Of a stretch of DNA of 64,000 bases, positions 1 through 64,000 are shown piece after piece. The DNA comes from a virus. Lineage: Duplodnaviria > Caudoviricetes. The notes below the pieces were generated by a model that worked only from the letters and a program-made list of their open reading frames with translations, had not been told where the DNA came from and searched no databases. The stretch is taken from IMG/VR virus record IMGVR_UViG_3300029288_000012, positions 1,620 through 65,619 of that record, one strand, 5' to 3'. Position numbers and translations under genes: made by a program. The stretch's first letter is position 1; the number at the start of each line of letters is the position of its first letter.

Positions 1-642
1 TTCCTGATTGTTGTTCTCGGATAGGGCGTAAACAGCGTCCTTCAGCCTGAAGTACCCGACCGATTCAGCGCAGCTATCAAAGCCGTTCGAATGCCATCTG
101 CCTGAATTATTGCCGGCAGCTGGAGCAGCCCAACCCGAATTTATAATATAGTCATAGAGGATTCGCGCATATTGCCCGGCGCGCGGGTAGGTCCAGCCCT
201 GGCACATGCGAATTGGATAAAGCCGCTGCTTTTGCCCGTAGGCAATACAAGCATCAAGATATCGATAGATGAAGTCGAGAGGGACTTCTTCATCCGCGCC
301 TACGACAAGAGACAAAAGCGGTGCATCTCCGGCCACCACGCGCAGATATGCCGGGTAGGTTTGTAACAGCGATTCGGCGATAGCAAGTTGCCGGGGATCG
401 AATCGCCGTAGCAGTTGAAGCGCCTCGGTCGCTGGCGTGATCGCCTTTGCTTCCTGTTCACGGGTAAAAGCGTCTAACAGTTCGTGCCGCGAATCAATAT
501 AGAGGGTCACGATCGACAAGAGCATCATAAAGGCGGCGAACGTCCAGATAGCGATATTATCTGGACGTTCGACATGATTGCCGATTATTATCAGCAAGAC
601 GCCAATAGCAAAGGTGACAATCGGGGTAATTAGTTTGGTCAT
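1..642 (-). CDS. Membrane protein, truncated at window edge
   Basis: Translated by hand: open from ATG at 642 (MTKLITPIVTFAIGVLLIIIG...) to position 1 with no stop; two N-terminal hydrophobic helices. Absent from the ORF track because it has no stop. Confidence 0.7.
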   Translation of the reverse strand, partial: MTKLITPIVTFAIGVLLIIIGNHVERPDNIAIWTFAAFMMLLSIVTLYIDSRHELLDAFTREQEAKAITPATEALQLLRRFDPRQLAIAESLLQTYPAYLRVVAGDAPLLSLVVGADEEVPLDFIYRYLDACIAYGQKQRLYPIRMCQGWTYPRAGQYARILYDYIINSGWAAPAAGNNSGRWHSNGFDSCAESVGYFRLKDAVYALSENNNQE

Positions 643-662
643 GTCTCGCTCGGCATGATTCC

Positions 663-1541
663 CTAATCTTCGTAAGCCGGGACCGTGTACCGTTCGGAGC
701 CAACGGTCAAACAGCACCAGGCATCTGGACCGGTTTGGATTTTACCCCATACGCAAGGATAGCCGCCGAGAGTAGCTGGAACAACGTCTTGCACGAAGAT
801 CGGATCGCCGGCATGAACGCGACGTAGTTCTGCATAGCCGCGACCTGGACCTGCGCGAACGATCAAAGTCCCGACAGCGACTTCCATCGATAGAGACGAT
901 ATAACGGTCGGGGGTTCGTAAACCTCGCCGCCAGACCAGGCAACGAGATCGGCTTCAGAGCCGGCGAACCAATTCAGATCAACGCGTTCGGGGATTCCGT
1001 TGATACGACCGGATGAAGAATACTGCCACAGCAGCCAGCTTGACCAGTCAAGCGGCAGCGGCAAGGGGGTTGAAGCATAGCGAGCCTGGTGAAGCGGATA
1101 TTCACGCGCCCAAACATTTCGAATGACGTTCGGGTCCCAAAACCAGGGAGCCGTATAGAATACCGGCTTCTTCCCTGTTTCTGTTTCGATCGTGATCGCC
1201 GTGTCTTTCTGATAGTTCGTGATATGCGACGGCGACATTCCATCAGCGACCTCAGCGTCAATTGTAAGCGGAGCGGTCGGACGGTCGGAGCCGAGGGCGG
1301 TCCATAGCCGGGTCATTTGAGCGGCGAACGGGCGATTCGGCCGGGTGACATGATAGGCAGATACAACGGGAATGCCGGCAGCACGGGCGCCATCAAAATT
1401 CCTACGATAGTTCGCATCGGTATAATAGTCGCCAACGGTTGCCCGGATTACGGCATACTTGATACCGGCCGCTGCAACGGCTGGCCAGTTTATGCTTCCC
1501 TGATAGATTGAAACGTCAATACCTGGGGTGAATTGTGTCAT
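663..1541 (-). CDS. Endolysin: GH25 muramidase with C-terminal SH3-like cell-wall-binding domain
   Basis: GIDVSIYQG, LTIDAE, WLLWQYSSSG and VDLN GH25 motifs; C-terminal LIVRAGPG...W SH3b-like segment. Confidence 0.9.
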   Translation of the reverse strand: MTQFTPGIDVSIYQGSINWPAVAAAGIKYAVIRATVGDYYTDANYRRNFDGARAAGIPVVSAYHVTRPNRPFAAQMTRLWTALGSDRPTAPLTIDAEVADGMSPSHITNYQKDTAITIETETGKKPVFYTAPWFWDPNVIRNVWAREYPLHQARYASTPLPLPLDWSSWLLWQYSSSGRINGIPERVDLNWFAGSEADLVAWSGGEVYEPPTVISSLSMEVAVGTLIVRAGPGRGYAELRRVHAGDPIFVQDVVPATLGGYPCVWGKIQTGPDAWCCLTVGSERYTVPAYED

Positions 1542-1544
1542 GCG

Positions 1545-2105
1545 TTATTTCTCCTTTCTTGATAGAGCAAGCGGCGTTCCATAGCAAACACCTGGGATTT
1601 TACGAGTAGAGCAAAGTAAAGACAGATCGAATCCGCATTGGGAGCCATAGGCAATGATCGCGCTAGGAGCGCCGCTTGTCGCTTTACCGACCGTTCCATC
1701 CGGCCGGGCGATTAGCATTCGCCCGGCCGGGAATAACACAGCAGCGGCAAGAGGGAAGATGAAGTCATGCCAAAGCCTCGTTTCTACTCTTGCAAAGATA
1801 AGTGCGATACCGTTGCCGTGTTTGGCTAGTTTCTCGCACCATACGCCGGTATGAGGACCGTAAGGCGGGTTACAGTAGACCCGGCCTTCCCATGGCTGCA
1901 TCAAGCCATTGTCGCGCTCTGTGAACATGCGCGCTGCCGTTGGCCAGGGCTGCGTTAGGGAAGCGCATGGGTCAAGGTCGAAGAATCGTTCCCCTTTCGG
2001 AGCAAGCGAATCGAACGCGTCAATTATCCATTTCGGCGTTATCCAGTCATTTGAATCGCCTTCGAATGGCGATTCATGTCCAAACCCGTCTCTTTTGTTT
2101 GTCAT
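1545..2105 (-). CDS. Phage N6-adenine DNA methyltransferase (Dam-phage family)
   Basis: WITP, FDLDPCAS and YCNPPYG motifs; start moved to MTNKRDG, just downstream of a -10 box. Confidence 0.85.
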   Translation of the reverse strand: MTNKRDGFGHESPFEGDSNDWITPKWIIDAFDSLAPKGERFFDLDPCASLTQPWPTAARMFTERDNGLMQPWEGRVYCNPPYGPHTGVWCEKLAKHGNGIALIFARVETRLWHDFIFPLAAAVLFPAGRMLIARPDGTVGKATSGAPSAIIAYGSQCGFDLSLLCSTRKIPGVCYGTPLALSRKEK

Positions 2106-2114
2106 AGCGTCTTT

Positions 2115-2144
2115 ATTATACGTCATTTGAGGTGTGCGATTCAA
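2115..2144 (-). promoter_or_regulatory. sigma70-type promoter TTGAAT-18-TATAAT, short leader
   Basis: TATAAT ends 9 nt before ATG 2105; no SD sequence. Confidence 0.45.
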
Positions 2145-2195
2145 CCACGAAGCGACCGCTTTTCAGTCGGTCGCTTCTCTCTTTGGCAGCGGTTT

Positions 2196-2456
2196 CTAGT
2201 GCCGGTTCAATGAATAGGGTTCGTAGCCGTCTTCCTCGAAACAACCCGAAACATAGTCGTCAATTTCTTCGTCGGTCCATGCTGCTGGGTTCAAGTCCCA
2301 GGCGTTTTCTTCACAGTCATCAATCAGCCATCTGGCGACCTGGTTGCAAACGGCGTCTTTATTATCGTATTCATAATGAATGAATTTTGAGGTCGATACG
2401 CGGGCGGCGAAGGCGGCTACTAGGTCTTTGTTTTCGCTGGCGGCTGGTGTTGTCAT
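2196..2456 (-). CDS. Hypothetical acidic protein, first gene of a promoter cassette
   Basis: RBS AGGAG and cassette promoter upstream. Confidence 0.75.
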   Translation of the reverse strand: MTTPAASENKDLVAAFAARVSTSKFIHYEYDNKDAVCNQVARWLIDDCEENAWDLNPAAWTDEEIDDYVSGCFEEDGYEPYSLNRH

Positions 2457-2488
2457 TTCTGTTTCTCCTGTATCAGTTTGATAGTTCT

Positions 2489-2547
2489 ATTGTAGCTTAT
2501 TCTATAAGCATGTCAAGGTACAGAAGATTAGAATAAGATTAGAGTTT
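2489..2547 (-). promoter_or_regulatory. Cassette promoter TTGACA-16-TACAAT with upstream TCTAATCT x2
   Basis: -35 at 2511-2516, -10 at 2489-2494, repeats at 2525-2532 and 2536-2543. Confidence 0.8.
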
Positions 2548-2571
2548 GGGGCCAGGGGCCAGGTGTTTGGG

Positions 2572-2778
2572 TCAGCGACGGTAGTACCGCCGTTGATTTC
2601 GGCGATATCGTTTCAGGGCTAGCATGGCGTGATAATGCCGGCGCTTTTCATCTGAAGCGAATCGTTCATAGTAGACGAAGATGGCGGTTCGGATAAGCCC
2701 GACAAGGATTCGAATCAGGATCGGTGCGAGAATAATTACGATCGCTATCAAGAGGAAGGTCTTTTCAGTAGCTTGCAT
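2572..2778 (-). CDS. Small membrane protein with basic tail
   Basis: One long hydrophobic segment, Arg-rich C-terminus; start at MQATEK is inferred. Confidence 0.55.
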   Translation of the reverse strand: MQATEKTFLLIAIVIILAPILIRILVGLIRTAIFVYYERFASDEKRRHYHAMLALKRYRRNQRRYYRR

Positions 2779-3199
2779 AGGTCCTCGAATTATGGAATTT
2801 CTTTTCTTGTTCGGATGGCGAAAGATATCGGTATAACTGCGAGAAAGGAACGATATCTTTGAATTCAACGATTATGAGGTCTTGCGTTCCAACGGAGCCT
2901 TTCAGGTCCAGTTTGCCGCGTCTTGGCATGGTCGCTGCAATATAGGTATTCGCCTTCGTTCCTGTGACGTGAAAGGCGATCCCCCCAGGCCAATTGCCAT
3001 ACGAAGCCGTATGGCTAACATTCGCAAACCAATCATCAAAAGCGCTAAAGGCGAGAATATCATCTAGTTCTTCCTGAAGCAAGGTCGCCTGATTTCGAAG
3101 AAGAAAGCAACAGCCAACCGCCTTAGCCCGTGCCGAGCGGCCAGAGCCCCATTTTGCAAGTGTGCGCGCCCTTGATTCCGGAGTGCTAGTGTTTGACAT
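2765..3199 (-). CDS. Hypothetical protein
   Basis: ORF tightly coupled to both neighbours; start uncertain. Confidence 0.55.
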   Translation of the reverse strand: MSNTSTPESRARTLAKWGSGRSARAKAVGCCFLLRNQATLLQEELDDILAFSAFDDWFANVSHTASYGNWPGGIAFHVTGTKANTYIAATMPRRGKLDLKGSVGTQDLIIVEFKDIVPFSQLYRYLSPSEQEKKFHNSRTYASY

Positions 3200-3428
3200 C
3201 GGTTTCAGTTGAGCCAATCCAGATATGATTTAGCATCACGCTTTTAGACGGTCGAACGGTGACGCCGGCGATAAGGGTTTCTTCTCCGAGAGCGCCTGGA
3301 TTTACAAAGGCAGAATTCGGTCGAACGGCATACTTCGAAGCGAAGTAGGTCGCGGCTTCGACGATCGCAGCCTGAAGATCACGACCGGATTGATAAGCCC
3401 AGAGCATACCGCTAGTCATAGTTGGCAT
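3186..3428 (-). CDS. Hypothetical protein
   Basis: RBS AAGGA before MPTMTSG; overlaps neighbours. Confidence 0.6.
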   Translation of the reverse strand: MPTMTSGMLWAYQSGRDLQAAIVEAATYFASKYAVRPNSAFVNPGALGEETLIAGVTVRPSKSVMLNHIWIGSTETDVKH

Positions 3429-3801
3429 TGTACTTTCGTCCTTTCTGCATCTTGCGCCGCCTTTGAGCGTGCCGCCTGGCAGCAGCAGCGTCAACCCAAT
3501 TTCGAATACTTGACATGCCGAATGTAAAGCCGTGGTAGGGCTGGCGGCTTATTATCTTTTCGGCGAATTCGACATAGTATTCAAGAGCGGCTACCTCACC
3601 TACAGCGACGACTAATATCGCGAGGGCGAGTTGTTTCGGAGCCTCGCCAAAGAAGCCCCAATCAAATACGGGAGCGTGTTTCGCAAGGTCATTACGCAAA
3701 GGTAAAGGATAGGTTCTTGCTACCTCGTAGCCTCGAATTTCTTTGACTATAACTTCGTTCTTTTCCGGTGTTACGCCGCGAGTAGCGGCGATTGATCTCA
3801 T
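3412..3801 (-). CDS. DUF6166-like protein
   Basis: RNDLAKHAPVFDWGFFGEAPKQLALAIL resembles the DUF6166 pattern (from memory). Confidence 0.6.
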   Translation of the reverse strand: MRSIAATRGVTPEKNEVIVKEIRGYEVARTYPLPLRNDLAKHAPVFDWGFFGEAPKQLALAILVVAVGEVAALEYYVEFAEKIISRQPYHGFTFGMSSIRNWVDAAAARRHAQRRRKMQKGRKYNANYD

Positions 3802-3819
3802 AAAGTTTTACTCCAAAGC

Positions 3820-3853
3820 TTGCCGGGAGCGGTTTCAAGGCCGCTCCCGGCAA
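3820..3853 (-). terminator. Stem-loop downstream of the SSB-like gene
   Basis: TTGCCGGGAGCGG / CCGCTCCCGGCAA 13-bp stem. Confidence 0.55.
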
Positions 3854-3862
3854 AGGGTTGAT

Positions 3863-4750
3863 TTAGAAGGGAAGGTCTTCGTCCTGCATGATTTCAGGAA
3901 CGCGACCCGGATCTTCAAGTCCGTCGTATTCGTCAACGGGAGCGGCGGCGCGAGAAGCGGCGCTCCATTCATTGGCCCAGGGCGTAGCCTGTTCGCGCAA
4001 AGTCATGATTTCGGCGGCGGCGTCATTGCCGATAAAGCGGGTCATGAGTTGATCGCCGGTCAGCTTTTCTTCGCGCAAGGCGATCGGGGTGATAGGTGAC
4101 TGAAGGCCGGGGCGACCGACCATCTTCGTAGTCGGGGTGTCTCCAAAGTTGCCGATAGGGGCAGCAAAGGCAGTAGCCGGTGGAACCGCCGCGCCTTTCT
4201 CGACAAGAGCAGCGCGCAGAGGGGCGGTGACTTTCTGCCATTGGGTGAAAGCATCGAACAGATTTGACACCTGGAAGCCGCCGAGCGTCAGCACGACCGG
4301 ACCCCAGGGGGTGACGCCGTTCGCGTCCTTCGAGAAAAGCATAGCGAGAAGGTGAGCATGGCGCGAAAAGCCCTTAGGCCATGTATCGCCGTAAACGATT
4401 TCATTCATGCCGTCTGGTCCCTTGCGCCGGTATTGCACGCGCTTCAGGATAGGGACAAGCAGCATCGACCGAGTCCCAATCAGTTCAATCGTCTTCCCGT
4501 CGCGGGTTTTCTTCTTGCCCGGTTTCATTGCCGGCAAAGGAACGCCGCGAGTTTCGCAAACGGACTTCAAGTCTTCGAGTTTGGTCACGAAGCCGCCGAA
4601 GTAAGCCCAGGGCTGGGATTCTGCGAGCGGTTCAAGTTCCTGATTCGCGTTGTTCCACCAGAACAGCGGAGCGGCGAACGGGAGCGCGCCTTTTTGACCC
4701 ATCGATTGATCGATATCAGAAAGGCCGGTAGGAAGGTTGAAAGTAGGCAT
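3863..4750 (-). CDS. Putative ssDNA-binding or recombination protein
   Basis: Acidic C-terminal tail ending EDLPF, as in SSB tails; strong RBS. Confidence 0.5.
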   Translation of the reverse strand: MPTFNLPTGLSDIDQSMGQKGALPFAAPLFWWNNANQELEPLAESQPWAYFGGFVTKLEDLKSVCETRGVPLPAMKPGKKKTRDGKTIELIGTRSMLLVPILKRVQYRRKGPDGMNEIVYGDTWPKGFSRHAHLLAMLFSKDANGVTPWGPVVLTLGGFQVSNLFDAFTQWQKVTAPLRAALVEKGAAVPPATAFAAPIGNFGDTPTTKMVGRPGLQSPITPIALREEKLTGDQLMTRFIGNDAAAEIMTLREQATPWANEWSAASRAAAPVDEYDGLEDPGRVPEIMQDEDLPF

Positions 4751-4812
4751 TAGGTTTCTCCTGTCAAAAAAAGGTGAATAGGGTGTTTCCAGTAAACCGG
4801 TAAAATCCGGTA

Positions 4813-5049
4813 TTATTGGCGGTCAAGTGCGAGCGCGTTGATACGATCAATCATTGCATTCAGAGCAACGGGATCGACCTCTTCTCGGCGGGCTGGATGG
4901 ACGTAAGCGATAAGCAATTGAATGACTTCAGATTGCCCAACCTTACGACCGACGACGCGAGTCAAATATTCGGCATCGGATTCGATATCCTGTTTCATGC
5001 CATCGGTAGCGGTAGCAAGAATGTTTTTAGTAAGATTACGATTCTTCAT
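4813..5049 (-). CDS. Ribbon-helix-helix-like DNA-binding protein
   Basis: Alternating strand TKNILATAT, helix DGMKQDIESDAEYL, then VG-QSEVIQLLI helix; RBS AAGGAG before MKNRN. Confidence 0.5.
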   Translation of the reverse strand: MKNRNLTKNILATATDGMKQDIESDAEYLTRVVGRKVGQSEVIQLLIAYVHPARREEVDPVALNAMIDRINALALDRQ

Positions 5050-5082
5050 TCGTGTTCTGTCTCCTTGTAGGTTTCTAGTTTG

Positions 5083-5110
5083 ATTATACACGACCCTTAT
5101 AGCTTGTCAA
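5083..5110 (-). promoter_or_regulatory. Promoter TTGACA-16-TATAAT for the RHH-like gene
   Basis: -35 at 5105-5110, -10 at 5083-5088; degenerate spacer palindrome. Confidence 0.7.
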
Positions 5111-5131
5111 GAGTCTATAAGGATATCTGTT

Positions 5132-6031
5132 CTAAAAAGCGATATCCGGGGTCCAGGCTGGCGCAAGTTCGACGAGCCAGATAAGTGGGTCAGCAGCGGT
5201 AGGGATTCGGTATTTATTCGCGAAGTGATTCGCGGCGTCTTGCGCATCTGCGAAGCGCATCATGCGCGCCTCGGTTTCGGTCAAGTCAGAAAGCCGCGTT
5301 GCCTTGACACCTTTGACAGTCAGCATCAAGCGAGAATAGTCATAGGGCATGGACCTTGCCGGCTTCCAGTAAGTTTCGCCGTAGGGTACAGATTTACCGC
5401 ACGCGCACCGCGACAGAATCGCGCTTGACCTTCCCTCGGTCACGAAGTTAGCATAGACAACGTGGCTACAATTCTCGTTGCCGCATTCGTGATCTGCCCA
5501 TGTCTCACGAACATACACGAGTTTTCCAACGTTGCCGAGTGGCGAAATTCCGATTGAAGTACCGACCGGGATATCCTGAATTCTTGATTGATTCACGTCA
5601 AAGAATTCGACTTCCTGATTCCCGATTGGAAGCCTTTCAAATTCAGAGCCGAAGAAAGAATAGATTCCTTCTTCTTCCTGAAGGCCGCGACTTTCGACGA
5701 TCGTTTTCTCTTGTTCGATAAGCGCCCGGCCTTTGCTTGTCACTGGCAAAGCGGCAAGATAAAAGTTGTCGGCTACAAGGCGCGACACTTCGAGCGGCGA
5801 TAAATCGAGGTGTGGGCGGCGGCGGTCCAGCGATAAGGGGATTCGTAGAATCCCGTAAGAGCCGAATCGGTTGATCGCTTCAGCCGGCGTCTTATACCGA
5901 CCGCTTGACGTTCGACAGCCAAGGCATACTACCTCATAAGTTTTCGGATAGAATACCGGCGCGTATCGCGTATCAAGGCCACGAGCGATAATGCGCAAGG
6001 ATCGCCTGTCATTACAGAATGGGCATTTCAT
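5132..6031 (-). CDS. Fusion of Lar-like Zn-ribbon and ASCH/PUA-like domain
   Basis: N-term CPFC...CLGC...TPAEAINRF; C-term VYVRETW, WKPARSMP, RLSDLTE, NP-like ADPLIWLVE motifs. Confidence 0.6.
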   Translation of the reverse strand: MKCPFCNDRRSLRIIARGLDTRYAPVFYPKTYEVVCLGCRTSSGRYKTPAEAINRFGSYGILRIPLSLDRRRPHLDLSPLEVSRLVADNFYLAALPVTSKGRALIEQEKTIVESRGLQEEEGIYSFFGSEFERLPIGNQEVEFFDVNQSRIQDIPVGTSIGISPLGNVGKLVYVRETWADHECGNENCSHVVYANFVTEGRSSAILSRCACGKSVPYGETYWKPARSMPYDYSRLMLTVKGVKATRLSDLTETEARMMRFADAQDAANHFANKYRIPTAADPLIWLVELAPAWTPDIAF

Positions 6032-6234
6032 TGGCGTTCCTCTTCTAGCATAGCGATCGCCTTTTCGAGAATGGCAACGCGTTCGCTGTGCGGTAAGGCG
6101 GCGGCAACCGCAGCAGCGCGAGCGTTTTCAAGTGTGCGCAAAAGCCCGGCTTTATCATAGGTTGTTTCGCAAAACGGAGCCCAGGCGATTGACACTAGGC
6201 CACCTTCAAGCAATTTGATTTGATAGTCTTTCAT
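6028..6234 (-). CDS. Hypothetical protein
   Basis: ATGA-type coupling with both neighbours. Confidence 0.65.
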   Translation of the reverse strand: MKDYQIKLLEGGLVSIAWAPFCETTYDKAGLLRTLENARAAAVAAALPHSERVAILEKAIAMLEEERQ

Positions 6235-6527
6235 CGGTCCTCCTTCTGTTTGTTCTGTTCTTGAATGGCGTAGGTTGTTATGATATCACTATTCTTATAG
6301 ATAGTCAATTTATCCGGGTCACGTGCCCAGGCGATATCGGGCAGAGCATTGTCGCGATAGGTCGCTGCAAGATAGGCGAGAACACGCCTGGCGATCGCCT
6401 TTGTCGGGGCGGTCAAAAAGACGTGTTCGGTCGGACCTTCGTCCGTCCCAATTTGAGCCGTGGCGATTATGGCGTATTTATCCTGAGGATTAATACGCAT
6501 AGGGAAGGGTGGATTGATCTTTGGCAT
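6231..6527 (-). CDS. Hypothetical protein
   Basis: Coupled ORF in operon. Confidence 0.65.
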   Translation of the reverse strand: MPKINPPFPMRINPQDKYAIIATAQIGTDEGPTEHVFLTAPTKAIARRVLAYLAATYRDNALPDIAWARDPDKLTIYKNSDIITTYAIQEQNKQKEDR

Positions 6528-6528
6528 T

Positions 6529-6834
6529 TTACTGTTCCTTTACGGGATTGACAGCAGCTGGAGCGCGAACGCGCCGGATAGCGAAGTCGAAGACTTCATC
6601 GCCTTTGGCAACGGTCAAGCGCATAAGCCGCCGAGAGAATTGGGTCACTTCGAAGCCCTGTTTCAGAGCATCGGCGCGGGTCACGCGAAGCAAGGCCATT
6701 GCCTTTTCAGGCAGATCGGTCACGGCAACGAGAACGCCGGTCTTGACCTCGTAAACAAGGAAGCCTGTCTTTGGTTCCTTTTCAGAGTCCAAAGGGGTGA
6801 GCGGCAAAAGGGAAGGGGTTTTAGTTTTAGTCAT
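6529..6834 (-). CDS. Hypothetical protein
   Basis: RBS AGGA before MTKTK. Confidence 0.6.
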   Translation of the reverse strand: MTKTKTPSLLPLTPLDSEKEPKTGFLVYEVKTGVLVAVTDLPEKAMALLRVTRADALKQGFEVTQFSRRLMRLTVAKGDEVFDFAIRRVRAPAAVNPVKEQ

Positions 6835-6847
6835 GGTTCCTGTATCC

Positions 6848-7072
6848 TTATCTTGATTTCTGTTCTTCAATAAACCGTTCTTCAACAACGGCGACGACCT
6901 TCGCAGAGAACATGAAGTTCGGATTCTTGTCAGCAGTATTGTATTTGACGACGCGACCGTCAGGGCGCATCGTAAACATGAAGCCCTTGTTTTCGGGCAG
7001 CTTCAGAAAGTCTCCCAGGGTCATAACTTCCTGGGTATCGACCGTGATGATTGCTACTTCGTAAAATGACAT
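6848..7072 (-). CDS. Hypothetical protein, first gene of a cassette
   Basis: RBS AGGAG and cassette promoter upstream. Confidence 0.7.
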   Translation of the reverse strand: MSFYEVAIITVDTQEVMTLGDFLKLPENKGFMFTMRPDGRVVKYNTADKNPNFMFSAKVVAVVEERFIEEQKSR

Positions 7073-7112
7073 AGTTCCTGTCTCCTGCGTTTGGGTTGAC
7101 TTGACTGTCTTT

Positions 7113-7170
7113 ATTGTAGCTTATCCTGATAGAATGTCAAGCGATTTAGATTAGAGAAAGATTAGAGTTT
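7113..7170 (-). promoter_or_regulatory. Cassette promoter TTGACA-16-TACAAT with TCTAATCT x2
   Basis: -35 at 7135-7140, -10 at 7113-7118, repeats at 7148-7155 and 7159-7166. Confidence 0.8.
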
Positions 7171-7192
7171 CAGATGGTGGCTGGCCTGGACC

Positions 7193-7849
7193 TCACCACC
7201 ATCTGAAACCGAAAGCCTTCATCATGTCGAAGGCGAAGTCGCCGCGACCGGTCTTGACCATCTTCGCCCGTTCCTGCTTGAAGGCCTCAGGATTGATACG
7301 AGCGGTGACGCCGGTCTCGATAGCATTTCGGATATCGTCCTGGCTATCAGCAGCGATCACGAAGCCGAAGCGAACAGCGAAGCGCACAGCCCGCACAGCC
7401 CGCATCGGGTCAGCTACGATAGTCGAGAAGCCCTGGCAGAAGCGAATGACGCCGTTCTGCATGTCAGAGATGGCCTGGGGGTGAGCAACGATTTCGCCGG
7501 TTTCGCAGTTCATTGCAACGGCGTTGATCGTGATGTCGCGAGCGGTCATGTCAGCTTCAATCGTTTCGCCGCGAAAGGTCGCGACTTCGATCGCCTGGTG
7601 AGCAACGATCACGCGGATAATCCCGAATTTCTTGCCGCCGGTGTCGCGAGTCTGTCCGGGGAAGATCGCTTCAATCTGTTCGATCGTGGCGTTCGTGGCG
7701 ATATCGATATCGTTCGCTTCAGTACCGAAGAAGACAGTATCACGAACGAAACCGCCTACGATGAAAGCCTGGAAGCCGGCTTCAACGATAGGGGCGGCTA
7801 CTGCCTGGGCGATGAATGGGACGTGGTTTGTTTGGTTCGTGTTCGTCAT
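7193..7849 (-). CDS. Class II tRNA nucleotidyltransferase / poly(A) polymerase family protein, truncated
   Basis: VGGFVRD, NDIDIAT (DxD), EVATFR, RDITINA and DPMRAVRAVRF motifs. Confidence 0.85.
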   Translation of the reverse strand: MTNTNQTNHVPFIAQAVAAPIVEAGFQAFIVGGFVRDTVFFGTEANDIDIATNATIEQIEAIFPGQTRDTGGKKFGIIRVIVAHQAIEVATFRGETIEADMTARDITINAVAMNCETGEIVAHPQAISDMQNGVIRFCQGFSTIVADPMRAVRAVRFAVRFGFVIAADSQDDIRNAIETGVTARINPEAFKQERAKMVKTGRGDFAFDMMKAFGFRWW

Positions 7850-7888
7850 TTCGGTCTCCTGATTTCTGACTGACTGTCTTATAGTTCT

Positions 7889-7948
7889 ATTATAGCCCCA
7901 TTCTTATAGAATTACAAGGGTAGAAAGATTAGAATTAGATTAGAGTTT
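7889..7948 (-). promoter_or_regulatory. Cassette promoter TTGTAA-17-TATAAT with TCTAATCT x2
   Basis: -35 at 7912-7917, -10 at 7889-7894, repeats at 7926-7933 and 7937-7944. Confidence 0.8.
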
Positions 7949-7957
7949 TACTCATTC

Positions 7958-7972
7958 TGGCGAAGTTCGCCA
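7958..7972. repeat. Dispersed palindrome TGGCGAAGTTCGCCA
   Basis: Identical copies at 16679-16693, 22888-22902 and 31482-31496; inverted copy at 45628-45642. Confidence 0.85.
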
Positions 7973-8010
7973 CTTCTAGATTAGAGTTTCACTCATAAAG
8001 GCGCGAACCG

Positions 8011-8039
8011 TTGACTCTTCTCGCAGCTAATCATATAAT
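8011..8039 (+). promoter_or_regulatory. Promoter TTGACT-17-TATAAT for replication genes
   Basis: Near-consensus boxes 40 nt upstream of ATG 8079. Confidence 0.75.
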
Positions 8040-8078
8040 GATTTAGACCTATTATTCACGGAGACAGAAGGAGCCGAT

Positions 8079-9071
8079 ATGAATCAATCAAAAGATACAG
8101 TTGCCCAGGTATCCGGGTTTACCCCGGTATTTGACGTTCTGATAGAAGCCTACGGGCAATCAACCGCGCTGGTATTCGGAGCAATCTGGCGCTATTGTCA
8201 AATGTCAGATGGGTGCTGCAAAGCTAGCCAAGAGACGATCGCAAAGCGAACCGGCTACAGCCGGCAAACAGTAAACGCGGCGGTAAAGTTACTTGTCGCA
8301 GATGGCTATCTAATGGCGGTCCGGCCGGCCCAAAGCGGTCAAGTCGTGACTCTCTATGACACCGGCAAAGTGCGATTCAAGGTCGTGATCACCGCCCAGC
8401 CTGGCCCGGATAAGCCTGACTTCGCAGCCCGGCAAGACGTGATTGAATCCCCCAAACCACCAGCGAGACGGGCGGCGAGCGAACCTGTCAAATCAGTTGA
8501 CAGGGGGTGTCAAACTAGTTTACAGGGGGGTGTAAAGCTACTTGACACTAAGATAGATTCTAATATACAAGAAGATATCTATCCTGGCACTTTCGTGCCA
8601 GTAGAGACTGAAGGCATTCAAGAGACTTGTCAAGAGCAAGACACTTCTCTTGAAGTTGAGCCAGCTACACGCCGGCCGAGCGTTTGGCTTGATATCGCCC
8701 GTGATGGTCGACCCGTCAAGAATCAATCGGCCTATGATGCGATTGAAAGATACGAGCAAAAGCAAAACGCGAACGGCGGTCTTGACCTATACCCGTCATG
8801 GTTGCCTGAAAGATATCAAGTTTTCTATGCGATATTCGTTCGCGTGACCGGTATTCAGCCAATCGGGAACCGAGAGCAAAAGTCATGGATCGCAGCTATG
8901 CAAAGACTTCTCGAAGCGAATATCTCACCAGATATCTTCGAGCGAGCCTTGCGCAAGTTACGGTCAGATGGTGTGACCGTTGCTACGCCCTTCAGCGTGT
9001 TCAACACGGCGCGCGCCCTCGCTGGCAGCAAAAGCGCGGGTCCAGGTTTCGTACCATCCGAAGAGTATTAG
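8079..9071 (+). CDS. Phage replication initiator (N-terminal HTH, DnaD/lambda O-like layout)
   Basis: CKASQETIAKRTGYSRQTVNAAVKLL HTH; lies directly upstream of the helicase; internal repeats. Confidence 0.75.
   Translation: MNQSKDTVAQVSGFTPVFDVLIEAYGQSTALVFGAIWRYCQMSDGCCKASQETIAKRTGYSRQTVNAAVKLLVADGYLMAVRPAQSGQVVTLYDTGKVRFKVVITAQPGPDKPDFAARQDVIESPKPPARRAASEPVKSVDRGCQTSLQGGVKLLDTKIDSNIQEDIYPGTFVPVETEGIQETCQEQDTSLEVEPATRRPSVWLDIARDGRPVKNQSAYDAIERYEQKQNANGGLDLYPSWLPERYQVFYAIFVRVTGIQPIGNREQKSWIAAMQRLLEANISPDIFERALRKLRSDGVTVATPFSVFNTARALAGSKSAGPGFVPSEEY
8484..8547. repeat. Iteron-like repeats, candidate replication origin
   Basis: TTGACA-G5-TGTCAA (8497-8513) and TTTACA-G6-TGTAAA (8519-8536), 22 bp apart; CCTGTCAA/TTGACAGG inverted repeat. 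Confidence 0.55.
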
Positions 9072-9074
9072 CCG

Positions 9075-9104
9075 TTGACTCTTTGTCGGATAATGCTATA
9101 ATAA
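9075..9104 (+). promoter_or_regulatory. Promoter TTGACT-18-TATAAT for the helicase
   Basis: Boxes read directly; RBS AGGAG follows. Confidence 0.65.
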
Positions 9105-9131
9105 TCAAAGCATTCAAAACAGGAGCCAGAT

Positions 9132-10445
9132 ATGACAGATCAATCCATGACTGAAGCCCACCTGCTAAAGCAGCGGCAATTAGAACAAACGTTCGCGGGT
9201 CTTTGTTTTATTGACCCGGAGCGCGCCACGCGTGAAGCGATCGACCTGAAGCCCGACATGATATCGGATATCAAGGTCAAGGCGTTTTGGACCTGCCTTC
9301 TAGGCAATGCCCAGGGAGCAAGCCAGGACGCGGATTATTCAGCCCTCGCTTATCAGGCGGCTATCGCAAGCGAAAGTTTAGGCGATCTTCTTGACTGGTC
9401 TTCGACAATGGCTAGCAGCCTACGGATAAAAGAATTTGCCGATGAAATTCGCCGGCGTTCGTTCCTGTCAAGGCAGATAGACCCGGCTATTGCTAGGATC
9501 GTTGGCCTGAGGCAGAAAGGCGATCTAGAAGGCGTGATGGCAGAATTGTCTTCAGCCGTGAATCTGCAAGCGCCGCTAGAAGTCGCTACAAGCGATATGA
9601 CTGATATCGCCCTGCAATTCAATTCGCAAGTCACAGCGACAACACCTTCAACCGTCACCACCGGGATTAGCCCAATGGACCGAGGACTCGGCGGTCTTAC
9701 GCGCGGCGATCTGACAATCCTCGCAGCGCCGCCTTCAATGGGTAAAACAACGTTAGCCCTTCAGATAGCAGCCAACGTTGCGCGGCAAGGGCAAAGAGTC
9801 TTGTATGTATCAGCGCAGATGCGCGCCGTGACCCTGTTCGCTAAATTGGCCTGCGGGAGCATGGCGATCCCATACCGAGACGTGTTAGCCGGCCGCCTGT
9901 CAGATGCGCAGAAAGCCGCCCTGATAGACAACGGATTGAAGATCGCAGAAGCCCTTCAGCTTCTTGCTATCGACGACACGCCAGAACAAGACATTGATGT
10001 CGTGATGCGCAAGGCGCGCCAAACACAGCCCGCCCTAATCGTGCTTGATATGATGCGCGACCTACGGATCGCCGGCAGCTATACGAGCGTGCAAGAGCAA
10101 GTCCGTTCACTCATGAAACGAAGTCAAACTATCGCGAAGACAACCAACGCGGCGGTATTGGCCCTGGTGCATGTCGGGCGCCAAGTCGGAGAGCGCCACC
10201 GTGCCGGAACAGATTATAATAAAAGCGTGAGCATGAATGACATTGCCGATTCTTCAGCAATTGAAAAGGACGCCGATACTGTTCTCATGATGGACTCTGC
10301 TGCATACTTTGACCCGACGCAAGCCGCCGCTAAAACGCTGGATATCGACCTTTGGGTCGAGAAATTCAGGGCTGGCCCTCGCCAGATGAAGATGAATCTC
10401 CGATTGAATTTAGACCGACAATTATTCGCCGGTCGCGAGGACTAG
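9132..10445 (+). CDS. dnaB: DnaB-like replicative helicase
   Basis: TTGISPMDRGLGGL, Walker A APPSMGKTT, S-x-IEKDAD and KFRAGP motifs. Confidence 0.85.
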   Translation: MTDQSMTEAHLLKQRQLEQTFAGLCFIDPERATREAIDLKPDMISDIKVKAFWTCLLGNAQGASQDADYSALAYQAAIASESLGDLLDWSSTMASSLRIKEFADEIRRRSFLSRQIDPAIARIVGLRQKGDLEGVMAELSSAVNLQAPLEVATSDMTDIALQFNSQVTATTPSTVTTGISPMDRGLGGLTRGDLTILAAPPSMGKTTLALQIAANVARQGQRVLYVSAQMRAVTLFAKLACGSMAIPYRDVLAGRLSDAQKAALIDNGLKIAEALQLLAIDDTPEQDIDVVMRKARQTQPALIVLDMMRDLRIAGSYTSVQEQVRSLMKRSQTIAKTTNAAVLALVHVGRQVGERHRAGTDYNKSVSMNDIADSSAIEKDADTVLMMDSAAYFDPTQAAAKTLDIDLWVEKFRAGPRQMKMNLRLNLDRQLFAGRED

Positions 10446-10482
10446 ACCACCTTATTCTCTCTCTTTCAGGAGGACCTATCAA

Positions 10483-10686
10483 ATGTCGAATAATAAGAAA
10501 CGTAATCAGCACGCGCAAGACATGCGTTCGTTGCGCGCCGCCGCCGCAAAAGAATTGGCAGAAGCGCGTCTCGCTTTACGGCAAGCACAGCGCACCGGCG
10601 ACAAGGCAGCGATCGAAGCCGCCCAGGATCGCTACATCACAGCGCGCGACGCTATGGACGCGATCGAAGCGAAGTCTTTCGGGTAG
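10483..10686 (+). CDS. Small basic helical protein
   Basis: RBS AGGAGG. Confidence 0.7.
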   Translation: MSNNKKRNQHAQDMRSLRAAAAKELAEARLALRQAQRTGDKAAIEAAQDRYITARDAMDAIEAKSFG

Positions 10687-10688
10687 AT

Positions 10689-11216
10689 ATGCCAGATGGC
10701 AAAACCCATAATCGCATAACAGTAGCGGCCGCTCCCTTTGTTGGATCGGCCGCGTTTGCGATTAGCGGCAGCTTGACGGTAGGATTATGCGCCGTCGCCG
10801 GTTGTATCACCGGCATACCGATCACGCCAGATCTTGACCAGCCGCGCGGTCGCGGCCTTTGGCGTGTTATCTGGTGGCCTTATGCAAAGGCAATGAAACA
10901 CCGAGAACGATTCTCGCATGACCCTGTTCTCGGATGGGCTGGGCGCATTCTTTACCTTCTCGTTTTATTCTCGCCATTGATTCTGTTCGCATTATGGCTA
11001 GCAGATCAAGCCGGCCTTCCAATCAACCTGACACCTGGCCCCCATACGTTTAGCTATCTTCTCGGCCTGTTCATAGCGAATCTGCTGCATAGTTTAGCAG
11101 ATGTAATCGTATCAGAACTGAAACAAGCGAAGAAGAAGACAAAGCCCAGGAAGAAGCACTCTGGCCAGAGCAAGGCAAAACGAACGAAAAGCCGAAAAGC
11201 CCTTGACATTCTATAA
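10689..11216 (+). CDS. DUF2227-like metal-binding membrane protein
   Basis: MPDGKTH, PDLD, IWWPY and HRERFSH-P motifs with TM segments. Confidence 0.75.
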   Translation: MPDGKTHNRITVAAAPFVGSAAFAISGSLTVGLCAVAGCITGIPITPDLDQPRGRGLWRVIWWPYAKAMKHRERFSHDPVLGWAGRILYLLVLFSPLILFALWLADQAGLPINLTPGPHTFSYLLGLFIANLLHSLADVIVSELKQAKKKTKPRKKHSGQSKAKRTKSRKALDIL

Positions 11217-11231
11217 GCGACCTGCTATCAT
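11203..11231 (+). promoter_or_regulatory. Cassette-type promoter TTGACA-17-TATCAT
   Basis: TTGACATTCTATAAG spacer as in other copies. Confidence 0.7.
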
Positions 11232-11266
11232 AATGGCAGATAAATCAATCAGCAAAGGAGACAGAG

Positions 11267-11770
11267 ATGACATTCCAAGATTATATTGATGCTGCAAAGG
11301 CAGCGAAGGCAGCGAAAGACAAGGCGAACACCGAACGCGCATGGCAGAAGATCAAGGCGCTTGTACCGGATGAATTCATCCCATTCACAAACGAAGACGA
11401 AGTCGGCGGGATGAAATGCTTTATCGTGAGCGTGCCTGGAGCGGTAGCGCCGATTCGGGTAGCGGACGTCGAAGGGTATGACGTTCCTGAGGTTGACCCT
11501 CGTTACCACCTGCCTGATTGGGGATCGGACTCTACCGCCCGCTTTTATGACTTTGACGCGGCGCTTCTCGCTGCAATGGAAGGCGTTAACCGGCGATCAA
11601 GTGAAGCCCGCCGCGAAGAGATGGCGCGGCGCGAAAAGGTTGATTCTGCAATTGTCGAATACACAGAACGCGGCGGCTTCATGAATCTGGCGATTGCCGC
11701 CCTGTATACAATCCGGGAATTGACTCGTCAGCTTCGCGTCCTGAATGACTCACGCGGCAATTACGACTAA
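11267..11770 (+). CDS. Hypothetical protein
   Basis: RBS AAGGAG, own promoter. Confidence 0.75.
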   Translation: MTFQDYIDAAKAAKAAKDKANTERAWQKIKALVPDEFIPFTNEDEVGGMKCFIVSVPGAVAPIRVADVEGYDVPEVDPRYHLPDWGSDSTARFYDFDAALLAAMEGVNRRSSEARREEMARREKVDSAIVEYTERGGFMNLAIAALYTIRELTRQLRVLNDSRGNYD

Positions 11771-11824
11771 AGTTTAGCCGGCGGCTCCCCGGCTTTACCC
11801 CGACCGTTTGACTGGCGGTCGAAA

Positions 11825-11854
11825 AGAAGATCGCCCTGAAAAGGGCGATCTTCT
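11825..11854. terminator. Hairpin between convergent genes
   Basis: AGAAGATCGCCCT-GAAA-AGGGCGATCTTCT. Confidence 0.65.
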
Positions 11855-11861
11855 GATTCTG

Positions 11862-12236
11862 CTACGCTGCCGCCGCTTGTTTGGCGATATCAGCCAAAGC
11901 CCGAAGCAAGGTGCGAAGGTCATGGTAAACCGGTATGCCGTTTGCGATAGCATACTCGACTTCTTTATCAGCACCAGGGCTATTGCCTGGAAGGCGGTAA
12001 ACGGCGTCACAGCGATCAAGCCAGAGCAAGTCGAGGGCGATCCAGTCTTCGTATCGGCGCGGCCGGCGTTCGTTCCAATGGTGTGAGAGGTGAGGGACGT
12101 ATGGAGCAAAGCCGAGCGATAGTAGCGTATCAGCCACGTCGATCGCCTTCCCTACGTTCGCAGATGGGTCAGGCAGCGAGTAAGGTCCTGCAATGTAGAC
12201 ATAGAGCAATCGGTTTGGTTTGATAGGTCCAGGCAT
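11862..12236 (-). CDS. Nucleoside 2-deoxyribosyltransferase-like protein (DUF4406 / DUF1937 type)
   Basis: VYIAGPYS, PYVPH, LDRCDAV and SPGADKEVEYA motifs. Confidence 0.75.
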   Translation of the reverse strand: MPGPIKPNRLLYVYIAGPYSLPDPSANVGKAIDVADTLLSLGFAPYVPHLSHHWNERRPRRYEDWIALDLLWLDRCDAVYRLPGNSPGADKEVEYAIANGIPVYHDLRTLLRALADIAKQAAAA

Positions 12237-12300
12237 TGGCGTTTCATCCTTTCGAGGTTGATTCGATTATACCTTGACAGCGGCCAGAACGATTCGATTC

Positions 12301-12355
12301 TCTAATCAAACTCTAATCTTCTACCCCTTGACATTCTATCAGAATAGCCTATAAT
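12301..12355 (+). promoter_or_regulatory. Cassette promoter TTGACA-16-TATAAT with TCTAATC x2
   Basis: -35 at 12328-12333, -10 at 12350-12355, perfect ATTCT-ATC-AGAAT spacer. Confidence 0.8.
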
Positions 12356-12370
12356 GAATACATACAGGAG

Positions 12371-12458
12371 AACAGGAGCGGCGACCGGGATAGACCGGAA
12401 ACGCGAGCGCAGAAGTAGCAGCCGTACGCCGAATCACGAAGGAAGCCGCTCCCCTGTT
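12371..12458 (+). ncRNA. Candidate structured leader RNA
   Basis: AACAGGAGCGGC pairs with GCCGCTCCCCTGTT and encloses small hairpins; lies between promoter and RBS. Confidence 0.4.
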
Positions 12459-12484
12459 ACACTCTCAAAACAGGAGCCAAAGCA

Positions 12485-12742
12485 ATGCGCAAAACAATTA
12501 TCAAGACCGAAATTTTGAAACGCGATGGATCGATCGTCAAGCGTTTCAGCCCCGTCAGCGAAGTCGGCACTGGCATTATCTCTATCGCTACAATAGCGAA
12601 GATCGTCGGTCTATTTATCGCCGAGATCGATCCTACCGCCATCGTAATCAGCGGTAGCGAATTCGACAAAGATGGAGAACGCGGGTTTGAAGTCAGCGGC
12701 GAATCTCATGTAATGTTCGTTGTATTCTCCGAGATTGAATAG
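12485..12742 (+). CDS. Hypothetical protein
   Basis: RBS AGGAG. Confidence 0.7.
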   Translation: MRKTIIKTEILKRDGSIVKRFSPVSEVGTGIISIATIAKIVGLFIAEIDPTAIVISGSEFDKDGERGFEVSGESHVMFVVFSEIE

Positions 12743-12751
12743 GAGCCAAAG

Positions 12752-13033
12752 ATGCTTAAAACAAAACTTATGCAAGCGAAAGAAACGGTAGAATCGATCC
12801 AGGGATCGGCGTTCGTTGTTGCAATCGGTTATGTCACCGTCCAGGCTAAACTCGACCAGGAGATCGCCACGGCAAAAGAAGCCGGCGTCTCTGACGCGAG
12901 TATCGCTGCTATTCTCGCATCGGCGAAAGTCCGAGCCAATCGCCACCGCGAAGGCGGTCGCCGTTCTCGCGAAGAATTCGCCGCCGAACTCGCGGCATTC
13001 GAAGCGGCGGTCGAAGAAATCATGAAGGCATAG
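12752..13033 (+). CDS. Hypothetical helical protein
   Basis: RBS AGGAG. Confidence 0.7.
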   Translation: MLKTKLMQAKETVESIQGSAFVVAIGYVTVQAKLDQEIATAKEAGVSDASIAAILASAKVRANRHREGGRRSREEFAAELAAFEAAVEEIMKA

Positions 13034-13035
13034 CC

Positions 13036-13311
13036 ATGACGAAGAAAGGCAGCCAGCCCAGGTTCATACTTCAGCACACCGGGAATCCTCGGCCGCCAAA
13101 GTCGGAATCCGATTGGCTACCCCTCGGCGAATACGCTACCGACCGAGAAGCGCTGCGCGAAATCCAGATCGCAAGCCGAAAAGACCCGATCGGGATATGG
13201 AGCGACTATTACAGAATTATCGACCGGGAGACCGGTCAAGACGTTACTTACGAAACAATTGACCGCTTCTACCAAGAAGCCCTCGTAACTATGGGACTGA
13301 AGGAAGGATAA
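13036..13311 (+). CDS. Hypothetical protein, paralog of 16154-16402
   Basis: Shared pattern H-x-G-x-P...W...W-x-D-x-Y-x-I-x-D...G-x-DVT. Confidence 0.7.
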   Translation: MTKKGSQPRFILQHTGNPRPPKSESDWLPLGEYATDREALREIQIASRKDPIGIWSDYYRIIDRETGQDVTYETIDRFYQEALVTMGLKEG

Positions 13312-13316
13312 AAGAA

Positions 13317-13589
13317 ATGGATACCAAAGGACTCGCTTATGCCGCTGCTATGAATCTCGTTGATCAATATATTGACGCTTGCCGCCTTCACCAGGCCGGC
13401 GCCATCACGACAGATGAACTCACCGCCCGCCAGCGTAATCTTCGCATAATGGGCATGACCATTCACACATTGCAAGGTATTCGTGAGTGCTTTGCCAATA
13501 TCGCGGCCGGCGGCACGATCGGCGAACGCGTGTTGCCAAGACTAAAGAACGAAGCCATTCGCGAGATGTTACATAAAAGGGAGCATTAG
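13317..13589 (+). CDS. Hypothetical protein
   Basis: RBS AAGGA. Confidence 0.7.
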   Translation: MDTKGLAYAAAMNLVDQYIDACRLHQAGAITTDELTARQRNLRIMGMTIHTLQGIRECFANIAAGGTIGERVLPRLKNEAIREMLHKREH

Positions 13590-13591
13590 CA

Positions 13592-13900
13592 ATGCCAAGG
13601 AAAAGCGATAAAGGCGCGGCTTACGTTGCCGCTATGAAGAAATCAATTGATCTTATGCCTGAAGGTAAACGATCTATCTATTACTATGTCGGGCAGCTTG
13701 TTATGTTTCACCTTGCCGGCCAAGACCTTTGGATTACGACATCGTGTCGCGATATCGCGATTGTCAGTTACGGCGGCGGTCACCTCGTAGTACAGTTAAC
13801 TCTTCTTTGCCCAGGGGGGATCATTGAAGTCGAAGCAAACAGCGACCGAATTCGCCCTGCAACCAAAGACGAAATCAAAGCCTGGCGATCCTGGCAATAA
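13592..13900 (+). CDS. Hypothetical protein
   Basis: RBS GGAG. Confidence 0.7.
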   Translation: MPRKSDKGAAYVAAMKKSIDLMPEGKRSIYYYVGQLVMFHLAGQDLWITTSCRDIAIVSYGGGHLVVQLTLLCPGGIIEVEANSDRIRPATKDEIKAWRSWQ

Positions 13901-13919
13901 TCTAATTTGACCATAGCCC

Positions 13920-13961
13920 TGCAAGCGCCTTTGAATCCGGTCGATAGCAAAGGCGCTTGCA
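13920..13961 (+). terminator. Hairpin ending a cassette
   Basis: 14-bp stem TGCAAGCGCCTTTG / CAAAGGCGCTTGCA. Confidence 0.55.
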
Positions 13962-13987
13962 ATTGGCGATCCGCTGGGCCAGGTCCA

Positions 13988-14046
13988 AAACTCTAATCTT
14001 TCTCTAATCTTCAGCTATTGACACGCTATAAGAATAGGGATATACT
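13988..14046 (+). promoter_or_regulatory. Cassette promoter TTGACA-17-TATACT with TCTAATCT x2
   Basis: -35 at 14018-14023, -10 at 14041-14046. Confidence 0.8.
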
Positions 14047-14081
14047 AGGACTATAAGCAAGTGAGCAAGCAGCACCTTTAC

Positions 14082-14272
14082 AGTCGAGAACTTTTATCAG
14101 CTCCGCTTAGCCTATCAGGAGCCACCGCCTTGACCCAAATGACACCGGCGACAAGAGAGGTTCGAGTCCTCTCCGGCAATAGATAAACACGGTCATCGAA
14201 TCAAGTCGGCCTGAAGGTTATGAGGTAAAGAGAGGTTCGAGTCCTCTCCGGGGTTGATAAAAGTTCTCGACT
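14082..14272 (+). ncRNA. Candidate tRNA-mimic RNA with two identical T-arms closed by an 18-bp stem
   Basis: AGTCGAGAACTTTTATCA (14082-14099) is the exact reverse complement of 14255-14272; GAGAGG-TTCGAGT-CCTCTC at 14155-14173 and 14230-14248. Confidence 0.65.
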
Positions 14273-14316
14273 AAAAAATAAAGTCAGTCAAAGAGAACAA
14301 CAGGAGCCAGAACAAA

Positions 14317-14673
14317 ATGACAACCCATTCGACCGTCCATCACTTCGACCAAGAGACCAACAAAGAGAACGTCCGCGTTTGCGCCAGTGCGCTCGGCGGT
14401 ATCGAGAGATTGATCGTTATGTGCGGCGCTAAACTGTTTGTTGCCATCAACGGCGGCATTCGGTTCGCCCTGCCAAAGAGCCACGGCAACAAGTGGAATA
14501 AGGTTGAAATCTTCATCAACGATAAAGACGAAATCAGCGTCAACTTCTTCAACCTGGACCGCGACGGTAAGATAGTCGCTTCGGCCGAGCATGACGGTAT
14601 TCCATTCGAGAACGTGATGGACCTGTTCGAACGCGAAACCGGTCTCTTCTTGACCTTCAGCAACCGTCACTAA
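14317..14673 (+). CDS. Hypothetical protein
   Basis: RBS AGGAG, highly biased codon usage. Confidence 0.8.
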   Translation: MTTHSTVHHFDQETNKENVRVCASALGGIERLIVMCGAKLFVAINGGIRFALPKSHGNKWNKVEIFINDKDEISVNFFNLDRDGKIVASAEHDGIPFENVMDLFERETGLFLTFSNRH

Positions 14674-14685
14674 AATCAGCCTGAC

Positions 14686-14719
14686 TTGCTAGGGCGCTTT
14701 TGCAAAAGCGCCCTAGCAA
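14686..14719. terminator. 34-bp perfect palindrome, terminator-like
   Basis: TTGCTAGGGCGCTTTTGCAAAAGCGCCCTAGCAA. Confidence 0.55.
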
Positions 14720-14748
14720 TATTGCAATCAAAAGAAAGAGAGCGAGAC

Positions 14749-15372
14749 ATGCCCAATAAATTCAAGCCGATCAACTTCAGCCAACTTCAGAGCGAAGACG
14801 GATTCAGCGAAGACGAATTCGATCCCCTGGATGACGAATTAGACGAAGACGAATTCGAGGATGATGAATTTGAGGATGATGAATTCGAAGAAGAAATCTA
14901 CCCAGCTCAGCGCAAGCAAGCCAGGCCACAGCCGCGCCGGTCTTCGTGGGATCGCCCTGCAAGCCGTGAACGGTTTATCAGCCCGCGTGACCTGCCACCG
15001 TTCGACAACAGCCGCCCTTCTCACCGTGACCGGTTTGGACGGTCACGCCCGGCCGGTTTGCCGGGTATGCCAACGCTGCCAGGCCTCGGCAGCTACAACC
15101 GCCCTGCAAAGCGCATCGGCTTATTCGGTAAACGGTCTTCGCCTTCTTCCGGCTACCCATACAGCAGCCGGCGAGAAAACGACCTGCAAGCCGGCGTCTT
15201 CAAGGCGATCGCCTTCGTTCTATGCGGTTCCATGCTTATCGCTGGAGCCTGGGGCATTATAAGCGGTTCAACCGGTCCAATCGGTTTAGACGCTATTGCC
15301 GGGATCGCCTTCCTCGCCCTGCTTGTCGCTTTTACGGTTTGGGCTTCTGGCCAGAAACGGACGTATCGATAA
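14749..15372 (+). CDS. Membrane protein with acidic and Arg/Ser-rich disordered N-terminus
   Basis: DE-rich run (EDEF repeats), then two C-terminal TM helices. Confidence 0.7.
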   Translation: MPNKFKPINFSQLQSEDGFSEDEFDPLDDELDEDEFEDDEFEDDEFEEEIYPAQRKQARPQPRRSSWDRPASRERFISPRDLPPFDNSRPSHRDRFGRSRPAGLPGMPTLPGLGSYNRPAKRIGLFGKRSSPSSGYPYSSRRENDLQAGVFKAIAFVLCGSMLIAGAWGIISGSTGPIGLDAIAGIAFLALLVAFTVWASGQKRTYR

Positions 15373-16062
15373 ATGAATAACGCTACTATGAGAAAAGCAT
15401 TCCTCGCCCTCGCTGCAATCTTTATCGCCCTCACGATCTGGCGCGTCGGGGATTATGTTTCAGCCGTGATGAAGGTCCCGCCTATCATCGCCTACGCATA
15501 CAGTATAGCGGTCGCCGGGTTGATTTATACCTCAGCTTATTGGAGCCGGGTAAACCTCACAGCGAACGGAGACGAAACACACCGAGCCGCCCAGGTGCGC
15601 AAAACAGCGACCGTGATTCTCGCCGCTTCAGTCGTGTTTGACACCGCCTTCAATACATTCGAATCCTTCAGGGTCGCGCAGCCCGTGACCGTGATAGAGA
15701 TCGTGTCCGTTCTTCTCTATGGTATCAGCCCGACCCTTGCCGCAGCCGCTGGTGGCCTCGCCACCGCTTATATCGATCGCCTTCCTACACCGCCAAAGCC
15801 GGCGGCTACCCGACGTAAGGCGCTTATAAGCAAAGCCTACGACGGCCTTCTTGCAAAGCTACTCGGCGGCCTTGCAAGAATCGCAGATCACGAGACAGAG
15901 CCAATCGAGCCAGAATCGCCTGGACCTAGCGCGCCAGCTACAGCAGCAGAGCCAACAAAGCCCTATCGCTGCAAGTGTGGAGCAACGTTCGAATCATTGA
16001 AAGCCCGTTCTGGCCATATCGGCGGCAAAGGCGGCGCAAGCAAAGGTCACGAAGTCGCCTGA
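15373..16062 (+). CDS. Multi-pass membrane protein with C-terminal C2H2-like Zn finger
   Basis: About four TM helices; YRCKCGATFESLKARSGH. Confidence 0.7.
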   Translation: MNNATMRKAFLALAAIFIALTIWRVGDYVSAVMKVPPIIAYAYSIAVAGLIYTSAYWSRVNLTANGDETHRAAQVRKTATVILAASVVFDTAFNTFESFRVAQPVTVIEIVSVLLYGISPTLAAAAGGLATAYIDRLPTPPKPAATRRKALISKAYDGLLAKLLGGLARIADHETEPIEPESPGPSAPATAAEPTKPYRCKCGATFESLKARSGHIGGKGGASKGHEVA

Positions 16063-16100
16063 AGTCGCCTGAAGTCGCCTGAAGTCGCCTGAAGTCACCT
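16051..16100 (+). repeat. Tandem decamer (GAAGTCGCCT)x5
   Basis: Four exact copies plus GAAGTCACCT, directly before a -35 box. Confidence 0.95.
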
Positions 16101-16101
16101 C

Positions 16102-16135
16102 TTGACAATCCCTTGACATTCTGATAGAATGTCAA
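16102..16135 (+). promoter_or_regulatory. Promoter TTGACA-17-TAGAAT overlapped by a perfect 23-bp operator-like palindrome
   Basis: TTGACATTCT-GAT-AGAATGTCAA at 16113-16135. Confidence 0.75.
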
Positions 16136-16153
16136 TCAAGGAGACAGTAACCA

Positions 16154-16402
16154 ATGATTATTTCAGCCAAATTCAAAGTGATGCACGTCGGATATCCTAT
16201 CGCCGGTCGAAATATCCGGGGAGACGAATGGAAGGTCTATTCCGTTCACAAAACGGGATCGGCAGCGGTCAAAGCGATTCGCCGGGCAAAGGCGCACCTT
16301 CAGCCCGGCCAATGGGACGATCATTATATGATTGTCGACGAACACGGGCGCGACGTGACCGACGAGGTTTATCATGCCGAAGAAATGAAAGGATGGGCAT
16401 AA
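16154..16402 (+). CDS. Hypothetical protein, paralog of 13036-13311
   Basis: RBS AAGGAG. Confidence 0.75.
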   Translation: MIISAKFKVMHVGYPIAGRNIRGDEWKVYSVHKTGSAAVKAIRRAKAHLQPGQWDDHYMIVDEHGRDVTDEVYHAEEMKGWA

Positions 16403-16669
16403 ATGAAGAACTTCGAATTTTATAACTATTGGATGTTGAAGAAATCGTTCGTTCGTGCCGCCGCCGTTGCCGTGAGTATCGCCAAGGGAAAAGCCGCGCG
16501 AGCCTTGCGCTCCAATTGGCTTGACGCTGCAACTCAGGCCATGCCGGAATTGACCAAAGCCGCGCGAATGGCGAATTCATTCGGCGATTACAGCGAGATT
16601 GACGCGCAGATCGCCGAAGCAATGAAGGCGGAAGGTATCACCGATGAATCGATCTGGAACATCGGCTAG
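16403..16669 (+). CDS. Hypothetical protein
   Basis: Abuts the upstream stop codon. Confidence 0.7.
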   Translation: MKNFEFYNYWMLKKSFVRAAAVAVSIAKGKAARALRSNWLDAATQAMPELTKAARMANSFGDYSEIDAQIAEAMKAEGITDESIWNIG

Positions 16670-16699
16670 CTAACAATCTGGCGAAGTTCGCCAGCTATC

Positions 16700-16735
16700 G
16701 CCGCCTGGACCCTACGAGCCAGGCGGCTTCTTTTT
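16700..16735 (+). terminator. Intrinsic terminator
   Basis: GCCGCCTGG / CCAGGCGGC stem followed by TTCTTTTT. Confidence 0.75.
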
Positions 16736-16747
16736 GGGGCCAGGCGA

Positions 16748-16817
16748 AAACTCTAATCTGATTCTAATCTTTCTGATGGCGAATCTGATTGACATTCTTA
16801 TAGTATGCGCGTATAAT
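16748..16817 (+). promoter_or_regulatory. Cassette promoter TTGACA-17-TATAAT with TCTAATCT x2
   Basis: -35 at 16789-16794, -10 at 16812-16817. Confidence 0.85.
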
Positions 16818-16860
16818 AAGAGAGTAAGACCGTCAGTCAGAAACAACTAGGAGATAGAAG

Positions 16861-17178
16861 ATGACCAGCCGCAACCAGATCCCCGGCGAAGCAAAAGACG
16901 AACGAGAAATCAAGTGCGTTTTGACTATGATCGCCGCTGCAAGCGAATCGACCGAAATCAGCCAATTCGCGTTCGACATTCGTTTGAGCCGATACGCCAG
17001 GAAGTACAACTTCTTCGCGGCGAAGAAGGGTATGCGCCCTTCCAGCCCCTTCATGACGAAGGTCGCCGCGATCTTCGAGAACCACAGCAACGGCCGCGAG
17101 ATGAGCCAGGCCGGCCGCACGGAATTGATGACAATAGCGCGAGAAGAATTGTCCCACTTGCGCAAGATAGGAAACTAG
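16861..17178 (+). CDS. Hypothetical protein
   Basis: RBS AGGAG after cassette promoter. Confidence 0.75.
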   Translation: MTSRNQIPGEAKDEREIKCVLTMIAAASESTEISQFAFDIRLSRYARKYNFFAAKKGMRPSSPFMTKVAAIFENHSNGREMSQAGRTELMTIAREELSHLRKIGN

Positions 17179-17180
17179 CC

Positions 17181-17465
17181 ATGAATAAAATCGATATCGT
17201 TATTCTTGATTCGCAGCAGAAAGAAGGCTGCTGGGTCATCGACAGCGCCACTTACAATACTGCCATCGGCGCAAGCGTTACGCGTCTTGCTAGTTTAATC
17301 GTGCGCAGCTTGAACACAGATGGCGCCACGGCCGTTTACGTCGCCGTGACCAAGACCATCTCCACCGAGAAGACCGTTCGCACGACCGCCCAGGCTACCA
17401 TCACGGTCGGAGATAGCGACGGTGTTTATAATGCCATCGTTGAAGCCATCAGTCGTGCAATCTGA
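17181..17465 (+). CDS. Hypothetical protein
   Basis: Start MNKID, 2 nt after the previous stop. Confidence 0.65.
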   Translation: MNKIDIVILDSQQKEGCWVIDSATYNTAIGASVTRLASLIVRSLNTDGATAVYVAVTKTISTEKTVRTTAQATITVGDSDGVYNAIVEAISRAI

Positions 17466-17478
17466 CGGCACAGGCCTC

Positions 17479-17507
17479 TTGACACAGAACAGGCAAAGTT
17501 ATAGAAT
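17479..17507 (+). promoter_or_regulatory. Promoter TTGACA-17-TAGAAT
   Basis: Boxes read directly; RBS GGAG follows. Confidence 0.6.
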
Positions 17508-17541
17508 AGAGCCAGATCAATCACCTATGGAGACAGAGCGA

Positions 17542-17937
17542 ATGAAACTCAAATTGAAGATCACGGTCGGAGCAAGGACGGGAATCCGCGTTGAAGACGA
17601 AATGACCTTCGACATGGCGATCCCCTTATCAGCAGAATACTTCTGGACGAAGTTAGCCGAATGGATAGCGAGCCACAGAAGCCGGGTTGACGCGAGCGCG
17701 ACCGCTTCAGCTAAAACCCTGAAGGACATTGACCAGGACGGTTTAGGCGCGTCATGGTGGATCGTTTCAGTTACGCCGGCAGCGAAAAGTCAAACTGACT
17801 TCAAGCAAACCAGATCGTTTGACACGACAGGCAGTATCGGATTTGACGCCCAGCTTGCCGTGACCGCCTTTACTGAATGCGTTATGGACGTATGCGCGCA
17901 AGCCCGCTGGGTAGGAAGTAGCGACAATAATGGGTAA
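17542..17937 (+). CDS. Hypothetical protein
   Basis: RBS GGAG before MKLKLK. Confidence 0.65.
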   Translation: MKLKLKITVGARTGIRVEDEMTFDMAIPLSAEYFWTKLAEWIASHRSRVDASATASAKTLKDIDQDGLGASWWIVSVTPAAKSQTDFKQTRSFDTTGSIGFDAQLAVTAFTECVMDVCAQARWVGSSDNNG

Positions 17938-18709
17938 AGTTATGTTTGGGGCTATTCTCGCGACGATCGCCTTTGCGATCCTGCTATCGTTCTTCGCGCC
18001 TTTACGCCCTGAAGATTCAGGGATTGGCGAATTGTCGAGCCTGCCTGAAGCCGGCGAGAAGACAATCGCGCTCGGCGCTATCTGTCTCGGCCTGCCACTT
18101 TGCGCCGCGTTCGTTTATGGATTCTTCTACCTCTGGACTCTCGCGGTCGGGACCGGTGGCAGAGGTTACACGGGAATCGAAGAAATCAAAATCGGAGAAC
18201 GCGGATTTGACCGAAAGTCCGGTCTTTATTATGTCGATATCGCTACAAGCGATTCATCCGCTTCTTTCGCCCGGCGTCTCGCTACGATCAACGCTGGCGA
18301 GTATGACGGTCTTCCAGGGGCTACACGATTCGTCAACCTGCAAGAAACCTCGCCCGGCGTGAAAGGGACAACGCTGCATCATTGGCGAATTCTCGGAACA
18401 GCCGACCCAAAGATTCTAGCGAGAAACGCAGCCTGGGCATGGTCACAGGCCAACGGTCGAATCGCGAAAGAAGACCGGATTCAAACGTGGGATGATTACA
18501 GGGGCTACACTCAGGCAGATATCGACATGACGGGCGGCAAGCAACCTCGCCTCGCCCGGCATATGGTGACCCGTCACAGACCGGGAAGCTATTCGGCAGA
18601 TCGCACAGTCGAGGTCGATTCGACCGATACGGGTTGCGCGATTATTGCTATATCAGCTATCGCAACGTTCGCGATTGAAATCGCAATCTGGTTTATCTTC
18701 CTCGGATAA
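17930..18709 (+). CDS. Membrane protein (two N-terminal and one C-terminal TM)
   Basis: Hydrophobic segments flanking a soluble domain. Confidence 0.7.
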   Translation: MGKVMFGAILATIAFAILLSFFAPLRPEDSGIGELSSLPEAGEKTIALGAICLGLPLCAAFVYGFFYLWTLAVGTGGRGYTGIEEIKIGERGFDRKSGLYYVDIATSDSSASFARRLATINAGEYDGLPGATRFVNLQETSPGVKGTTLHHWRILGTADPKILARNAAWAWSQANGRIAKEDRIQTWDDYRGYTQADIDMTGGKQPRLARHMVTRHRPGSYSADRTVEVDSTDTGCAIIAISAIATFAIEIAIWFIFLG

Positions 18710-18712
18710 AAA

Positions 18713-18772
18713 AAACTCTAATCTTCCTCTAATCCTATAACCCTTGACACTATATAAGGATGATACTACAAT
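18713..18772 (+). promoter_or_regulatory. Cassette promoter TTGACA-17-TACAAT with TCTAATC x2
   Basis: -35 at 18744-18749, -10 at 18767-18772. Confidence 0.75.
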
Positions 18773-18778
18773 AGGGGC

Positions 18779-18990
18779 ATAAGAGAACGAGAAGCGGAAC
18801 GAAGGCGAAATAGACTTCGCCACCTGACACCAGGAACCGACCCCCCGGATAGATAATACTACCGGCAGAAACCAAAGGCCCATACCGGGTACAAAGTTCG
18901 GACCGCCCTCTTGCTAGCCACGACCCTGCATTAGGACTATCGGGCAGCAGAAAGAAAAGACCTTGATCGGACGCGATCAAGGTCTTTTTG
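18779..18990 (+). ncRNA. Candidate stand-alone small RNA, about 210 nt
   Basis: Promoter upstream, terminator downstream, no ATG on the + strand between them, several hairpins. Confidence 0.55.
18955..18990 (+). terminator. Intrinsic terminator
   Basis: AAAAGACCTTGATCG-GACG-CGATCAAGGTCTTTTT. Confidence 0.8.
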
Positions 18991-19020
18991 ATTCTCGGAT
19001 ATGGAGCCAGGGGCCAGGCG

Positions 19021-19091
19021 AAAACTCTAATCTAATTCTAATCTTTCTTTGCCCTAAATCGCTTGACATTCTTATAGTATGCGCGTATAAT
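19021..19091 (+). promoter_or_regulatory. Cassette promoter TTGACA-17-TATAAT with TCTAATCT x2
   Basis: -35 at 19063-19068, -10 at 19086-19091. Confidence 0.85.
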
Positions 19092-19132
19092 AAGAGAGTA
19101 AGGTCAATCAGTCAAACAACCAGGAGCCAGAA

Positions 19133-19465
19133 ATGACTAGCACAAACCAAACCCCCAGCAGCAAGAAAGACGGTACTCGGAAGCGCGAAGCCTACAACGG
19201 CGACGTTGTAACGGTTTGCTTCACCTTCGAAGCCGCCGTTCGCTTTTCTGAAGAGATGGTCGCCGGCGGTCATGATGGCGAATGGGTAGAGTATGACTTC
19301 ACCGGCTTCCCCGAGGAACAGGCCAAGTGGGACGCCTTTCAGGACGCCCGCAGAGCCGCCCAGGCCGCGCAAGAGCCATGGTTCGCAGAGGATTGGAGCA
19401 ATCAGCCTACCGAGACAAACACCTGGGCGCCAGAGCCTGACTTCTCATTCAACGGCGACTTCTAG
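19133..19465 (+). CDS. Hypothetical acidic protein
   Basis: RBS AGGAG; N-terminus MTSTNQTP. Confidence 0.75.
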   Translation: MTSTNQTPSSKKDGTRKREAYNGDVVTVCFTFEAAVRFSEEMVAGGHDGEWVEYDFTGFPEEQAKWDAFQDARRAAQAAQEPWFAEDWSNQPTETNTWAPEPDFSFNGDF

Positions 19466-19481
19466 CAGAAAGGGAATCGAA

Positions 19482-19847
19482 ATGAATATGAATTTCGATA
19501 TTATCTTCATCACCAAAGCAAACGGCCAATTTATTGCCGAATGGCGACGGAACAACGTCGGGCAATCAGCCCGCACCGGCAAAACGCCTTCGGCCGCTAT
19601 TGACGCCGTGATCGCTGCAAACAAGCAACTTGAATCAGCGATTATCTACTGTAGATACGCAAACGACAAATCGCGGATCTATGTCACAGAAATCAGCGGC
19701 AAGAATGTATTCCAAGCGACTCTGACTATCAACGGCGGCTTTGTCTCCGTCGCGTCCGGCGAGACACGCGAGCAAGCGATCAAGCTGGTCACGCGATCGG
19801 CTACAATGCGCGGCTTCAAAACGAACCAGATCGAGGTGGAAGGATGA
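19482..19847 (+). CDS. Protein with two HicB-N-terminal-like repeats (tentative)
   Basis: FIAEW...TGKTPSAAI and FQATL...SGETREQAI. Confidence 0.55.
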   Translation: MNMNFDIIFITKANGQFIAEWRRNNVGQSARTGKTPSAAIDAVIAANKQLESAIIYCRYANDKSRIYVTEISGKNVFQATLTINGGFVSVASGETREQAIKLVTRSATMRGFKTNQIEVEG

Positions 19848-20161
19848 AGGATTATTCAGGCAATCGACCGCCAGATCGCCGCCTTGAAGACGGGCGCGGC
19901 GTATGGCACTTCGTTGAAACCGGCGTCATTGTTGACGCCGGGCCAGGTCCCCTGGGTCAGGATGGGGGCGAGTACCTCACCGACGATCAATTCAATGAAC
20001 AGATTGAATCGCTGCAAGGCCACCCTCGGATGATCAACAGCCTGAAGAAGCGCGCCACGCGTGTTATTCGGGAATACGACATGATCTTCGAATCGATCGC
20101 GCAAGAGCGGATCGCCTATGGCAGAGCCTACCGCTGCAACGAAACTTATAAGCGCGCTTGA
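19844..20161 (+). CDS. Hypothetical protein
   Basis: ATGA coupling. Confidence 0.65.
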   Translation: MKDYSGNRPPDRRLEDGRGVWHFVETGVIVDAGPGPLGQDGGEYLTDDQFNEQIESLQGHPRMINSLKKRATRVIREYDMIFESIAQERIAYGRAYRCNETYKRA

Positions 20162-20186
20162 CACGCTATAAGCATGTCGGTATAAT
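20158..20186 (+). promoter_or_regulatory. Cassette-type promoter TTGACA-17-TATAAT (no upstream repeat)
   Basis: Spacer ATAAGCATGTCGG shared with the 23224 and 25734 copies. Confidence 0.8.
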
Positions 20187-20219
20187 GAAATCAGCAACTA
20201 ATCAAAACAGGAGCCAGAG

Positions 20220-20549
20220 ATGAAGAAACAAAAGCAGAAACAGAATACAGAAGAAATTATACTGAAAGAAATCATTCCAAACCGAGGTATCGGCGGCGAA
20301 GAATATCATGCGATTCTCGCTTCTCGAATGACGGAGCAAGACTTTTCAATTCGTAACCAGTTCGGAACCTACGTCCGAATCGGCGGATCGCCACAGCTTT
20401 ATCGGGTTATGAAGGTTTATCAAGGTATGGTCGTTTTATTCGCCGATACCGGCGAATGCGCTCCAATCATGGTGACGCCGGGAGAAATTACAGAGCCTTT
20501 CGCGGTAAACGAAAACGAAACGAAATGGGGATTCGTTCGCTATGGGTAA
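20220..20549 (+). CDS. Hypothetical protein
   Basis: RBS AGGAG. Confidence 0.7.
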   Translation: MKKQKQKQNTEEIILKEIIPNRGIGGEEYHAILASRMTEQDFSIRNQFGTYVRIGGSPQLYRVMKVYQGMVVLFADTGECAPIMVTPGEITEPFAVNENETKWGFVRYG

Positions 20550-20826
20550 ACAGCAGCCAGGCAGCAGCAAACAGCACATCACTTCAAGTGAGGTGGTAGC
20601 AATTGTCACAGATGAAGCCCTGTTCCCTGAATGGCTAATTGCCGTGAATGACCAAACATTCGAGGTGTGGGCGCTCGGCATGAGGAACACGAGCAAGGCC
20701 GGGAGCCGGCAGCAATTGGGGATCGCTGCAAGCGAATCGGTTATTGACCAGATTCGCAGCGTAGGGACGCTGCAAGAGGTAAAGGACATTTTACGAAAGG
20801 AGTACCAGGACAATGCCCAGGATTGA
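20542..20826 (+). CDS. Hypothetical protein
   Basis: Overlap-coupled. Confidence 0.6.
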   Translation: MGKQQPGSSKQHITSSEVVAIVTDEALFPEWLIAVNDQTFEVWALGMRNTSKAGSRQQLGIAASESVIDQIRSVGTLQEVKDILRKEYQDNAQD

Positions 20827-21052
20827 AATGTTTCAAGATCACGGGATCGAATTCGAGGTCGCGGATCTATCTATTGAAGGCTATCTGATTGTTGACGGCC
20901 GGCGCATCAATGCTTTCTTTCGCGGCAAGAAAACCGCTACTACAAAGATGGTAGCGGCGTATCGCAAAGCATCGCGACACGCTAATCGCCTGGAATGGGA
21001 GAAAGCCCTTTTCGCCCTGCAAGACGCCGGGATGAATCCGCGATTCGTGTAG
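20813..21052 (+). CDS. Hypothetical protein
   Basis: Overlap-coupled, RBS AGGAG/AGGA. Confidence 0.65.
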   Translation: MPRIEMFQDHGIEFEVADLSIEGYLIVDGRRINAFFRGKKTATTKMVAAYRKASRHANRLEWEKALFALQDAGMNPRFV

Positions 21053-21083
21053 AGCCAGATCAACCTCTCTGGCCAGAGCAAGG

Positions 21084-21112
21084 AAAAGCCGCCAAAGACC
21101 CAGGCGGCTTTT
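21084..21112 (+). terminator. Intrinsic terminator
   Basis: AAAAGCCGCC / GGCGGCTTTT. Confidence 0.65.
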
Positions 21113-21126
21113 CTGATTCTGTTAGA

Positions 21127-21184
21127 AACTCTAATCTAATTCTAATCTTCAGCTATTGACATTCTTATAGTATGCGCGTATAAT
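21127..21184 (+). promoter_or_regulatory. Cassette promoter TTGACA-17-TATAAT with TCTAATCT x2
   Basis: -35 at 21156-21161, -10 at 21179-21184. Confidence 0.85.
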
Positions 21185-21229
21185 AAGAGTATAAGAAAGT
21201 CAGTCAGAAATCAAACAGGAGCCAGAGCC

Positions 21230-21556
21230 ATGACCAGCAAAACCCAAACCCAAACCACCGCCTTCGCCTTCGTTGAAACCGGACCCGACCAGGTCTTCAA
21301 GGTCGAATTCGACACGACCACCGGCGAGGTCGTGAGCCAGTTCGGAGTAGACAGCTTCGGCGAAGAAACCGAAACCCCTGTCACCGTCAAGGCGGTTTGC
21401 CCCACCTGCGGCGGGACTCAGTTCTTCTCAGCCTTTGAGGGCGAGAAGGGCGAAGAAACCGAAGTTTGCCGCTGCCAAGCCTGCAAGAGCGAAGTCAAGG
21501 CCGCCGACGTTGACTTCGGCTTCGTTCCTGACTTTGACGGTCAGGCCGACTTCTAA
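21230..21556 (+). CDS. Acidic Zn-ribbon protein
   Basis: CPTC...CQAC. Confidence 0.75.
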   Translation: MTSKTQTQTTAFAFVETGPDQVFKVEFDTTTGEVVSQFGVDSFGEETETPVTVKAVCPTCGGTQFFSAFEGEKGEETEVCRCQACKSEVKAADVDFGFVPDFDGQADF

Positions 21557-21621
21557 ACCTCATTCAGCCAAAGCCTAGCCCTGCAATAACCAGGGCTAGG
21601 CAGAAAGAAAGGATCAATCAA

Positions 21622-21834
21622 ATGCCCATCAGCCTTTATACCTTCACCGCCAGCCCAATTGACGCGACTTCAGTCGCTATGGCCGCCGGCGCCACCGTCG
21701 TGAATATCGAGCCTTGCGAAACCTGCCAGGCCACCTATAAGGTGACCGCGACTTTTGAGAGCCTTCGGCCTCTCGGCCTGACCGCCCTGGCCGAAGCCGG
21801 CTTCGCGTTCAAGGACATGAACGCGAGTGAATAA
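21622..21834 (+). CDS. Hypothetical protein
   Basis: RBS AAGGA. Confidence 0.65.
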   Translation: MPISLYTFTASPIDATSVAMAAGATVVNIEPCETCQATYKVTATFESLRPLGLTALAEAGFAFKDMNASE

Positions 21835-22072
21835 GCCCAAAAAACAAGGCTGGCCGCATTGCCCTAAATGCGGCCAGCCTGCAATCATGCTTCGAGAGGT
21901 TTGGCGCGCTTATCCTGTAATAACCTGGGTCGCTGGCAGCTTATACGAAGATGGAATAAAACAGGAAGACGAAGGCGAGCCAGACCACGTCGTCGCCGTT
22001 TGCAAATGCCGGCATTCGTGGCGTTTGCGAGGTCGGTCGCAGATTGAAGAATCGTGGTTCGATAAAGGATAA
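21827..22072 (+). CDS. Zn-ribbon protein
   Basis: CPKC...CKCRHSW; start probably GTG. Confidence 0.65.
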   Translation: MNKPKKQGWPHCPKCGQPAIMLREVWRAYPVITWVAGSLYEDGIKQEDEGEPDHVVAVCKCRHSWRLRGRSQIEESWFDKG

Positions 22073-22076
22073 AATC

Positions 22077-22529
22077 ATGGATATCAAATACCTACCACTT
22101 ATGAACGATCAACAGATATACGCCCTGAAGCCTGGGGATCGCATCAACCTCGGCGCAGATGGGGTCGCCATTGTCGGGAAGCGAGCGCGGCCGAATGCGT
22201 CAGAGCCACTTCGCTGGCCAGTATGGGTCAGGAAGAATCGCGAATTGCAAGTCTTGCCGGCCTATATGTTACGCCGGGCGAGCCTGGACCTCACGCCGGC
22301 TTTATACTGTAGCCTATGTTACAGAATGGCGCCGCTCGGCTATATTCGATACTACGAACGCGAAAAGCACGGCGGCGCGATATCGCTTGACCCGGTTTGC
22401 GATTATTGCGCCCTGTTACTCGAAGATCAATACGTCGCCTGGCTAAACGCGAATATAAAAGACAGATCGCAGCGAGAAGCCCTGTTAGCCGAATGGCGAA
22501 AGCGCCGGATGGGAGCGAACAAACTCTAA
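22077..22529 (+). CDS. Hypothetical protein with Zn finger
   Basis: CSLC...CDYC; RBS AAGGA before MDIKY. Confidence 0.65.
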   Translation: MDIKYLPLMNDQQIYALKPGDRINLGADGVAIVGKRARPNASEPLRWPVWVRKNRELQVLPAYMLRRASLDLTPALYCSLCYRMAPLGYIRYYEREKHGGAISLDPVCDYCALLLEDQYVAWLNANIKDRSQREALLAEWRKRRMGANKL

Positions 22530-22579
22530 TCTAATTCTAATCTAAACCTATTGCCTTTCTTATAGGATATCACTATAAT
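22521..22579 (+). promoter_or_regulatory. Cassette promoter TTGCCT-17-TATAAT with TCTAATCT x2
   Basis: -35 at 22551-22556, -10 at 22574-22579. Confidence 0.75.
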
Positions 22580-22610
22580 ATATATAAGAAAGGCAATCAG
22601 GAGCCAGAAG

Positions 22611-22835
22611 ATGACAAGCACAAACCAAACCCCCAAATACCAGATCCCCGAAGTCGGGCAGTTCGACCAGATGAGCGAAGCCCGCGAAACCGTTCGCATG
22701 AGCCTGTTCAATCAGATAGTCGAAGCGACCGGCGAATTCACCGCCGAAGCCTGGACCGCCGCCAAAGCCGCAGCGCGAACAGCCCTGCAAGGTCGAAGCG
22801 ACAGCATGAGCCAGATCGTTGCCATGACTTTCTAG
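22611..22835 (+). CDS. Hypothetical protein
   Basis: RBS AGGAG; N-terminus MTSTNQTP. Confidence 0.75.
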   Translation: MTSTNQTPKYQIPEVGQFDQMSEARETVRMSLFNQIVEATGEFTAEAWTAAKAAARTALQGRSDSMSQIVAMTF

Positions 22836-22922
22836 GCCAATCAAGCCGAGCAAGCGACAAGCAGAATCAGCCTGGGGCGAACCAAACTGGCGAAGTTCGC
22901 CAAGCAGCAAAGGAAGGAATCA

Positions 22923-23135
22923 ATGAGGAAGACCAACAGTCAGAGCAACACACCGCCGCGACGATATCAGCCGTGGCAGCGAGTCCGCTTGAAGAATAGC
23001 AGCGAAGCAAAGTGCTATATCCAGGGATTCGCTTATTATCACTATCAGAGCGGCGAATGGCGCTACATCATAGCAAACAAAACGACCGGGGTTACTCTCG
23101 ACGTGGGGGAGAGCGAATTAGAGCCGTTCGAATAG
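22923..23135 (+). CDS. Small SH3/KOW-like beta-barrel protein (tentative)
   Basis: YQPWQRVRL...YII...ESELEP pattern; RBS AAGGA. Confidence 0.6.
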   Translation: MRKTNSQSNTPPRRYQPWQRVRLKNSSEAKCYIQGFAYYHYQSGEWRYIIANKTTGVTLDVGESELEPFE

Positions 23136-23181
23136 CAGCGATCTGGAAGGGCCAGGTCTTTGGATCGTTAGGGCCAGGTCC

Positions 23182-23252
23182 AAAACTCTAATCTAATTCT
23201 AATCTTTCTGATGGCGAATCCGCTTGACATTATATAAGCATGTCGGTATAAT
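23182..23252 (+). promoter_or_regulatory. Cassette promoter TTGACA-17-TATAAT with TCTAATCT x2
   Basis: -35 at 23224-23229, -10 at 23247-23252. Confidence 0.85.
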
Positions 23253-23298
23253 AAGAGAGTAAGACAGTCAGTCAGAAATCAAACGAGGAGCCAGAGAG

Positions 23299-23550
23299 AT
23301 GGAATACAGCAACTTCTACATTATCGATACAGCCACCGGCAAGCCAGTAGCTTGCGCCAACACCGCCGAAGAAGCCCAGGCTATCGCCGACCGCTATTTC
23401 ACGATCGAAGCCTCGGTCGTGTCAATCGATACTATCTGCGAGAAGATGGTCGAAGACGTTGCTTTTGACCCAATCTGGTTCGCCTTCATCACTCGCCAAA
23501 CCGCCTTCGGCGCCAGCGGGATGGTCAACGTCCAGAAAGAAGGAATCTAA
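23299..23550 (+). CDS. Hypothetical protein
   Basis: RBS GAGGAG. Confidence 0.75.
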   Translation: MEYSNFYIIDTATGKPVACANTAEEAQAIADRYFTIEASVVSIDTICEKMVEDVAFDPIWFAFITRQTAFGASGMVNVQKEGI

Positions 23551-23551
23551 A

Positions 23552-23974
23552 ATGTCCCTGAATAATGTCAGTATTGAAGTTTATGAAACCGCCTTCGGCG
23601 TGATCGAAACCCTGAAGGCCAGCCGGAAGCCTGGCCGTTACTACGTCACAGCGAACGGCGGCAAGGTTGTCGGGATCGTCACACCGGCCGAATTGAAGCG
23701 GGCGATCGAAGCCGGTCACCAGCCGAAAGTGATCTTTCGGTTTACCCAGGCGAAAGATGGGACGATCAATTATTACAATTTCAAATTGTCGGTACTTCGC
23801 CTGATTATTGAAAACTCGGCCACGCTGCAAGGCAGCTACAAGGTGATGCAATTCGACGACGGGCGTATCACGATCGCACCTGCTAATGGTCATTATGTCG
23901 CCGGCAATCTGGTCTTTCGGTTTATCAAAACGCCGAGCATGACCTATTATCTGCCAACAGGTGCGGAAAGGTAG
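23552..23974 (+). CDS. Hypothetical protein
   Basis: RBS AAGGA before MSLNN. Confidence 0.7.
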   Translation: MSLNNVSIEVYETAFGVIETLKASRKPGRYYVTANGGKVVGIVTPAELKRAIEAGHQPKVIFRFTQAKDGTINYYNFKLSVLRLIIENSATLQGSYKVMQFDDGRITIAPANGHYVAGNLVFRFIKTPSMTYYLPTGAER

Positions 23975-24011
23975 GGGCAATCCAAAGTAAGCCGGCGAAT
24001 AACGCAGATCA

Positions 24012-24106
24012 ACCACTCCCCCACCCCGGCAAGGTGTCTATGAGGTCAATATCAACCGGTAAAGCCCTGACACGCACGCAGTTCGAGCCTGGGGTGGGGG
24101 AGCGGT
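24012..24106 (+). ncRNA. Candidate structured RNA with 18-bp closing stem and a T-loop-like motif
   Basis: ACCACTCCCCCACCCCGG pairs with CTGGGGTGGGGGAGCGGT; inner GTGTC/GACAC stem; GTTCGAG at 24081-24087. Confidence 0.4.
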
Positions 24107-24178
24107 AGGGTCCAGGCAGATGGGGCCAGGTTCGGAGCCAGAAGCCCAGCTTGTCGCTGGCGATTCGGATTCTGTTAG

Positions 24179-24238
24179 AAACTCTAATCTAATTCTAATC
24201 TTTCTGCTATTGACATTCTTATAGTGTGGGCGTATAAT
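24179..24238 (+). promoter_or_regulatory. Cassette promoter TTGACA-17-TATAAT with TCTAATCT x2
   Basis: -35 at 24210-24215, -10 at 24233-24238. Confidence 0.85.
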
Positions 24239-24275
24239 ATAGATAGTTAAGTCATTCGGAAACAGGAGATCAGAA

Positions 24276-24581
24276 ATGCCCACAAACAGCCAGCCCTTTA
24301 CAACCAGCTTCAGCGGAGACATCGACAGCTACTACCTGAATAAAGCCAATCGGGCGGCGCTCAATAATCTACCGGCCGGCCTGTCTCGTTACGTAACCAG
24401 TTACGCCTTCGACCTGAAGTCGACCTGGGACTGCCCCTTCATGAGCGACGACGACTTTGTCTCCATCGTTCTCTCTGATGCTGCGGTACTCTCTGACTTG
24501 ACCGTCCAGATGAACAGCGACAGCCAGGCGACATGGGACCTGTTCTGCGACAAGCGCAAGAACCCTGACTTTTACGACTAA
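24276..24581 (+). CDS. Hypothetical acidic protein
   Basis: Single-gene cassette: promoter, RBS, terminator. Confidence 0.75.
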   Translation: MPTNSQPFTTSFSGDIDSYYLNKANRAALNNLPAGLSRYVTSYAFDLKSTWDCPFMSDDDFVSIVLSDAAVLSDLTVQMNSDSQATWDLFCDKRKNPDFYD

Positions 24582-24599
24582 AATCATCCGCTGCAACAA

Positions 24600-24633
24600 G
24601 CCCGACCTTCTGAAGGTCGGGCTATTTTATTTT
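24600..24633 (+). terminator. Intrinsic terminator
   Basis: GCCCGACCTT / AAGGTCGGGC followed by TATTTTATTTT. Confidence 0.75.
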
Positions 24634-24654
24634 AGGCAGCAGCTGGAGCCAACG

Positions 24655-24715
24655 AAAACTCTAATCTAATTCTAATCTTTCTGCTATTGACATTCTATAA
24701 GGATGCCGATATAAT
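24655..24715 (+). promoter_or_regulatory. Cassette promoter TTGACA-17-TATAAT with TCTAATCT x2
   Basis: -35 at 24687-24692, -10 at 24710-24715; 47 nt identical to the 25702 copy. Confidence 0.85.
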
Positions 24716-24767
24716 ATAGATAGTTAAGTCAGTCAGAAATCAACCTCGAAACCCAGGAGCCAACGAA

Positions 24768-25010
24768 ATGACCAACACCGAAAAAACCTACGAAGAAGAA
24801 TACGAAGAAATGACCGGCGAAGCCTACCGCCCGGAAGACGCCGAAATGGCCCAGATCAGAGAAGACGTCGCCGAGTTCGAAGAAGAATGCGAACAAGAAT
24901 GCGAACACGAATTCGAATTCGAGTATGAAATGCCAGATGGCGAATACCAACGCTGCCGCTTTTGCGGCGAGGGACACGCCTTCTACTATCCATATTCACG
25001 TGAAGACTAG
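24768..25010 (+). CDS. Very acidic (Glu-rich) small protein with Cys/His motifs
   Basis: EEEYEE, EFEEECEQECEHEF, CRFC. Confidence 0.7.
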   Translation: MTNTEKTYEEEYEEMTGEAYRPEDAEMAQIREDVAEFEEECEQECEHEFEFEYEMPDGEYQRCRFCGEGHAFYYPYSRED

Positions 25011-25026
25011 GAAGGAAGGATTAATA

Positions 25027-25416
25027 ATGACGGATAAAGCCCATGTAACTGTTTGCGAACTGAACGCCGAAGCCAAAGCTGCTTACGAAGCGCGCGAAGC
25101 GGAAGAATCAAAGAAGCAAGCCGCCGCAGAAGCGGCTTGCCCAGGCCACGAATGGTATCCTGATGAAGGCCACGCCTTCTATTGTTGCCACTGTGGCGCC
25201 TACCGCGAAGCCGATGATGCTATGTCAGGGTTTGGGGCGCAAGAGCGCGCCGATCGGCTTCAGGCCGAGGTTGAAACCCTGAAGGCCGAATTAGCAGCAA
25301 TGCGCGCCCAGGTTGAAAGCCTGAAGGTCGCCCTCGGCGAGAGCAACGATCAAGGCGCGGCGAATGCCCGTGAAGCCTACGCAGCCGGATTGAACCTCGA
25401 AGAAAGGATGGAATAA
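25027..25416 (+). CDS. Coiled-coil protein with Zn motif
   Basis: CPGHEW...CCHC; RBS AAGGA. Confidence 0.65.
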   Translation: MTDKAHVTVCELNAEAKAAYEAREAEESKKQAAAEAACPGHEWYPDEGHAFYCCHCGAYREADDAMSGFGAQERADRLQAEVETLKAELAAMRAQVESLKVALGESNDQGAANAREAYAAGLNLEERME

Positions 25417-25417
25417 G

Positions 25418-25621
25418 ATGGACCCAATGAACGATAACACGATCGAAGTCGAACAAGCTTACAAGATCGAAGGCGGCGAGATTCTCTTCTTCGACAGAAA
25501 CGCTAGCATGTGGCGATCTCTCGCTACAATTAATCAGGCCATCCCGATCGAAGCAGCGCGCTGGCTAGTCCAGTATGCGAACCTGGGTATTGATATGTTA
25601 GAAGCGGAATCGGCGGTATAG
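25418..25621 (+). CDS. Hypothetical protein
   Basis: Coupled ORF. Confidence 0.6.
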   Translation: MDPMNDNTIEVEQAYKIEGGEILFFDRNASMWRSLATINQAIPIEAARWLVQYANLGIDMLEAESAV

Positions 25622-25642
25622 CTGCAAGGCAGCAGCCAGCGA

Positions 25643-25676
25643 GAAAGAGAGGTCTGGATATCCAGACCTCTCTTTC
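25643..25676 (+). terminator. 34-bp perfect palindrome, terminator-like
   Basis: GAAAGAGAGGTCTGGATATCCAGACCTCTCTTTC followed by a pyrimidine run. Confidence 0.7.
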
Positions 25677-25701
25677 GTTCTCTTCGTATGGGGCCAGGTC
25701 C

Positions 25702-25762
25702 AAAACTCTAATCTAATTCTAATCTTTCTGCTATTGACATTCTATAAGCATGTCGGTATAAT
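25702..25762 (+). promoter_or_regulatory. Cassette promoter TTGACA-17-TATAAT with TCTAATCT x2
   Basis: -35 at 25734-25739, -10 at 25757-25762. Confidence 0.85.
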
Positions 25763-25810
25763 ATAGATAGTTAAGTCAGTCAGTCAAACCAATTTCTTCA
25801 GGAGCCAGAA

Positions 25811-26221
25811 ATGAAAACCTCTTCCATCACCTTCAGCAACAAAGTCGACAACAGCCGCCAACAGTCCTTCATAGCGAAGGCCATGCGCTTCATCTCTGAC
25901 GCCCAGGTCACCAGCGAAGGCAACGGGACATTCACGGTCGGCGGTCATTCGGTCTCGGTCGAAGGTAGCCATTCGACCTGCGATTGCGAGTTTCGGACCT
26001 TCAATCCTGAGAGCGAATGCTCTCATTCAATCGCCGCCCGGATCGCCAGCGGCCAGAACGTCATCTCGGTTTCGCCTTTCGCCGAAGTTCCTGAAGGCTT
26101 CCATCCCATGTTCCGGATGGCTTCAGGATCGGTCTTCGGGATCGTCTCAGATATCAGCATCGCCATCGACAATTCGTCTATCGCCGTGACCGACGAAGTT
26201 ACCGCCAACATGAACGCATAA
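25811..26221 (+). CDS. SWIM Zn-finger protein
   Basis: TCDCEF...CSHSIA (CxC...CxH). Confidence 0.7.
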   Translation: MKTSSITFSNKVDNSRQQSFIAKAMRFISDAQVTSEGNGTFTVGGHSVSVEGSHSTCDCEFRTFNPESECSHSIAARIASGQNVISVSPFAEVPEGFHPMFRMASGSVFGIVSDISIAIDNSSIAVTDEVTANMNA

Positions 26222-26326
26222 TCAACCATAGGCCAGGGAGCGAAGGGGGCGCTCCCTGCAAGCCCTTGACAGATCAAGGGCAGCGAGCCTAAAATCAAGT
26301 CAGTCAGAACAGAACAGGAACAGAAG

Positions 26327-26578
26327 ATGAATACAATCAAATGCCAATCATGCCAGGGTCAAGGGTTTGTCATGCAAGGCGAGGACTCGAATCCTTGTCT
26401 CGCTTGCAATTCGACGGGCGAGGTCCAGACGGGTCGCCAAACCGGTCCGACCGTGCCGGTCGTCGTTCGGTCGCCTGAAACGGCGGTCCACTTCAACGCC
26501 GGCGCGCATTACGAAGCGCGCCTGAATTTCAAGATCGCCGGGATCGCCAAGAATCGCCGGCGACAGAAAGTGAATTAG
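26327..26578 (+). CDS. Small Zn-finger protein (DnaJ-type CxxCxGxG)
   Basis: CQSCQGQG...CLACNSTG. Confidence 0.7.
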   Translation: MNTIKCQSCQGQGFVMQGEDSNPCLACNSTGEVQTGRQTGPTVPVVVRSPETAVHFNAGAHYEARLNFKIAGIAKNRRRQKVN

Positions 26579-26580
26579 CC

Positions 26581-26862
26581 ATGTCTCTAAAACATCGCAA
26601 GAACAAGAAGCCAGAAGTTTGCTACCGCTGCAATAAAGTCGTAACCGACTATGACGGGCCAGGAATCGACGACCCTTGTCTTTGCCCCTGGTGCCAGGGC
26701 TATCGGCTTATGAAGCACGGCGGCGCATGGGTCAACGTGAATCTATACGGGCCGGGCGAGGTTGTTTGCTACCTCGACGACGGATCTGAATTATTATATG
26801 AAGACGCGATCGCATTATCGTATAGCCGGGAAGAATACGAAGCCCTGGCCAGAGTAAGATAA
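26581..26862 (+). CDS. Zn-finger hypothetical protein
   Basis: CYRC...CPWC. Confidence 0.65.
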   Translation: MSLKHRKNKKPEVCYRCNKVVTDYDGPGIDDPCLCPWCQGYRLMKHGGAWVNVNLYGPGEVVCYLDDGSELLYEDAIALSYSREEYEALARVR

Positions 26863-26871
26863 AATTGCCCC

Positions 26872-26900
26872 TTGACATTCTATCAGAATGCCGATATAAT
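26872..26900 (+). promoter_or_regulatory. Cassette-type promoter TTGACA-17-TATAAT (no upstream repeat)
   Basis: Perfect ATTCT-ATC-AGAAT spacer. Confidence 0.8.
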
Positions 26901-26935
26901 CAGAACAGATCAAGTCATTCAAACAGGAGCCAGAA

Positions 26936-27130
26936 ATGTATAAACCAGCAGTACCGTCTAAATCTAGTTTATTAGAAGACCTTGCGAAACACCTTCGCAA
27001 GCTCGGCCTCTCCGATCCGAATGTCGAAGAGGTTATGGAGCAAGCGACCAGCTTCTGGGGCAACGCGAGAATCGTCAAAGTCACCACCTGGACCTATGAA
27101 CAAGTTTGCGAATACCTGGATGAGGATTAG
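26936..27130 (+). CDS. Hypothetical protein
   Basis: RBS AGGAG. Confidence 0.7.
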   Translation: MYKPAVPSKSSLLEDLAKHLRKLGLSDPNVEEVMEQATSFWGNARIVKVTTWTYEQVCEYLDED

Positions 27131-27132
27131 CC

Positions 27133-27408
27133 ATGAATAAACCTATCGCACGTCGCCGCCTTTCACGAAACGAACGCCGGGCTATCAAAGCCGAGGTCGA
27201 ACGCGGCAAGGCGGCTTCAGCCCTTTATCACGCGGTGTATGCCCAAACCTACGCCGGTCAAGGAATCCTGCAAGCGCGATCGGATTCGAAGATCGCCGAT
27301 AATCTTCGCCTTCTCGCAGAATACGGATTCATTGAAATCACTCGCGACGACGACCTCTATACGGTCGCCGTCCCAAAGAGCCTAATCGGGTTTCAAACAA
27401 AGTTTTGA
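27133..27408 (+). CDS. Hypothetical basic protein
   Basis: RBS GAGGA. Confidence 0.65.
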   Translation: MNKPIARRRLSRNERRAIKAEVERGKAASALYHAVYAQTYAGQGILQARSDSKIADNLRLLAEYGFIEITRDDDLYTVAVPKSLIGFQTKF

Positions 27409-27424
27409 GAAAAGGAGTCCATCA

Positions 27425-27772
27425 ATGTATTCAGATCACTATTCCACCTTCAGCCCCAAGGGCCAGGCCAGCCCCGGCCGATTCGCCGTGACCGTTCTGC
27501 TTGTCATGCTTCTCGCCCTGATTTTGAGCGCGTGCGGCAGCAAGCCGGCAGCGGTCGAAGTCGAGGTCCAGACCTGCCATATCGGCGGCAGCCCCGGCAA
27601 CAAGGTCAATACCTTCTATGAGGATGGCAGTTTCGCCGCCACGATCGAAGCCGGCGATTATACCTTCATCATCGGCGAGCCTCTTTCTGAGATCGCCTTC
27701 AAGGACAAGACCGGCGCGGGTTTGTTCGTTGAAACGATCCACATTGAAAAGAAGACCTGCACGGCGCCATAG
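27425..27772 (+). CDS. Lipoprotein
   Basis: Hydrophobic signal peptide ending in the LSAC-G lipobox; RBS AAGGAG. Confidence 0.7.
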   Translation: MYSDHYSTFSPKGQASPGRFAVTVLLVMLLALILSACGSKPAAVEVEVQTCHIGGSPGNKVNTFYEDGSFAATIEAGDYTFIIGEPLSEIAFKDKTGAGLFVETIHIEKKTCTAP

Positions 27773-27823
27773 CTAACAGCCCTCGCCGGGTAGGCGGTTA
27801 GACCCGGCAAAAGGAAGAATCAA

Positions 27824-28363
27824 ATGCCATATACCACCTTATGTTTAGGACGTTCGGTCGAAGTCTCGAAGCCCTGGGGCGTGCCAGCCGAAGGGCCAGG
27901 TCACCTGAAGATCACGTTCGCCGAAGACTTTGACTTGACCGGTAAAATCAACCCAGGCCGATTGAAATTCAGCGCAGCCGGCCGGCGTCTTATTGTTGAA
28001 TCTACGCCGCCAGCGACCGACCGGGGAACACTCGGAGTCCTCGTTTTGTTTTGCGACAAGTTGACCGAAGCCTGGCAAGGGTGTGGAGAAATCGCCTTCT
28101 ATAACACCGAGGGCGACCATACCTGGGTAGCACTTGACCCACACTCGAATTCGATCGTTTACCAGGCAGCACAGATCTGGCGCGGCAAGCTTTACGTCGC
28201 GGCCATCCTGAAGGTGACAGCGCCGGTCTATATCCAAACGACCACACGGGTAGCATCGAAGAAATCATGGAGCATTCATACCATCTACCCGGATGGGCGG
28301 ATTGAAACCGAGTCTCTCGAATCGTTTTGCGCAAAGTTGCCAAAGAAGCGCAGCACGATCTAA
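27824..28363 (+). CDS. Hypothetical protein
   Basis: RBS AAGGA; last + strand gene. Confidence 0.7.
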   Translation: MPYTTLCLGRSVEVSKPWGVPAEGPGHLKITFAEDFDLTGKINPGRLKFSAAGRRLIVESTPPATDRGTLGVLVLFCDKLTEAWQGCGEIAFYNTEGDHTWVALDPHSNSIVYQAAQIWRGKLYVAAILKVTAPVYIQTTTRVASKKSWSIHTIYPDGRIETESLESFCAKLPKKRSTI

Positions 28364-28385
28364 TCTATCACGGGGAACACACCAT

Positions 28386-28411
28386 AGGCGAGAGACGCGC
28401 GTCTCTCGCCT
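28386..28411. terminator. 26-bp perfect palindrome after the + strand block
   Basis: AGGCGAGAGACGCGCGTCTCTCGCCT. Confidence 0.6.
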
Positions 28412-28617
28412 TCACTTTTCTAAAATCGTAGGCTATCAGAATGATACTCGTAGGGCTACCCAAAGGCGTTCGCGGCGTGTTCGTGTGTATCGGATCGCAG
28501 CGAGTGCCTTCTATCTAAAAGGGTATGCAATAGGGAGCAAGGGATGGACCTGGAGAGGTGAGAAAAGTGTGAGGTAAAAGAGAGGGAATCGCGAGAGAAA
28601 GCGCGGATAAGGAAGCG

Positions 28618-28648
28618 AAAAGCGCCGTTTGGAGCGAACGGCGCTTTT
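28618..28648. terminator. Bidirectional terminator-like hairpin
   Basis: AAAAGCGCCGTT / AACGGCGCTTTT. Confidence 0.65.
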
Positions 28649-28850
28649 GCAAGGGAGAAAGGGAAGGGCAGCAGATTGAAGAAGGCGGTGGAAGGGGAAG
28701 GTTACGCTTATCTTCCTTTACCGTGTAGCCATCGTGGGGAGGTTAGGGCCACAAGGCTAGGACATTTATCGGTAACGCGTCCAAATCGTTTTGAGGTGAA
28801 TCGCATGTCAATTAGGTCTGAGGAGTAGGCAGCCCTGGATTGATAAAATG

Positions 28851-28880
28851 ATTATATAGCAAGGGAGTGATAAAAGTCAA
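28851..28880 (-). promoter_or_regulatory. Promoter TTGACT-18-TATAAT pointing into non-coding DNA
   Basis: Same architecture as the 9075-9104 promoter. Confidence 0.55.
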
Positions 28881-29854
28881 GAGGGAATTTCATTATCGTA
28901 TTGAAGTATACGGGAGCCTATCCATTCGGCGATAGCGGTCGGCACGGCGTTAGCGAGTTGTTGACGGCGGTGGGATATAGGGGAAGGCGAGGTCCAGTCG
29001 GTAGGGAGTCCCTGAAGGCGTTCCAGTTCGTTGATTGATAAATCGCGAACGAGATAAGAAGAGAGGTCTTCGCAGTTCTCTACAATGACCACCTGATTAG
29101 GCGATCCAACCGTCAACGATTTATCTGTTTCTGTGATGTAGAGACCGCCATTCGGTCTATCTTTGCGTTTGCTTTTCCCTGAGTCATTCCGTTGGATCGT
29201 GTAGGCGGCTATCGCGAAAGGGTCAGGGTGAGCGCATCTACCAAAGGTGAAGGGATCGTCTTGCCGGTCTTCTTCGCCCGGAGCATAATCGTAGAGCATA
29301 CCTGTTTGGTCAAATAGCACTTTGACGGCGGCGTCTCGTCCAAGAGAGCAAACAAGGAACAGCCGTTTGCGCCTTTGGGGAAGGCCGAAGTCGGTAGCAG
29401 AAAGCACGCGCCACGCCGTGCAATACCCGAGGTCGTCCAGCGAAGCGAGGACGGTTCCGAAGTCGCGCCCGGCATTGGACGATAGAAGTCCAGGAACGTT
29501 TTCAAGGAGTAGCCAGTCAGGGCGGCAAGCCTTGATAATTCTGTGAAGTTGCCAGTAGAGTCCGGACCTGGCGCCGGCGAGACCGGCGCGGCTACCGGCG
29601 ACGGAGAGGTCTTGACAGGGGAATCCGGCAGCGATAAGCCTGGTTGAAGGGAGTTGATCTTCTTTGACATTCGTTATGTCTCCATGATTGAAGGTAGAAG
29701 GGAAGCGAGCCTGAAGCACGCGGCAAGCCTCGGTATTGATCTCGCATTGATAAGAAAGGTGCATACCGGCGCGCATCAATCCGAGGTCAAGCGCGCCAAT
29801 CCCTGAAAAGAACGAGCCGAAGTCGAAAGTCTTTGGCACAGCCGGCCCAATCAT
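28877..29854 (-). CDS. C5-cytosine DNA methyltransferase (alpha chain)
   Basis: FSGIG, GFPCQD, ENVPG, QRRKRLF and ANAV motifs. Confidence 0.92.
   Translation of the reverse strand: MIGPAVPKTFDFGSFFSGIGALDLGLMRAGMHLSYQCEINTEACRVLQARFPSTFNHGDITNVKEDQLPSTRLIAAGFPCQDLSVAGSRAGLAGARSGLYWQLHRIIKACRPDWLLLENVPGLLSSNAGRDFGTVLASLDDLGYCTAWRVLSATDFGLPQRRKRLFLVCSLGRDAAVKVLFDQTGMLYDYAPGEEDRQDDPFTFGRCAHPDPFAIAAYTIQRNDSGKSKRKDRPNGGLYITETDKSLTVGSPNQVVIVENCEDLSSYLVRDLSINELERLQGLPTDWTSPSPISHRRQQLANAVPTAIAEWIGSRILQYDNEIPS
29209..29670 (-). CDS. Overprinted ORF, M.EcoHK31I-beta-like subunit
   Basis: +1 frame inside the MTase gene; GGAG RBS 9 nt upstream; C-terminal CSLFALLD..P-x-KCYLT...IMLRA..GK-x-IP..L..AL pattern. 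Confidence 0.75.
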   Translation of the reverse strand: MSKKINSLQPGLSLPDSPVKTSPSPVAAPVSPAPGPDSTGNFTELSRLAALTGYSLKTFLDFYRPMPGATSEPSSLRWTTSGIARRGACFLLPTSAFPKGANGCSLFALLDETPPSKCYLTKQVCSTIMLRAKKTGKTIPSPLVDALTLTLSR

Positions 29855-30246
29855 TTTACCCCCACCTGCCTGATAAGGCGCTTGATATGTCGGAGTTTCG
29901 CAGCGTCCGAGCGGTTAGATTGAAGCACGAAAGCAAAGTTATCAAGTAAGTGAATCAGGGTGGTGAGATTCTTCAAGTTTCTGCCATGCTCCACCTGCAA
30001 GAATTTGTATTGCATTTCATAGAAAGCGATTCTTTCAGAGGGATCGTTTTCTTCTTCCTCTCTCGCAGCTTCTGGAAGTATCGCCTTGATCGTGGCGTTC
30101 GTCTCATCAATCAGGGCGGTTATAACGGATCGCCCTCCTTCGGAGAGAATAGACTCGAATGCGCCGTCGAGCGATTGAAGCCGTTCCAGGGCGGCAGCGA
30201 AGCCTAGTCGGTATTGTACCTCGTCGCGTTTTGTTGTTTCAGCCAT
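29851..30246 (-). CDS. Hypothetical coiled-coil protein
   Basis: RBS AAGGA before MAETT; overlaps the MTase start. Confidence 0.6.
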   Translation of the reverse strand: MAETTKRDEVQYRLGFAAALERLQSLDGAFESILSEGGRSVITALIDETNATIKAILPEAAREEEENDPSERIAFYEMQYKFLQVEHGRNLKNLTTLIHLLDNFAFVLQSNRSDAAKLRHIKRLIRQVGVK

Positions 30247-30260
30247 GTAGAATTTCCTTT

Positions 30261-30479
30261 CTATGCGTTCTGGTGTTTCTTCGAATGATAAGCGAGAACG
30301 GATCGCATGGCGTGTATCTGGCGGTCCATCCGGTCGAAGAATTCTTCGTTGGTTTCGAAGGTGTCTTTCGTGATAAAGGGATACCGGGAAGGATCGCATT
30401 CAATCGCGTCAATCAAGGAGCGGCGGGCGACCATGTAGCTATAATGTTTCGCAGCAGCAGATATAGGGTGGTAGGGCAT
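30261..30479 (-). CDS. Hypothetical protein
   Basis: TAATG coupling. Confidence 0.6.
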   Translation of the reverse strand: MPYHPISAAAKHYSYMVARRSLIDAIECDPSRYPFITKDTFETNEEFFDRMDRQIHAMRSVLAYHSKKHQNA

Positions 30480-30967
30480 TAGTTGTTTCCTTTCGGATAA
30501 ATCTTCGAATAATCAGGAACATAACCGACCGTAGCGGTCGATAATCCTGCCATGCCGCTTCCTTGCGCAAACAAGCGCACGCCGGCCGGCAGCAGTTCTA
30601 GGCGTTCTTCGTAACCGCGTTTCGCCAGGGTTGAAGCCTTGCGAGGGCGGTATGGAAGGAAGTCGCCGGTAAAGTCGCCGCGTTCGTCACAGAGCGCCCA
30701 ACGAAGCCCGAATCGAGTAAACACAGCACGAGCATTCGCCTTGCGCCCTTCAAGGGTATAGAGAACGGGGAATTCGACAAGCCCGTCGGAGTTGTCGAGT
30801 TTTGCTAATAGTTCATAGACACGAGCGGTTAGGTCGGTACAAACATATGACAGGAACATACTATCAAGGTCCTGTTCGACCATCCGATCTGCATTATCGG
30901 CGAGTTTCTTTTTTGCAAGTGCGGTATAGTCGGTTCCTGGGACGTATCGATAAAAGCCGTTACTCAT
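30479..30967 (-). CDS. Hypothetical protein
   Basis: TAATG coupling. Confidence 0.7.
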   Translation of the reverse strand: MSNGFYRYVPGTDYTALAKKKLADNADRMVEQDLDSMFLSYVCTDLTARVYELLAKLDNSDGLVEFPVLYTLEGRKANARAVFTRFGLRWALCDERGDFTGDFLPYRPRKASTLAKRGYEERLELLPAGVRLFAQGSGMAGLSTATVGYVPDYSKIYPKGNN

Positions 30968-31275
30968 TATTTATGATCCTCTTGTTTTCGGCGTGCTAGT
31001 TCTGCCTCTAATTCATCAATGGAAGGGTTGACGCGAAACCTATAATCTAACAGTTGATCGAAGTCAGCGGACACCTGCGCTTCTGCCATATCGCCTAAAA
31101 TTTCGAGACGTAAAGGCGTTTCGTATTTTACGATCGCATCAATTACGCTGGCCTTTTCAGAAAGGCTAATAAACCCTTTCCGCTTTAGCATAGCGAGCGT
31201 GTTTTCGATATGGCGCGTTGACATGTCGCTTATGGCTATATCTGTTCCGTCGCGCATTCTCCAAAGTCCGTTCAT
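30967..31275 (-). CDS. Conserved-looking phage hypothetical protein
   Basis: WRMRDG...ISDMSTRHIENTL motif; RBS AGGAG. Confidence 0.65.
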   Translation of the reverse strand: MNGLWRMRDGTDIAISDMSTRHIENTLAMLKRKGFISLSEKASVIDAIVKYETPLRLEILGDMAEAQVSADFDQLLDYRFRVNPSIDELEAELARRKQEDHK

Positions 31276-31422
31276 TTCGCCTGTCTCCTGTGTTTCGGTT
31301 TGTTGTAGGGATCGCCCTCGTTTTGTTATAGTCCCTTGCAAGTCATTCGGTAGGTAAACCCATCACGAGTCTTTTAGCAAGAAGGACGCTTCCTTCGAGA
31401 ACGATCCCTGCAACCTGCTTTT

Positions 31423-31470
31423 ATTATAGGCCATCCTGATAGAATGTCAAGGGATAGAAGATTAGAGTTT
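31423..31470 (-). promoter_or_regulatory. Cassette-type promoter TTGACA-16-TATAAT with one TCTAATCT
   Basis: -35 at 31445-31450, -10 at 31423-31428. Confidence 0.75.
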
Positions 31471-31590
31471 CGTTAGCGAATTGGCGAAGTTCGCCACTTT
31501 TGCGCATCTCTGGCCAGAGTAACCTAAAGCCGCCTGGTATGGGGGCCAGGCGGCTTGACGTGAATCGAAGGCAGCAGAACGGCAAGCGAA

Positions 31591-31926
31591 TCAGGGAACA
31601 GCGGGATTTTTGATCTTCTCCGAGAGATAGGCAATTATCAGGGCGACGACGATCGTAGTAGCGCCGGCAAGCAGCCACTTCAGAATCTTGATGGTGAATT
31701 TCGATTCATCAAGGTCGTTATCAAATCGAGCCACCTTCTCGCCTAAACCGTTGATATCGCGTTCGAGTCTTTCAACGCGTTCGCGCAAGACCGCCAATTC
31801 GGCCGTAGTGATGTTTTCAATGTTACGCAGCCTTACTTCTATTTCAGCAAGAGTGCGCTTTAGGTCCTCGAATAGAGCGGTTATCATGCTTCTTAATTCG
31901 CCTATCTGATTCGGTTCGGTAGTCAT
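31591..31926 (-). CDS. Coiled-coil protein with C-terminal TM (XhlA-like lysis accessory)
   Basis: Heptad repeats then one TM helix; adjacent to the holin. Confidence 0.6.
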   Translation of the reverse strand: MTTEPNQIGELRSMITALFEDLKRTLAEIEVRLRNIENITTAELAVLRERVERLERDINGLGEKVARFDNDLDESKFTIKILKWLLAGATTIVVALIIAYLSEKIKNPAVP

Positions 31927-32010
31927 GGCGTCCTTCTCGGTTCGCTTCCGGGGTTTGGTCTTCGAGCCACTTTGAGCATCGCTTCTCGCGCTTGCGAGGG
32001 TAGCCATTTC

Positions 32011-32415
32011 TTATTTCGGCGGGGCGAGGGCAGCGGCCTTCTTCGCAGCGATTTCTTCAGGGGATAGATACTGATTCAGATATTCCCATACCGCCGCTTC
32101 GACCGCGCCTTCAATCGCAGCCACGTTGATACCAGATAAGCCCTGGGCGGCGAGTAGGTCTTGAATGTATTTGACAGCGAAAGCCTTCTTATCATCGATA
32201 TAGCCGGCGAGGTTCGCTTGCTCGGCGGCCTTCACCGCGATACCGGCCGCAGCTTCAAGAACAGCGGCGATATCAGGGCGATCGCTTTTCAAGTTGCGCC
32301 AGGCGGCGACCGCCTTTGGGGTGAGCCAGCCGACGAGGGCGACCATCAGCAGCGGGAGCGCAGCTTCAAGGAAGATCGAGATAAATTGTACAATCGGTTC
32401 TGGGATTTCGTTCAT
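32011..32415 (-). CDS. Holin, LL-H family
   Basis: N-terminal TM; AVKAAEQ, KKAFAV and IEGAVEAAV motifs. Confidence 0.75.
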   Translation of the reverse strand: MNEIPEPIVQFISIFLEAALPLLMVALVGWLTPKAVAAWRNLKSDRPDIAAVLEAAAGIAVKAAEQANLAGYIDDKKAFAVKYIQDLLAAQGLSGINVAAIEGAVEAAVWEYLNQYLSPEEIAAKKAAALAPPK

Positions 32416-32442
32416 TGTCTTTTCTCTCCTTTCAAGAGTAGA

Positions 32443-33252
32443 TCAAATATAGAGATACCGGGTGTTCTGCCAAAGGTTCCATATCTGCGAATCAGAGAGG
32501 TAGCCAGCGGCAAAAAACCAATTAGAAAACTTCCCGTTGAAGTACCCGGTTCGATTCGACCGCGCCAATTCAAATGGTTCGGTCGAATTGAACAAGCTAG
32601 CGGGAATGCTTGTCGTATTTATTTCATAATATTCGTTAGTTGTAGAGTTGTTCCAGATCTTCAGTTCCCTTGACGGGCTGTATCGCGCAACGATAAACCG
32701 CCAATACCTTGCGATCATGCCACTTGTAGCCGCCGCGATAGTTACCGATATATCAGCCGCGCCGGTATTTGAAACAGAGAAACGAATGCTACCGCCGGCA
32801 TCTGATTGATAAAGCCTGTAAGCCCTTTGATTAGTCGTCGAATAGTACTTGCTAGCAATGCCCTGGCCAGACACGAGCGAATCGAAGTAGAGCCAACCGC
32901 CGAGGGTCAAGCCTGGGTTTAGCATATAGGCCTCGGTTCCTATTACGTCAAAGTGTTCATTGTCCGGATAGGCGGCGTATTGACTCGAAGCGCGCAAGAA
33001 CGAAGCGTATGGAGCAAGGCGGTCATAACCTAAAGAGCAAGACGGACTCACCGTAAGGTCAAGCCGTCCGGCAACATCGCGCAGCAGAATCGCCCCCGCG
33101 TTCAGCCCATTCGCACTCATAGGCCAGTAAGCACGGATAAAGGGAAGTTGAAGGAATAGACTCGCGACGTTGCCGGCTGTATAGGAAGGCGAGGACAACC
33201 GGGGGAAGTAAGATTCCATCCCCTTTATCATGGCATCGTTTGGCGTTGGCAT
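32443..33252 (-). CDS. LamG / ConA-like lectin-domain tail protein (receptor-binding candidate)
   Basis: LTLGGWLYF, WRFIVARY and FNGK...W...LSDSQI pattern. Confidence 0.7.
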   Translation of the reverse strand: MPTPNDAMIKGMESYFPRLSSPSYTAGNVASLFLQLPFIRAYWPMSANGLNAGAILLRDVAGRLDLTVSPSCSLGYDRLAPYASFLRASSQYAAYPDNEHFDVIGTEAYMLNPGLTLGGWLYFDSLVSGQGIASKYYSTTNQRAYRLYQSDAGGSIRFSVSNTGAADISVTIAAATSGMIARYWRFIVARYSPSRELKIWNNSTTNEYYEINTTSIPASLFNSTEPFELARSNRTGYFNGKFSNWFFAAGYLSDSQIWNLWQNTRYLYI

Positions 33253-33255
33253 AGG

Positions 33256-34434
33256 CTAGTAGCCTCCCATAGAGAGTTTCGCAAGCGCGATAGAGAGCCT
33301 TTCAGATTTAGCGCCAGAAAGACTAATTGTATAAGGAGCGGTATAGCGGACCGTCTCAATAAAGATGACACGAGGATCATTTATTGTAGCGACAGAAGTA
33401 GCGGGGGGTTCTGAAGCGAGCGCATAATCACCTACAAATATATAGCAACCTGGCTTTATATCCCAGGGGCGAATCGCCCTGCCACCGGTCGCGATAAGAC
33501 GCTGCCCTTGATCCGATAGATAGTAATAATATTTGATCACCTTGTCCGGGGTTTCAAAGACGAATTTTAGATCGCCGTATATCCCGTAGTTACGCCGGTC
33601 ATCCGTTGTATCATTGCCGAAGGTCATGAGTTCTTCAATCTGGTCGAAGGCAAACCGGTTCATTTCAGTTGAGGTAGGGACGGCAAGAGCGTTTGAATCA
33701 AGAAAGGCGAGCGAAGTGCTTATAATCCCGTTAGGATCGCCCGATATTATAGAGAGCAGTTTTTGAGAGAGCGTAGTCACACCCGGCGAGCCGTTATTAT
33801 AGATATACCATTTCAGGACGTTGATATAACCTAATACGTTTAGCGTTACGGGGATTCTCGTTTGTCCGTCACCGGGCGATATAGAGGTGTCAGGGGCGGA
33901 CCGTTTAGGGAGAGCCATTTCAGATAGAGCCACCGCACGAACGCGCTCGGCCTGTACCTGCGTGACTTGACCGGCAGAGAGTGTCTTTTCTATGATGCCA
34001 TAGCGCGCTTGACTAGCAAGGTCTTCAGCGATAGGGGTGACAGTTTCGGCGCCAGTGGCAGCGGGGTAGACGTTGTAGTCAATCGGCGTGTAAGCGACAG
34101 AGATTCGATTCCCGATATCCATCAAGGGACCGATAGTCACCTGCACGCCGCCTACTTGTCCAGACACCGTGTCAATGAAGCCGCGAAAGACAATCTGCCC
34201 GGCGCTATTCTTGATTACGGCGTCTCTACCGAGTCCGTTATTCAGCCAGTCAGTAAAGGTCAGTTGATCGACAGTCAAGTCAATGCGAGCAGAGAGGTAG
34301 CCGCCGTGTGCGCTTATTTCGTGTTCATAGCCTACGATTCCGTTTGACACGTTGTCATAGGTGCGGCTAAAATCTCTCGCAAAGAGCGAAGGATTTATCT
34401 CAATAGACAGACCTGTCTGTTCTGTGACGGTCAT
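33256..34434 (-). CDS. Tail tip / baseplate hub-like protein
   Basis: Position after the distal tail gene; SQARYGIIE motif typical of minor tail proteins. Confidence 0.6.
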   Translation of the reverse strand: MTVTEQTGLSIEINPSLFARDFSRTYDNVSNGIVGYEHEISAHGGYLSARIDLTVDQLTFTDWLNNGLGRDAVIKNSAGQIVFRGFIDTVSGQVGGVQVTIGPLMDIGNRISVAYTPIDYNVYPAATGAETVTPIAEDLASQARYGIIEKTLSAGQVTQVQAERVRAVALSEMALPKRSAPDTSISPGDGQTRIPVTLNVLGYINVLKWYIYNNGSPGVTTLSQKLLSIISGDPNGIISTSLAFLDSNALAVPTSTEMNRFAFDQIEELMTFGNDTTDDRRNYGIYGDLKFVFETPDKVIKYYYYLSDQGQRLIATGGRAIRPWDIKPGCYIFVGDYALASEPPATSVATINDPRVIFIETVRYTAPYTISLSGAKSERLSIALAKLSMGGY

Positions 34435-37061
34435 TATTGATTGCCCCTCATTGAGAAGTAGCGCGCCCAGCGGGTAGCGGTCACGCCGACAAGTTCTGTC
34501 CAGGGCGCGAGATAGCAGCTAACAGCGTCATTCCGAAACAGGAAGTAGATTCTCTCACCGCCGACGTCGGGCGCCACGACGGGAAGGCCGGCGGTTATCT
34601 GCCGCCATTTAGCGATAAACTTGCCAGCGTCTACACTTGTACCGCCATACATAACCGAGGCATAGAGCGGCGATTTCGGCACGCGCATCGGATTGATCCA
34701 AAGTTCGGTTTCAAGGTCTTTCGCGGGATAGCTATTCCGCAGCGAGGTGATAGGATTATTCGTTTGGTAAAATTCGCCGTGATATTCATCTGCGGGGATA
34801 AGAATCACGTCAAGCCAGCGAGCAGTAAAGGCAGAGGAAGACTCGACTTCTAGTCGTAGTTGGAAGCCAACGCGGTCAGGATCGTAGGTCAGCTGGAGTA
34901 AGCCCATGTCAACGACAGCGGGTATATATTGAGCGACAACGTTTTGCCGGGGCAGATTTAGCCAGCCAGTTTGGTCTATCTGAATACTTGCCCCCGCGCC
35001 CTCCGCAACCTCGTATAAACCGAGCCGCGCGTTAATATAGTTCGGGGTTGCAAGGTTATGCCAATAGCGAAGGAATACTCGGTATTTACCTGCCCATTGA
35101 GCGGCCGGGCTAGCGCCGCCGTAGGTGTAGCCGGTCGAGACAAAGAGATCGTTAAATGTCCAGACAACCGGCGTTATCGTTCCTGCTCCGACCGGGGAAG
35201 AAGTCACGTTGTAACCTGCCGGGGCCAGGGTGTCAGCTGTCACGGTTCCTGAAGCGCCACCTGGTACGGTCAAGGTGCAATTCAAGGGAAGCGAGGTATT
35301 AGAGCAGTTGAGACAAGAGACAAAGAGAGGACCACGCGCAACGGAGCGAGTCCCAAAGACAACGTTCTCGATTCCGTATAGGCCGCTAGAATCAGAGCCG
35401 AGGTAGCGAAGTTTCTGTGCTAGGATCGCACCGATATCGCCGGGGATATCAGCGTCGTTCACTTCAAGCCAGTTCCAACAGGTTATGTACGGAGCGGTTT
35501 CAATGATCGCCGGGAGCGCACCGGTCACAGCAGTCGCGTTGAATCTAACCCACCATCCTGTAACGCCATTGATAGTTGTTTGAGCGGTTCCGGTATTATA
35601 GTAAGGGGCGAGGGAGACAGAGCGTTCGCCTGTGAGGGATAAATTCGAGGTGAGGTCAAGCGTATTAAAAGCGGGGACCCAGCCGGCGCCAGACCATAAA
35701 GCCCACGCACCTATATTGACGTTCGCACCTTGCAATATACTGAATACGAGATTCAGGAATTGAGCAGCGTTTGGCACGGCGGTCGCGTCAATACCGAAGT
35801 AGACTTGATCGCCCGCGCCAATGGCGGCGGGAAGTAAGGTGTAGGGGGGAGCGACAGCGAGTAGGTTACCGCTATAGGTTCCGGCAGAAGCGTCATAATT
35901 GAAGATATGGGTCAGCCCTAACCGAGCGAAGTAGTTAGCTACCGGAGCATAACCACCTGCAACGTCACAAACAGGAGCAGCCGTTCCCGGCGCTGCATCA
36001 AGTTCGTCGTATTCATAAACGACAACCAGCGAAGGCGAATAGGCTGCGTTCGTATGACCCAGGGGGGAGCGATAAGAGCCGACCGTGCTAGCGTTATCAT
36101 CAAAGATGAAGTCAATATTATTGCCAGATATCCAGCCGGGCCGATCGACAATAGCTTGCACCATCGCCGTCAAGTCCGGGGTATTATAGGGATTATTGAT
36201 AGTCCAAGCCGGCAAATTATTCCACGCAACGGTATTAGCGATAGTTGTCCGAGCAGCGAGGTTCGCTGCGGTCGTGAACGCGACCGGGTTGTCTGCGTTT
36301 TCTGCTTTGATAGTGATGTTCACAGTTACGGTCGCAAGAGTAAGGCGCGACCAGAATTGAATAAAAGCGGATAGGATTCGAGCGCCTTTCGGCACGTCTA
36401 GCGCAAACATCACGCCAGATCGCTTGATGGCGCCGTTGTTACCGAGATAAAGCGTATTCGCCGCATAAGTGGCAGCGGGGATAGTACAGCTAGCAGAATG
36501 AGTAAAGGCAAGCCCGAAAGGTTTCCTCGCGACCTGAAATCCACGCCCGTTTGAATTTAGCGGCAGACAAGTCGAATCACCTGTCCCCGTATCCATCCAG
36601 GGGCTATGCTCTATCGTGACCTCGAATTCATCAATAGCCGAAGGTTCCCCAGCAAAAGGCGGGGCGTAGGGGTTATCATCTGAAGGCGCGTTGATCGCAT
36701 AGACTAGAGCATAGCGAGTATTAGTTTCGCACGAGCCGACGGCGACAAGCCATACTGGTTCGACCTGCGATTCGGATTGCCAATACTCTCGCGCCTTCTC
36801 TCCTATATTCCGGAGCGCCCTAGTCAGAGAGATTACGATATCCTGATTCTGGCCAGAGAGGGCAAGGCTAAAGGAATCGGATACGTTGGCGAATTTCGCC
36901 AAAACAGGTCGCCGCCCTTCATTCAGGGGGCTATCAACCCATTCGCCGTCATTCTTGTAAGACGCCGCTGCCGGCTTCCATTCATTGACATTGAAGCCGG
37001 CGGTCGTGCTTACTAGATGAACGATATCAGTACCATCGGTTATGAAGAAAGTCCCGCTCAT
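34434..37061 (-). CDS. Distal-tail-like protein with inserted beta-rich, probably carbohydrate-binding, domains
   Basis: Immediately follows the tape measure; Thr/Asn/Trp-rich middle region. Confidence 0.6.
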   Translation of the reverse strand: MSGTFFITDGTDIVHLVSTTAGFNVNEWKPAAASYKNDGEWVDSPLNEGRRPVLAKFANVSDSFSLALSGQNQDIVISLTRALRNIGEKAREYWQSESQVEPVWLVAVGSCETNTRYALVYAINAPSDDNPYAPPFAGEPSAIDEFEVTIEHSPWMDTGTGDSTCLPLNSNGRGFQVARKPFGLAFTHSASCTIPAATYAANTLYLGNNGAIKRSGVMFALDVPKGARILSAFIQFWSRLTLATVTVNITIKAENADNPVAFTTAANLAARTTIANTVAWNNLPAWTINNPYNTPDLTAMVQAIVDRPGWISGNNIDFIFDDNASTVGSYRSPLGHTNAAYSPSLVVVYEYDELDAAPGTAAPVCDVAGGYAPVANYFARLGLTHIFNYDASAGTYSGNLLAVAPPYTLLPAAIGAGDQVYFGIDATAVPNAAQFLNLVFSILQGANVNIGAWALWSGAGWVPAFNTLDLTSNLSLTGERSVSLAPYYNTGTAQTTINGVTGWWVRFNATAVTGALPAIIETAPYITCWNWLEVNDADIPGDIGAILAQKLRYLGSDSSGLYGIENVVFGTRSVARGPLFVSCLNCSNTSLPLNCTLTVPGGASGTVTADTLAPAGYNVTSSPVGAGTITPVVWTFNDLFVSTGYTYGGASPAAQWAGKYRVFLRYWHNLATPNYINARLGLYEVAEGAGASIQIDQTGWLNLPRQNVVAQYIPAVVDMGLLQLTYDPDRVGFQLRLEVESSSAFTARWLDVILIPADEYHGEFYQTNNPITSLRNSYPAKDLETELWINPMRVPKSPLYASVMYGGTSVDAGKFIAKWRQITAGLPVVAPDVGGERIYFLFRNDAVSCYLAPWTELVGVTATRWARYFSMRGNQ

Positions 37062-40000
37062 ACAGACAGCGCCCTCCTAGTAGCGCGCAAGACAGATTGC
37101 TCAAAGGTACGAAGGTCAGTAGCGTTATTTATAGTTACGGTTCCGATAGACACGGTCACAACATGAGATGCAGCGCTAGTAATCGGATTCACGGCTTTAT
37201 TATCGCGCACACGGGCGGCGATATCAACGGCGCCACGATTGCCGGTCAAGGGATAGATGTAGCCATCCTCTTTGGGGACGAATAATTCAGGGCGTTTCTC
37301 TCCTACGATATAGGATTCGCCGGCTTCAACCGGGCCCCCCCTTTCGCGTGGCGTGATTTGACCTGTACTAGGGTTGACACTGACATCGCCAATCAGCCAA
37401 TCTCCGAGCCAATCAGGAAGATCAACGCCGAATAGGTCCTCGATCGCTATGATGATACCGTCTACCGTGTCTTCGACAATAGTTTGAAGGCCAGCCCAGG
37501 CCGTGTCCCATGTATCGGATATCCACGTCGTGAAGTTCGTAAAGCCTGTCTCTATGTCAGTCTTGAAGTTCTCCCAGGCGGTTTTGACAAGGCCGATTCC
37601 GTTATTGAAGGCAGTTTCTATGTCGGTCCAAAGATTCGTCGCGGTCGAGGTCGTATCGGTCTTCAAGTTTTCCCAGGCAGTTTTGACATCGGTTACGAGG
37701 CCATCTATAAAGCCCTTAACATTCGTGATCGCCGTAGTGAAGGCGGATTCAATATCAGCCCATGTATCAGTTACGATTCCTTTCACGGTTTCGAAAGCCG
37801 TAGTGAAGGCGGTTTCTATATCAGACCAAACATCTGACACCGTATCTGACACAGTTTGAAACACAGTTTCGAAGGTAGTTTTGATAATATCCCATACTTC
37901 TGTCACCTTGTCGGATACGGCCTGAAACACGGTCTCAAAGGTAGTTTTGATAATGCCCCATACTTCTGTCACCTTATCAGATACAGCTTGAAACACAGTT
38001 TCGAACGTAGTTTTGATAATGCCCCATACTTCTGTCACTTTGTCAGATACGGCTTGAAAAGCGAGAGAAAAGACTTCCTTTATCTTTTCCCATATGGGCG
38101 TGATGAATTCGACAATCGCATTAAACGCATCCGTAAACGTTGTTTTGATAAATTCCCAGATAGTAGTTACCACACCTGCAACAGCATTGAACGCGGTTTC
38201 GAATAGGAGTTTGATACCGTCCCATATACTTGTAACGATCCCGACCAGGAACCCCCAGGCAACGGTAAAAGCCTCGGATATATCGCTCCATAAGTCAGTC
38301 ACGAATCCGACTAGAGCGGTTACCGCCTTATTGAAGATCGAAACAGCGCCATCCCATATTTTAGTAGCCGTTTCTACTATCCAGGCAGCAGCACCGGCGA
38401 CAAGTTCTTTTGCTCCATTCCATAGGTTTGTAGCGGTTTCCCCTATCCAGGCAACAGCGGCAGCGAGCCGCTCTTTCGCCGGTTCAATGAAAGCGGCAGC
38501 TACTTCGCCAATGACGTAAAAGACCTCTTTCACCTTGTCTACAAGGGGCTGGAAGAATTCTTTTATTGAAGTGATCGTATCGCTTATAAACGTTTTGATT
38601 TCTTCGAATTTATCTGTCACGTTCGTTTTGATTTCTTCGAATTTGTCAGTCACGCCGTCTTTTACGTCGGTAAAGATTCCGCTAAAGAATTCGACAACCG
38701 GGCTAAAGGTGTCTTCAAACCATTGCCCGATAGCAGAGACGGCGCCAGTGATTCCGTCCCATATCTTTTGCCCTATGTCGGTAAACCACGCTCCAACGTC
38801 AGCGAAAGCATCTGTGATCGCGGTCCAGATATCTTCGCCGGCCTGCGCAAACCATGCTCCAACGTCTTCAAAGAAACCGCCAATCGATTCGCCGATTCCG
38901 ACAAACCACTCGCCTACGTCTTTTATCGCTTGCGCTCCCCAGGCCACGATAGCATTAGCCATCGGTTGAAACAGGGCGATCAAAGAAACGATAAAATCAT
39001 TGACCCCATCGACAATACCCTGGAAGACGTTTGTAGCGGCAGAGACAATTTCGTCCCAGATACCGGCGAAGATCGTTTTCAGTTCTTCAGCAGATTCCGC
39101 CATGCCCTCTTTATCGCCGCTAAACAAGGCAGCGATCCAATCAAAGATTTCGCCAAGCGCTTCAAATTCGAGAGTCACGAGATCAACGATATCGCCAATT
39201 GCCTTCGTGATTCCTTCAATCATTGGACCTACAAGCGGGGCAAAGAAGTTTGCAATATAACCGACTAGGGCGGTCACGGCTTCGCCAATACCAATGAAGA
39301 TTCCTTGAGCAAAGCTTCCGATTGCATCATTGATTGTTCGGATTGACTCGCCGTGTTCGGTCCACCATCCGGTTAGCGTGTCTCCGATCGCAAGTAGCTT
39401 GTCGCCAAACACACCTCTTATCGTATCCCATACACCGATAAGAGCCTGGCCGAGCGGGCTATTCGCGATCGATTGTCCGAGATTCATCAAGGCGGTCTTG
39501 ACTTCAAGCCGAGCGCTATTCAGGGCTACCCATATCCGAGCCTTCAATTCAGCCCATAAATCGGTCATAGCTTGACCGATCCTTGATTTTATGTCAAGCA
39601 TCCCTTCATCAAACATGGAGCCGATTTCGGGAAGGCCACCGCCGCCAAACATTTCAACCGGCATTTCTTCGAGTTCTGCTCCACCGCCGCCAGCGCGACC
39701 GCCACCGGTTTTCGGTTCCTTTGTCGTGCCGCCGCCAGCCTTGTCGGTTTCCTTTTGCGCCTTTGCGAGTTCTAGCAGTTGGTCTACTAGTTTCTTCTGA
39801 AGGTCCAGTTGCTCCCTTACGATTTCAAGTTGTTCTTTGCGCGCATCGACGTCCGCTTCGGCCTGTGTAGCAGCGACCTTCGCCGCGTCACGTTCTTTGA
39901 TTGAAGCATTGATCTGTTTCATCTTTTGAGCGAGAGCCTCTTTCGAAGCCCCAGCGCGCAGCATGTCATTATATTCCTGCACTTGTTGATTGACGCGCAT

Positions 40001-41575
40001 CCCGGAGTCTTCTTCTCGTTTGCGCGCTTCTTCGAGCCGCTTTTCAGCATCGGTTACGGCGGTTTCTGCATCTGCAAGCGCCATCTGCTTTTCGGCGAGC
40101 AAGACGAGTTCTTCGCCGTATTCGCCGGCAGCGTCACGAAGCAGATCGTAAAATTCAGCACCGACTTCGCCTTCAGATAGTTGGGCGATAAGCCCCTTCA
40201 TCGTATCAGCCCAGATATCAGTAGCTTTTGCCGTATCATCAACGAGCAAGCCGATCGCATCTTTCAGGGGGGATTTTATATTGCCGAGGACATCAAAGTC
40301 AGCGGCAGTAAAGCCATGCAAGAATTCTGACATCGCTTCCGTTCCCCATTCATCGATATCAGGGGCTACTCGCGGGGGCGAGCCTGGGGCAAACCAGTAA
40401 GACAGCAGCTTGCTAACATAGTTGATCGCAGCCGTCAGGATAGAAGACCCGGCTTCAATAATACCGGTAGCAAATTCAGCAACGAGATTGAAGCCCCATA
40501 CGAAAGCATTTGACACGGCATCGGAGAAAGCATTAGCCATGCCGGCGATCAAGCCAATTCCGGTTTCGGTCGCTGGACCTAGCGCGCCTGTAATCGTTTC
40601 AGCTACAAAGGTCACAGCGGCGGCGAGTTCAAGAAGAATTGGCCTGAGCGCGCCACCTTCAGAGAAAGCCTTATTCAAGGTCTTCAGGAATTCACGGACA
40701 GCCATCGTGATTACGAGCCATGCTTGAAGGAACGGTTCACCGATAGTCAGCTGGAGGTCAGCTACATCACGGGCGGCCGAGCGCCACTGTTTTGAAGGGG
40801 ATTCCATAGCCATTGCATAAGCGCCTTGAATACGGCCGCCTTCTGTAAGTGTGGCATTCAAGACCGCCTGAATCTTCTCTTGCTCTGTTAGTTCCATTGA
40901 CGTCTTGTTCACGGATTCGGCGTATGCTTCATAGCTACCACGAACATCGACATTCAAGCCCTGTGTTCGAAGCACGCGCTTATTGTAGGTCAAGACACCA
41001 TAGAGAAGTTGGTCTAGTGTTTCTGAAGAATTGCGGCCAGATAGGACGGCGGCGTCCTGAGCAACGGTCGCTAGTTGGGTAGCTTGCGCAAGGTCAAGAT
41101 TATAGCGGGAGAATTGCGAAACGAGTTGAGCCGCGACATCAGCCGTGATACCCTGGTCACGAATGCCCTGGATAGTCGCTTCAACCTGTTCTTGGGTGTA
41201 GCCCTGTCTCTGGCCTAGCATTTGAGAAACGAGGGTCAATTCTTGCACGCGGCCGGCGTAGGCAGTTGCATCGACAATCGCGTCTTTCATCTGCGAAGCG
41301 ACCACGGCGATCCCTACGCCGAGGGCAGCAACACCGGCGACCGCCACGCCGGCCGCGATACCAACGGCACTAATGCCGGCGCTCAGGCCGGCAGCAGCAC
41401 CGCCGAGGTTACCACCGAATAGGCTACCGACCATACTCGCAAGATTTGAGATCGTTCCTGTACCGGTTTCTTCGCCCTTCTTGCGAGCGTCAGTCAGCCC
41501 CTTGTTAAATTCGTCAAGACCCTTCTTGAAGTTCTTATTATCCCATAGCGCTTCAATCTTTACGGATTTAGACAA
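37058..41575 (-). CDS. Tape measure protein
   Basis: 1505 aa, helical, W/F periodic repeats, C-terminal GGPV...GEKRPELFVP; TTG start with GGAGG RBS. Confidence 0.92.
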   Translation of the reverse strand: MSKSVKIEALWDNKNFKKGLDEFNKGLTDARKKGEETGTGTISNLASMVGSLFGGNLGGAAAGLSAGISAVGIAAGVAVAGVAALGVGIAVVASQMKDAIVDATAYAGRVQELTLVSQMLGQRQGYTQEQVEATIQGIRDQGITADVAAQLVSQFSRYNLDLAQATQLATVAQDAAVLSGRNSSETLDQLLYGVLTYNKRVLRTQGLNVDVRGSYEAYAESVNKTSMELTEQEKIQAVLNATLTEGGRIQGAYAMAMESPSKQWRSAARDVADLQLTIGEPFLQAWLVITMAVREFLKTLNKAFSEGGALRPILLELAAAVTFVAETITGALGPATETGIGLIAGMANAFSDAVSNAFVWGFNLVAEFATGIIEAGSSILTAAINYVSKLLSYWFAPGSPPRVAPDIDEWGTEAMSEFLHGFTAADFDVLGNIKSPLKDAIGLLVDDTAKATDIWADTMKGLIAQLSEGEVGAEFYDLLRDAAGEYGEELVLLAEKQMALADAETAVTDAEKRLEEARKREEDSGMRVNQQVQEYNDMLRAGASKEALAQKMKQINASIKERDAAKVAATQAEADVDARKEQLEIVREQLDLQKKLVDQLLELAKAQKETDKAGGGTTKEPKTGGGRAGGGGAELEEMPVEMFGGGGLPEIGSMFDEGMLDIKSRIGQAMTDLWAELKARIWVALNSARLEVKTALMNLGQSIANSPLGQALIGVWDTIRGVFGDKLLAIGDTLTGWWTEHGESIRTINDAIGSFAQGIFIGIGEAVTALVGYIANFFAPLVGPMIEGITKAIGDIVDLVTLEFEALGEIFDWIAALFSGDKEGMAESAEELKTIFAGIWDEIVSAATNVFQGIVDGVNDFIVSLIALFQPMANAIVAWGAQAIKDVGEWFVGIGESIGGFFEDVGAWFAQAGEDIWTAITDAFADVGAWFTDIGQKIWDGITGAVSAIGQWFEDTFSPVVEFFSGIFTDVKDGVTDKFEEIKTNVTDKFEEIKTFISDTITSIKEFFQPLVDKVKEVFYVIGEVAAAFIEPAKERLAAAVAWIGETATNLWNGAKELVAGAAAWIVETATKIWDGAVSIFNKAVTALVGFVTDLWSDISEAFTVAWGFLVGIVTSIWDGIKLLFETAFNAVAGVVTTIWEFIKTTFTDAFNAIVEFITPIWEKIKEVFSLAFQAVSDKVTEVWGIIKTTFETVFQAVSDKVTEVWGIIKTTFETVFQAVSDKVTEVWDIIKTTFETVFQTVSDTVSDVWSDIETAFTTAFETVKGIVTDTWADIESAFTTAITNVKGFIDGLVTDVKTAWENLKTDTTSTATNLWTDIETAFNNGIGLVKTAWENFKTDIETGFTNFTTWISDTWDTAWAGLQTIVEDTVDGIIIAIEDLFGVDLPDWLGDWLIGDVSVNPSTGQITPRERGGPVEAGESYIVGEKRPELFVPKEDGYIYPLTGNRGAVDIAARVRDNKAVNPITSAASHVVTVSIGTVTINNATDLRTFEQSVLRATRRALSV
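37856..38060 (-). repeat. Three 66-nt tandem repeats in the tape measure
   Basis: SDKVTEVW(G/D)IIKTTFETVFQ(A/T)V x3. Confidence 0.85.
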
Positions 41576-41592
41576 GGGGCCTCCTTTCGGCT

Positions 41593-41842
41593 TTACTCTC
41601 GATTATCGTATTCGATTCGTTCCATAAGTGAATGGGTGTGAAGGTATGCGACCATATAGATTATGTCTTCTTCAGGCGCGCAGATTCCTAGTTCACTCGG
41701 ACGAATCTTCCATTCATAGGCAGCATACAGCGCAGAAAAGATAGAGGTATGAGACCACTTCCCTTCTGGCAGTTTCTTTTCATAGATTTCAATCGGTATC
41801 GGTTTCGCTTGCCGGGGCGGTTTGAACATTACGCCGAAAGGA
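41593..41842 (-). CDS. Tail assembly chaperone GT extension (probably reached by frameshift)
   Basis: Overlaps the 3-prime end of the chaperone gene in the +1 frame; no RBS of its own. Confidence 0.6.
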
Positions 41843-42364
41843 TTTCGAAGCGGCCTCGAGCGCTTCTTCAGAAAGCACGCCGGCGGCACTTAGCCTCATA
41901 ATCTGTTCGACGATCTTCATCTGTTCTTCATGGGTAGGCAGCAGAACGGTCGTGATGTAATGGACGCGCTTTTCTTCCGGGTCATCCGGGATAGAGATTT
42001 TGAAACGCCGTTGCCGGGTTTCCCAGCCGGGTTCGAAGTCAAATTCAATCGCGTCAAGCAAGAACAGGGTTTGGAGTTTTCGAATCTCTTCGACCATCTT
42101 CGTCCGTGCCTTGATATACGATTCCCAGGCAGCATGATTCGCAGCGGATTGATCTGGGTTATCTGCAACGTCAAGCGTAGTAGCATCGTGCTGCATAACG
42201 GTTTTCGCGCCGCCAGCGACTTCGACCTCATAGGTCGGGGGGTCAATAGGTTCACCACGATTCCGATAGTCAAATTCAACACCGGTTTCAATCATGGAAT
42301 GAGCCAGAAGGCTAATCGGCCGGATCGTGATCTTCGCGCCGCTTGAAGTGATGTATTCTTTCAT
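41789..42364 (-). CDS. Tail assembly chaperone
   Basis: Between major tail and tape measure genes; RBS AAGGAG. Confidence 0.7.
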   Translation of the reverse strand: MKEYITSSGAKITIRPISLLAHSMIETGVEFDYRNRGEPIDPPTYEVEVAGGAKTVMQHDATTLDVADNPDQSAANHAAWESYIKARTKMVEEIRKLQTLFLLDAIEFDFEPGWETRQRRFKISIPDDPEEKRVHYITTVLLPTHEEQMKIVEQIMRLSAAGVLSEEALEAASKSFRRNVQTAPASETDTD

Positions 42365-42479
42365 AAGGTTCTCGCTCCTTTTGTTATTGCACCGGCCAGG
42401 CGGCGAGTTGTTCTAGGTGAGCGAGGAGCCTATACCAACCCACCGCCAGACCGGGGCATTAGGGGCCAGGTGTTTGGAC

Positions 42480-43961
42480 CTAGCCTGATATTTCGACAAT
42501 CGTCGCGGTGCCGGTCGTGACCTCACCAACAGCGAAAGCGCGGTTCAATTCGCACATGCGAATCGCATTCAAGCCTGTGTTTGTCGGGGTGGTGATTTCT
42601 CGCCACGAATAGCCGCCATCAATCGTTTCAAGGATCGTTGAAACAGGGGCGGCGGTCGAAGCAATAATCATGCCAACCGGGCCGATAAAGTCCATATCGG
42701 TTACGGTCTTCGTCGCGTTGTTCGGGAAGTTGCGCTCTTCCCAGGTCACGCCACCATCGAACGTGATATATAGGCTATCGCCGGCTACCGAAGTACCGAC
42801 AATGACACGGTTCGCAGTTTGGGCGAAGATCGCATTGATATTGCCGCCAGCGCCGGTAGCAGCAGCGGTAGACCAGTTCGCACCGCCATCACTTGTATAG
42901 ATGATCGTGTCAGCATCGCAGCCAGCGTAACCGACATATTCATCAACGAAGTGAATGGCATTGATATCATTGCCACCTGAAGCGGTTACGGCGCTTGATT
43001 GGAGCGTCCAGGTCTCGCCTGCATCGGATGAAAAGTAGATATTGCCGATATCGGTTCCGAGCCAGATATGCTCTCGGTCGATAGCGAACAAGCATTTCGG
43101 ACCCGTGCCGGCTTCAGCGTTCGTAGCGCCAACAGCGACGGTCGTCCAGGATACGCCCTGGTTGTCGGTATAGGCGATTGCAAGCGGGGTTCCGGCGATC
43201 GTATCACGAACGGCGATAATGCGATCAACGCCGGCGGCCTGTTCAACGCATACGACCGACATGATATTATTAGCCGCCGGGAATGGGTCAGCAGCGGCCG
43301 CCGCCCAGGTATTGCCGAAGTCGCCTGACTTTTCGAGATCGGCAGTCACGGCGGGAGCGCCATCAGCACCGGCGACCCAGTTTTCGCAAGCATCAACCTG
43401 TTCGCCACAGTCAGTACCGCATTTCGGAGAGCCGCATGGGGCGAGCGTATTCAAGGCACGGGTTTGGGTTGAAGTTTTGCGAGAAGCCGAAAGGGTTCGC
43501 ACGTCAAACCGGGGTGGAGCCGCGCTAAATTCGACCTCATAGGTGACATCGTTGTCGTCGGTCTGGTGAGCAACGTTCGACAGGGTTGAATTCAGTTTAT
43601 CAGCGTCTAGGACAACAGCGGCACGGTTCCAATTCTGAAACACGCCCTTCATGCCACATGTTTGGAGCGTGGCATAAATCGTGACCTGACAGTCATTCGC
43701 CATCCGTTCAAGGACGGACGCGGCGCTCCCAACGATCTCCGAGATGGTGAACGAGATAGCGTCCGGGGGGGAGGTGCGGCGGCTAATCTTACGAAAGCCG
43801 CCCCAGCGATTCCGACAATAGCCATATTCAACGCCCTGCCTGGGGTTCGGGATTGAATCGAGGGAGATACATTCTCCGAGGTAAACAGGCTGCTTGCCGG
43901 GTTCGGATTGAATATAGACGCTGGCGTCATTCTGCGTCAGTTTACGGGAAGTTCGGGCCAT
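42480..43961 (-). CDS. Major tail (tube) protein candidate fused to a BNR/Asp-box beta-propeller
   Basis: Synteny; six S/T-x-D-x-G-x-T/S-W boxes (KSGDFGNTW, YTDNQGVSW, FSSDAGETW, YTSDGGANW, ITFDGGVTW, ETIDGGYSW). Confidence 0.65.
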   Translation of the reverse strand: MARTSRKLTQNDASVYIQSEPGKQPVYLGECISLDSIPNPRQGVEYGYCRNRWGGFRKISRRTSPPDAISFTISEIVGSAASVLERMANDCQVTIYATLQTCGMKGVFQNWNRAAVVLDADKLNSTLSNVAHQTDDNDVTYEVEFSAAPPRFDVRTLSASRKTSTQTRALNTLAPCGSPKCGTDCGEQVDACENWVAGADGAPAVTADLEKSGDFGNTWAAAAADPFPAANNIMSVVCVEQAAGVDRIIAVRDTIAGTPLAIAYTDNQGVSWTTVAVGATNAEAGTGPKCLFAIDREHIWLGTDIGNIYFSSDAGETWTLQSSAVTASGGNDINAIHFVDEYVGYAGCDADTIIYTSDGGANWSTAAATGAGGNINAIFAQTANRVIVGTSVAGDSLYITFDGGVTWEERNFPNNATKTVTDMDFIGPVGMIIASTAAPVSTILETIDGGYSWREITTPTNTGLNAIRMCELNRAFAVGEVTTGTATIVEISG

Positions 43962-44351
43962 TTATAAATCTCCTTTCGCAAGATTTAGAATCTCTCCAAT
44001 CGTTCTAGAGAGGGTTTCAGTAAGCGCACGAATAACGCCGGATGGGTTATTCAGAACGTCTTCTTTCGTCCAAAAGCCGGCAGCGTGAAGGATTTCGGCG
44101 ATCTCCTGACGAGACACGGCGATTCCGGTCAATCGATTGAAGTCGAGACCATAAGCGATTCCGAAGTTAAGTTCTTCTATGAGGATCGTATTATCATCGG
44201 TTATCTTATCGGTCGGGACATAACAGCGGTTGACAACGCCAACCCCATCGGTATATTCGACAAGGGTAGCAGCGTCACGCGTCATGATTCGATTCACGGC
44301 GGCGTAGCCTTCAGGCAGCGAGGGTTCAAGGTCTTTCGTTTTCTTTGTCAT
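43962..44351 (-). CDS. Virion morphogenesis protein (tail completion or chaperone-like)
   Basis: Synteny only. Confidence 0.5.
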   Translation of the reverse strand: MTKKTKDLEPSLPEGYAAVNRIMTRDAATLVEYTDGVGVVNRCYVPTDKITDDNTILIEELNFGIAYGLDFNRLTGIAVSRQEIAEILHAAGFWTKEDVLNNPSGVIRALTETLSRTIGEILNLAKGDL

Positions 44352-44879
44352 TTAGAGCAAGCCTCCTTTCTTTAGCGCTTGTTCTATCGCCTTTTCCATT
44401 CGGCGGTAGAAGCCCTTTTCAGCATTTCGAATTACAACGTCGGTAAAGTTGCGAGGTTTCGTGCCAGGGTGGTGAACGACCTTTGGGGTCACGGTCGGAC
44501 CGGTTTGCTTTGAAGCACGAGAATTCAGGGAGCCGGGAGAGGTTTTCGCCTTGTAGCTTCCGGGTCCCGCCCAATTGAAAGCGAGCCGTTTTCCTTTGGT
44601 CGCCTTGATTGTATGCGGTCGCGTTCCTTGATCAACGTAGCCGTAGATAGGATCGTCGGTTCCTACTAGCAGTTCTGGACCCGAGGACGTGACCGCCTTT
44701 ACCGAATCGAATTTCGGTTTGTGCTTCCAGGTGCGGGTAGACCTTTCATAGTCTTTTATCATCCGTTTCGCTTCAGCATCAAGAGCGGCTAGAATGTCTC
44801 TTTCGACCTGCGCGTTAATAGCCGCCGACATCTTTGGCAGCGTATCACTATACTTCAGGATGATAGGAGGGTTAGCCAC
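44352..44879 (-). CDS. Neck protein, HK97 gp10-like
   Basis: YGYVDQGTRPH and HHPGTKP motifs. Confidence 0.7.
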   Translation of the reverse strand: MANPPIILKYSDTLPKMSAAINAQVERDILAALDAEAKRMIKDYERSTRTWKHKPKFDSVKAVTSSGPELLVGTDDPIYGYVDQGTRPHTIKATKGKRLAFNWAGPGSYKAKTSPGSLNSRASKQTGPTVTPKVVHHPGTKPRNFTDVVIRNAEKGFYRRMEKAIEQALKKGGLL

Positions 44880-44888
44880 TTTCGTTCC

Positions 44889-45140
44889 TCATTTCAGTTG
44901 AAAGATAGGAAGGCTATCTTCTTCAAGGGCGAAAAGCCCTGCAACGTCACGAGCATCAACGTATCCAACCCGGCGCAAAAGCCCAAACATATAGACCGTC
45001 TTTGTCGCTTCGCCTTCGTAGTATTGCACTTCATAATAACCGGTATAGACAACCTTGACAAGCCCGGCCTCTCCGAGGGTAGGTGACCTGGGTTCTGTGG
45101 AACGCGCCGCGCTCCTAGTGATCGTGCCGCCGCAGCCCAT
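44889..45140 (-). CDS. Small head-tail region protein
   Basis: RBS AAGGA; synteny. Confidence 0.55.
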   Translation of the reverse strand: MGCGGTITRSAARSTEPRSPTLGEAGLVKVVYTGYYEVQYYEGEATKTVYMFGLLRRVGYVDARDVAGLFALEEDSLPIFQLK

Positions 45141-45156
45141 TTATCAAGTTCCTTTA

Positions 45157-45600
45157 TCATGGCATTCGTGCGAGTTCGTTTTCAATGATACGAGCCGCGT
45201 TCGCTTCAGTCCATGAATGCTCGGCACGGGCAAAAGCCGGGAAGTTAGCGCCGGTCTCGCCTTCGCAAAGTGTGATCTTCCCGTCTCGTATCAGGGTATA
45301 TTGATTCTCTAGCCATTCGAGCCAGCTTTGTCGAAGTTCAGGCGTGAAAGAGTTGCCACAGGGGCAATTCTGAATTACGGCAGCATCAATGACATTCAGC
45401 TTCTTCAGATACGAAAGCGCACAGGAAGCGAGAGTACAATCGCAAGCACCTACGGCGGCTAATGCCATATGCACATCGGACGCGGCGAGGTCAAGAGCGC
45501 GTTCAATATCTGCAATGGCAATAGGGTCATTCAGATCAACAGCCGCGCAAAGAAGATTATTGTAATCATCAACAGAAGCAAATCGACCTGAGCATGGCAT
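45157..45600 (-). CDS. Head-tail adaptor
   Basis: FASVDD N-terminus typical of gp6/gp15-like adaptors; synteny. Confidence 0.6.
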   Translation of the reverse strand: MPCSGRFASVDDYNNLLCAAVDLNDPIAIADIERALDLAASDVHMALAAVGACDCTLASCALSYLKKLNVIDAAVIQNCPCGNSFTPELRQSWLEWLENQYTLIRDGKITLCEGETGANFPAFARAEHSWTEANAARIIENELARMP

Positions 45601-45617
45601 AAGCGAATCTCTCTTTC

Positions 45618-45652
45618 GGCTTGAAGGTGGCGAACTTCGCCACCTTCAAGCC
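45618..45652. terminator. 17-bp perfect hairpin containing the TGGCGAA-N-TTCGCCA palindrome
   Basis: GGCTTGAAGGTGGCGAA-C-TTCGCCACCTTCAAGCC. Confidence 0.6.
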
Positions 45653-45665
45653 TAGTAGGGCCGCG

Positions 45666-46703
45666 TTAGGCGGCGGGCGGGAGAACAGTCATGCCGGAAG
45701 CATTGACCGTTGTACCCGGCACAGCTTCCAGCGAGGGGTCCGCCCAGTTACCGACCCAGAAGTCGTTGGTTCCCGGCGTATAGTCGCCGGCAGCGGGAAG
45801 GCGATAGATACCGCCCAGCTTGTTGCCGGTGACGAAGTTGCCAGTACCGCCAGTGAGATCGATAGCGGGGCCAGTCAGTTGGTTTGTCAGGGAAGCGCCC
45901 GGAGACGCAGCCCGGCCAGAGAATACGCAGTCTTTAATGACCGACGAATCGAAGCCGCGTCCAGCGCCGATATTACAGTCGATATGAGCGGTGTTTTCGG
46001 CGAAGTAGCAGCCATCAATCACGATTCGGTATGGGTTAGCGAAAGCGTTATCAGTCACGCCAATCGCAGCGCCGCCGGCGCGAGAGAAGAATTCAAAGCG
46101 GCAGTTCTTGATCGTGATCTCGTAAGCGCCGCCATACATACGAATACCGAAAGAGCCATCACCTGCGTTACGGTTTGCGCCGTAGAAGTAACAGTCTTCG
46201 ATATGAGTGAAGAATGGCATTGCCAAAGGATCGACGCCGGGAGCGCCGGTCATCGGGATTTCAACGCCAATCGAGTTCACACCAGGGGCGAAGCGAAAGC
46301 CTTCAATGCGCCAACCGGGAGCGCGCAGCGTGATACAAGGTTCGCCATCCGGGGAAGACCAGTAAACGCCATTGAAAGACTTTTCATCCGAGCCGCCAAC
46401 GCCAACAAGACGAACGTTGGAGGGGCCAACACTGAAGACACGAGTATCGACGGATTCAATGCCCATAGAGCGGACAAGAATCACATCATAGGCATTCTGG
46501 ACTTTATCAGCGGCGGCCTGGACCGTAGCAAGCGGCGCGTCAGGCGAAGTGCCATCGTTCAAGTCATTGGCGAGCGGATGAAGCACGTCTACATAGTAGA
46601 CAGAAGCAAGGGGCAGCGAGCGGAGTCCGAGGTTCGAATCGCTACCAGGGACGCCCCATTGCCCAGGGTAGAACGGATTGAGCCGAGTCAAGGGGTTATT
46701 CAT
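45666..46703 (-). CDS. Right-handed beta-helix (pectin-lyase-like) protein
   Basis: YYVD...NDGTSPDAPLATVQAA N-terminus; repeated I-x-N/D-C-x-F strands. Confidence 0.75.
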   Translation of the reverse strand: MNNPLTRLNPFYPGQWGVPGSDSNLGLRSLPLASVYYVDVLHPLANDLNDGTSPDAPLATVQAAADKVQNAYDVILVRSMGIESVDTRVFSVGPSNVRLVGVGGSDEKSFNGVYWSSPDGEPCITLRAPGWRIEGFRFAPGVNSIGVEIPMTGAPGVDPLAMPFFTHIEDCYFYGANRNAGDGSFGIRMYGGAYEITIKNCRFEFFSRAGGAAIGVTDNAFANPYRIVIDGCYFAENTAHIDCNIGAGRGFDSSVIKDCVFSGRAASPGASLTNQLTGPAIDLTGGTGNFVTGNKLGGIYRLPAAGDYTPGTNDFWVGNWADPSLEAVPGTTVNASGMTVLPPAA

Positions 46704-46714
46704 GTTTCAATCTC

Positions 46715-46972
46715 CTAGCGGCCGGTAAACAAACCGGGACGCGGGTCAATTGCAACCGGGGCATTGCGATACGCTTCAAGAAAAGCCTTTGCCTTGCGAA
46801 CAGTTTCGAGGGGATAGCGGGCTGGATCGCCTTTTGCGAGTTTGATAATTTCCTCGGCAGTTTCGACGTCCATTTCGGGATAGCCGGCCTGCAAGTAGGT
46901 TTCCATTTCGGCGGTTCCAGGCTGGATCGATTCAAGCGTATCTGATACGACGGTTTGTGATTTCTTTGCCAT
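46715..46972 (-). CDS. Small head-region protein
   Basis: RBS AAGGAG before MAKKS. Confidence 0.65.
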   Translation of the reverse strand: MAKKSQTVVSDTLESIQPGTAEMETYLQAGYPEMDVETAEEIIKLAKGDPARYPLETVRKAKAFLEAYRNAPVAIDPRPGLFTGR

Positions 46973-47013
46973 TTTGTTTCTCGCTCCTTTCATAGAGTTT
47001 CAGAGTTTGGACC

Positions 47014-47048
47014 GGCCAGCCCGAATAATCGTTCGTATCGGGCTGGCC
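47014..47048 (-). terminator. Hairpin after the major capsid gene
   Basis: GGCCAGCCCGA / TCGGGCTGGCC. Confidence 0.5.
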
Positions 47049-47067
47049 AGAGAGATTACGCCGGATT

Positions 47068-48165
47068 TTAGGGCGTAGTGCCGGATGAATAGTAGATACC
47101 GCGAAAGTCGGTGACGCCAACGAAGTTGGTATCATCCCAACCGCCAATGATATCTTCGACCATCCATTCAATGTCGCCGGTCTCGAAGCTACCCATTGTG
47201 AAGGCGGCGGGAGCCGATCCGATCACCATCTGCAAGTTCGGAGCCTTCATAGCCACGAATGGCTGGTCAGCACCTTGCAAGCGAGCAACGGTGACAGCGG
47301 GGATTTCGGACGGGTCAGCGAACAGATACCATGGGACGTTCGCGCCAGCGGTAGCGATATAGGGATCGACATGCACGCCAGCGATAAAGCTTGGAAGGAC
47401 GTTCTTGTCATTCGTCGCGACGCCGGCCATCAGGAGCGATTCGAGAATCGTTTGCGCCTGAATCAGCAGAATCGGGGGAATAACGAGATGGAGCCGACCG
47501 ATCTGAATCGGATTGCCGGCAGCATCGGTACGCTGCATCATTGCCGAGATACCGATAGCGAGGTTCGCAGCGGTCAATCGGCCGGTGCCAGCCCAGGGAG
47601 CGCCGAGACCGGCGAGAGTACCCTGGGTCGTCGCATTGTCATAGAGAGACGAGACGAACGCGTCTTCGAACATGCGAGCGGCATTGGCCATAGCCTGCGG
47701 GACCTCGCGGATCTTGCCGAGGTCATCATTCAGGATAGTCTGCCAGCTAACGTCGAATTGGCGAGCGAATTCGTCAACATGATATTCGACTTTGGTAGTA
47801 CCGACATAGGTTGCCTTCGCTTCGGCCTTCTCGCGGCGGCGGTGAAGCGTGCCGGGGGTGGACATGCGAAAGCGTTCAACATCGCGAAAGTCGGGAGCGG
47901 TGTCAGCGAAGGTGTAGGATCGCCAGGAGCCAGCCTTCGTAGTATAGTCGGAGTAGAACATGCGAGAGAGGGCATTCCCAAAGTAGTCAGCGAAGTGAGC
48001 GGTAGTCATAGCTTCGGCAAACTGGCGAGGGGTGATATCCCGATAGTGAAGCATCATTTGATCAAGAGCATCACGCCGGGTCACGGCTTCATCAGCCGTG
48101 ATGACTTCAGCAGCGCGATCGGCTTCAACCAATTCGCGCAGCCAGGAACGAACAGAATTAGGCAT
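47068..48165 (-). CDS. Major capsid protein (HK97 fold, Mu gpT-like)
   Basis: DFRDVER, FARQFDVSWQTILNDDLG; size and synteny; strongly biased codons. Confidence 0.85.
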   Translation of the reverse strand: MPNSVRSWLRELVEADRAAEVITADEAVTRRDALDQMMLHYRDITPRQFAEAMTTAHFADYFGNALSRMFYSDYTTKAGSWRSYTFADTAPDFRDVERFRMSTPGTLHRRREKAEAKATYVGTTKVEYHVDEFARQFDVSWQTILNDDLGKIREVPQAMANAARMFEDAFVSSLYDNATTQGTLAGLGAPWAGTGRLTAANLAIGISAMMQRTDAAGNPIQIGRLHLVIPPILLIQAQTILESLLMAGVATNDKNVLPSFIAGVHVDPYIATAGANVPWYLFADPSEIPAVTVARLQGADQPFVAMKAPNLQMVIGSAPAAFTMGSFETGDIEWMVEDIIGGWDDTNFVGVTDFRGIYYSSGTTP

Positions 48166-48191
48166 TGTCTAATTTCTCCTTTCAGTAGAGT

Positions 48192-48689
48192 TTAGGCGGC
48201 GCCAGCGCCAACCTGCATGACAGAGCAGTCGTGGGTAGAGCCAACGAGAGCAGCGCCCTTCGGGAAGACGTCGCTTTCGACGGGGTAGGGAACAACACGG
48301 CCGAAAAGCGGGTTCGCCGTGCCGAGGTTGTTCAGGGGGGAAGTCGAGAGGTAGGTCCCGGCTGGCATGGTGGCAGAATCGTCAAAGTAAACCGGGTCGC
48401 CGATATTGATCGGACCCCAGGTCGCTTCAACGCCGCCGCCGTAGGTGAGGACGTTACGCACCTCATGAAGGTAGACCATCGAACAAGTGAAGTCGATCAC
48501 GGCGACCGACGTATCAGGATCGATAGTCAGGACGGTTCCCGTCAGTTCGGAGCCGGGCAGCAAGCCCAACACCTTTTCAGGGATGGTAGGGATAGGGAGC
48601 GGGTCCGAAAGGCGAGCATAGGGAATTTCCCAATGACGAACAGCGCCTTCACTGGACACTTCGTAATTATGCCGAATAACTTTAGGCAT
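48192..48689 (-). CDS. Head decoration / cement protein
   Basis: Between scaffold and capsid genes; IGDPVYFD resembles DUF2190-type cement proteins. Confidence 0.65.
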   Translation of the reverse strand: MPKVIRHNYEVSSEGAVRHWEIPYARLSDPLPIPTIPEKVLGLLPGSELTGTVLTIDPDTSVAVIDFTCSMVYLHEVRNVLTYGGGVEATWGPINIGDPVYFDDSATMPAGTYLSTSPLNNLGTANPLFGRVVPYPVESDVFPKGAALVGSTHDCSVMQVGAGAA

Positions 48690-48705
48690 TGTCTAATTCT
48701 CCTTT

Positions 48706-50469
48706 CTAAGGTTTGTTGAAATATTTCGCATCGACTTTGGCAGCCAGGCGCGCAGCTTCAGCTTCACGCTCAGCCAGGGTGCGCACGGGTTTGGCGCTTT
48801 GCTCGGCCGGTGGCACGGCGAACGGGGTGCCACTTTGAGAGACTTCCTTCAAGTAGGCGATTTCAGTTCGAATAGCAGCTTCAAGAGCCGCTTCATCGAT
48901 AGGGGTAGTTGCCCGAATGCGGGTGACGGTCGCTTCTGGCAAGCCATCAATCAGAGGGGCGAATCGCCCTTCAAGGGCGAGATTGATCGCACCTTCCGAC
49001 ATGCGAACGGGGATCGCAGCTTCTTCTCTCGCCTCGGTTTCGACGGGGGCCAGGGGTTCCGGCGTTTCCGGCGAGGTGGCGGCGGATTCTTCGACATCTG
49101 CGAGGGGTTGTTCTTCAACCGGTTCGGGGCCGGCCTGGACATCGGCTTCAGCAACAGCTTCATCGGATTCGGCGGGTTCCTCGGTCGGACCAGAGTCCTC
49201 TTTCGCTAGTTCTTCGGTGATAGGTTCATCGGTGACAGGGGTAGTATCAGCCACATCGGTTTCGGCCGTTACGACGACCGGTTCTTCGACCGGTTCGGAT
49301 TCTGCCTGGACCTGGACTTCCTCTTTCTGTTCTTCTTCGACCGGCGCAGCGGATTCGGTGATAGAGTTCGCCCGGCCACCAGCGCCGGCGGCGGATACCC
49401 AATCGACCGCGTGAACGTCGGTGATTTCGGTGACTCGGTTCCCCTTGCGCCCGTTCACCTCGAAGCCGGGTTCTGCCTTTCCGGCAGCATAAATGCTGCA
49501 TTCGAGCCGAGACAGTAAACCGGCCGCGTTCAAGTTGCGAACGCGTTCAGCGAAGTTCGGATCGTGTACGGCAATGCGAGCGATAGGCGCGCCGGTTTGG
49601 GTGAAGCCCTCGATTCCGGTGATCGTTGATACCCAGGTGCGGGTAGACCGTTCATCGTTTCGGTGGTCGGTTTCATACATCTTCGCGCCCTTGAAGCGTT
49701 CTGCGCTTGCCCTGAGCATTTCAGGCGGGTAGAAGTTATTGTCGCGAGTATTGCCCCAGCCTGGTTCAATGACGACAGCATTCATGTAAAGAACGTTCGC
49801 TTGCGCTTCCGAAAGTTCTGCTTCTTCTACCTCATAGATAATCGGGGTAGCAGATTCAGCCATTTCGAAAGTACCGGGTTCTGAAGTGTTCGCGTTCTCG
49901 GTCGGGGTGACTTCGCCGGCAGCGATAGCAGCTTCGGGTTCTTCGACTTCCGGCGGTTCCATACCGCCCATCACAGAATCGATCTCGGTGATGTATTCAC
50001 CAACAAGATTCCGGATCGCCTGGACCCGATCCATATCGCCGTCAGCGGTGATAATGTTACGAAGCATCAAGTAAAGTTGCTCCGTAAGGTCGTTTAGGTT
50101 TTCTGCAAGTTCACTGGCCTGAGCCAGGACTTTCAATTGGCTAAACGAGGTTACGCCGTATGGGACGTAGCCGCCTTCCTGAATTTCAGGAGTTTCAGCA
50201 GCTTCGACCATAATGTCGGCAGCGGCATCGGAGCCGCGTTTAGTTCGTGGCATAGTTCTTGCCTCCTTTCCTGTTTTCTTTACCCATCTGCCTTTTGACG
50301 GGCGGTAGGTCTTCTTGAAGTTTGCGATCGCTATTGCCCAGCCATTTCGGCCATCGCCGGTTCCGATTGCATCTGCTTGATCTGCAATATCGGTAGCCTG
50401 TTCGGGAGTCAATGGCGGCTTGATCGCAGCGAGCGCCGGGGGGAATTCGGATCTGGACTTATAGGGCAT
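48706..50469 (-). CDS. ChaB-like domain + prohead protease + acidic scaffold
   Basis: MPYKS...WAIA...Y...KWVKK ChaB-like start; TDH and VDWVSAAGAGG protease motifs; E/P-rich linker; RBS AGGAG at 50469. Confidence 0.75.
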   Translation of the reverse strand: MPYKSRSEFPPALAAIKPPLTPEQATDIADQADAIGTGDGRNGWAIAIANFKKTYRPSKGRWVKKTGKEARTMPRTKRGSDAAADIMVEAAETPEIQEGGYVPYGVTSFSQLKVLAQASELAENLNDLTEQLYLMLRNIITADGDMDRVQAIRNLVGEYITEIDSVMGGMEPPEVEEPEAAIAAGEVTPTENANTSEPGTFEMAESATPIIYEVEEAELSEAQANVLYMNAVVIEPGWGNTRDNNFYPPEMLRASAERFKGAKMYETDHRNDERSTRTWVSTITGIEGFTQTGAPIARIAVHDPNFAERVRNLNAAGLLSRLECSIYAAGKAEPGFEVNGRKGNRVTEITDVHAVDWVSAAGAGGRANSITESAAPVEEEQKEEVQVQAESEPVEEPVVVTAETDVADTTPVTDEPITEELAKEDSGPTEEPAESDEAVAEADVQAGPEPVEEQPLADVEESAATSPETPEPLAPVETEAREEAAIPVRMSEGAINLALEGRFAPLIDGLPEATVTRIRATTPIDEAALEAAIRTEIAYLKEVSQSGTPFAVPPAEQSAKPVRTLAEREAEAARLAAKVDAKYFNKP

Positions 50470-50482
50470 TCGTTCTATTCTC

Positions 50483-51067
50483 CTATATTCCTGGCCGCGC
50501 CGGGTAGGCGTGACAACCGAGGTAGAATTCAATCCAGTAAGCACTTGGACCAGCGGGCGTTTTAGCGGCCGCTATCCATACCTTCGAGCCTACCGGCATT
50601 CGCCCACACTTGATATCAATCGGGACCGAGTCATTGTTCGTTGCATCAACCTTGAAGACAATATCCGTATAATGGTTGTTTGCAACAGCGGCGGCGAAAG
50701 TCGTTTCTCCGTTCGCATTGAAGGCCATACGCAGCATATAAGTTGCCGCGCCTTGCACGTTTACGATATTCAGGCGGTGAGGGTCAAAGAGCGTTTGGAA
50801 GGCGAGAAAGGTTTCGGTTCCGTTGAAGACAGCGATTTCAGTTCCGAGAGCGCCGGCAACAGCGCTAGTCGTGACGCGATAAGGCGTGACGATTCCGGCC
50901 GGGGTTTTGATCCCCGGCGCGACTTGACCAGCGCTTGCGCCAAACCACCTTTCAACATTATGAAAGTGATCATGGACGATATAGCTAAAGTCCCGCGCTG
51001 CATTGGCGGCGGCTAGCGTAGCGGTCGAATTGCCATCGGGACCTTTGTTCGTCACAGAAAGAGACAT
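50483..51067 (-). CDS. Putative virion protein
   Basis: In the structural operon, beta-rich. Confidence 0.55.
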   Translation of the reverse strand: MSLSVTNKGPDGNSTATLAAANAARDFSYIVHDHFHNVERWFGASAGQVAPGIKTPAGIVTPYRVTTSAVAGALGTEIAVFNGTETFLAFQTLFDPHRLNIVNVQGAATYMLRMAFNANGETTFAAAVANNHYTDIVFKVDATNNDSVPIDIKCGRMPVGSKVWIAAAKTPAGPSAYWIEFYLGCHAYPARPGI

Positions 51068-51077
51068 TTATCGTTCC

Positions 51078-51764
51078 TTATGCCGGGGGTGACCATGCGC
51101 CGATCCGCTGGACGGTCAATTCAGGGGAAGCCTGGGCTTCAGAAACAACGTCAAGATAGCCGCCGCTATTCTGATAGACCAGGACTTCAATATAATCGCC
51201 GGCCTTCAGAGTGTAGATACTCGTAGCGTGCATATAGATCGCAGCGCTAGCGCCTTGCCGCGATTCAATGCCAATGTAATCGGTATTATTTAGAAGGATA
51301 TCGACGTAACGAACACCATTCGCGCTTATAGCCCATTCAATCAAGGCGGTGATGATATAGACGCCATCTGTTTTGATTGTCAGTTTCGTTGGGTCAGCAA
51401 TGTCGAAAAGTCCATCTGTATCCCATCGGACGGTAGAGAAAGAAAGTTTTGTCCCAGCGCCGCCGTTAGGGATTGTTTGATTAGCGTTTGCATATACGCG
51501 AGCGCCCTTCGAAGTCAATTCAGGAGCGGCCGGGTGTGAGTGAAGTGTGGTGTTACCGCCGCCTGTTAGTTCTTGCGCCTGAAGTGCGGTCATGTCAGTC
51601 AGATATCCGGCTTCATCTGCAAAGGAATCGGTATTAGCAACAGCAGCAGAATCGGCGCAAGTTACGCAGCCATCATTATCAGGATCGTAGATTGCCTTCA
51701 GCATGTCGCCAATGCCGCCGCTACCTTCTGATTTATTTGTAATGCGAAGCGGGTCTAATGGCAT
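51078..51764 (-). CDS. C1q-like domain virion protein
   Basis: LSFSTVRWDTDGLFD...TIKTDGVYII...LKAGDYIEV pattern. Confidence 0.65.
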   Translation of the reverse strand: MPLDPLRITNKSEGSGGIGDMLKAIYDPDNDGCVTCADSAAVANTDSFADEAGYLTDMTALQAQELTGGGNTTLHSHPAAPELTSKGARVYANANQTIPNGGAGTKLSFSTVRWDTDGLFDIADPTKLTIKTDGVYIITALIEWAISANGVRYVDILLNNTDYIGIESRQGASAAIYMHATSIYTLKAGDYIEVLVYQNSGGYLDVVSEAQASPELTVQRIGAWSPPA

Positions 51765-51808
51765 GATTTATTCCTCGTAAAAGTTACCGGTATAAGATAG
51801 GGTAGTCA

Positions 51809-52252
51809 TTACGAATATTCAGCCTTTATTTCGAGCGTTCCTGGTGTAGCGACCGCGCCGGTTTCACGAGCGAACACGCGGATTCGTTCCTGTGTACCGC
51901 CGAGGAAGATAGGTCCAAAGATGACACGCTCGGCAGCAGCAGTAACCGCGCCGTATTCGATCCCTTCAGCTTGCAAAGAAGAGGTCGTATCTGTGTTCAC
52001 GGCGACAGCTCCGGGTGAATAAACAGTAGTTCTGTGCCAGGTTCCTCCAGCAGCTTCTTCGTTCACTTCAACGGCGATTTCAAATGCGCCGTTTGCTCCA
52101 CCACGAGTATAAGTCATATAGAGCGTCATATACTCAAAGGTGGGGCATTGCATTGCAACGGGTAAAGCGTCCCATGCGCCGGCGGCAAGCAAGGCAGCAG
52201 AAGCCCTCGCAGTTTGCTTATTCAAATATATGGCAGAAACAGGCTGGGGCAT
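51809..52252 (-). CDS. Putative virion protein
   Basis: RBS AGGAG; first gene after an internal promoter. Confidence 0.55.
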   Translation of the reverse strand: MPQPVSAIYLNKQTARASAALLAAGAWDALPVAMQCPTFEYMTLYMTYTRGGANGAFEIAVEVNEEAAGGTWHRTTVYSPGAVAVNTDTTSSLQAEGIEYGAVTAAAERVIFGPIFLGGTQERIRVFARETGAVATPGTLEIKAEYS

Positions 52253-52270
52253 ATGTCTCCTAAAAAAGTT

Positions 52271-52300
52271 TCAGGCCGTTGAATCGATTCAACGGCCTGA
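52271..52300 (-). terminator. 30-bp perfect palindrome followed by a U-run on the minus strand
   Basis: TCAGGCCGTTGAATCGATTCAACGGCCTGA then AACTTTTTT. Confidence 0.6.
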
Positions 52301-52321
52301 TTCGGCGCAAGTTGCCGCTAC

Positions 52322-52360
52322 ATTATAGCATGATTAGAATGCCATTACAATAGATTAGAA
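52322..52360 (-). promoter_or_regulatory. Promoter TTGTAA-17-TATAAT with TCTAATC motifs
   Basis: -35 at 52345-52350, -10 at 52322-52327. Confidence 0.55.
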
Positions 52361-53418
52361 TCGCAAGGAAGCCAGTAACGAGATCGCCTTTCAGCAATGT
52401 CAATATAAGCGGGGTTCATTTCGATTCCGGTGATTTCATCCCATCCGGCAATGGCAGCGCCAATCATTTCGCTTCCCGTTCCTGCGAACGGCACTAGGAG
52501 CCGCCTCGGTGCGTAGTGTTCTGGTGGCAGCAGCAGCGAAGCGAGATAGCGAGTAAGGTCAAGGGGTTTGATCGTTGGGTGAGGGTTCTTATCCCAAAGA
52601 CCTGCGTTTCGTTCCTTCGTTGAAGCCTTGCTACAATAATATACAGGGCTACTTTCTTGAAGGCGATCCTGTACGGCGTAAAAGAATTGCGAAGCCCTCG
52701 TTCCGGCCTGAAGATCAAGGCGGTTCCTGGACCTCTCATTGCAAAGGATAAAGTTTGAAGGCCAGCGACCTCGCGGAGTCAAGTCGGTCTTGACGCCGCC
52801 ATTCGCCACCTTGCCACCTACGAAGCGATCTTGGAAGCCGCCAGCGTGAGTTTCGCCGCCTGTCTCTCCTATGCGCCCGGCATCGATATCAAGGACGCCG
52901 GCGCCAGTTGATTCAATACAGTCAGTTGGTCTTCCCTCATAGGGTTTCTGAAACAATATAATCGGTTCAAGAGCCGGCTTCATCGCTTGCGCTCCGTATC
53001 GATATCGGTTCCAGAACGGAGCCGGCAGTTTGATACGAGTAGCACGAGGGAAGCCGGACCCGTAGACCCAACCGAATATCGCCGGGTGAATAATCAATCC
53101 GGCGTCTTCTATCGCAGTTGCAAGGCGGTGAAAGTTTCTCGCCGCAGCGAAAGCCATGCCGAAAGCCCCTGGGTAGAGGTGTTCTGATAAAGCCGACCAC
53201 GTATTGGATTGAAAGGCGATACCGCCGCCATCCCAGGTTTCCCCCATAAAGCCCTTCGAGAAGCGGCTATAAACGCCGGTCTTCGCTGGAGCGGAGTCCG
53301 GTTTACCGAATCGCTTTACGATAGATTCGAGATGATAAGGGGGATCGCAGAGAAGCGCATGGTATTTCTGGCCAGAGTAGGATTTCGCCCAATCGATTAC
53401 ATCTGCGTTTATTATCAT
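52345..53418 (-). CDS. N4-C / N6-A DNA methyltransferase (beta class)
   Basis: CDPPY, HPTIKP and PFAGTGS motifs. Confidence 0.88.
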   Translation of the reverse strand: MIINADVIDWAKSYSGQKYHALLCDPPYHLESIVKRFGKPDSAPAKTGVYSRFSKGFMGETWDGGGIAFQSNTWSALSEHLYPGAFGMAFAAARNFHRLATAIEDAGLIIHPAIFGWVYGSGFPRATRIKLPAPFWNRYRYGAQAMKPALEPIILFQKPYEGRPTDCIESTGAGVLDIDAGRIGETGGETHAGGFQDRFVGGKVANGGVKTDLTPRGRWPSNFILCNERSRNRLDLQAGTRASQFFYAVQDRLQESSPVYYCSKASTKERNAGLWDKNPHPTIKPLDLTRYLASLLLPPEHYAPRRLLVPFAGTGSEMIGAAIAGWDEITGIEMNPAYIDIAERRSRYWLPCDSNLL

Positions 53419-53618
53419 CTCAGAGTTCTTCCCGTTTCTGAAGGTTTCGGCTTTGTAGGTATGCGATCCCTTCTGTGCAAGTCAGTCAAGTCAGTTGTGC
53501 GGCGGTGTGGCAGCGGTGTTCTATCATACGAACGAGGAATCGGCGAGCCACAGCCTTCGCAGTTCAAAACGGCCATAGGGTTTGCACGATCGCAAGCATC
53601 GCAGCGCCAATAGTTCAT
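53415..53618 (-). CDS. RanBP2-type Zn-finger protein
   Basis: W-x-C-x2-C-x3-N-x6-C-x2-C matched exactly. Confidence 0.6.
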   Translation of the reverse strand: MNYWRCDACDRANPMAVLNCEGCGSPIPRSYDRTPLPHRRTTDLTDLHRRDRIPTKPKPSETGRTLR

Positions 53619-53619
53619 T

Positions 53620-54705
53620 TTATAATCCTAGTTGTATCTGTACTTCCGATATGCGTTTCTTCGCTATTTGAATATAGTCGAAGTTCAATTCTACTGACAC
53701 GCCGCGACGGCCGAGTTGCGCCGCTACTCGCGAGGTTGTTCCACTTCCCCCAAACGGGTCAAAGATAATATCGCCCGGCCTGGACCCTGCAAGAATACAG
53801 GGTTCGATTAGCTTTTCCGGCATCGTGGCAAAGTGCGCATAAGGGACAGCCTGAGTAGGGACCGTCCAAACAGTTCGCCGATTACGAGTAGGTTTGATTT
53901 CAAGACCGCCATCCTTGGCAAGCCCTTGTCTGGTTTGACCATACTTCCCCATCTGGCCGTTCTTGCCGTTCTTGTTGTTTCGCCTGATTTCGCCGGCGTG
54001 TACGGCCGGTTCTGCAATTGATTCAGCGTCATAATAATACCGCGCCGATTTCGAAAGTAAGAAAAGGTATTCATGCGATTTCGTTGGTCGGTCTCGAATC
54101 GATTCCGGCATCGGATTCGGCTTATGCCAGATAATGTCGGATCGAAGATACCAGCCGCCTTTGCGCGCATCTGCATATTCACGGTCAAGAGATTCGATTT
54201 CAGCTATGACTCGATCTGGAACGGCGTCCCAGCTATCATAGCTTGCGAGGATCGCCGTTCGCATACGTTCAATAACGAGCATCGTTTCAGGACTTGCCGC
54301 GCCATCTGATTGCAAGGCAAAAGCGATTCGCCAGGGTATACCGATCAAGTCTTTATCTTTCACAGTTGCGAGATTCGCCCTGTTACGGTTAGCAGTATTG
54401 TCCCTCTTGTTCTTCCGATTCCCTTCAATCCCACCTACAACACCGCGCCCGCATGAGTGCGCATTATAGCTATCGCCTATATTCAGCCAAAGAGTCCCGT
54501 CGTCTTTCAGGATTCTTCGACATTCCCTGAAGACAGTCAGCATGTTTTCAACGTATTCTTCAATCGACCGTTCGAGTCCGAGTTGCCCTTTTACGCCATA
54601 ATCGCGAAGCCCAAAGTAAGGTGGCGAGGTCACGATACACTGGACCGATTGATCTGCAAGGGGGATCGATAAAGCATCTGCATTGATTATGAGGGCGTTA
54701 GTCAT
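53620..54705 (-). CDS. N4-C / N6-A DNA methyltransferase (beta class)
   Basis: TSPPY, IIWHKPN, HFATMP and DPFGGSGTT motifs. Confidence 0.9.
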   Translation of the reverse strand: MTNALIINADALSIPLADQSVQCIVTSPPYFGLRDYGVKGQLGLERSIEEYVENMLTVFRECRRILKDDGTLWLNIGDSYNAHSCGRGVVGGIEGNRKNKRDNTANRNRANLATVKDKDLIGIPWRIAFALQSDGAASPETMLVIERMRTAILASYDSWDAVPDRVIAEIESLDREYADARKGGWYLRSDIIWHKPNPMPESIRDRPTKSHEYLFLLSKSARYYYDAESIAEPAVHAGEIRRNNKNGKNGQMGKYGQTRQGLAKDGGLEIKPTRNRRTVWTVPTQAVPYAHFATMPEKLIEPCILAGSRPGDIIFDPFGGSGTTSRVAAQLGRRGVSVELNFDYIQIAKKRISEVQIQLGL

Positions 54706-55768
54706 TGACGCTAGTCACTTCCTCTTTGTATCGCCGGTGCGCGATATCAATATATTCTTGACCTAGTTCCTGCATGATTCCGATTCTCCCTAGTTTCGCA
54801 GCAGTTACAGCGACCGTGCCGCTTCCCCCAAAGGGATCGAAGACAATATCGCCGGGTTTCGAGCCGGCTAGGATACAGGGTTCGACCAGCTTTTCCGGCA
54901 TCACGGCATAATGGGCATACTTGCTTTTACGAGTAGCGATCGACCAAACAGATCGCTTATGACGTTTACCGGTCGGACCGCCGCTATTCATGCCGAGCGA
55001 GAAAAGCCCGTCAGAGCCAGCGATATTCGGTCGATAGTTCTTCTTGCCGCTTTGCCCGTTCCAGTTGCTAGGTTCCTGGATCGCTTCATAGTCGAAGTAG
55101 TATCGCTTCTTCTTTGTCAGCAAGAATAAATATTCGTGATCACGGGTAGGCCGGTCTTTCACGTTTTCGGGTTTGACATTCGGCTTATGCCAGATAATAT
55201 CGGATCGAAGATAAAAGCCGAGGTCAGCTAGGTTCGTCCATAAATCAATCGCAGCGCGCAGCGTTCGAAGATAAGACAAGTCATTATTATCGATCGCATT
55301 GCATACCGCCTTGCCGTAGCTAATTGGCATGAGGATATAGCCCTGCAAAGCAAAGGCAACGCGCCATGGGATTCCGATAAGGTCCTTCGGTTTCAGCCCG
55401 TCAGCAGTTCTTGAAGATACGTAGCCAGGCGGCTTGCGCCCGCCCCATTCTCGAAGATAGGGTCTCCGAAAAGCGCCATCACTTGATTCGGTGTGATTGC
55501 ACCATCCATGCGCGCTCCCGGCGTAGGTGTCTCCGAGGTTTAGCCAAAGAGTCCCGTCCGGCTTCAGTATCCGATAGCATTCCGCTAGAACAGCAACGAG
55601 ATTAGCGACGTAAGCGGCCGGGGTTTCTTCCATGCCGAGCTGGCTATCATCGGCCCGGTATTGTCGTAGGTTCCAATATGGGGGTGACGTGATGATAGTC
55701 TGGACCGTTTCATCTGCAAGGGGGATATGCCGCGAATCGCCGTGAATCGTTATGAAGTTCTCGCTCAA
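54698..55768 (-). CDS. N4-C / N6-A DNA methyltransferase (beta class), paralog of 53620-54705
   Basis: TSPPY, IIWHKPN, HYAVMP and DPFGGSGT motifs; TTG start at 55768 is inferred. Confidence 0.88.
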   Translation of the reverse strand: MSENFITIHGDSRHIPLADETVQTIITSPPYWNLRQYRADDSQLGMEETPAAYVANLVAVLAECYRILKPDGTLWLNLGDTYAGSAHGWCNHTESSDGAFRRPYLREWGGRKPPGYVSSRTADGLKPKDLIGIPWRVAFALQGYILMPISYGKAVCNAIDNNDLSYLRTLRAAIDLWTNLADLGFYLRSDIIWHKPNVKPENVKDRPTRDHEYLFLLTKKKRYYFDYEAIQEPSNWNGQSGKKNYRPNIAGSDGLFSLGMNSGGPTGKRHKRSVWSIATRKSKYAHYAVMPEKLVEPCILAGSKPGDIVFDPFGGSGTVAVTAAKLGRIGIMQELGQEYIDIAHRRYKEEVTSVND

Positions 55769-55781
55769 TTCGGTTGCCCTT

Positions 55782-56567
55782 TCAAGCCGCCTGGGTGAAG
55801 TCCAGGGCTGGCTGCATACGATAAGTCTCGATTCTACGCAGCGCAAGATCGTAGTAGGTCTTCGAGAGTTCGAAGCCTATCGGATTCCGACCGTGCTGCA
55901 AGGCAGCGATCAGAGTTGTTCCAGACCCGGCAAAGATATCAAGAACAGTATCACCAACGTGGCCGAATAGCTTCATTGCCCGTTTCGGTAGTTCAATCGG
56001 GAATTGCGCCGGGTGGTCTTTGGTAGCATCCTGCGACCAATTGATCTTCCAATAGCCGCGTGTCCATTCAACGAATTCTTCTGACACGATATCAGAGCCA
56101 TTGCCGCGCTTTGTCCGGGTCTCTTTGTAGAAGACATAGAGCATATGGAAGTTACCGATAATTCGGCAGTTGTCGGGTTTCAGCCAGCTTCCCCAGGCGC
56201 AAGGGTTTGTCTTTCGGTGTTCAATTCCGATTTCGCAGAACAGCCCGAAGCCGGCCTCGAAAGCGGCCTTCTGCCAGATATAAGTGAGGGGGAAGTCGAG
56301 TCCGCTTGCTCCGATTTCAATGCAAGCCCGGCCACCTGTCTTCAATAGCCGATATGCGTTCTCCATACAATCGACAGCGAACGAGCCATAAGATTCAAGG
56401 TCAAGCCTGTCAGCAGCATTGCCCTTATTATCATAATTTATGCCAACGTTATAAGGGGGTGAGGTGACAATGAGGTCGATTGAATCCGGGTCCATCATGG
56501 ACATTCCGAGATTACAATCGCAGTTATACAGTTGATACGGGGGGTTCTGGTTGTTCGGGTTTGTCAT
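55782..56567 (-). CDS. N4-C / N6-A DNA methyltransferase (beta class)
   Basis: VTSPPYN, HPAQFP and DIFAGSGTT motifs. Confidence 0.9.
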   Translation of the reverse strand: MTNPNNQNPPYQLYNCDCNLGMSMMDPDSIDLIVTSPPYNVGINYDNKGNAADRLDLESYGSFAVDCMENAYRLLKTGGRACIEIGASGLDFPLTYIWQKAAFEAGFGLFCEIGIEHRKTNPCAWGSWLKPDNCRIIGNFHMLYVFYKETRTKRGNGSDIVSEEFVEWTRGYWKINWSQDATKDHPAQFPIELPKRAMKLFGHVGDTVLDIFAGSGTTLIAALQHGRNPIGFELSKTYYDLALRRIETYRMQPALDFTQAA

Positions 56568-56760
56568 TCGTTTTCTCGCTCAAAGAAAGTAGTTCTGCAA
56601 TTGGAACATAGACATATTTCACGGATCGCCCGGCGCCACCTCGGCGGCGATCAAATTTCGGGCAGAATTCAAGCGCCTTCTGCTTTTCGTCATATCGCAT
56701 CGGTAGCCTGTACCCATTATACCAGATAAAGCCGCGTTCATCAATTGTCAGTTTTGACAT
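56524..56760 (-). CDS. Hypothetical protein
   Basis: Coupled ORF. Confidence 0.55.
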   Translation of the reverse strand: MSKLTIDERGFIWYNGYRLPMRYDEKQKALEFCPKFDRRRGGAGRSVKYVYVPIAELLSLSEKTNDKPEQPEPPVSTV

Positions 56761-56763
56761 TCG

Positions 56764-57408
56764 TTATTTACCGAGCCTTCTAGGTTTGCCGCGCGTCAGA
56801 GGGGTTGAAGCTGGTTCGAGGTGACAGTCACAGTTTAGACCGCCACAGGAGAGCGCAGCACTTTGCGTTTGCCAGCCGTACTTTCGCCAGATAGAAGCGC
56901 GATAGGTTTTGCCTTGCGCCCAGATACAATCGGTGCAATGCTTTTCGGCGGTTCCGAGTACCCATGTCAAGGGAGCGTCTTTTGCGCCTAATAGCCTGGC
57001 CCGGTTGTAGATATCAAGCCAGCGGTTTGCCCAAAGATTCAGCCGGGATTCGATCGCGCTTGCCGGGTATTGCTCCGAGCCTCGGTGGGCAAAGATGAAG
57101 AAGGCGAGCCGGGTTATATAGGATCGTTCCTTGTTCACGGCGAGATAGTAAGAGAGCCATTCGTCTTGCAAGATCGCATCTGCCTGGATACCATATTCAG
57201 CAAAGCCTTCAAGCCACGCCGTATATAGGCCGGTGTTTACAAGGCTATACATAGCGATCGTAAAATCAGTCAAGCCTAATTCACCAGACCAAAGGGAGAA
57301 GGCGTAGTCATTCAAGGTACGGCGATAGTCGGTCGAAAGCCGGTTCGCAGTTATACTAGTCTCTTTCAAAGAGTTTCGATTCGTGTTTGTCACTTGATAT
57401 ACTCCCAA
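56764..57408 (-). CDS. Head morphogenesis protein (Mu gpF / SPP1 gp7-like)
   Basis: HCTDC...NCDCHL motifs; located after the portal. Confidence 0.75.
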   Translation of the reverse strand: MGVYQVTNTNRNSLKETSITANRLSTDYRRTLNDYAFSLWSGELGLTDFTIAMYSLVNTGLYTAWLEGFAEYGIQADAILQDEWLSYYLAVNKERSYITRLAFFIFAHRGSEQYPASAIESRLNLWANRWLDIYNRARLLGAKDAPLTWVLGTAEKHCTDCIWAQGKTYRASIWRKYGWQTQSAALSCGGLNCDCHLEPASTPLTRGKPRRLGK

Positions 57409-57856
57409 AGGGGTAGCCCTGAAGGTACAGCCGCGCTAGTCGCTTCACCTTCGAGGGTGCGCGATCATCCAGGCAACAGCCTAGCGCGTTGATTAGATTC
57501 CGAATTCGTTTAGGGTTTGCCGGGGAATTTATACTGACTTTGTAAACCTTGCCGGCAATGCTAATTAGTTCTATCGGCAGCGAGAGGGAGTCAAGTTGTT
57601 CAATATAGGTATCTTCGACGAAGACACTCAAAGAGCCATCGGAGAGCCAGGCGGCGAGATACTTTCCACCTGAGAAGGATAAATCTGGTAGCCCTGCTTT
57701 TGACTCGTCTTCTTCATCCGAGAAGTAAACCCAGGGATGAAGCTCCTCGCCGGGCTGGACCTGATTCTTCTCTATTATCATGAGTATCACGAGAGCGGCG
57801 GCGGCAGCGGTGAGAATCAGCGACATTATAACGAGAATATCAGATAGGACTTCCAT
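57356..57856 (-). CDS. Single-TM hypothetical protein
   Basis: RBS AAGGA before MEVLSD; overlaps both neighbours. Confidence 0.45.
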   Translation of the reverse strand: MEVLSDILVIMSLILTAAAAALVILMIIEKNQVQPGEELHPWVYFSDEEDESKAGLPDLSFSGGKYLAAWLSDGSLSVFVEDTYIEQLDSLSLPIELISIAGKVYKVSINSPANPKRIRNLINALGCCLDDRAPSKVKRLARLYLQGYPFGSISSDKHESKLFERD

Positions 57857-59390
57857 CTTGCGTAGTTCCTTTCGTTGTTTTCGGTTGTTTGACAGGGACA
57901 AGATTCCCCGCATCACGAATGCCAATTGTCTGGATCGCGAGCCGTAGGATAGACCGAGTCATCTGGTTCGCTTCAGCAGCGGTGATGGCGCCACTCGCAG
58001 CGGCGCTATCAGCCATCTTCATCACCTTCTCTAATTGATCGATATCCGAGAGAATCACGGCGTCAAGGTTGACTTGCACGTCAAGACTGGCGAAGTTCGC
58101 CAGATTGAAAGTCTCGGCAGCGGCAAGAACGATCTGCGCGAGGTCACGCCAAACAGAAGCCCATAGCAGTTGATAAGCATTGAATGCGAGAAGCATTGGA
58201 CGTTCCATCTGCGTAGCAGTAGCAAGGCGATAATAGTCGCCGCGTCCGAGATAGTGAGGGTAGACCTGCGCGCCGAGGCCGGCCATATTCAGGATCGCAA
58301 GTCCGTCGGATTCGGCGTCACCTGCGTTCGTAGGCCGCGATTCCCATTTCTTGTCGAGCGCGTTATTTTGTATCCATGTAGAGCCAGCGACCGGTGGCGG
58401 GTTCCTCTCGCTTCCGCTGCTTGTCGGGTTTCGCAGCGTAGTATCGATATAGTTTCTCACAGCGTCAACAGCACGCGAGCCGCCCTGGACCGTGATCTTC
58501 TCGACAAAGGCAGCGGCGGCAGCAGCAACAGCAGCACGGTCATTCAGGAAGCGAGAGTAAAGGCGTATCCAGGGGATCGCAGCGGACAACAGCGGCCAGC
58601 CGCGCATTTCGCCCGGCCTGACACGGTTCGCGACGAACAGCATCACGACATCGGTTCCTTGCCGGCCGGATCGCATTCTTTCAGCCCGGATTGCCCCATC
58701 CGGCAAGGCGATCTTCGCCGCCTGTTTCTCGGTCAATCGCCAATCCCTTACGTAGTAGTCAACCTGCTCGGCGCTTGCCGTTTTAGAATAGCTAACATGA
58801 TAATAGGCCGGAGTCTTTGGGTCTTCAGGGATCGTGATAATATCGACAATCCTTTCGGTGGTCACGGTTCGTACCGTTGCTTGACCATCAAGGCGGCTTA
58901 TGTAGATAAGGAAGCCGATTTCGCCATCGGTGAGAAGTTGCCATGACAGGGTTTGAATTGATCGCATTCCGAGAACAGGGTCATTGCCTGGAGACTTCCA
59001 GAAAGCGTCCCAATAGGGTTGCGCCTTCGAGTCTTCGGTAGATACTTCCGGTGATACGTCAAAGGCATAGTTTGTCACGAGAGATATCAGGGTTTGCGCT
59101 ATCACGTCCCAGGACGCGACTCTTCGACTTTCAGCAACGGTAGCGGATCGATCCTGTTCGGTCGCAGCGCCTAGTCCGGTGATGTATTGACCGCGCCGAA
59201 TATACATGTCGATCAATTGGGGGTCAAGTTCTCGCATCACCTGTTCATAGATATCGCTACCGGTGGCGGCAGAGATGATATGCCATTGCCCGGCGTCTAT
59301 CAGTTGTTCAAGTTGACTCTGCAATTCAGCTTGAAGGGTTTCGAGTTCCCTCGTTTTTTTTGACGTGAAAAGCCGTTCAAATAGGTTCAT
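57840..59390 (-). CDS. Portal protein
   Basis: 516 aa directly after TerL; DGE, RGWPLL and NRATA-like RLATATQ motifs. Confidence 0.85.
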   Translation of the reverse strand: MNLFERLFTSKKTRELETLQAELQSQLEQLIDAGQWHIISAATGSDIYEQVMRELDPQLIDMYIRRGQYITGLGAATEQDRSATVAESRRVASWDVIAQTLISLVTNYAFDVSPEVSTEDSKAQPYWDAFWKSPGNDPVLGMRSIQTLSWQLLTDGEIGFLIYISRLDGQATVRTVTTERIVDIITIPEDPKTPAYYHVSYSKTASAEQVDYYVRDWRLTEKQAAKIALPDGAIRAERMRSGRQGTDVVMLFVANRVRPGEMRGWPLLSAAIPWIRLYSRFLNDRAAVAAAAAAFVEKITVQGGSRAVDAVRNYIDTTLRNPTSSGSERNPPPVAGSTWIQNNALDKKWESRPTNAGDAESDGLAILNMAGLGAQVYPHYLGRGDYYRLATATQMERPMLLAFNAYQLLWASVWRDLAQIVLAAAETFNLANFASLDVQVNLDAVILSDIDQLEKVMKMADSAAASGAITAAEANQMTRSILRLAIQTIGIRDAGNLVPVKQPKTTKGTTQDGSPI

Positions 59391-59405
59391 TGGATAGAGT
59401 TCCTT

Positions 59406-64000: not shown

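What the first reader, a model, noticed from the sequence alone, without database searches (positions are those of the whole stretch)
2489..31470. About 20 copies of one composite promoter element partition the accessory region into cassettes
Seen: a ~100-bp module, AAACTCTAATCTAATTCTAATCT...TTGACA-16/17-TATAAT...AGTCAGTCAGAAATC...AGGAGCCAGA-ATG, on both strands. Copies with the upstream repeat: 2525, 7148, 7926, 12301, 13992, 16752, 18717, 19026, 21130, 22525, 23187, 24183, 24660, 25707 and a single-repeat copy at 31459. Core-only copies: 5105, 11203, 16102, 20158, 26872. Copies share up to 47 identical nt (24655 vs 25702) and are mosaic: 23182 has the upstream part of 16748 but the spacer of 20158/25702. 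Many are preceded by a terminator, giving terminator-promoter-1 to 5 small genes units. Inference: an integron-like but integrase-free gene-shuffling platform driven by homologous recombination between promoter repeats, carrying host-takeover or anti-defence genes. Comparable repeats flank variable cassettes in T4-like phages.
Basis: partly seen in the sequence, partly recalled or inferred. Interest (0 to 1): 0.8.

Follow-up and report, generated by a model that had tools for sequence, protein, structure and literature searches.

The report
Phage early promoter-cassette array
A 65.6-kb uncultured phage drives its small, mostly unknown early genes from about 25 host-type promoters, 15 of which share one repeated ~100-base control module. 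Related metagenome contigs have gained or lost whole gene cassettes by recombination inside these modules, much like the PeSL cassettes known from T4-type phages.

Summary
All 20 listed copies exist and point towards their genes. The 19-nt upstream repeat occurs 13 times against 0.02 expected by chance. Twelve promoters are perfect TTGACA-16/17-TATAAT.

Each module has these parts:
- An optional terminator hairpin (8 of 22).
- Two TCTAATCT units 11 bp apart.
- A linker of 7/8 or 18 nt.
- A consensus promoter with a palindromic spacer.
- A conserved leader and ribosome site.
- In at least five cassettes, the first eight codons (MTSTNQTP).

The modules split both divergent early arms into units of 1-6 genes. 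Of 56 early proteins, 51 match no PHROG family.

Three metagenome contigs are about 93% identical to the window. They show three indels. Two are whole cassettes flanked by modules, and there the window carries a single chimeric module. The third indel joins by microhomology.

The genome has no detectable integrase, resolvase, RecT, ERF or YqaJ. It is therefore a PeSL-like terminator/promoter cassette array outside the T4 group, not an integron analogue. Host-takeover or anti-defence content is untested.

The same upstream element, in the same register, occurs in unrelated phage-like contigs, which points to a shared trans-acting factor.

This scan has already reported several PeSL-like arrays on other phage DNA. 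The finding is a new member of a known kind, of moderate-to-low interest.

The parts
2454..2547 (-). Module with two upstream units, linker 8, spacer 16; drives 2196-2456 and downstream genes (Dam, GH25 endolysin)
5047..5110 (-). Core-only perfect consensus promoter with SD and ATG; drives 4813-5049 and five further genes
6232..6308 (-). Core-only promoter (10 of 12) inside the left arm
7070..7170 (-). Module with two units, linker 7; preceded by a strong hairpin at 7166-7210 (dG -29.7)
7847..7949 (-). Module with two units, linker 8, perfect spacer palindrome; drives the PolyA_pol/CCA-type nucleotidyltransferase gene 7193-7849
8011..8081 (+). Core-only promoter of the winged-helix replication initiator gene 8079-9071
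9075..9134 (+). Core-only promoter of the DnaB-like helicase gene 9132-10445
11203..11269 (+). Core-only promoter with the conserved spacer
12297..12355 (+). Module (first unit degenerate), perfect promoter, long leader before 12485
13987..14046 (+). Module with two units, linker 7; hairpin at 13920-13961 upstream; no RBS-ATG within 75 nt
16102..16156 (+). Core-only promoter directly preceded by a 10-bp x5 tandem repeat (16051-16100)
16747..16863 (+). Module with two units, linker 18; terminator-like hairpin at 16702-16746
17479..17544 (+). Core-only promoter (11 of 12)
18712..18772 (+). Module with two units; transcript has no RBS-ATG and ends at the hairpin 18954-18989
19021..19135 (+). Module with two units, linker 18; first gene starts MTSTNQTP
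20158..20222 (+). Core-only perfect promoter sharing the spacer of 23224 and 25734
21126..21232 (+). Module with two units, linker 7; intrinsic terminator at 21075-21120 upstream
22521..22613 (+). Module with two units, linker 7; the stop codon of the upstream gene lies in the first unit; right edge of the 680-bp indel against L037
23182..23301 (+). Module with two units, linker 18 (its L037 orthologue has linker 8)
24179..24278 (+). Module with two units, linker 8
24599..24770 (+). Terminator hairpin (24599-24623) plus module. A chimera of the two modules that flank an extra 68-aa-gene cassette in L037; the crossover lies in a window of about 13 nt
   Evidence: alignment A3
25643..25813 (+). 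Hairpin (25643-25676) plus module. A chimera of the L037 left module and the L036 right module, which flank about 2.1 kb of extra cassettes in the relatives; the crossover lies in a 30-nt identical stretch
   Evidence: alignment A4
26266..26329 (+). Core-only promoter (11 of 12, spacer 18) with an AGTC-repeat leader
26872..26938 (+). Core-only perfect promoter with a perfect spacer palindrome
31423..31470 (-). Single-unit module with a perfect promoter; hairpin at 31527-31556 upstream; heads the operon that ends in the C5 methyltransferase gene 28877-29854

Best explanation
This is an array of PeSL-like composite early-expression modules in a lytic-type phage with a 65.6-kb genome and direct terminal repeats.

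Each module is a ready-made expression unit with these parts:
- Sometimes a terminator hairpin that ends the previous unit.
- Two TCTAATCT units 11 bp apart, held one or two helical turns upstream of the -35 box.
- A consensus housekeeping-sigma promoter whose spacer carries an ATTCT-N3-AGAAT palindrome.
- A conserved leader, a strong Shine-Dalgarno site and the start codon.
- In several cassettes, the first eight codons.

Host RNA polymerase would fire all of them immediately after infection. That gives about 25 short, insulated transcription units of 1-6 genes on two divergent arms. The upstream units most likely act as an UP-like or activator-binding element. The spacer palindrome is most likely an operator for later shut-off.

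The modules are 60-120-bp dispersed repeats that share exact runs of 26-47 nt. They are therefore also preferred substrates for homologous recombination and gene conversion. This deletes, inserts or replaces whole cassettes without breaking genes.

Shown here: the repeats, their consensus, orientation and phasing, and module-flanked cassette indels with chimeric modules in relatives.

Inferred: promoter activity, the factor that binds the upstream units, and the recombination machinery.
For: - Enrichment and perfect consensus of the promoters.
- Co-orientation with genes and restriction to window 2.4-31.5 kb, the early arms around the replication genes.
- Linker lengths are only 7, 8 or 18 nt. 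Units start 15/16, 26/27 or 37 nt before the -35 box.
- Strong hairpins lie upstream of 8 of 22 promoters.
- Module segments are mosaic, with a different nearest neighbour for each segment.
- Orthologous modules diverge more than their flanks (9.6% against 5.9%), while paralogous modules share long identical runs. An orthologous module also changed its linker from 18 to 8 nt.
- L037 has an extra promoter-gene-terminator cassette between two direct repeats of about 60 bp. The window has one hybrid copy there.
- L037 and L036 carry about 2.1 kb of extra cassettes between two modules, and the window has one hybrid module there.
- Of 56 early proteins, 51 have no PHROG match, as in PeSL 'ORFan' regions.
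- The same upstream element in the same register occurs in the unrelated contigs L031/L034 and L032.
- The PeSL mechanism is described in PMC2839356.
Against: - Only three short related contigs (3.0-8.2 kb) were available, and all are metagenome assemblies. The window is the shorter version in both module-flanked events, so a repeat-mediated assembly skip cannot be fully excluded. The exact repeats at those junctions are only 26-30 nt long.
- The link between L037 and L036 rests on a 19-nt end overlap between contigs from different samples.
- One of the three indels is a microhomology junction, not a module-module event.
- Only about a third of the modules have a convincing terminator hairpin.
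- No phage recombinase was recognised.
- There are no transcription data.
Confidence: 0.7

Rival explanations
1. The modules are purely regulatory repeats. Their similarity is kept by selection for binding RNA polymerase and one or two regulators. They have no special role in gene turnover. The cassette differences from the relatives are incidental or are assembly artefacts.
For: The unrelated contigs L031 and L032 carry the same upstream element at the same distance from the -35 box, which argues for functional constraint. Phasing is strict. The relatives are few and are metagenome assemblies, and one indel is not module-mediated.
Against: Two independent cassette indels have both ends inside modules. 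Their SNP patterns make the window's module a left/right chimera. The exact repeats at these junctions are only 26-30 nt, shorter than the usual final assembly k-mers. The mosaic segment pattern and the excess divergence of orthologous modules fit ongoing exchange.
Confidence: 0.2
2. The TCTAATCT units and the ATTCT-N3-AGAAT spacer palindrome are operators of a dedicated DNA-binding regulator, either phage-encoded or a hijacked host factor. It switches the whole early regulon on or off. They are not an UP-like contact for the polymerase alpha subunit. This reading is compatible with the recombination role.
For: - Two conserved 8-mers with a variable 3-nt spacer look like a protein site more than an A/T-rich UP element.
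- The palindrome overlaps the -35 box and spacer, where a repressor would block the polymerase.
- The promoters of the replication genes lack the units, which suggests two regulatory classes.
- The half-site ATTCT recurs in both elements.
Against: No candidate regulator was identified. The element appears in unrelated contigs that share no detectable protein with this phage, although those contigs are short. The exact pattern is almost absent from 185,579 species genomes, which gives no support for a host regulon.
Confidence: 0.35
3. This is a site-specific, integron-like cassette platform. The repeats are recombination sites for a dedicated recombinase.
Against: There is no tyrosine or serine recombinase in the complete genome. 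The crossover regions sit at different places within the module. Cassettes carry their own promoters. There are no attC-like folded sites.
Confidence: 0.02

Closest known systems
PeSLs (promoter-early stem-loops) of T4-type phages RB49/phi1, T4/PST and KVP40/nt-1 (Arbiol et al. 2010, PMC2839356; Comeau et al. 2014, PMC4122927)
   Same: - Composite repeats of about 100 bp, each with a sigma-70-consensus early promoter, an A/T-rich upstream part, a stem-loop terminator, an SD site and a start codon.
- Concentrated in variable regions in front of ORFans.
- Indels between close relatives are flanked by the repeats, and a single chimeric repeat is left behind.
   Different: - The host genome is a 65.6-kb phage, not a T4-type one. 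Its large terminase is closest to Streptomyces and Actinoplanes phages at 41%.
- The hairpin is upstream of the promoter and present in only about a third of copies. In PeSLs it usually lies within the promoter.
- The upstream part is a defined pair of 8-mers in helical phase, not just an A/T-rich stretch.
- Homology can extend eight codons into the gene.
- Mini-circles were not tested.
SPO1 host-takeover module (Stewart et al. 1998, as summarised in PMC6873191)
   Same: A dense block of small early genes in many short operons, each with a strong housekeeping-sigma promoter and a strong ribosome site. The host here is probably Gram-positive, judging from the GH25 endolysin, the LL-H-type holin and the BclA_C domain.
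   Different: There is no sequence similarity and no evidence that these proteins shut off host functions. SPO1 promoters are not described as one repeated recombining module.
Integrons
   Same: Arrays of small accessory gene cassettes that are gained and lost as units.
   Different: There is no integrase and there are no attI/attC sites. Every cassette has its own promoter. Exchange is by general homology at variable points within the repeat.
UP elements and class I activator sites of strong bacterial and phage promoters (established knowledge, not tested here)
   Same: The element occupies about -43 to -61. It moves by exactly one helical turn in three copies. It is optional for an otherwise consensus promoter.
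   Different: The sequence is not the A/T-tract UP consensus. It is two conserved 8-mers. Whether it binds the alpha subunit or another protein is unknown.

Membership tests
PeSL-type terminator/promoter cassettes | Dispersed repeat of about 100 bp containing a sigma-70-consensus early promoter | tested here: met
   Twelve perfect and about 13 near-perfect promoters; repeat families of 60-111 nt
PeSL-type terminator/promoter cassettes | Stem-loop (terminator or attenuator) as part of the motif | tested here: inconclusive
   Strong hairpin upstream of 8 of 22 promoters, with a T-run in 4-5 of them; none inside the promoter; generic terminator scan not enriched
PeSL-type terminator/promoter cassettes | [quoted passage not shown] | tested here: met
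   TCTAATCT pair upstream; conserved AGGAGCCAGA-ATG
PeSL-type terminator/promoter cassettes | Located in variable regions in front of ORFans | tested here: met
   51 of 56 early proteins have no PHROG match; 27 of 30 larger ones on the right arm have no Pfam match
PeSL-type terminator/promoter cassettes | Indels between close relatives bounded by the repeats, with a chimeric repeat at the empty site | tested here: met
   Two of three indels against L037/L036; small sample of metagenome assemblies
PeSL-type terminator/promoter cassettes | Excised mini-circles | not testable with these tools
   Needs reads or PCR
PeSL-type terminator/promoter cassettes | Carried by a T4-type myovirus | tested here: not met
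   65.6-kb genome; terminase, portal and capsid proteins are distant from T4 types. It therefore works like a PeSL array but lies outside the group in which PeSLs were defined
Integron | IntI-type tyrosine recombinase next to the array | tested here: not met
   No PF00589 or PF00239 match in the complete genome; the positive controls matched
Integron | Promoterless cassettes ending in attC, expressed from one Pc promoter | tested here: not met
   Each unit has its own consensus promoter
UP element (alpha-CTD contact) | Stimulates transcription with holoenzyme alone and depends on the alpha C-terminal domain | not testable with these tools
   Only position and phasing are consistent

The most novel reading that the evidence does not exclude
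The phased TCTAATCT pair is a previously undescribed, portable upstream promoter element. It would be read by the transcription machinery, or by an abundant DNA-binding protein, of an uncultured and probably Gram-positive host lineage. Unrelated phages either pass it around or evolve it convergently. Support for this: a 23-nt stretch identical to the module at window 16752 occurs in the tRNA-rich, 38% GC contig L031, and arrays in the same register occur in the 40% GC contig L032. Together with the shared eight-codon start (MTSTNQTP), the module would be a complete transcription-plus-translation 'plug' into which unrelated genes are recombined in frame.
Probability: 0.25. Interest if true: 0.55.

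Novelty: new member of a known kind. Interest (0 to 1): 0.3.

Why it matters
This finding extends PeSL-type shuffling by regulatory cassettes from large T4-type myoviruses to a mid-sized, unrelated phage of an unsampled lineage. It also provides a clean natural example, with chimeric modules at two empty sites.

For annotation, it gives about 25 early transcription units and marks about 55 ORFans as immediate-early genes worth screening for host-directed functions.

The phased 8-mer pair, shared with unrelated phage contigs, is a testable handle on promoter recognition in an uncultured host.

Tried and rejected
- No similarity in cultured phages: megablast of window 12-27 kb and blastn of one module against INPHARED found nothing.
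- IMG/VR scans: the exact 23-mer gave no match. The looser pattern gave 12 single hits, none related to the window.
- Large terminase relatives in IMG/VR are at most 52% identical and have no comparable promoter array.
- The DnaB query found no relatives.
- Genome collection: one doubtful hit in a 67% GC MAG, so no prophage or host lead.
- A homologue search with one cassette protein found only two clusters, on contigs of about 1 kb.
- Cassette duplication was rejected: all-against-all BLASTP finds no paralogy among the first genes beyond the eight N-terminal residues.
- A recombinase role for the 295-aa and 299-aa left-arm proteins was not supported. They have no PDB or Pfam match, and there is only a weak ASCH-like lead.
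- Rfam found nothing in the window, and there are no tRNAs.
- I compared the repeats from memory with known operators (Fur, Zur, PerR, CodY, ARG box, PhoP, WalR, SinR, CtsR). None fits. This was a recollection, not a test.
- L035, a 64% GC bacterial MarR-HlyD-MacB locus with the same element, may be a chance hit of the pattern.
Full report
**What the window is.** The window is bases 1620-65619 of a 65,619-bp IMG/VR virus record with a 127-bp direct terminal repeat, rated complete.
- A rough gene call gives about 100 genes. A left arm (window 1-7.9 kb) is read on the minus strand. A right arm (8.0-28.4 kb) is read on the plus strand. The rest (28.9-64 kb) is on the minus strand.
- Recognisable genes include large terminase, portal, capsid/protease, DnaB-like helicase and a winged-helix replication initiator.
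- Others are a GH25 endolysin, Dam, DUF6166, a PolyA_pol-type nucleotidyltransferase head domain and DUF2227.
- Also present are a C5 methyltransferase, an LL-H-type holin, a BclA_C-domain protein and four N6/N4 methyltransferases.
- The nearest cultured terminases are from Streptomyces and Actinoplanes phages at 41%. The nearest endolysins are from Geobacillus, Clostridium and Paenibacillus phages.
- A Gram-positive host is therefore likely but not shown.

**Observation.** The 19-nt upstream repeat occurs 13 times at up to 3 mismatches, against 0.02 expected.
- Twelve promoters are perfect TTGACA-16/17-TATAAT, and about 13 more have one or two mismatches.
- Every copy points towards the gene that follows it.
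- All copies lie between 2.4 and 31.5 kb, apart from a weak look-alike at 52350.
- The 47-nt identity between 24655 and 25702 is exact.
- Repeat families reach 82-111 nt at 84-96% identity.

**Anatomy of the module, 5' to 3'.**
1. In 8 of 22 cases there is a strong hairpin (dG -19 to -30), and 4-5 of these have a T-run. The generic terminator scan is not enriched.
2. A GGCCAGG word is often present, sometimes doubled.
3. Next come AAAC and two TCTAATCT units separated by a variable 3 nt, so the units are 11 bp apart.
4. The linker is 7 nt (4 copies), 8 nt (7 copies) or 18 nt (3 copies), with no other length. The 18-nt forms are the 7-nt forms plus an 11-nt insert, so the units stay on the same face of the helix.
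5. The promoter follows. Its spacer begins with an ATTCT-N3-AGAAT palindrome, perfect at 7917, 12328 and 26872 and one or two mismatches off elsewhere.
6. The leader has AGTC repeats, then AGGAGCCAGA and ATG.
7. In at least five cassettes the first eight codons are shared (MTSTNQTP and close variants). The proteins behind them are otherwise unrelated, and one is the nucleotidyltransferase.

The promoters of the replication genes (8011, 9075) and several others lack the upstream units. This suggests two promoter classes.

**Cassettes.** The promoters define about 25 units of 1-6 genes.
- Three units have no ribosome site and start codon near the promoter: 12328, 14018 and 18744.
- Of 56 early proteins, 51 match no PHROG at 1e-4, and the five matching families have no known function. 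None matches PADLOC.
- Pfam is nearly blank on the right arm.
- Nothing supports or excludes host-takeover or anti-defence roles.

**Relatives and breakpoints.** One metagenome scan with the element plus TTGACA returned three contigs 92-95% identical to the window:
- L033 corresponds to window 1097-4591 and is colinear.
- L036 corresponds to window 25702-28511.
- L037 corresponds to window 19236-25786.

Three structural differences were found.
- Event 1. Window 21835-22514 (two ORFs) is absent from L037. The junction shows a short GCGA microhomology. It lies at the end of the upstream gene and about 10 nt before module 22525, so it is not a module-module event.
- Event 2. L037 has an extra unit (promoter, 68-aa gene, terminator) between two direct repeats of about 60 bp, each made of a terminator tail plus the upstream element. 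The window has one copy there. Its left SNPs match the upstream repeat and its right SNPs match the downstream repeat. The crossover falls within about 13 nt.
- Event 3. After module 25707, L037 continues from the leader into about 1.9 kb of DNA absent from the window, which includes another module.
  - The last 19 nt of L037 equal the first 19 nt of L036.
  - L036 then runs through a small gene, a hairpin and a module into the orthologue of the window's gene at 25811.
  - The window's single module is L037-like up to the spacer and L036-like from the leader on. The crossover lies in a 30-nt identical stretch.

This is the pattern drawn for PeSLs in RB49/phi1. In addition, orthologous modules diverge more than their flanks (9.6% against 5.9%). 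One module changed its linker from 18 to 8 nt and another swapped its linker type. Within the window, modules are mosaics of each other. All of this fits repeated exchange among modules.

**The upstream element elsewhere.** The same scan also hit contigs with no protein similarity to the window.
- L031/L034 (38% GC) has eight tRNA genes and a PolA-type exonuclease. It carries a 23-nt stretch identical to the window's element at 16752, followed by a 7-nt linker and a perfect promoter.
- L032 (40% GC) has small ORFs and more than ten consensus promoters on both strands. These are preceded by ladders of TCTAAT-like units.
- In L032 the units start 15/16, 25-27 and 36 nt before the -35 box. In the window the registers are the same: 15/16, 26/27 and 37 nt.
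- The pattern is nearly absent from 185,579 species genomes.

The element is therefore a functional site shared by unrelated phage-like genomes. Either a common host factor reads it, or the regulatory cassette itself moves between phages. It is not only a recombination repeat.

**Mechanism.** Shown here: the repeats, their consensus, orientation and phasing, and the chimeric modules at two empty sites.

Inferred:
- Host housekeeping holoenzyme starts at each module.
- The phased units raise promoter strength or bind an activator.
- The palindrome is an operator for shut-off.
- General homologous recombination between modules deletes, inserts and swaps cassettes.

The machinery for that recombination is unknown. 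No integrase, resolvase, RecT, ERF or YqaJ is detectable in the genome.

**Comparison with known systems.** The closest known system is the PeSL of T4-type phages. Five of its defining features are met. The stem-loop feature is met only in part. Mini-circles could not be tested. The host genome is not T4-type. The SPO1 host-takeover module is a functional analogue for the gene layout. Integron membership fails on every feature tested.

**Caveats.** All relatives are short metagenome assemblies, and the window is the shorter form in both module-flanked events.

**Verdict.** It is wrong to call the system integron-like, and its claim about gene function is unsupported. This scan has already reported several PeSL-like arrays in other phages. 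This is a new member of a known kind, with two modestly new details: the phased 8-mer pair shared across unrelated contigs, and the shared eight-codon start.

Noticed in passing
window 8486-8547: A 22-23-bp repeat in 2.8 copies (iteron-like) lies inside the winged-helix replication initiator gene 8079-9071. This is a likely replication origin, as in lambda-type initiator genes.
   Followed up: no
window 16051-16100: A perfect 10-bp tandem repeat in 5 copies spans the stop codon of gene 15373-16062 and ends one base before the -35 box of the core-only promoter 16102. It is a different periodic upstream element at a promoter that lacks the TCTAATCT units.
   Followed up: no
window, whole (for example 2550, 2557, 13977, 16738, 19012, 23150, 23172, 25692): GGCCAGG occurs 31 times against 7.2 expected, 22 of them on the plus strand. 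It often lies 5-15 nt upstream of a module and is sometimes doubled. At the minus-strand module 2516 it keeps the plus-strand orientation. Its function is unknown; a methylase site or a Chi-like word are guesses.
   Followed up: partly
window 12356-12484, 14047-14316, 18773-18989: Three full modules are followed by 130-270 nt without a ribosome site and start codon, one of them ending at a textbook terminator. These are candidate early non-coding RNAs or long leaders. There is no Rfam match.
   Followed up: partly
window 52345-56567, 28877-29854, 1545-2126: Four tandem N6/N4 DNA methyltransferase paralogues (45% identity between two of them), plus a C5 methyltransferase and a Dam-like enzyme. 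This is an unusually large methylation arsenal for a 65-kb phage.
   Followed up: no
L032 about 60-140, 1930-2016 and 2540-2627 (minus strand): Three promoters in the unrelated 40% GC contig are each followed by a similar leader of about 30 nt (ACCCAACCGACGGGAGGG-like). This may be a small RNA or leader family.
   Followed up: no
L010, L015, L019 (IMG/VR contigs): Three 11-bp-phased TCTAATCT-like units lie upstream of a sequence that resembles a T7-type phage-polymerase promoter, followed by GGGAGG and ATG. This may be coincidence.
   Followed up: no
L035 3887-3919: A 64% GC bacterial contig has the same 8-mer pair, a 7-nt linker and a TTGACA-17-TATACT promoter in front of a MarR-HlyD-MacB efflux operon. 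It could be a MarR operator or a chance match of the search pattern.
   Followed up: partly

What the first reader, a model, noticed from the sequence alone, without database searches (positions are those of the whole stretch)
14082..14272. Promoter-driven RNA with two identical tRNA T-arms clamped by a perfect 18-bp stem
Seen: a 191-nt non-coding element whose ends are exact reverse complements (14082-14099 / 14255-14272). It carries a 24-nt direct repeat (14153-14176, 14228-14251). Each copy folds as GAGAGG-TTCGAGT-CCTCTC, a canonical TPsiC arm, stacked on a short CCG/CGG helix like a minihelix. There is no anticodon arm and no CCA. It sits between a cassette promoter and the usual AGTCAGTCA...AGGAGCCAG leader, as if inserted. 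Known: T-loop/elbow mimicry occurs in tmRNA, bacterial Y RNAs and viral tRNA-like structures, and long stems in phage early mRNA are RNase III sites. Inference: an excised bivalent tRNA decoy, e.g. against tRNA-cleaving defences or T-arm-binding enzymes, and a possible substrate for the phage nucleotidyltransferase. Alternative: a MITE-like insertion with 18-bp terminal inverted repeats (no target-site duplication seen).
Basis: partly seen in the sequence, partly recalled or inferred. Interest (0 to 1): 0.85.

Follow-up and report, generated by a model that had tools for sequence, protein, structure and literature searches.

The report
Optional two-T-arm RNA in phage leader
A sewage/sludge phage carries, in the untranslated leader of one early gene, a tightly folded 191-base RNA-like module with two identical copies of the tRNA "T-arm"; near-identical phages lack it, it belongs to no catalogued RNA family, and its job is unproven.

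Summary
There is an exact 18-nt inverted repeat (14082-99 / 14255-72), and as RNA the stem extends to 24 bp. There are two identical 24-nt repeats, each a GAGAGG-TTCGAGT-CCTCTC hairpin. The fold is strong (-79 kcal/mol, z = -6).

New findings:
- It is a real presence/absence polymorphism. Three related contigs carry it. Four contigs with a 98%-identical downstream gene have only the standard short leader. One sludge run holds both forms.
- The inserted unit is about 220 nt, longer than the repeat-bounded 191 nt, and has no target duplication.
- Five of six variant sites fall in the 29 unstructured flank bases and one in the 191-nt core, at a predicted bulge (p = 1.6e-4).
- There is no match in Rfam, to tRNA or tmRNA, in phage or plasmid records, or as a MITE family. 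The complete 65.6-kb genome has one copy.
- The genome has no tRNA genes, integrase or Ro60, but it has a truncated tRNA nucleotidyltransferase.

Best reading (0.45): a tRNA-derived RNA module, co-transcribed with the early gene and probably released at the long stem. The decoy role is untested.

The scan has noted similar double-T-arm RNAs in other phages (e1-5829650, e1-5406138), but not this sequence.

The parts
14018..14046 (+). Cassette promoter (TTGACA, 17 nt, TATACT). The inferred start is near A14053. The promoter is preceded by two TCTAATCT boxes (13992-14012).
   Evidence: 11 of 12 match; family of about 11 such promoters; this exact version is unique in the window. It is identical in all 7 related sequences. 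The transcription start is inferred, not mapped.
14061..14280 (+). Inserted unit relative to empty-site relatives, about 220 nt. It comprises a 21-nt left linker, the 191-nt folded core and an A-rich right linker of about 8 nt.
   Evidence: Alignment of filled (window, L004, L005) and empty (L006-L009) alleles. A contig in run X2 joins 14060 to 14299 with 14 other letters between.
14082..14105 (+). P1, 5' strand: the 18-nt exact inverted repeat plus GCUCCG.
14108..14143 (+). P2 arm, 5' strand. This is a long imperfect helix, and it contains an RBS-like CAGGAGCCA at 14116-14124.
   Evidence: MFE and centroid, (24 pairs, mean probability 0.90).
14153..14176 (+). Direct repeat copy 1. T-arm 1 is the hairpin 14155-14173 (loop TTCGAGT 14161-14167), near the tip of P2.
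14192..14220 (+). P2 arm, 3' strand. The only substitution seen in the core (T14206A in L005) falls on its predicted unpaired bulge.
14228..14251 (+). Direct repeat copy 2. T-arm 2 is the hairpin 14230-14248. It is flush against P1, so the 6-bp T-stem plus the first 6 bp of P1 make a 12-bp stack.
14249..14272 (+). P1, 3' strand: CGGGGU plus the 18-nt exact inverted repeat.
14273..14316 (+). A-rich single-stranded trailer, followed by the standard cassette leader AAGTCAGTCA and the RBS AGGAG (14302-14306). The whole stretch is predicted unpaired.
14317..14673 (+). Downstream early gene, 118 aa, function unknown (phrog_9437). It is present with and without the element.

Best explanation
The element is a tRNA-derived structured RNA module carried as optional cargo in the 5' leader of an early phage transcript.

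It is transcribed from the cassette promoter at 14018-14046 together with the 118-aa gene. It folds on its own into a closed three-way junction with these parts:
- a 24-bp closing helix (P1);
- a long arm (P2) whose tip region carries T-arm 1;
- T-arm 2, stacked directly on P1, which mimics the acceptor/T-arm half of a tRNA.

The gene's ribosome-binding site stays unpaired. I therefore think the module is not a switch for that gene. I read it as an RNA in its own right, released from the mRNA by host nucleases. RNase III would cut the 24-bp 'processing stalk', and/or RNase E would cut the A-rich trailer. Once the leader-trailer duplex is opened, RNase P or RNase Z could act at the 12-bp acceptor-like/T-stem stack. 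The product would display two identical T-arm hairpins to factors that recognise tRNA T-arms.

Shown:
- the sequence anatomy;
- promoter context and orientation;
- the insertion polymorphism;
- excess conservation of the folded core;
- absence from known families.

Inferred:
- transcription;
- folding in vivo;
- processing;
- any trans-acting role.
For: - Fold much stronger than shuffles, with high pair probabilities for all four helices.
- In the full leader fold the element is self-contained and the RBS stays open.
- The T-loop motif lies on the same strand as the strong promoter, with no terminator in between.
- Both 24-nt T-arm copies are identical with sharp edges. Ungapped flank identity is at chance level: 4 of 15 and 6 of 20.
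- Across independent assemblies and runs, 5 of 6 variant sites in the 220-nt inserted unit lie in the 29 unstructured linker bases. The single core variant is at a predicted bulge (Fisher p = 1.6e-4).
- The core is unchanged on gene backgrounds that differ by 13-19% in the adjacent CDS.
- RNase P needs only an acceptor-stem/T-stem/T-loop hairpin (PMC11143913; PMC4919913).
- A separate phage RNA family with three T-arms, closed by an acceptor-like stem flush with the 3'-most T-arm, shows compensatory changes. Multi-T-arm RNAs under selection therefore exist in phages.
- The phage has no tRNA genes but has a tRNA-nucleotidyltransferase fragment.
Against: - No transcript, processed end or modification was observed.
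- No diverged homologue exists, so no base pair is supported by covariation.
- The reverse strand folds almost as well (-76.1 kcal/mol), and G.U counts do not favour the + strand.
- High identity of the core is also matched by some neighbouring blocks between window and L004. Part of the conservation may therefore reflect recent recombination.
- Close relatives do without the element. In one sample the empty form is the deeper one.
- The paired leader and trailer and the missing CCA make it a poor direct RNase P substrate.
Confidence: 0.45

Rival explanations
1. It is a cis-acting leader structure only. The big stable fold, or RNase III cleavage of its 24-bp stem, sets the 5' end, stability or translation level of the downstream 118-aa gene's mRNA. 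This would resemble RNase III sites in T7 and lambda early leaders, or structural obstacles to 5'-end-dependent decay. The T-arms would be incidental building material.
For: - It lies inside a 5' UTR, 44 nt before the start codon.
- The 24-bp helix is of RNase III-substrate size.
- No terminator separates it from the gene.
- The central part of the downstream gene is fast-evolving, so changes in expression level could matter.
Against: - The RBS is not touched by the fold.
- The same gene works with the short leader in relatives.
- A plain hairpin would suffice for this role. That leaves two identical canonical T-arms and a 143-nt interior unexplained.
Confidence: 0.2
2. It is a neutral hitch-hiker. 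A fragment derived from tRNA genes or a tRNA-like gene of another phage was recombined into the leader during cassette shuffling and has no function. Its uniformity would reflect recent spread by recombination at the conserved promoter and leader sequences.
For: - It shows presence/absence among near-identical phages, and its distribution does not follow the CDS tree.
- The leader motif is duplicated on both sides: AAGTGAGCAAG upstream and AAGTCAGTCA downstream.
- The genome is built of recombining promoter cassettes.
- No homologues occur elsewhere.
Against: - Variants avoid the folded core.
- A decaying tRNA remnant would not be expected to keep a perfect 18-bp leader-trailer duplex, two identical T-arms and a fold with z = -6.
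- No donor tRNA gene could be found.
Confidence: 0.2
3. It acts at the DNA level. It could be a MITE-like transposable element with 18-bp terminal inverted repeats, or a pair of palindromic protein-binding sites (operators, iterons or an att-like site) that only resemble T-arms.
For: - It has perfect 18-bp terminal inverted repeats.
- The two identical 24-bp sites are 75 bp apart.
- Both strands fold about equally well.
Against: - The genome holds a single copy.
- The 18-mer gives only 12 scattered single hits, none paired, in the genome collection.
- There is no target-site duplication, and the indel is 29 nt larger than the repeat-bounded unit.
- There is no integrase or resolvase in the complete genome.
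- The loop and closing pair match the T-arm consensus exactly and lie in the transcribed orientation.
Confidence: 0.1

Closest known systems
Bacterial and phage Y RNAs of the YrlA type (Chen et al. 2014, PMC4201824)
   Same: - A long helix formed by the 5' and 3' ends closes a tRNA-like module with a canonical T-arm.
- Some members are phage-encoded.
- M. smegmatis YrlA is cut by RNase P and receives CCA.
   Different: - The phage has no Ro60/TROVE gene.
- There is no Rfam match.
- I could not read a D-arm or the GNCGAA motif in the sequence.
- It has two T-arms instead of one.
- It is embedded in an mRNA leader.
tRNA-like stable RNAs of phages T4 (species 1 and 2) and T5 (RNA1, RNA2). This rests on my own recollection and on a lead from earlier scan note e1-5406138; the catalogue of T-even tRNA-like molecules is cited in PMC11143913.
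   Same: - They are phage-encoded, non-decoding RNAs built from tRNA parts.
- Their function is unknown.
- They are processed by tRNA enzymes.
   Different: - Those RNAs sit inside tRNA gene clusters, whereas this phage has no tRNA gene.
- There is no sequence match to any phage record.
Three-T-arm RNA family found here in high-GC viral contigs (L024, L026, L028-L034)
   Same: - It has several canonical T-arm hairpins in one RNA of about 150 nt.
- A closing stem is flush with the 3'-most T-arm.
- It sits between a promoter or hairpin and a gene.
- It is not in Rfam.
   Different: - Its closing stem is only 6-8 bp.
- It has three different T-arms rather than two identical ones.
- It shares no sequence with this element beyond the T-arm used as the search bait, so it is an analogue and not a shown homologue.
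C4 antisense RNA of phages P1 and P7, and mascRNA from MALAT1. C4 is from my own recollection; mascRNA is cited in PMC4919913.
   Same: A small RNA with a tRNA-like feature is cut out of the front or end of a longer transcript by tRNA-processing enzymes.
   Different: - No antisense target was found here.
- Processing is not shown.
Correia-type MITEs that are co-transcribed and cut by RNase III (my own recollection)
   Same: Terminal inverted repeats form a long RNA hairpin inside mRNA leaders.
   Different: There is a single copy, no target duplication, no family in other genomes, and T-arm content.

Membership tests
tRNA (Rfam RF00005 / ARAGORN) | Cloverleaf with D-arm, anticodon arm, T-arm and 7-bp acceptor stem | tested here: not met
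   ARAGORN gives 0 genes. Rfam gives no tRNA hit even at E up to 10. A relaxed ARAGORN call with an 86-nt 'intron' is noise: 228 such calls in the window against about 167 per shuffled window. Only the T-arm consensus is met.
tmRNA | tRNA-like domain plus tag reading frame and pseudoknots | tested here: not met
   ARAGORN and Rfam find none.
Y RNA / YrlA | Encoded next to a Ro60 (TROVE) gene | tested here: not met
   No TROVE match in the complete 65.6-kb genome.
Y RNA / YrlA | Match to the family model; D-arm and GNCGAA motif (PMC4201824) | tested here: not met
   No Rfam match. The motif and D-arm could not be read in the sequence.
MITE | Terminal inverted repeats | tested here: met
   Exact 18-bp repeats.
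MITE | Target-site duplication, with insertion boundaries at the repeat ends | tested here: not met
   Empty-site alleles show that the indel spans about 14061-14280, not 14082-14272. The flanks CCTTTAC and AAAAAAT are unrelated.
MITE | Multiple copies in the same or other genomes | tested here: not met
   The genome holds a single copy. There are 12 unpaired hits in genome contigs and none in plasmids or phages.
RNase III processing stalk | About two turns of uninterrupted duplex RNA formed by sequences flanking the released RNA | tested here: met
   A 24-bp helix with mean pair probability 0.98. The size criterion is from established knowledge.
RNase III processing stalk | Cleavage by RNase III | not testable with these tools
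   Needs RNA end mapping in wild-type and rnc cells, or an in vitro assay.
RNase P model substrate | T-loop on a 12-bp T-stem/acceptor-stem stack | tested here: met
   A 6-bp T-stem 2 plus the 6-bp GCUCCG/CGGGGU, contiguous. The criterion is from PMC11143913 and PMC4919913.
RNase P model substrate | Single-stranded 5' leader and 3' RCCA | tested here: not met
   The leader and trailer are paired for 18 more bp, and there is no CCA.
Phage attP / tRNA-targeting integration site | Integrase encoded by the element or phage | tested here: not met
   No tyrosine or serine recombinase in the complete genome.

The most novel reading that the evidence does not exclude
The early transcript delivers an excisable RNA with two T-arms. 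This RNA would act in trans as a sponge or decoy for a factor that recognises tRNA T-arms, such as a tRNA-targeting defence nuclease, a tRNA-end-modifying toxin, TruB/TrmA or RNase P. It might also be the dedicated substrate or partner of the phage's truncated tRNA nucleotidyltransferase. That would make it an RNA-based counter-defence of a new kind, gained and lost as a cassette.
Probability: 0.1. Interest if true: 0.85.

Novelty: new variant of a known kind. Interest (0 to 1): 0.5.

Why it matters
Phage small RNAs built from tRNA parts have been known since T4 and T5, but none has an assigned function. This example has several advantages for study:
- It is compact and sits behind a strong early promoter.
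- Natural with/without variants of otherwise near-identical phages exist.
- The phage has no tRNA genes but keeps half of a tRNA nucleotidyltransferase.

Together these make the function of T-arm mimics directly testable by comparing filled and empty alleles. With the three-T-arm family found in passing and the earlier scan notes, it also suggests that multi-T-arm RNAs are a recurrent and uncatalogued phage invention.

Tried and rejected
- **Rfam:** searches at gathering and permissive thresholds gave nothing relevant. The only hit was H19_2 at E = 0.07 on 14098-14149, which I treat as chance.
- **Relaxed ARAGORN:** it drew a 'tRNA-Lys with an 86-nt intron' at 14099-14256, but calls of this kind occur at the same rate in shuffled sequence. 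Rejected.
- **Searches for relatives:**
  - The phage collection gave no match by DNA, with a 2.5-kb query and with the element alone.
  - Plasmids gave no match.
  - IMG/VR gave no match by the 24-mer, by a double-T-arm pattern, or by the three neighbouring proteins.
  - JGI metagenomes gave no match by two patterns.
  - The helicase has only a 98% cluster and one 32% relative in the large protein collection. There are therefore no intermediate relatives, and no covariation test was possible.
- **Expression:** no RNA holder is listed among the sequencing runs. The four runs laid are contigs, so they say nothing about expression or RNA ends.
- **Antisense targets:** only chance-level matches in the window.
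- **Similarity to the two other structured leader/ncRNA regions** (12357-12470 and 18773-18955): chance level.
- **Strand choice from G.U pairs:** uninformative, with 3 on + and 6 on -.
- **Extended homology of the two repeat copies beyond 24 nt:** ungapped identity is at chance level. A gapped TnGATAAA match is too weak to use.
- **41-aa ORF at 14061-14186:** it has no ribosome-binding site and I judged it spurious.
- **CCA-enzyme link in other contigs:** the contigs that share the T-arm have no PF01743 gene.
- **Other RNA enzymes:** the phage encodes no RNase III, RtcB or RNA ligase.
- **Protein atlas for the 118-aa gene:** only hypothetical phage proteins.

Full report
**1. What is there**

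The window is nearly the whole of a complete 65.6-kb virus record with direct terminal repeats. Its + strand early region (about 8-28 kb) is built of cassettes. About eleven near-consensus sigma-70 promoters are present.

The flagged cassette has the promoter TTGACA-17-TATACT at 14018-14046. Other cassettes reach the ATG in about 45 nt. This one takes 264 nt.

- The 18-nt ends are exact reverse complements.
- The 24-nt repeat occurs twice.
- Each copy is a 6-bp/7-nt hairpin whose loop and closing pair match the tRNA T-arm consensus.

As RNA the closing helix runs on for six more pairs (GCUCCG/CGGGGU, two G.U) to 24 bp. T-arm 2 sits on it without a gap, so the T-stem plus these six pairs make the 12-bp stack of a tRNA acceptor/T-arm domain.

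The remaining sequence forms a long imperfect arm (P2, 14108-14143 / 14192-14220), with T-arm 1 near its tip. The fold is -79 kcal/mol (z = -6), and all four helices have ensemble pair probabilities of 0.90-0.98. In a fold of the whole leader, the element closes on itself and the gene's RBS stays free.

**2. It belongs to no known family**

- ARAGORN finds no tRNA or tmRNA in the whole window.
- Rfam 15 finds nothing at gathering score in the window, and nothing meaningful at E up to 10 around the element.
- A relaxed ARAGORN run draws a tRNA with an 86-nt 'intron' at 14099-14256. The same settings give 228 calls in the window and about 167 in shuffled copies, so this is noise.
- There is no Ro60 gene for a Y RNA and no integrase or resolvase for an att site.
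- The phage encodes no RNase III, RtcB or RNA ligase.

**3. Relatives show a presence/absence polymorphism**

The phage has no relatives in the isolate-phage collection or IMG/VR that I could reach. The 118-aa protein, however, has three close clusters in the large protein collection, and their contigs are decisive.

- L004 (syntenic over 6.8 kb) and L005 carry the element.
- L006-L009, from four different samples, have the identical promoter followed directly by a short standard leader and the same gene.
- In sludge run X2, one contig carries the element (depth 6.5) and another joins 14060 to 14299 with 14 leader letters between (depth 22.5), so both forms co-occur.

The unit that differs is about 14061-14280. 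It is 21 nt longer on the left and about 8 nt longer on the right than the repeat-bounded 191 nt, and no duplicated target flanks it. The left linker repeats the leader motif in degenerate form (AAGTGAGCAAG against AAGTCAGTCA). This suggests that recombination within the cassette system, not transposition, put the module there or removed it.

The state does not follow the gene tree. The window's CDS is 98.0% identical to the empty alleles but only 87.1% and 80.7% identical to the two other filled alleles.

**4. Is it constrained?**

No diverged copy exists, so covariation cannot be tested. The distribution of the few variants is still informative. The data are three assemblies and four laid runs. 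Within the 220-nt inserted unit, five variant sites lie in the 29 linker bases:
- A14067G;
- T14079G;
- a 3-nt deletion near 14068;
- an extra A after 14272;
- T14279C.

Only one variant, T14206A, lies in the 191-nt core, and it falls on a predicted bulge (Fisher p = 1.6e-4). The linkers share the core's history, so recent spread alone does not explain the contrast.

Two caveats apply. The counts are small. Some neighbouring blocks between window and L004 are also 99-100% identical.

The two T-arm copies are identical over exactly 24 nt, and identity drops to chance level at both edges. That is more like a repeated functional module than a decaying duplication.

**5. DNA-level alternatives**

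- The genome holds one copy.
- The 18-mer gives only 12 scattered, unpaired hits across one genome for each of 185,579 species. My rough estimate is that about as many would occur by chance.
- Nothing turns up in plasmids or phages.
- The missing target duplication and the mismatch between the indel and the repeat ends also count against a MITE, so I consider one unlikely.
- An operator or iteron reading cannot be excluded, because the reverse strand folds nearly as well and G.U counts are uninformative. It would, however, leave the exact T-arm consensus in the transcribed orientation as coincidence.

**6. How it most likely works**

I favour, at 0.45, an RNA module co-transcribed with the early gene and then separated from it.

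The 24-bp helix formed by leader and trailer is the classic layout of an RNase III processing stalk. The A-rich single strand just after it is a plausible RNase E site. What remains presents a T-loop on a 12-bp stack. That is all RNase P needs in model substrates and is the kind of domain CCA-adding enzymes bind. M. smegmatis YrlA shows that such a mimic can be cut by RNase P and given CCA in vivo.

All of this is inference.

The rival readings are:
- a purely cis-acting leader structure (0.2);
- a neutral recombined fragment (0.2);
- a DNA-level element (0.1).

**7. Context found in passing**

I searched IMG/VR for the 20-nt T-arm. One hit was an ordinary tRNA-Lys and four were non-tRNA contexts. 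Two of those led to a family of about ten high-GC viral loci with three T-arm hairpins in about 150 nt. A 6-8-bp stem closes them, flush with the last T-arm, and they lie between a promoter or hairpin and a gene. The family is not in Rfam and shows compensatory changes in 14 of 37 predicted pairs.

This family is an analogue, not a shown relative. With earlier scan notes on double-T-arm RNAs in other phages (e1-5829650, e1-5406138, not rechecked here), it suggests that multi-T-arm RNAs recur in phages.

**8. Verdict**

I class the element as a new variant of the loosely defined kind 'phage tRNA-like non-decoding RNA'. Its function is unproven, but the natural filled and empty alleles make it testable.

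Noticed in passing
L024:6150-6320 (- strand), L026:296-470, also L028-L034: A family of about ten high-GC viral loci encodes an RNA of about 150 nt with three canonical T-arm hairpins, closed by a 6-8-bp acceptor-like stem. There is no Rfam or ARAGORN hit. Compensatory changes occur in the closing stem, two T-arms and an interleaved hairpin. Some members lie next to tRNA genes; L026 lies just upstream of an ORF that looked TerD-like by eye.
   Followed up: partly
L025:1815-1920; L023:13560-13650 (- strand): In L025 a tRNA-like gene inside a tRNA array has a second T-arm-like hairpin in place of the anticodon arm. L023 has a tRNA-like RNA with a GGAAGG/CCTTCC acceptor and an ACC tail that ARAGORN does not call.
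   Followed up: no
window 14375-14574: The middle of the 118-aa gene is only 71-75% identical between window and L004, while flanking DNA is 92-100% identical. This hypervariable patch suggests diversifying selection or allele swapping. The protein matches only phrog_9437, of unknown function.
   Followed up: partly
window 18779-18992: This cassette has a promoter, no ORF and a strong terminator. Its RNA folds at -78.6 kcal/mol (z = -6.4). Its similarity to the 14-kb element is at chance level.
   Followed up: partly
window 12357-12470: Another unusually long cassette leader (about 128 nt). By eye, a long-range closing stem (CAGGAGCGGC / GCCGCTCC) encloses about 70 nt. It was not folded or compared with relatives.
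   Followed up: no
window 7193-7849 (- strand): This 218-aa protein matches only positions 3-200 of the 392-position phage tRNA nucleotidyltransferase profile (head domain). It occurs in a phage with no tRNA gene.
   Followed up: partly
window 16051-16100: GAAGTCGCCT is repeated five times in tandem (10-nt unit, four exact copies and one with a single mismatch) at the end of the gene 15373-16062, just before a promoter-like palindrome.
   Followed up: no
window 14794-14894: A 15-nt periodic repeat (GAAGACGAATTCGA-like) lies inside ORF 14686-15372. It would presumably encode an acidic Asp/Glu-rich repeat; I did not translate it.
   Followed up: no
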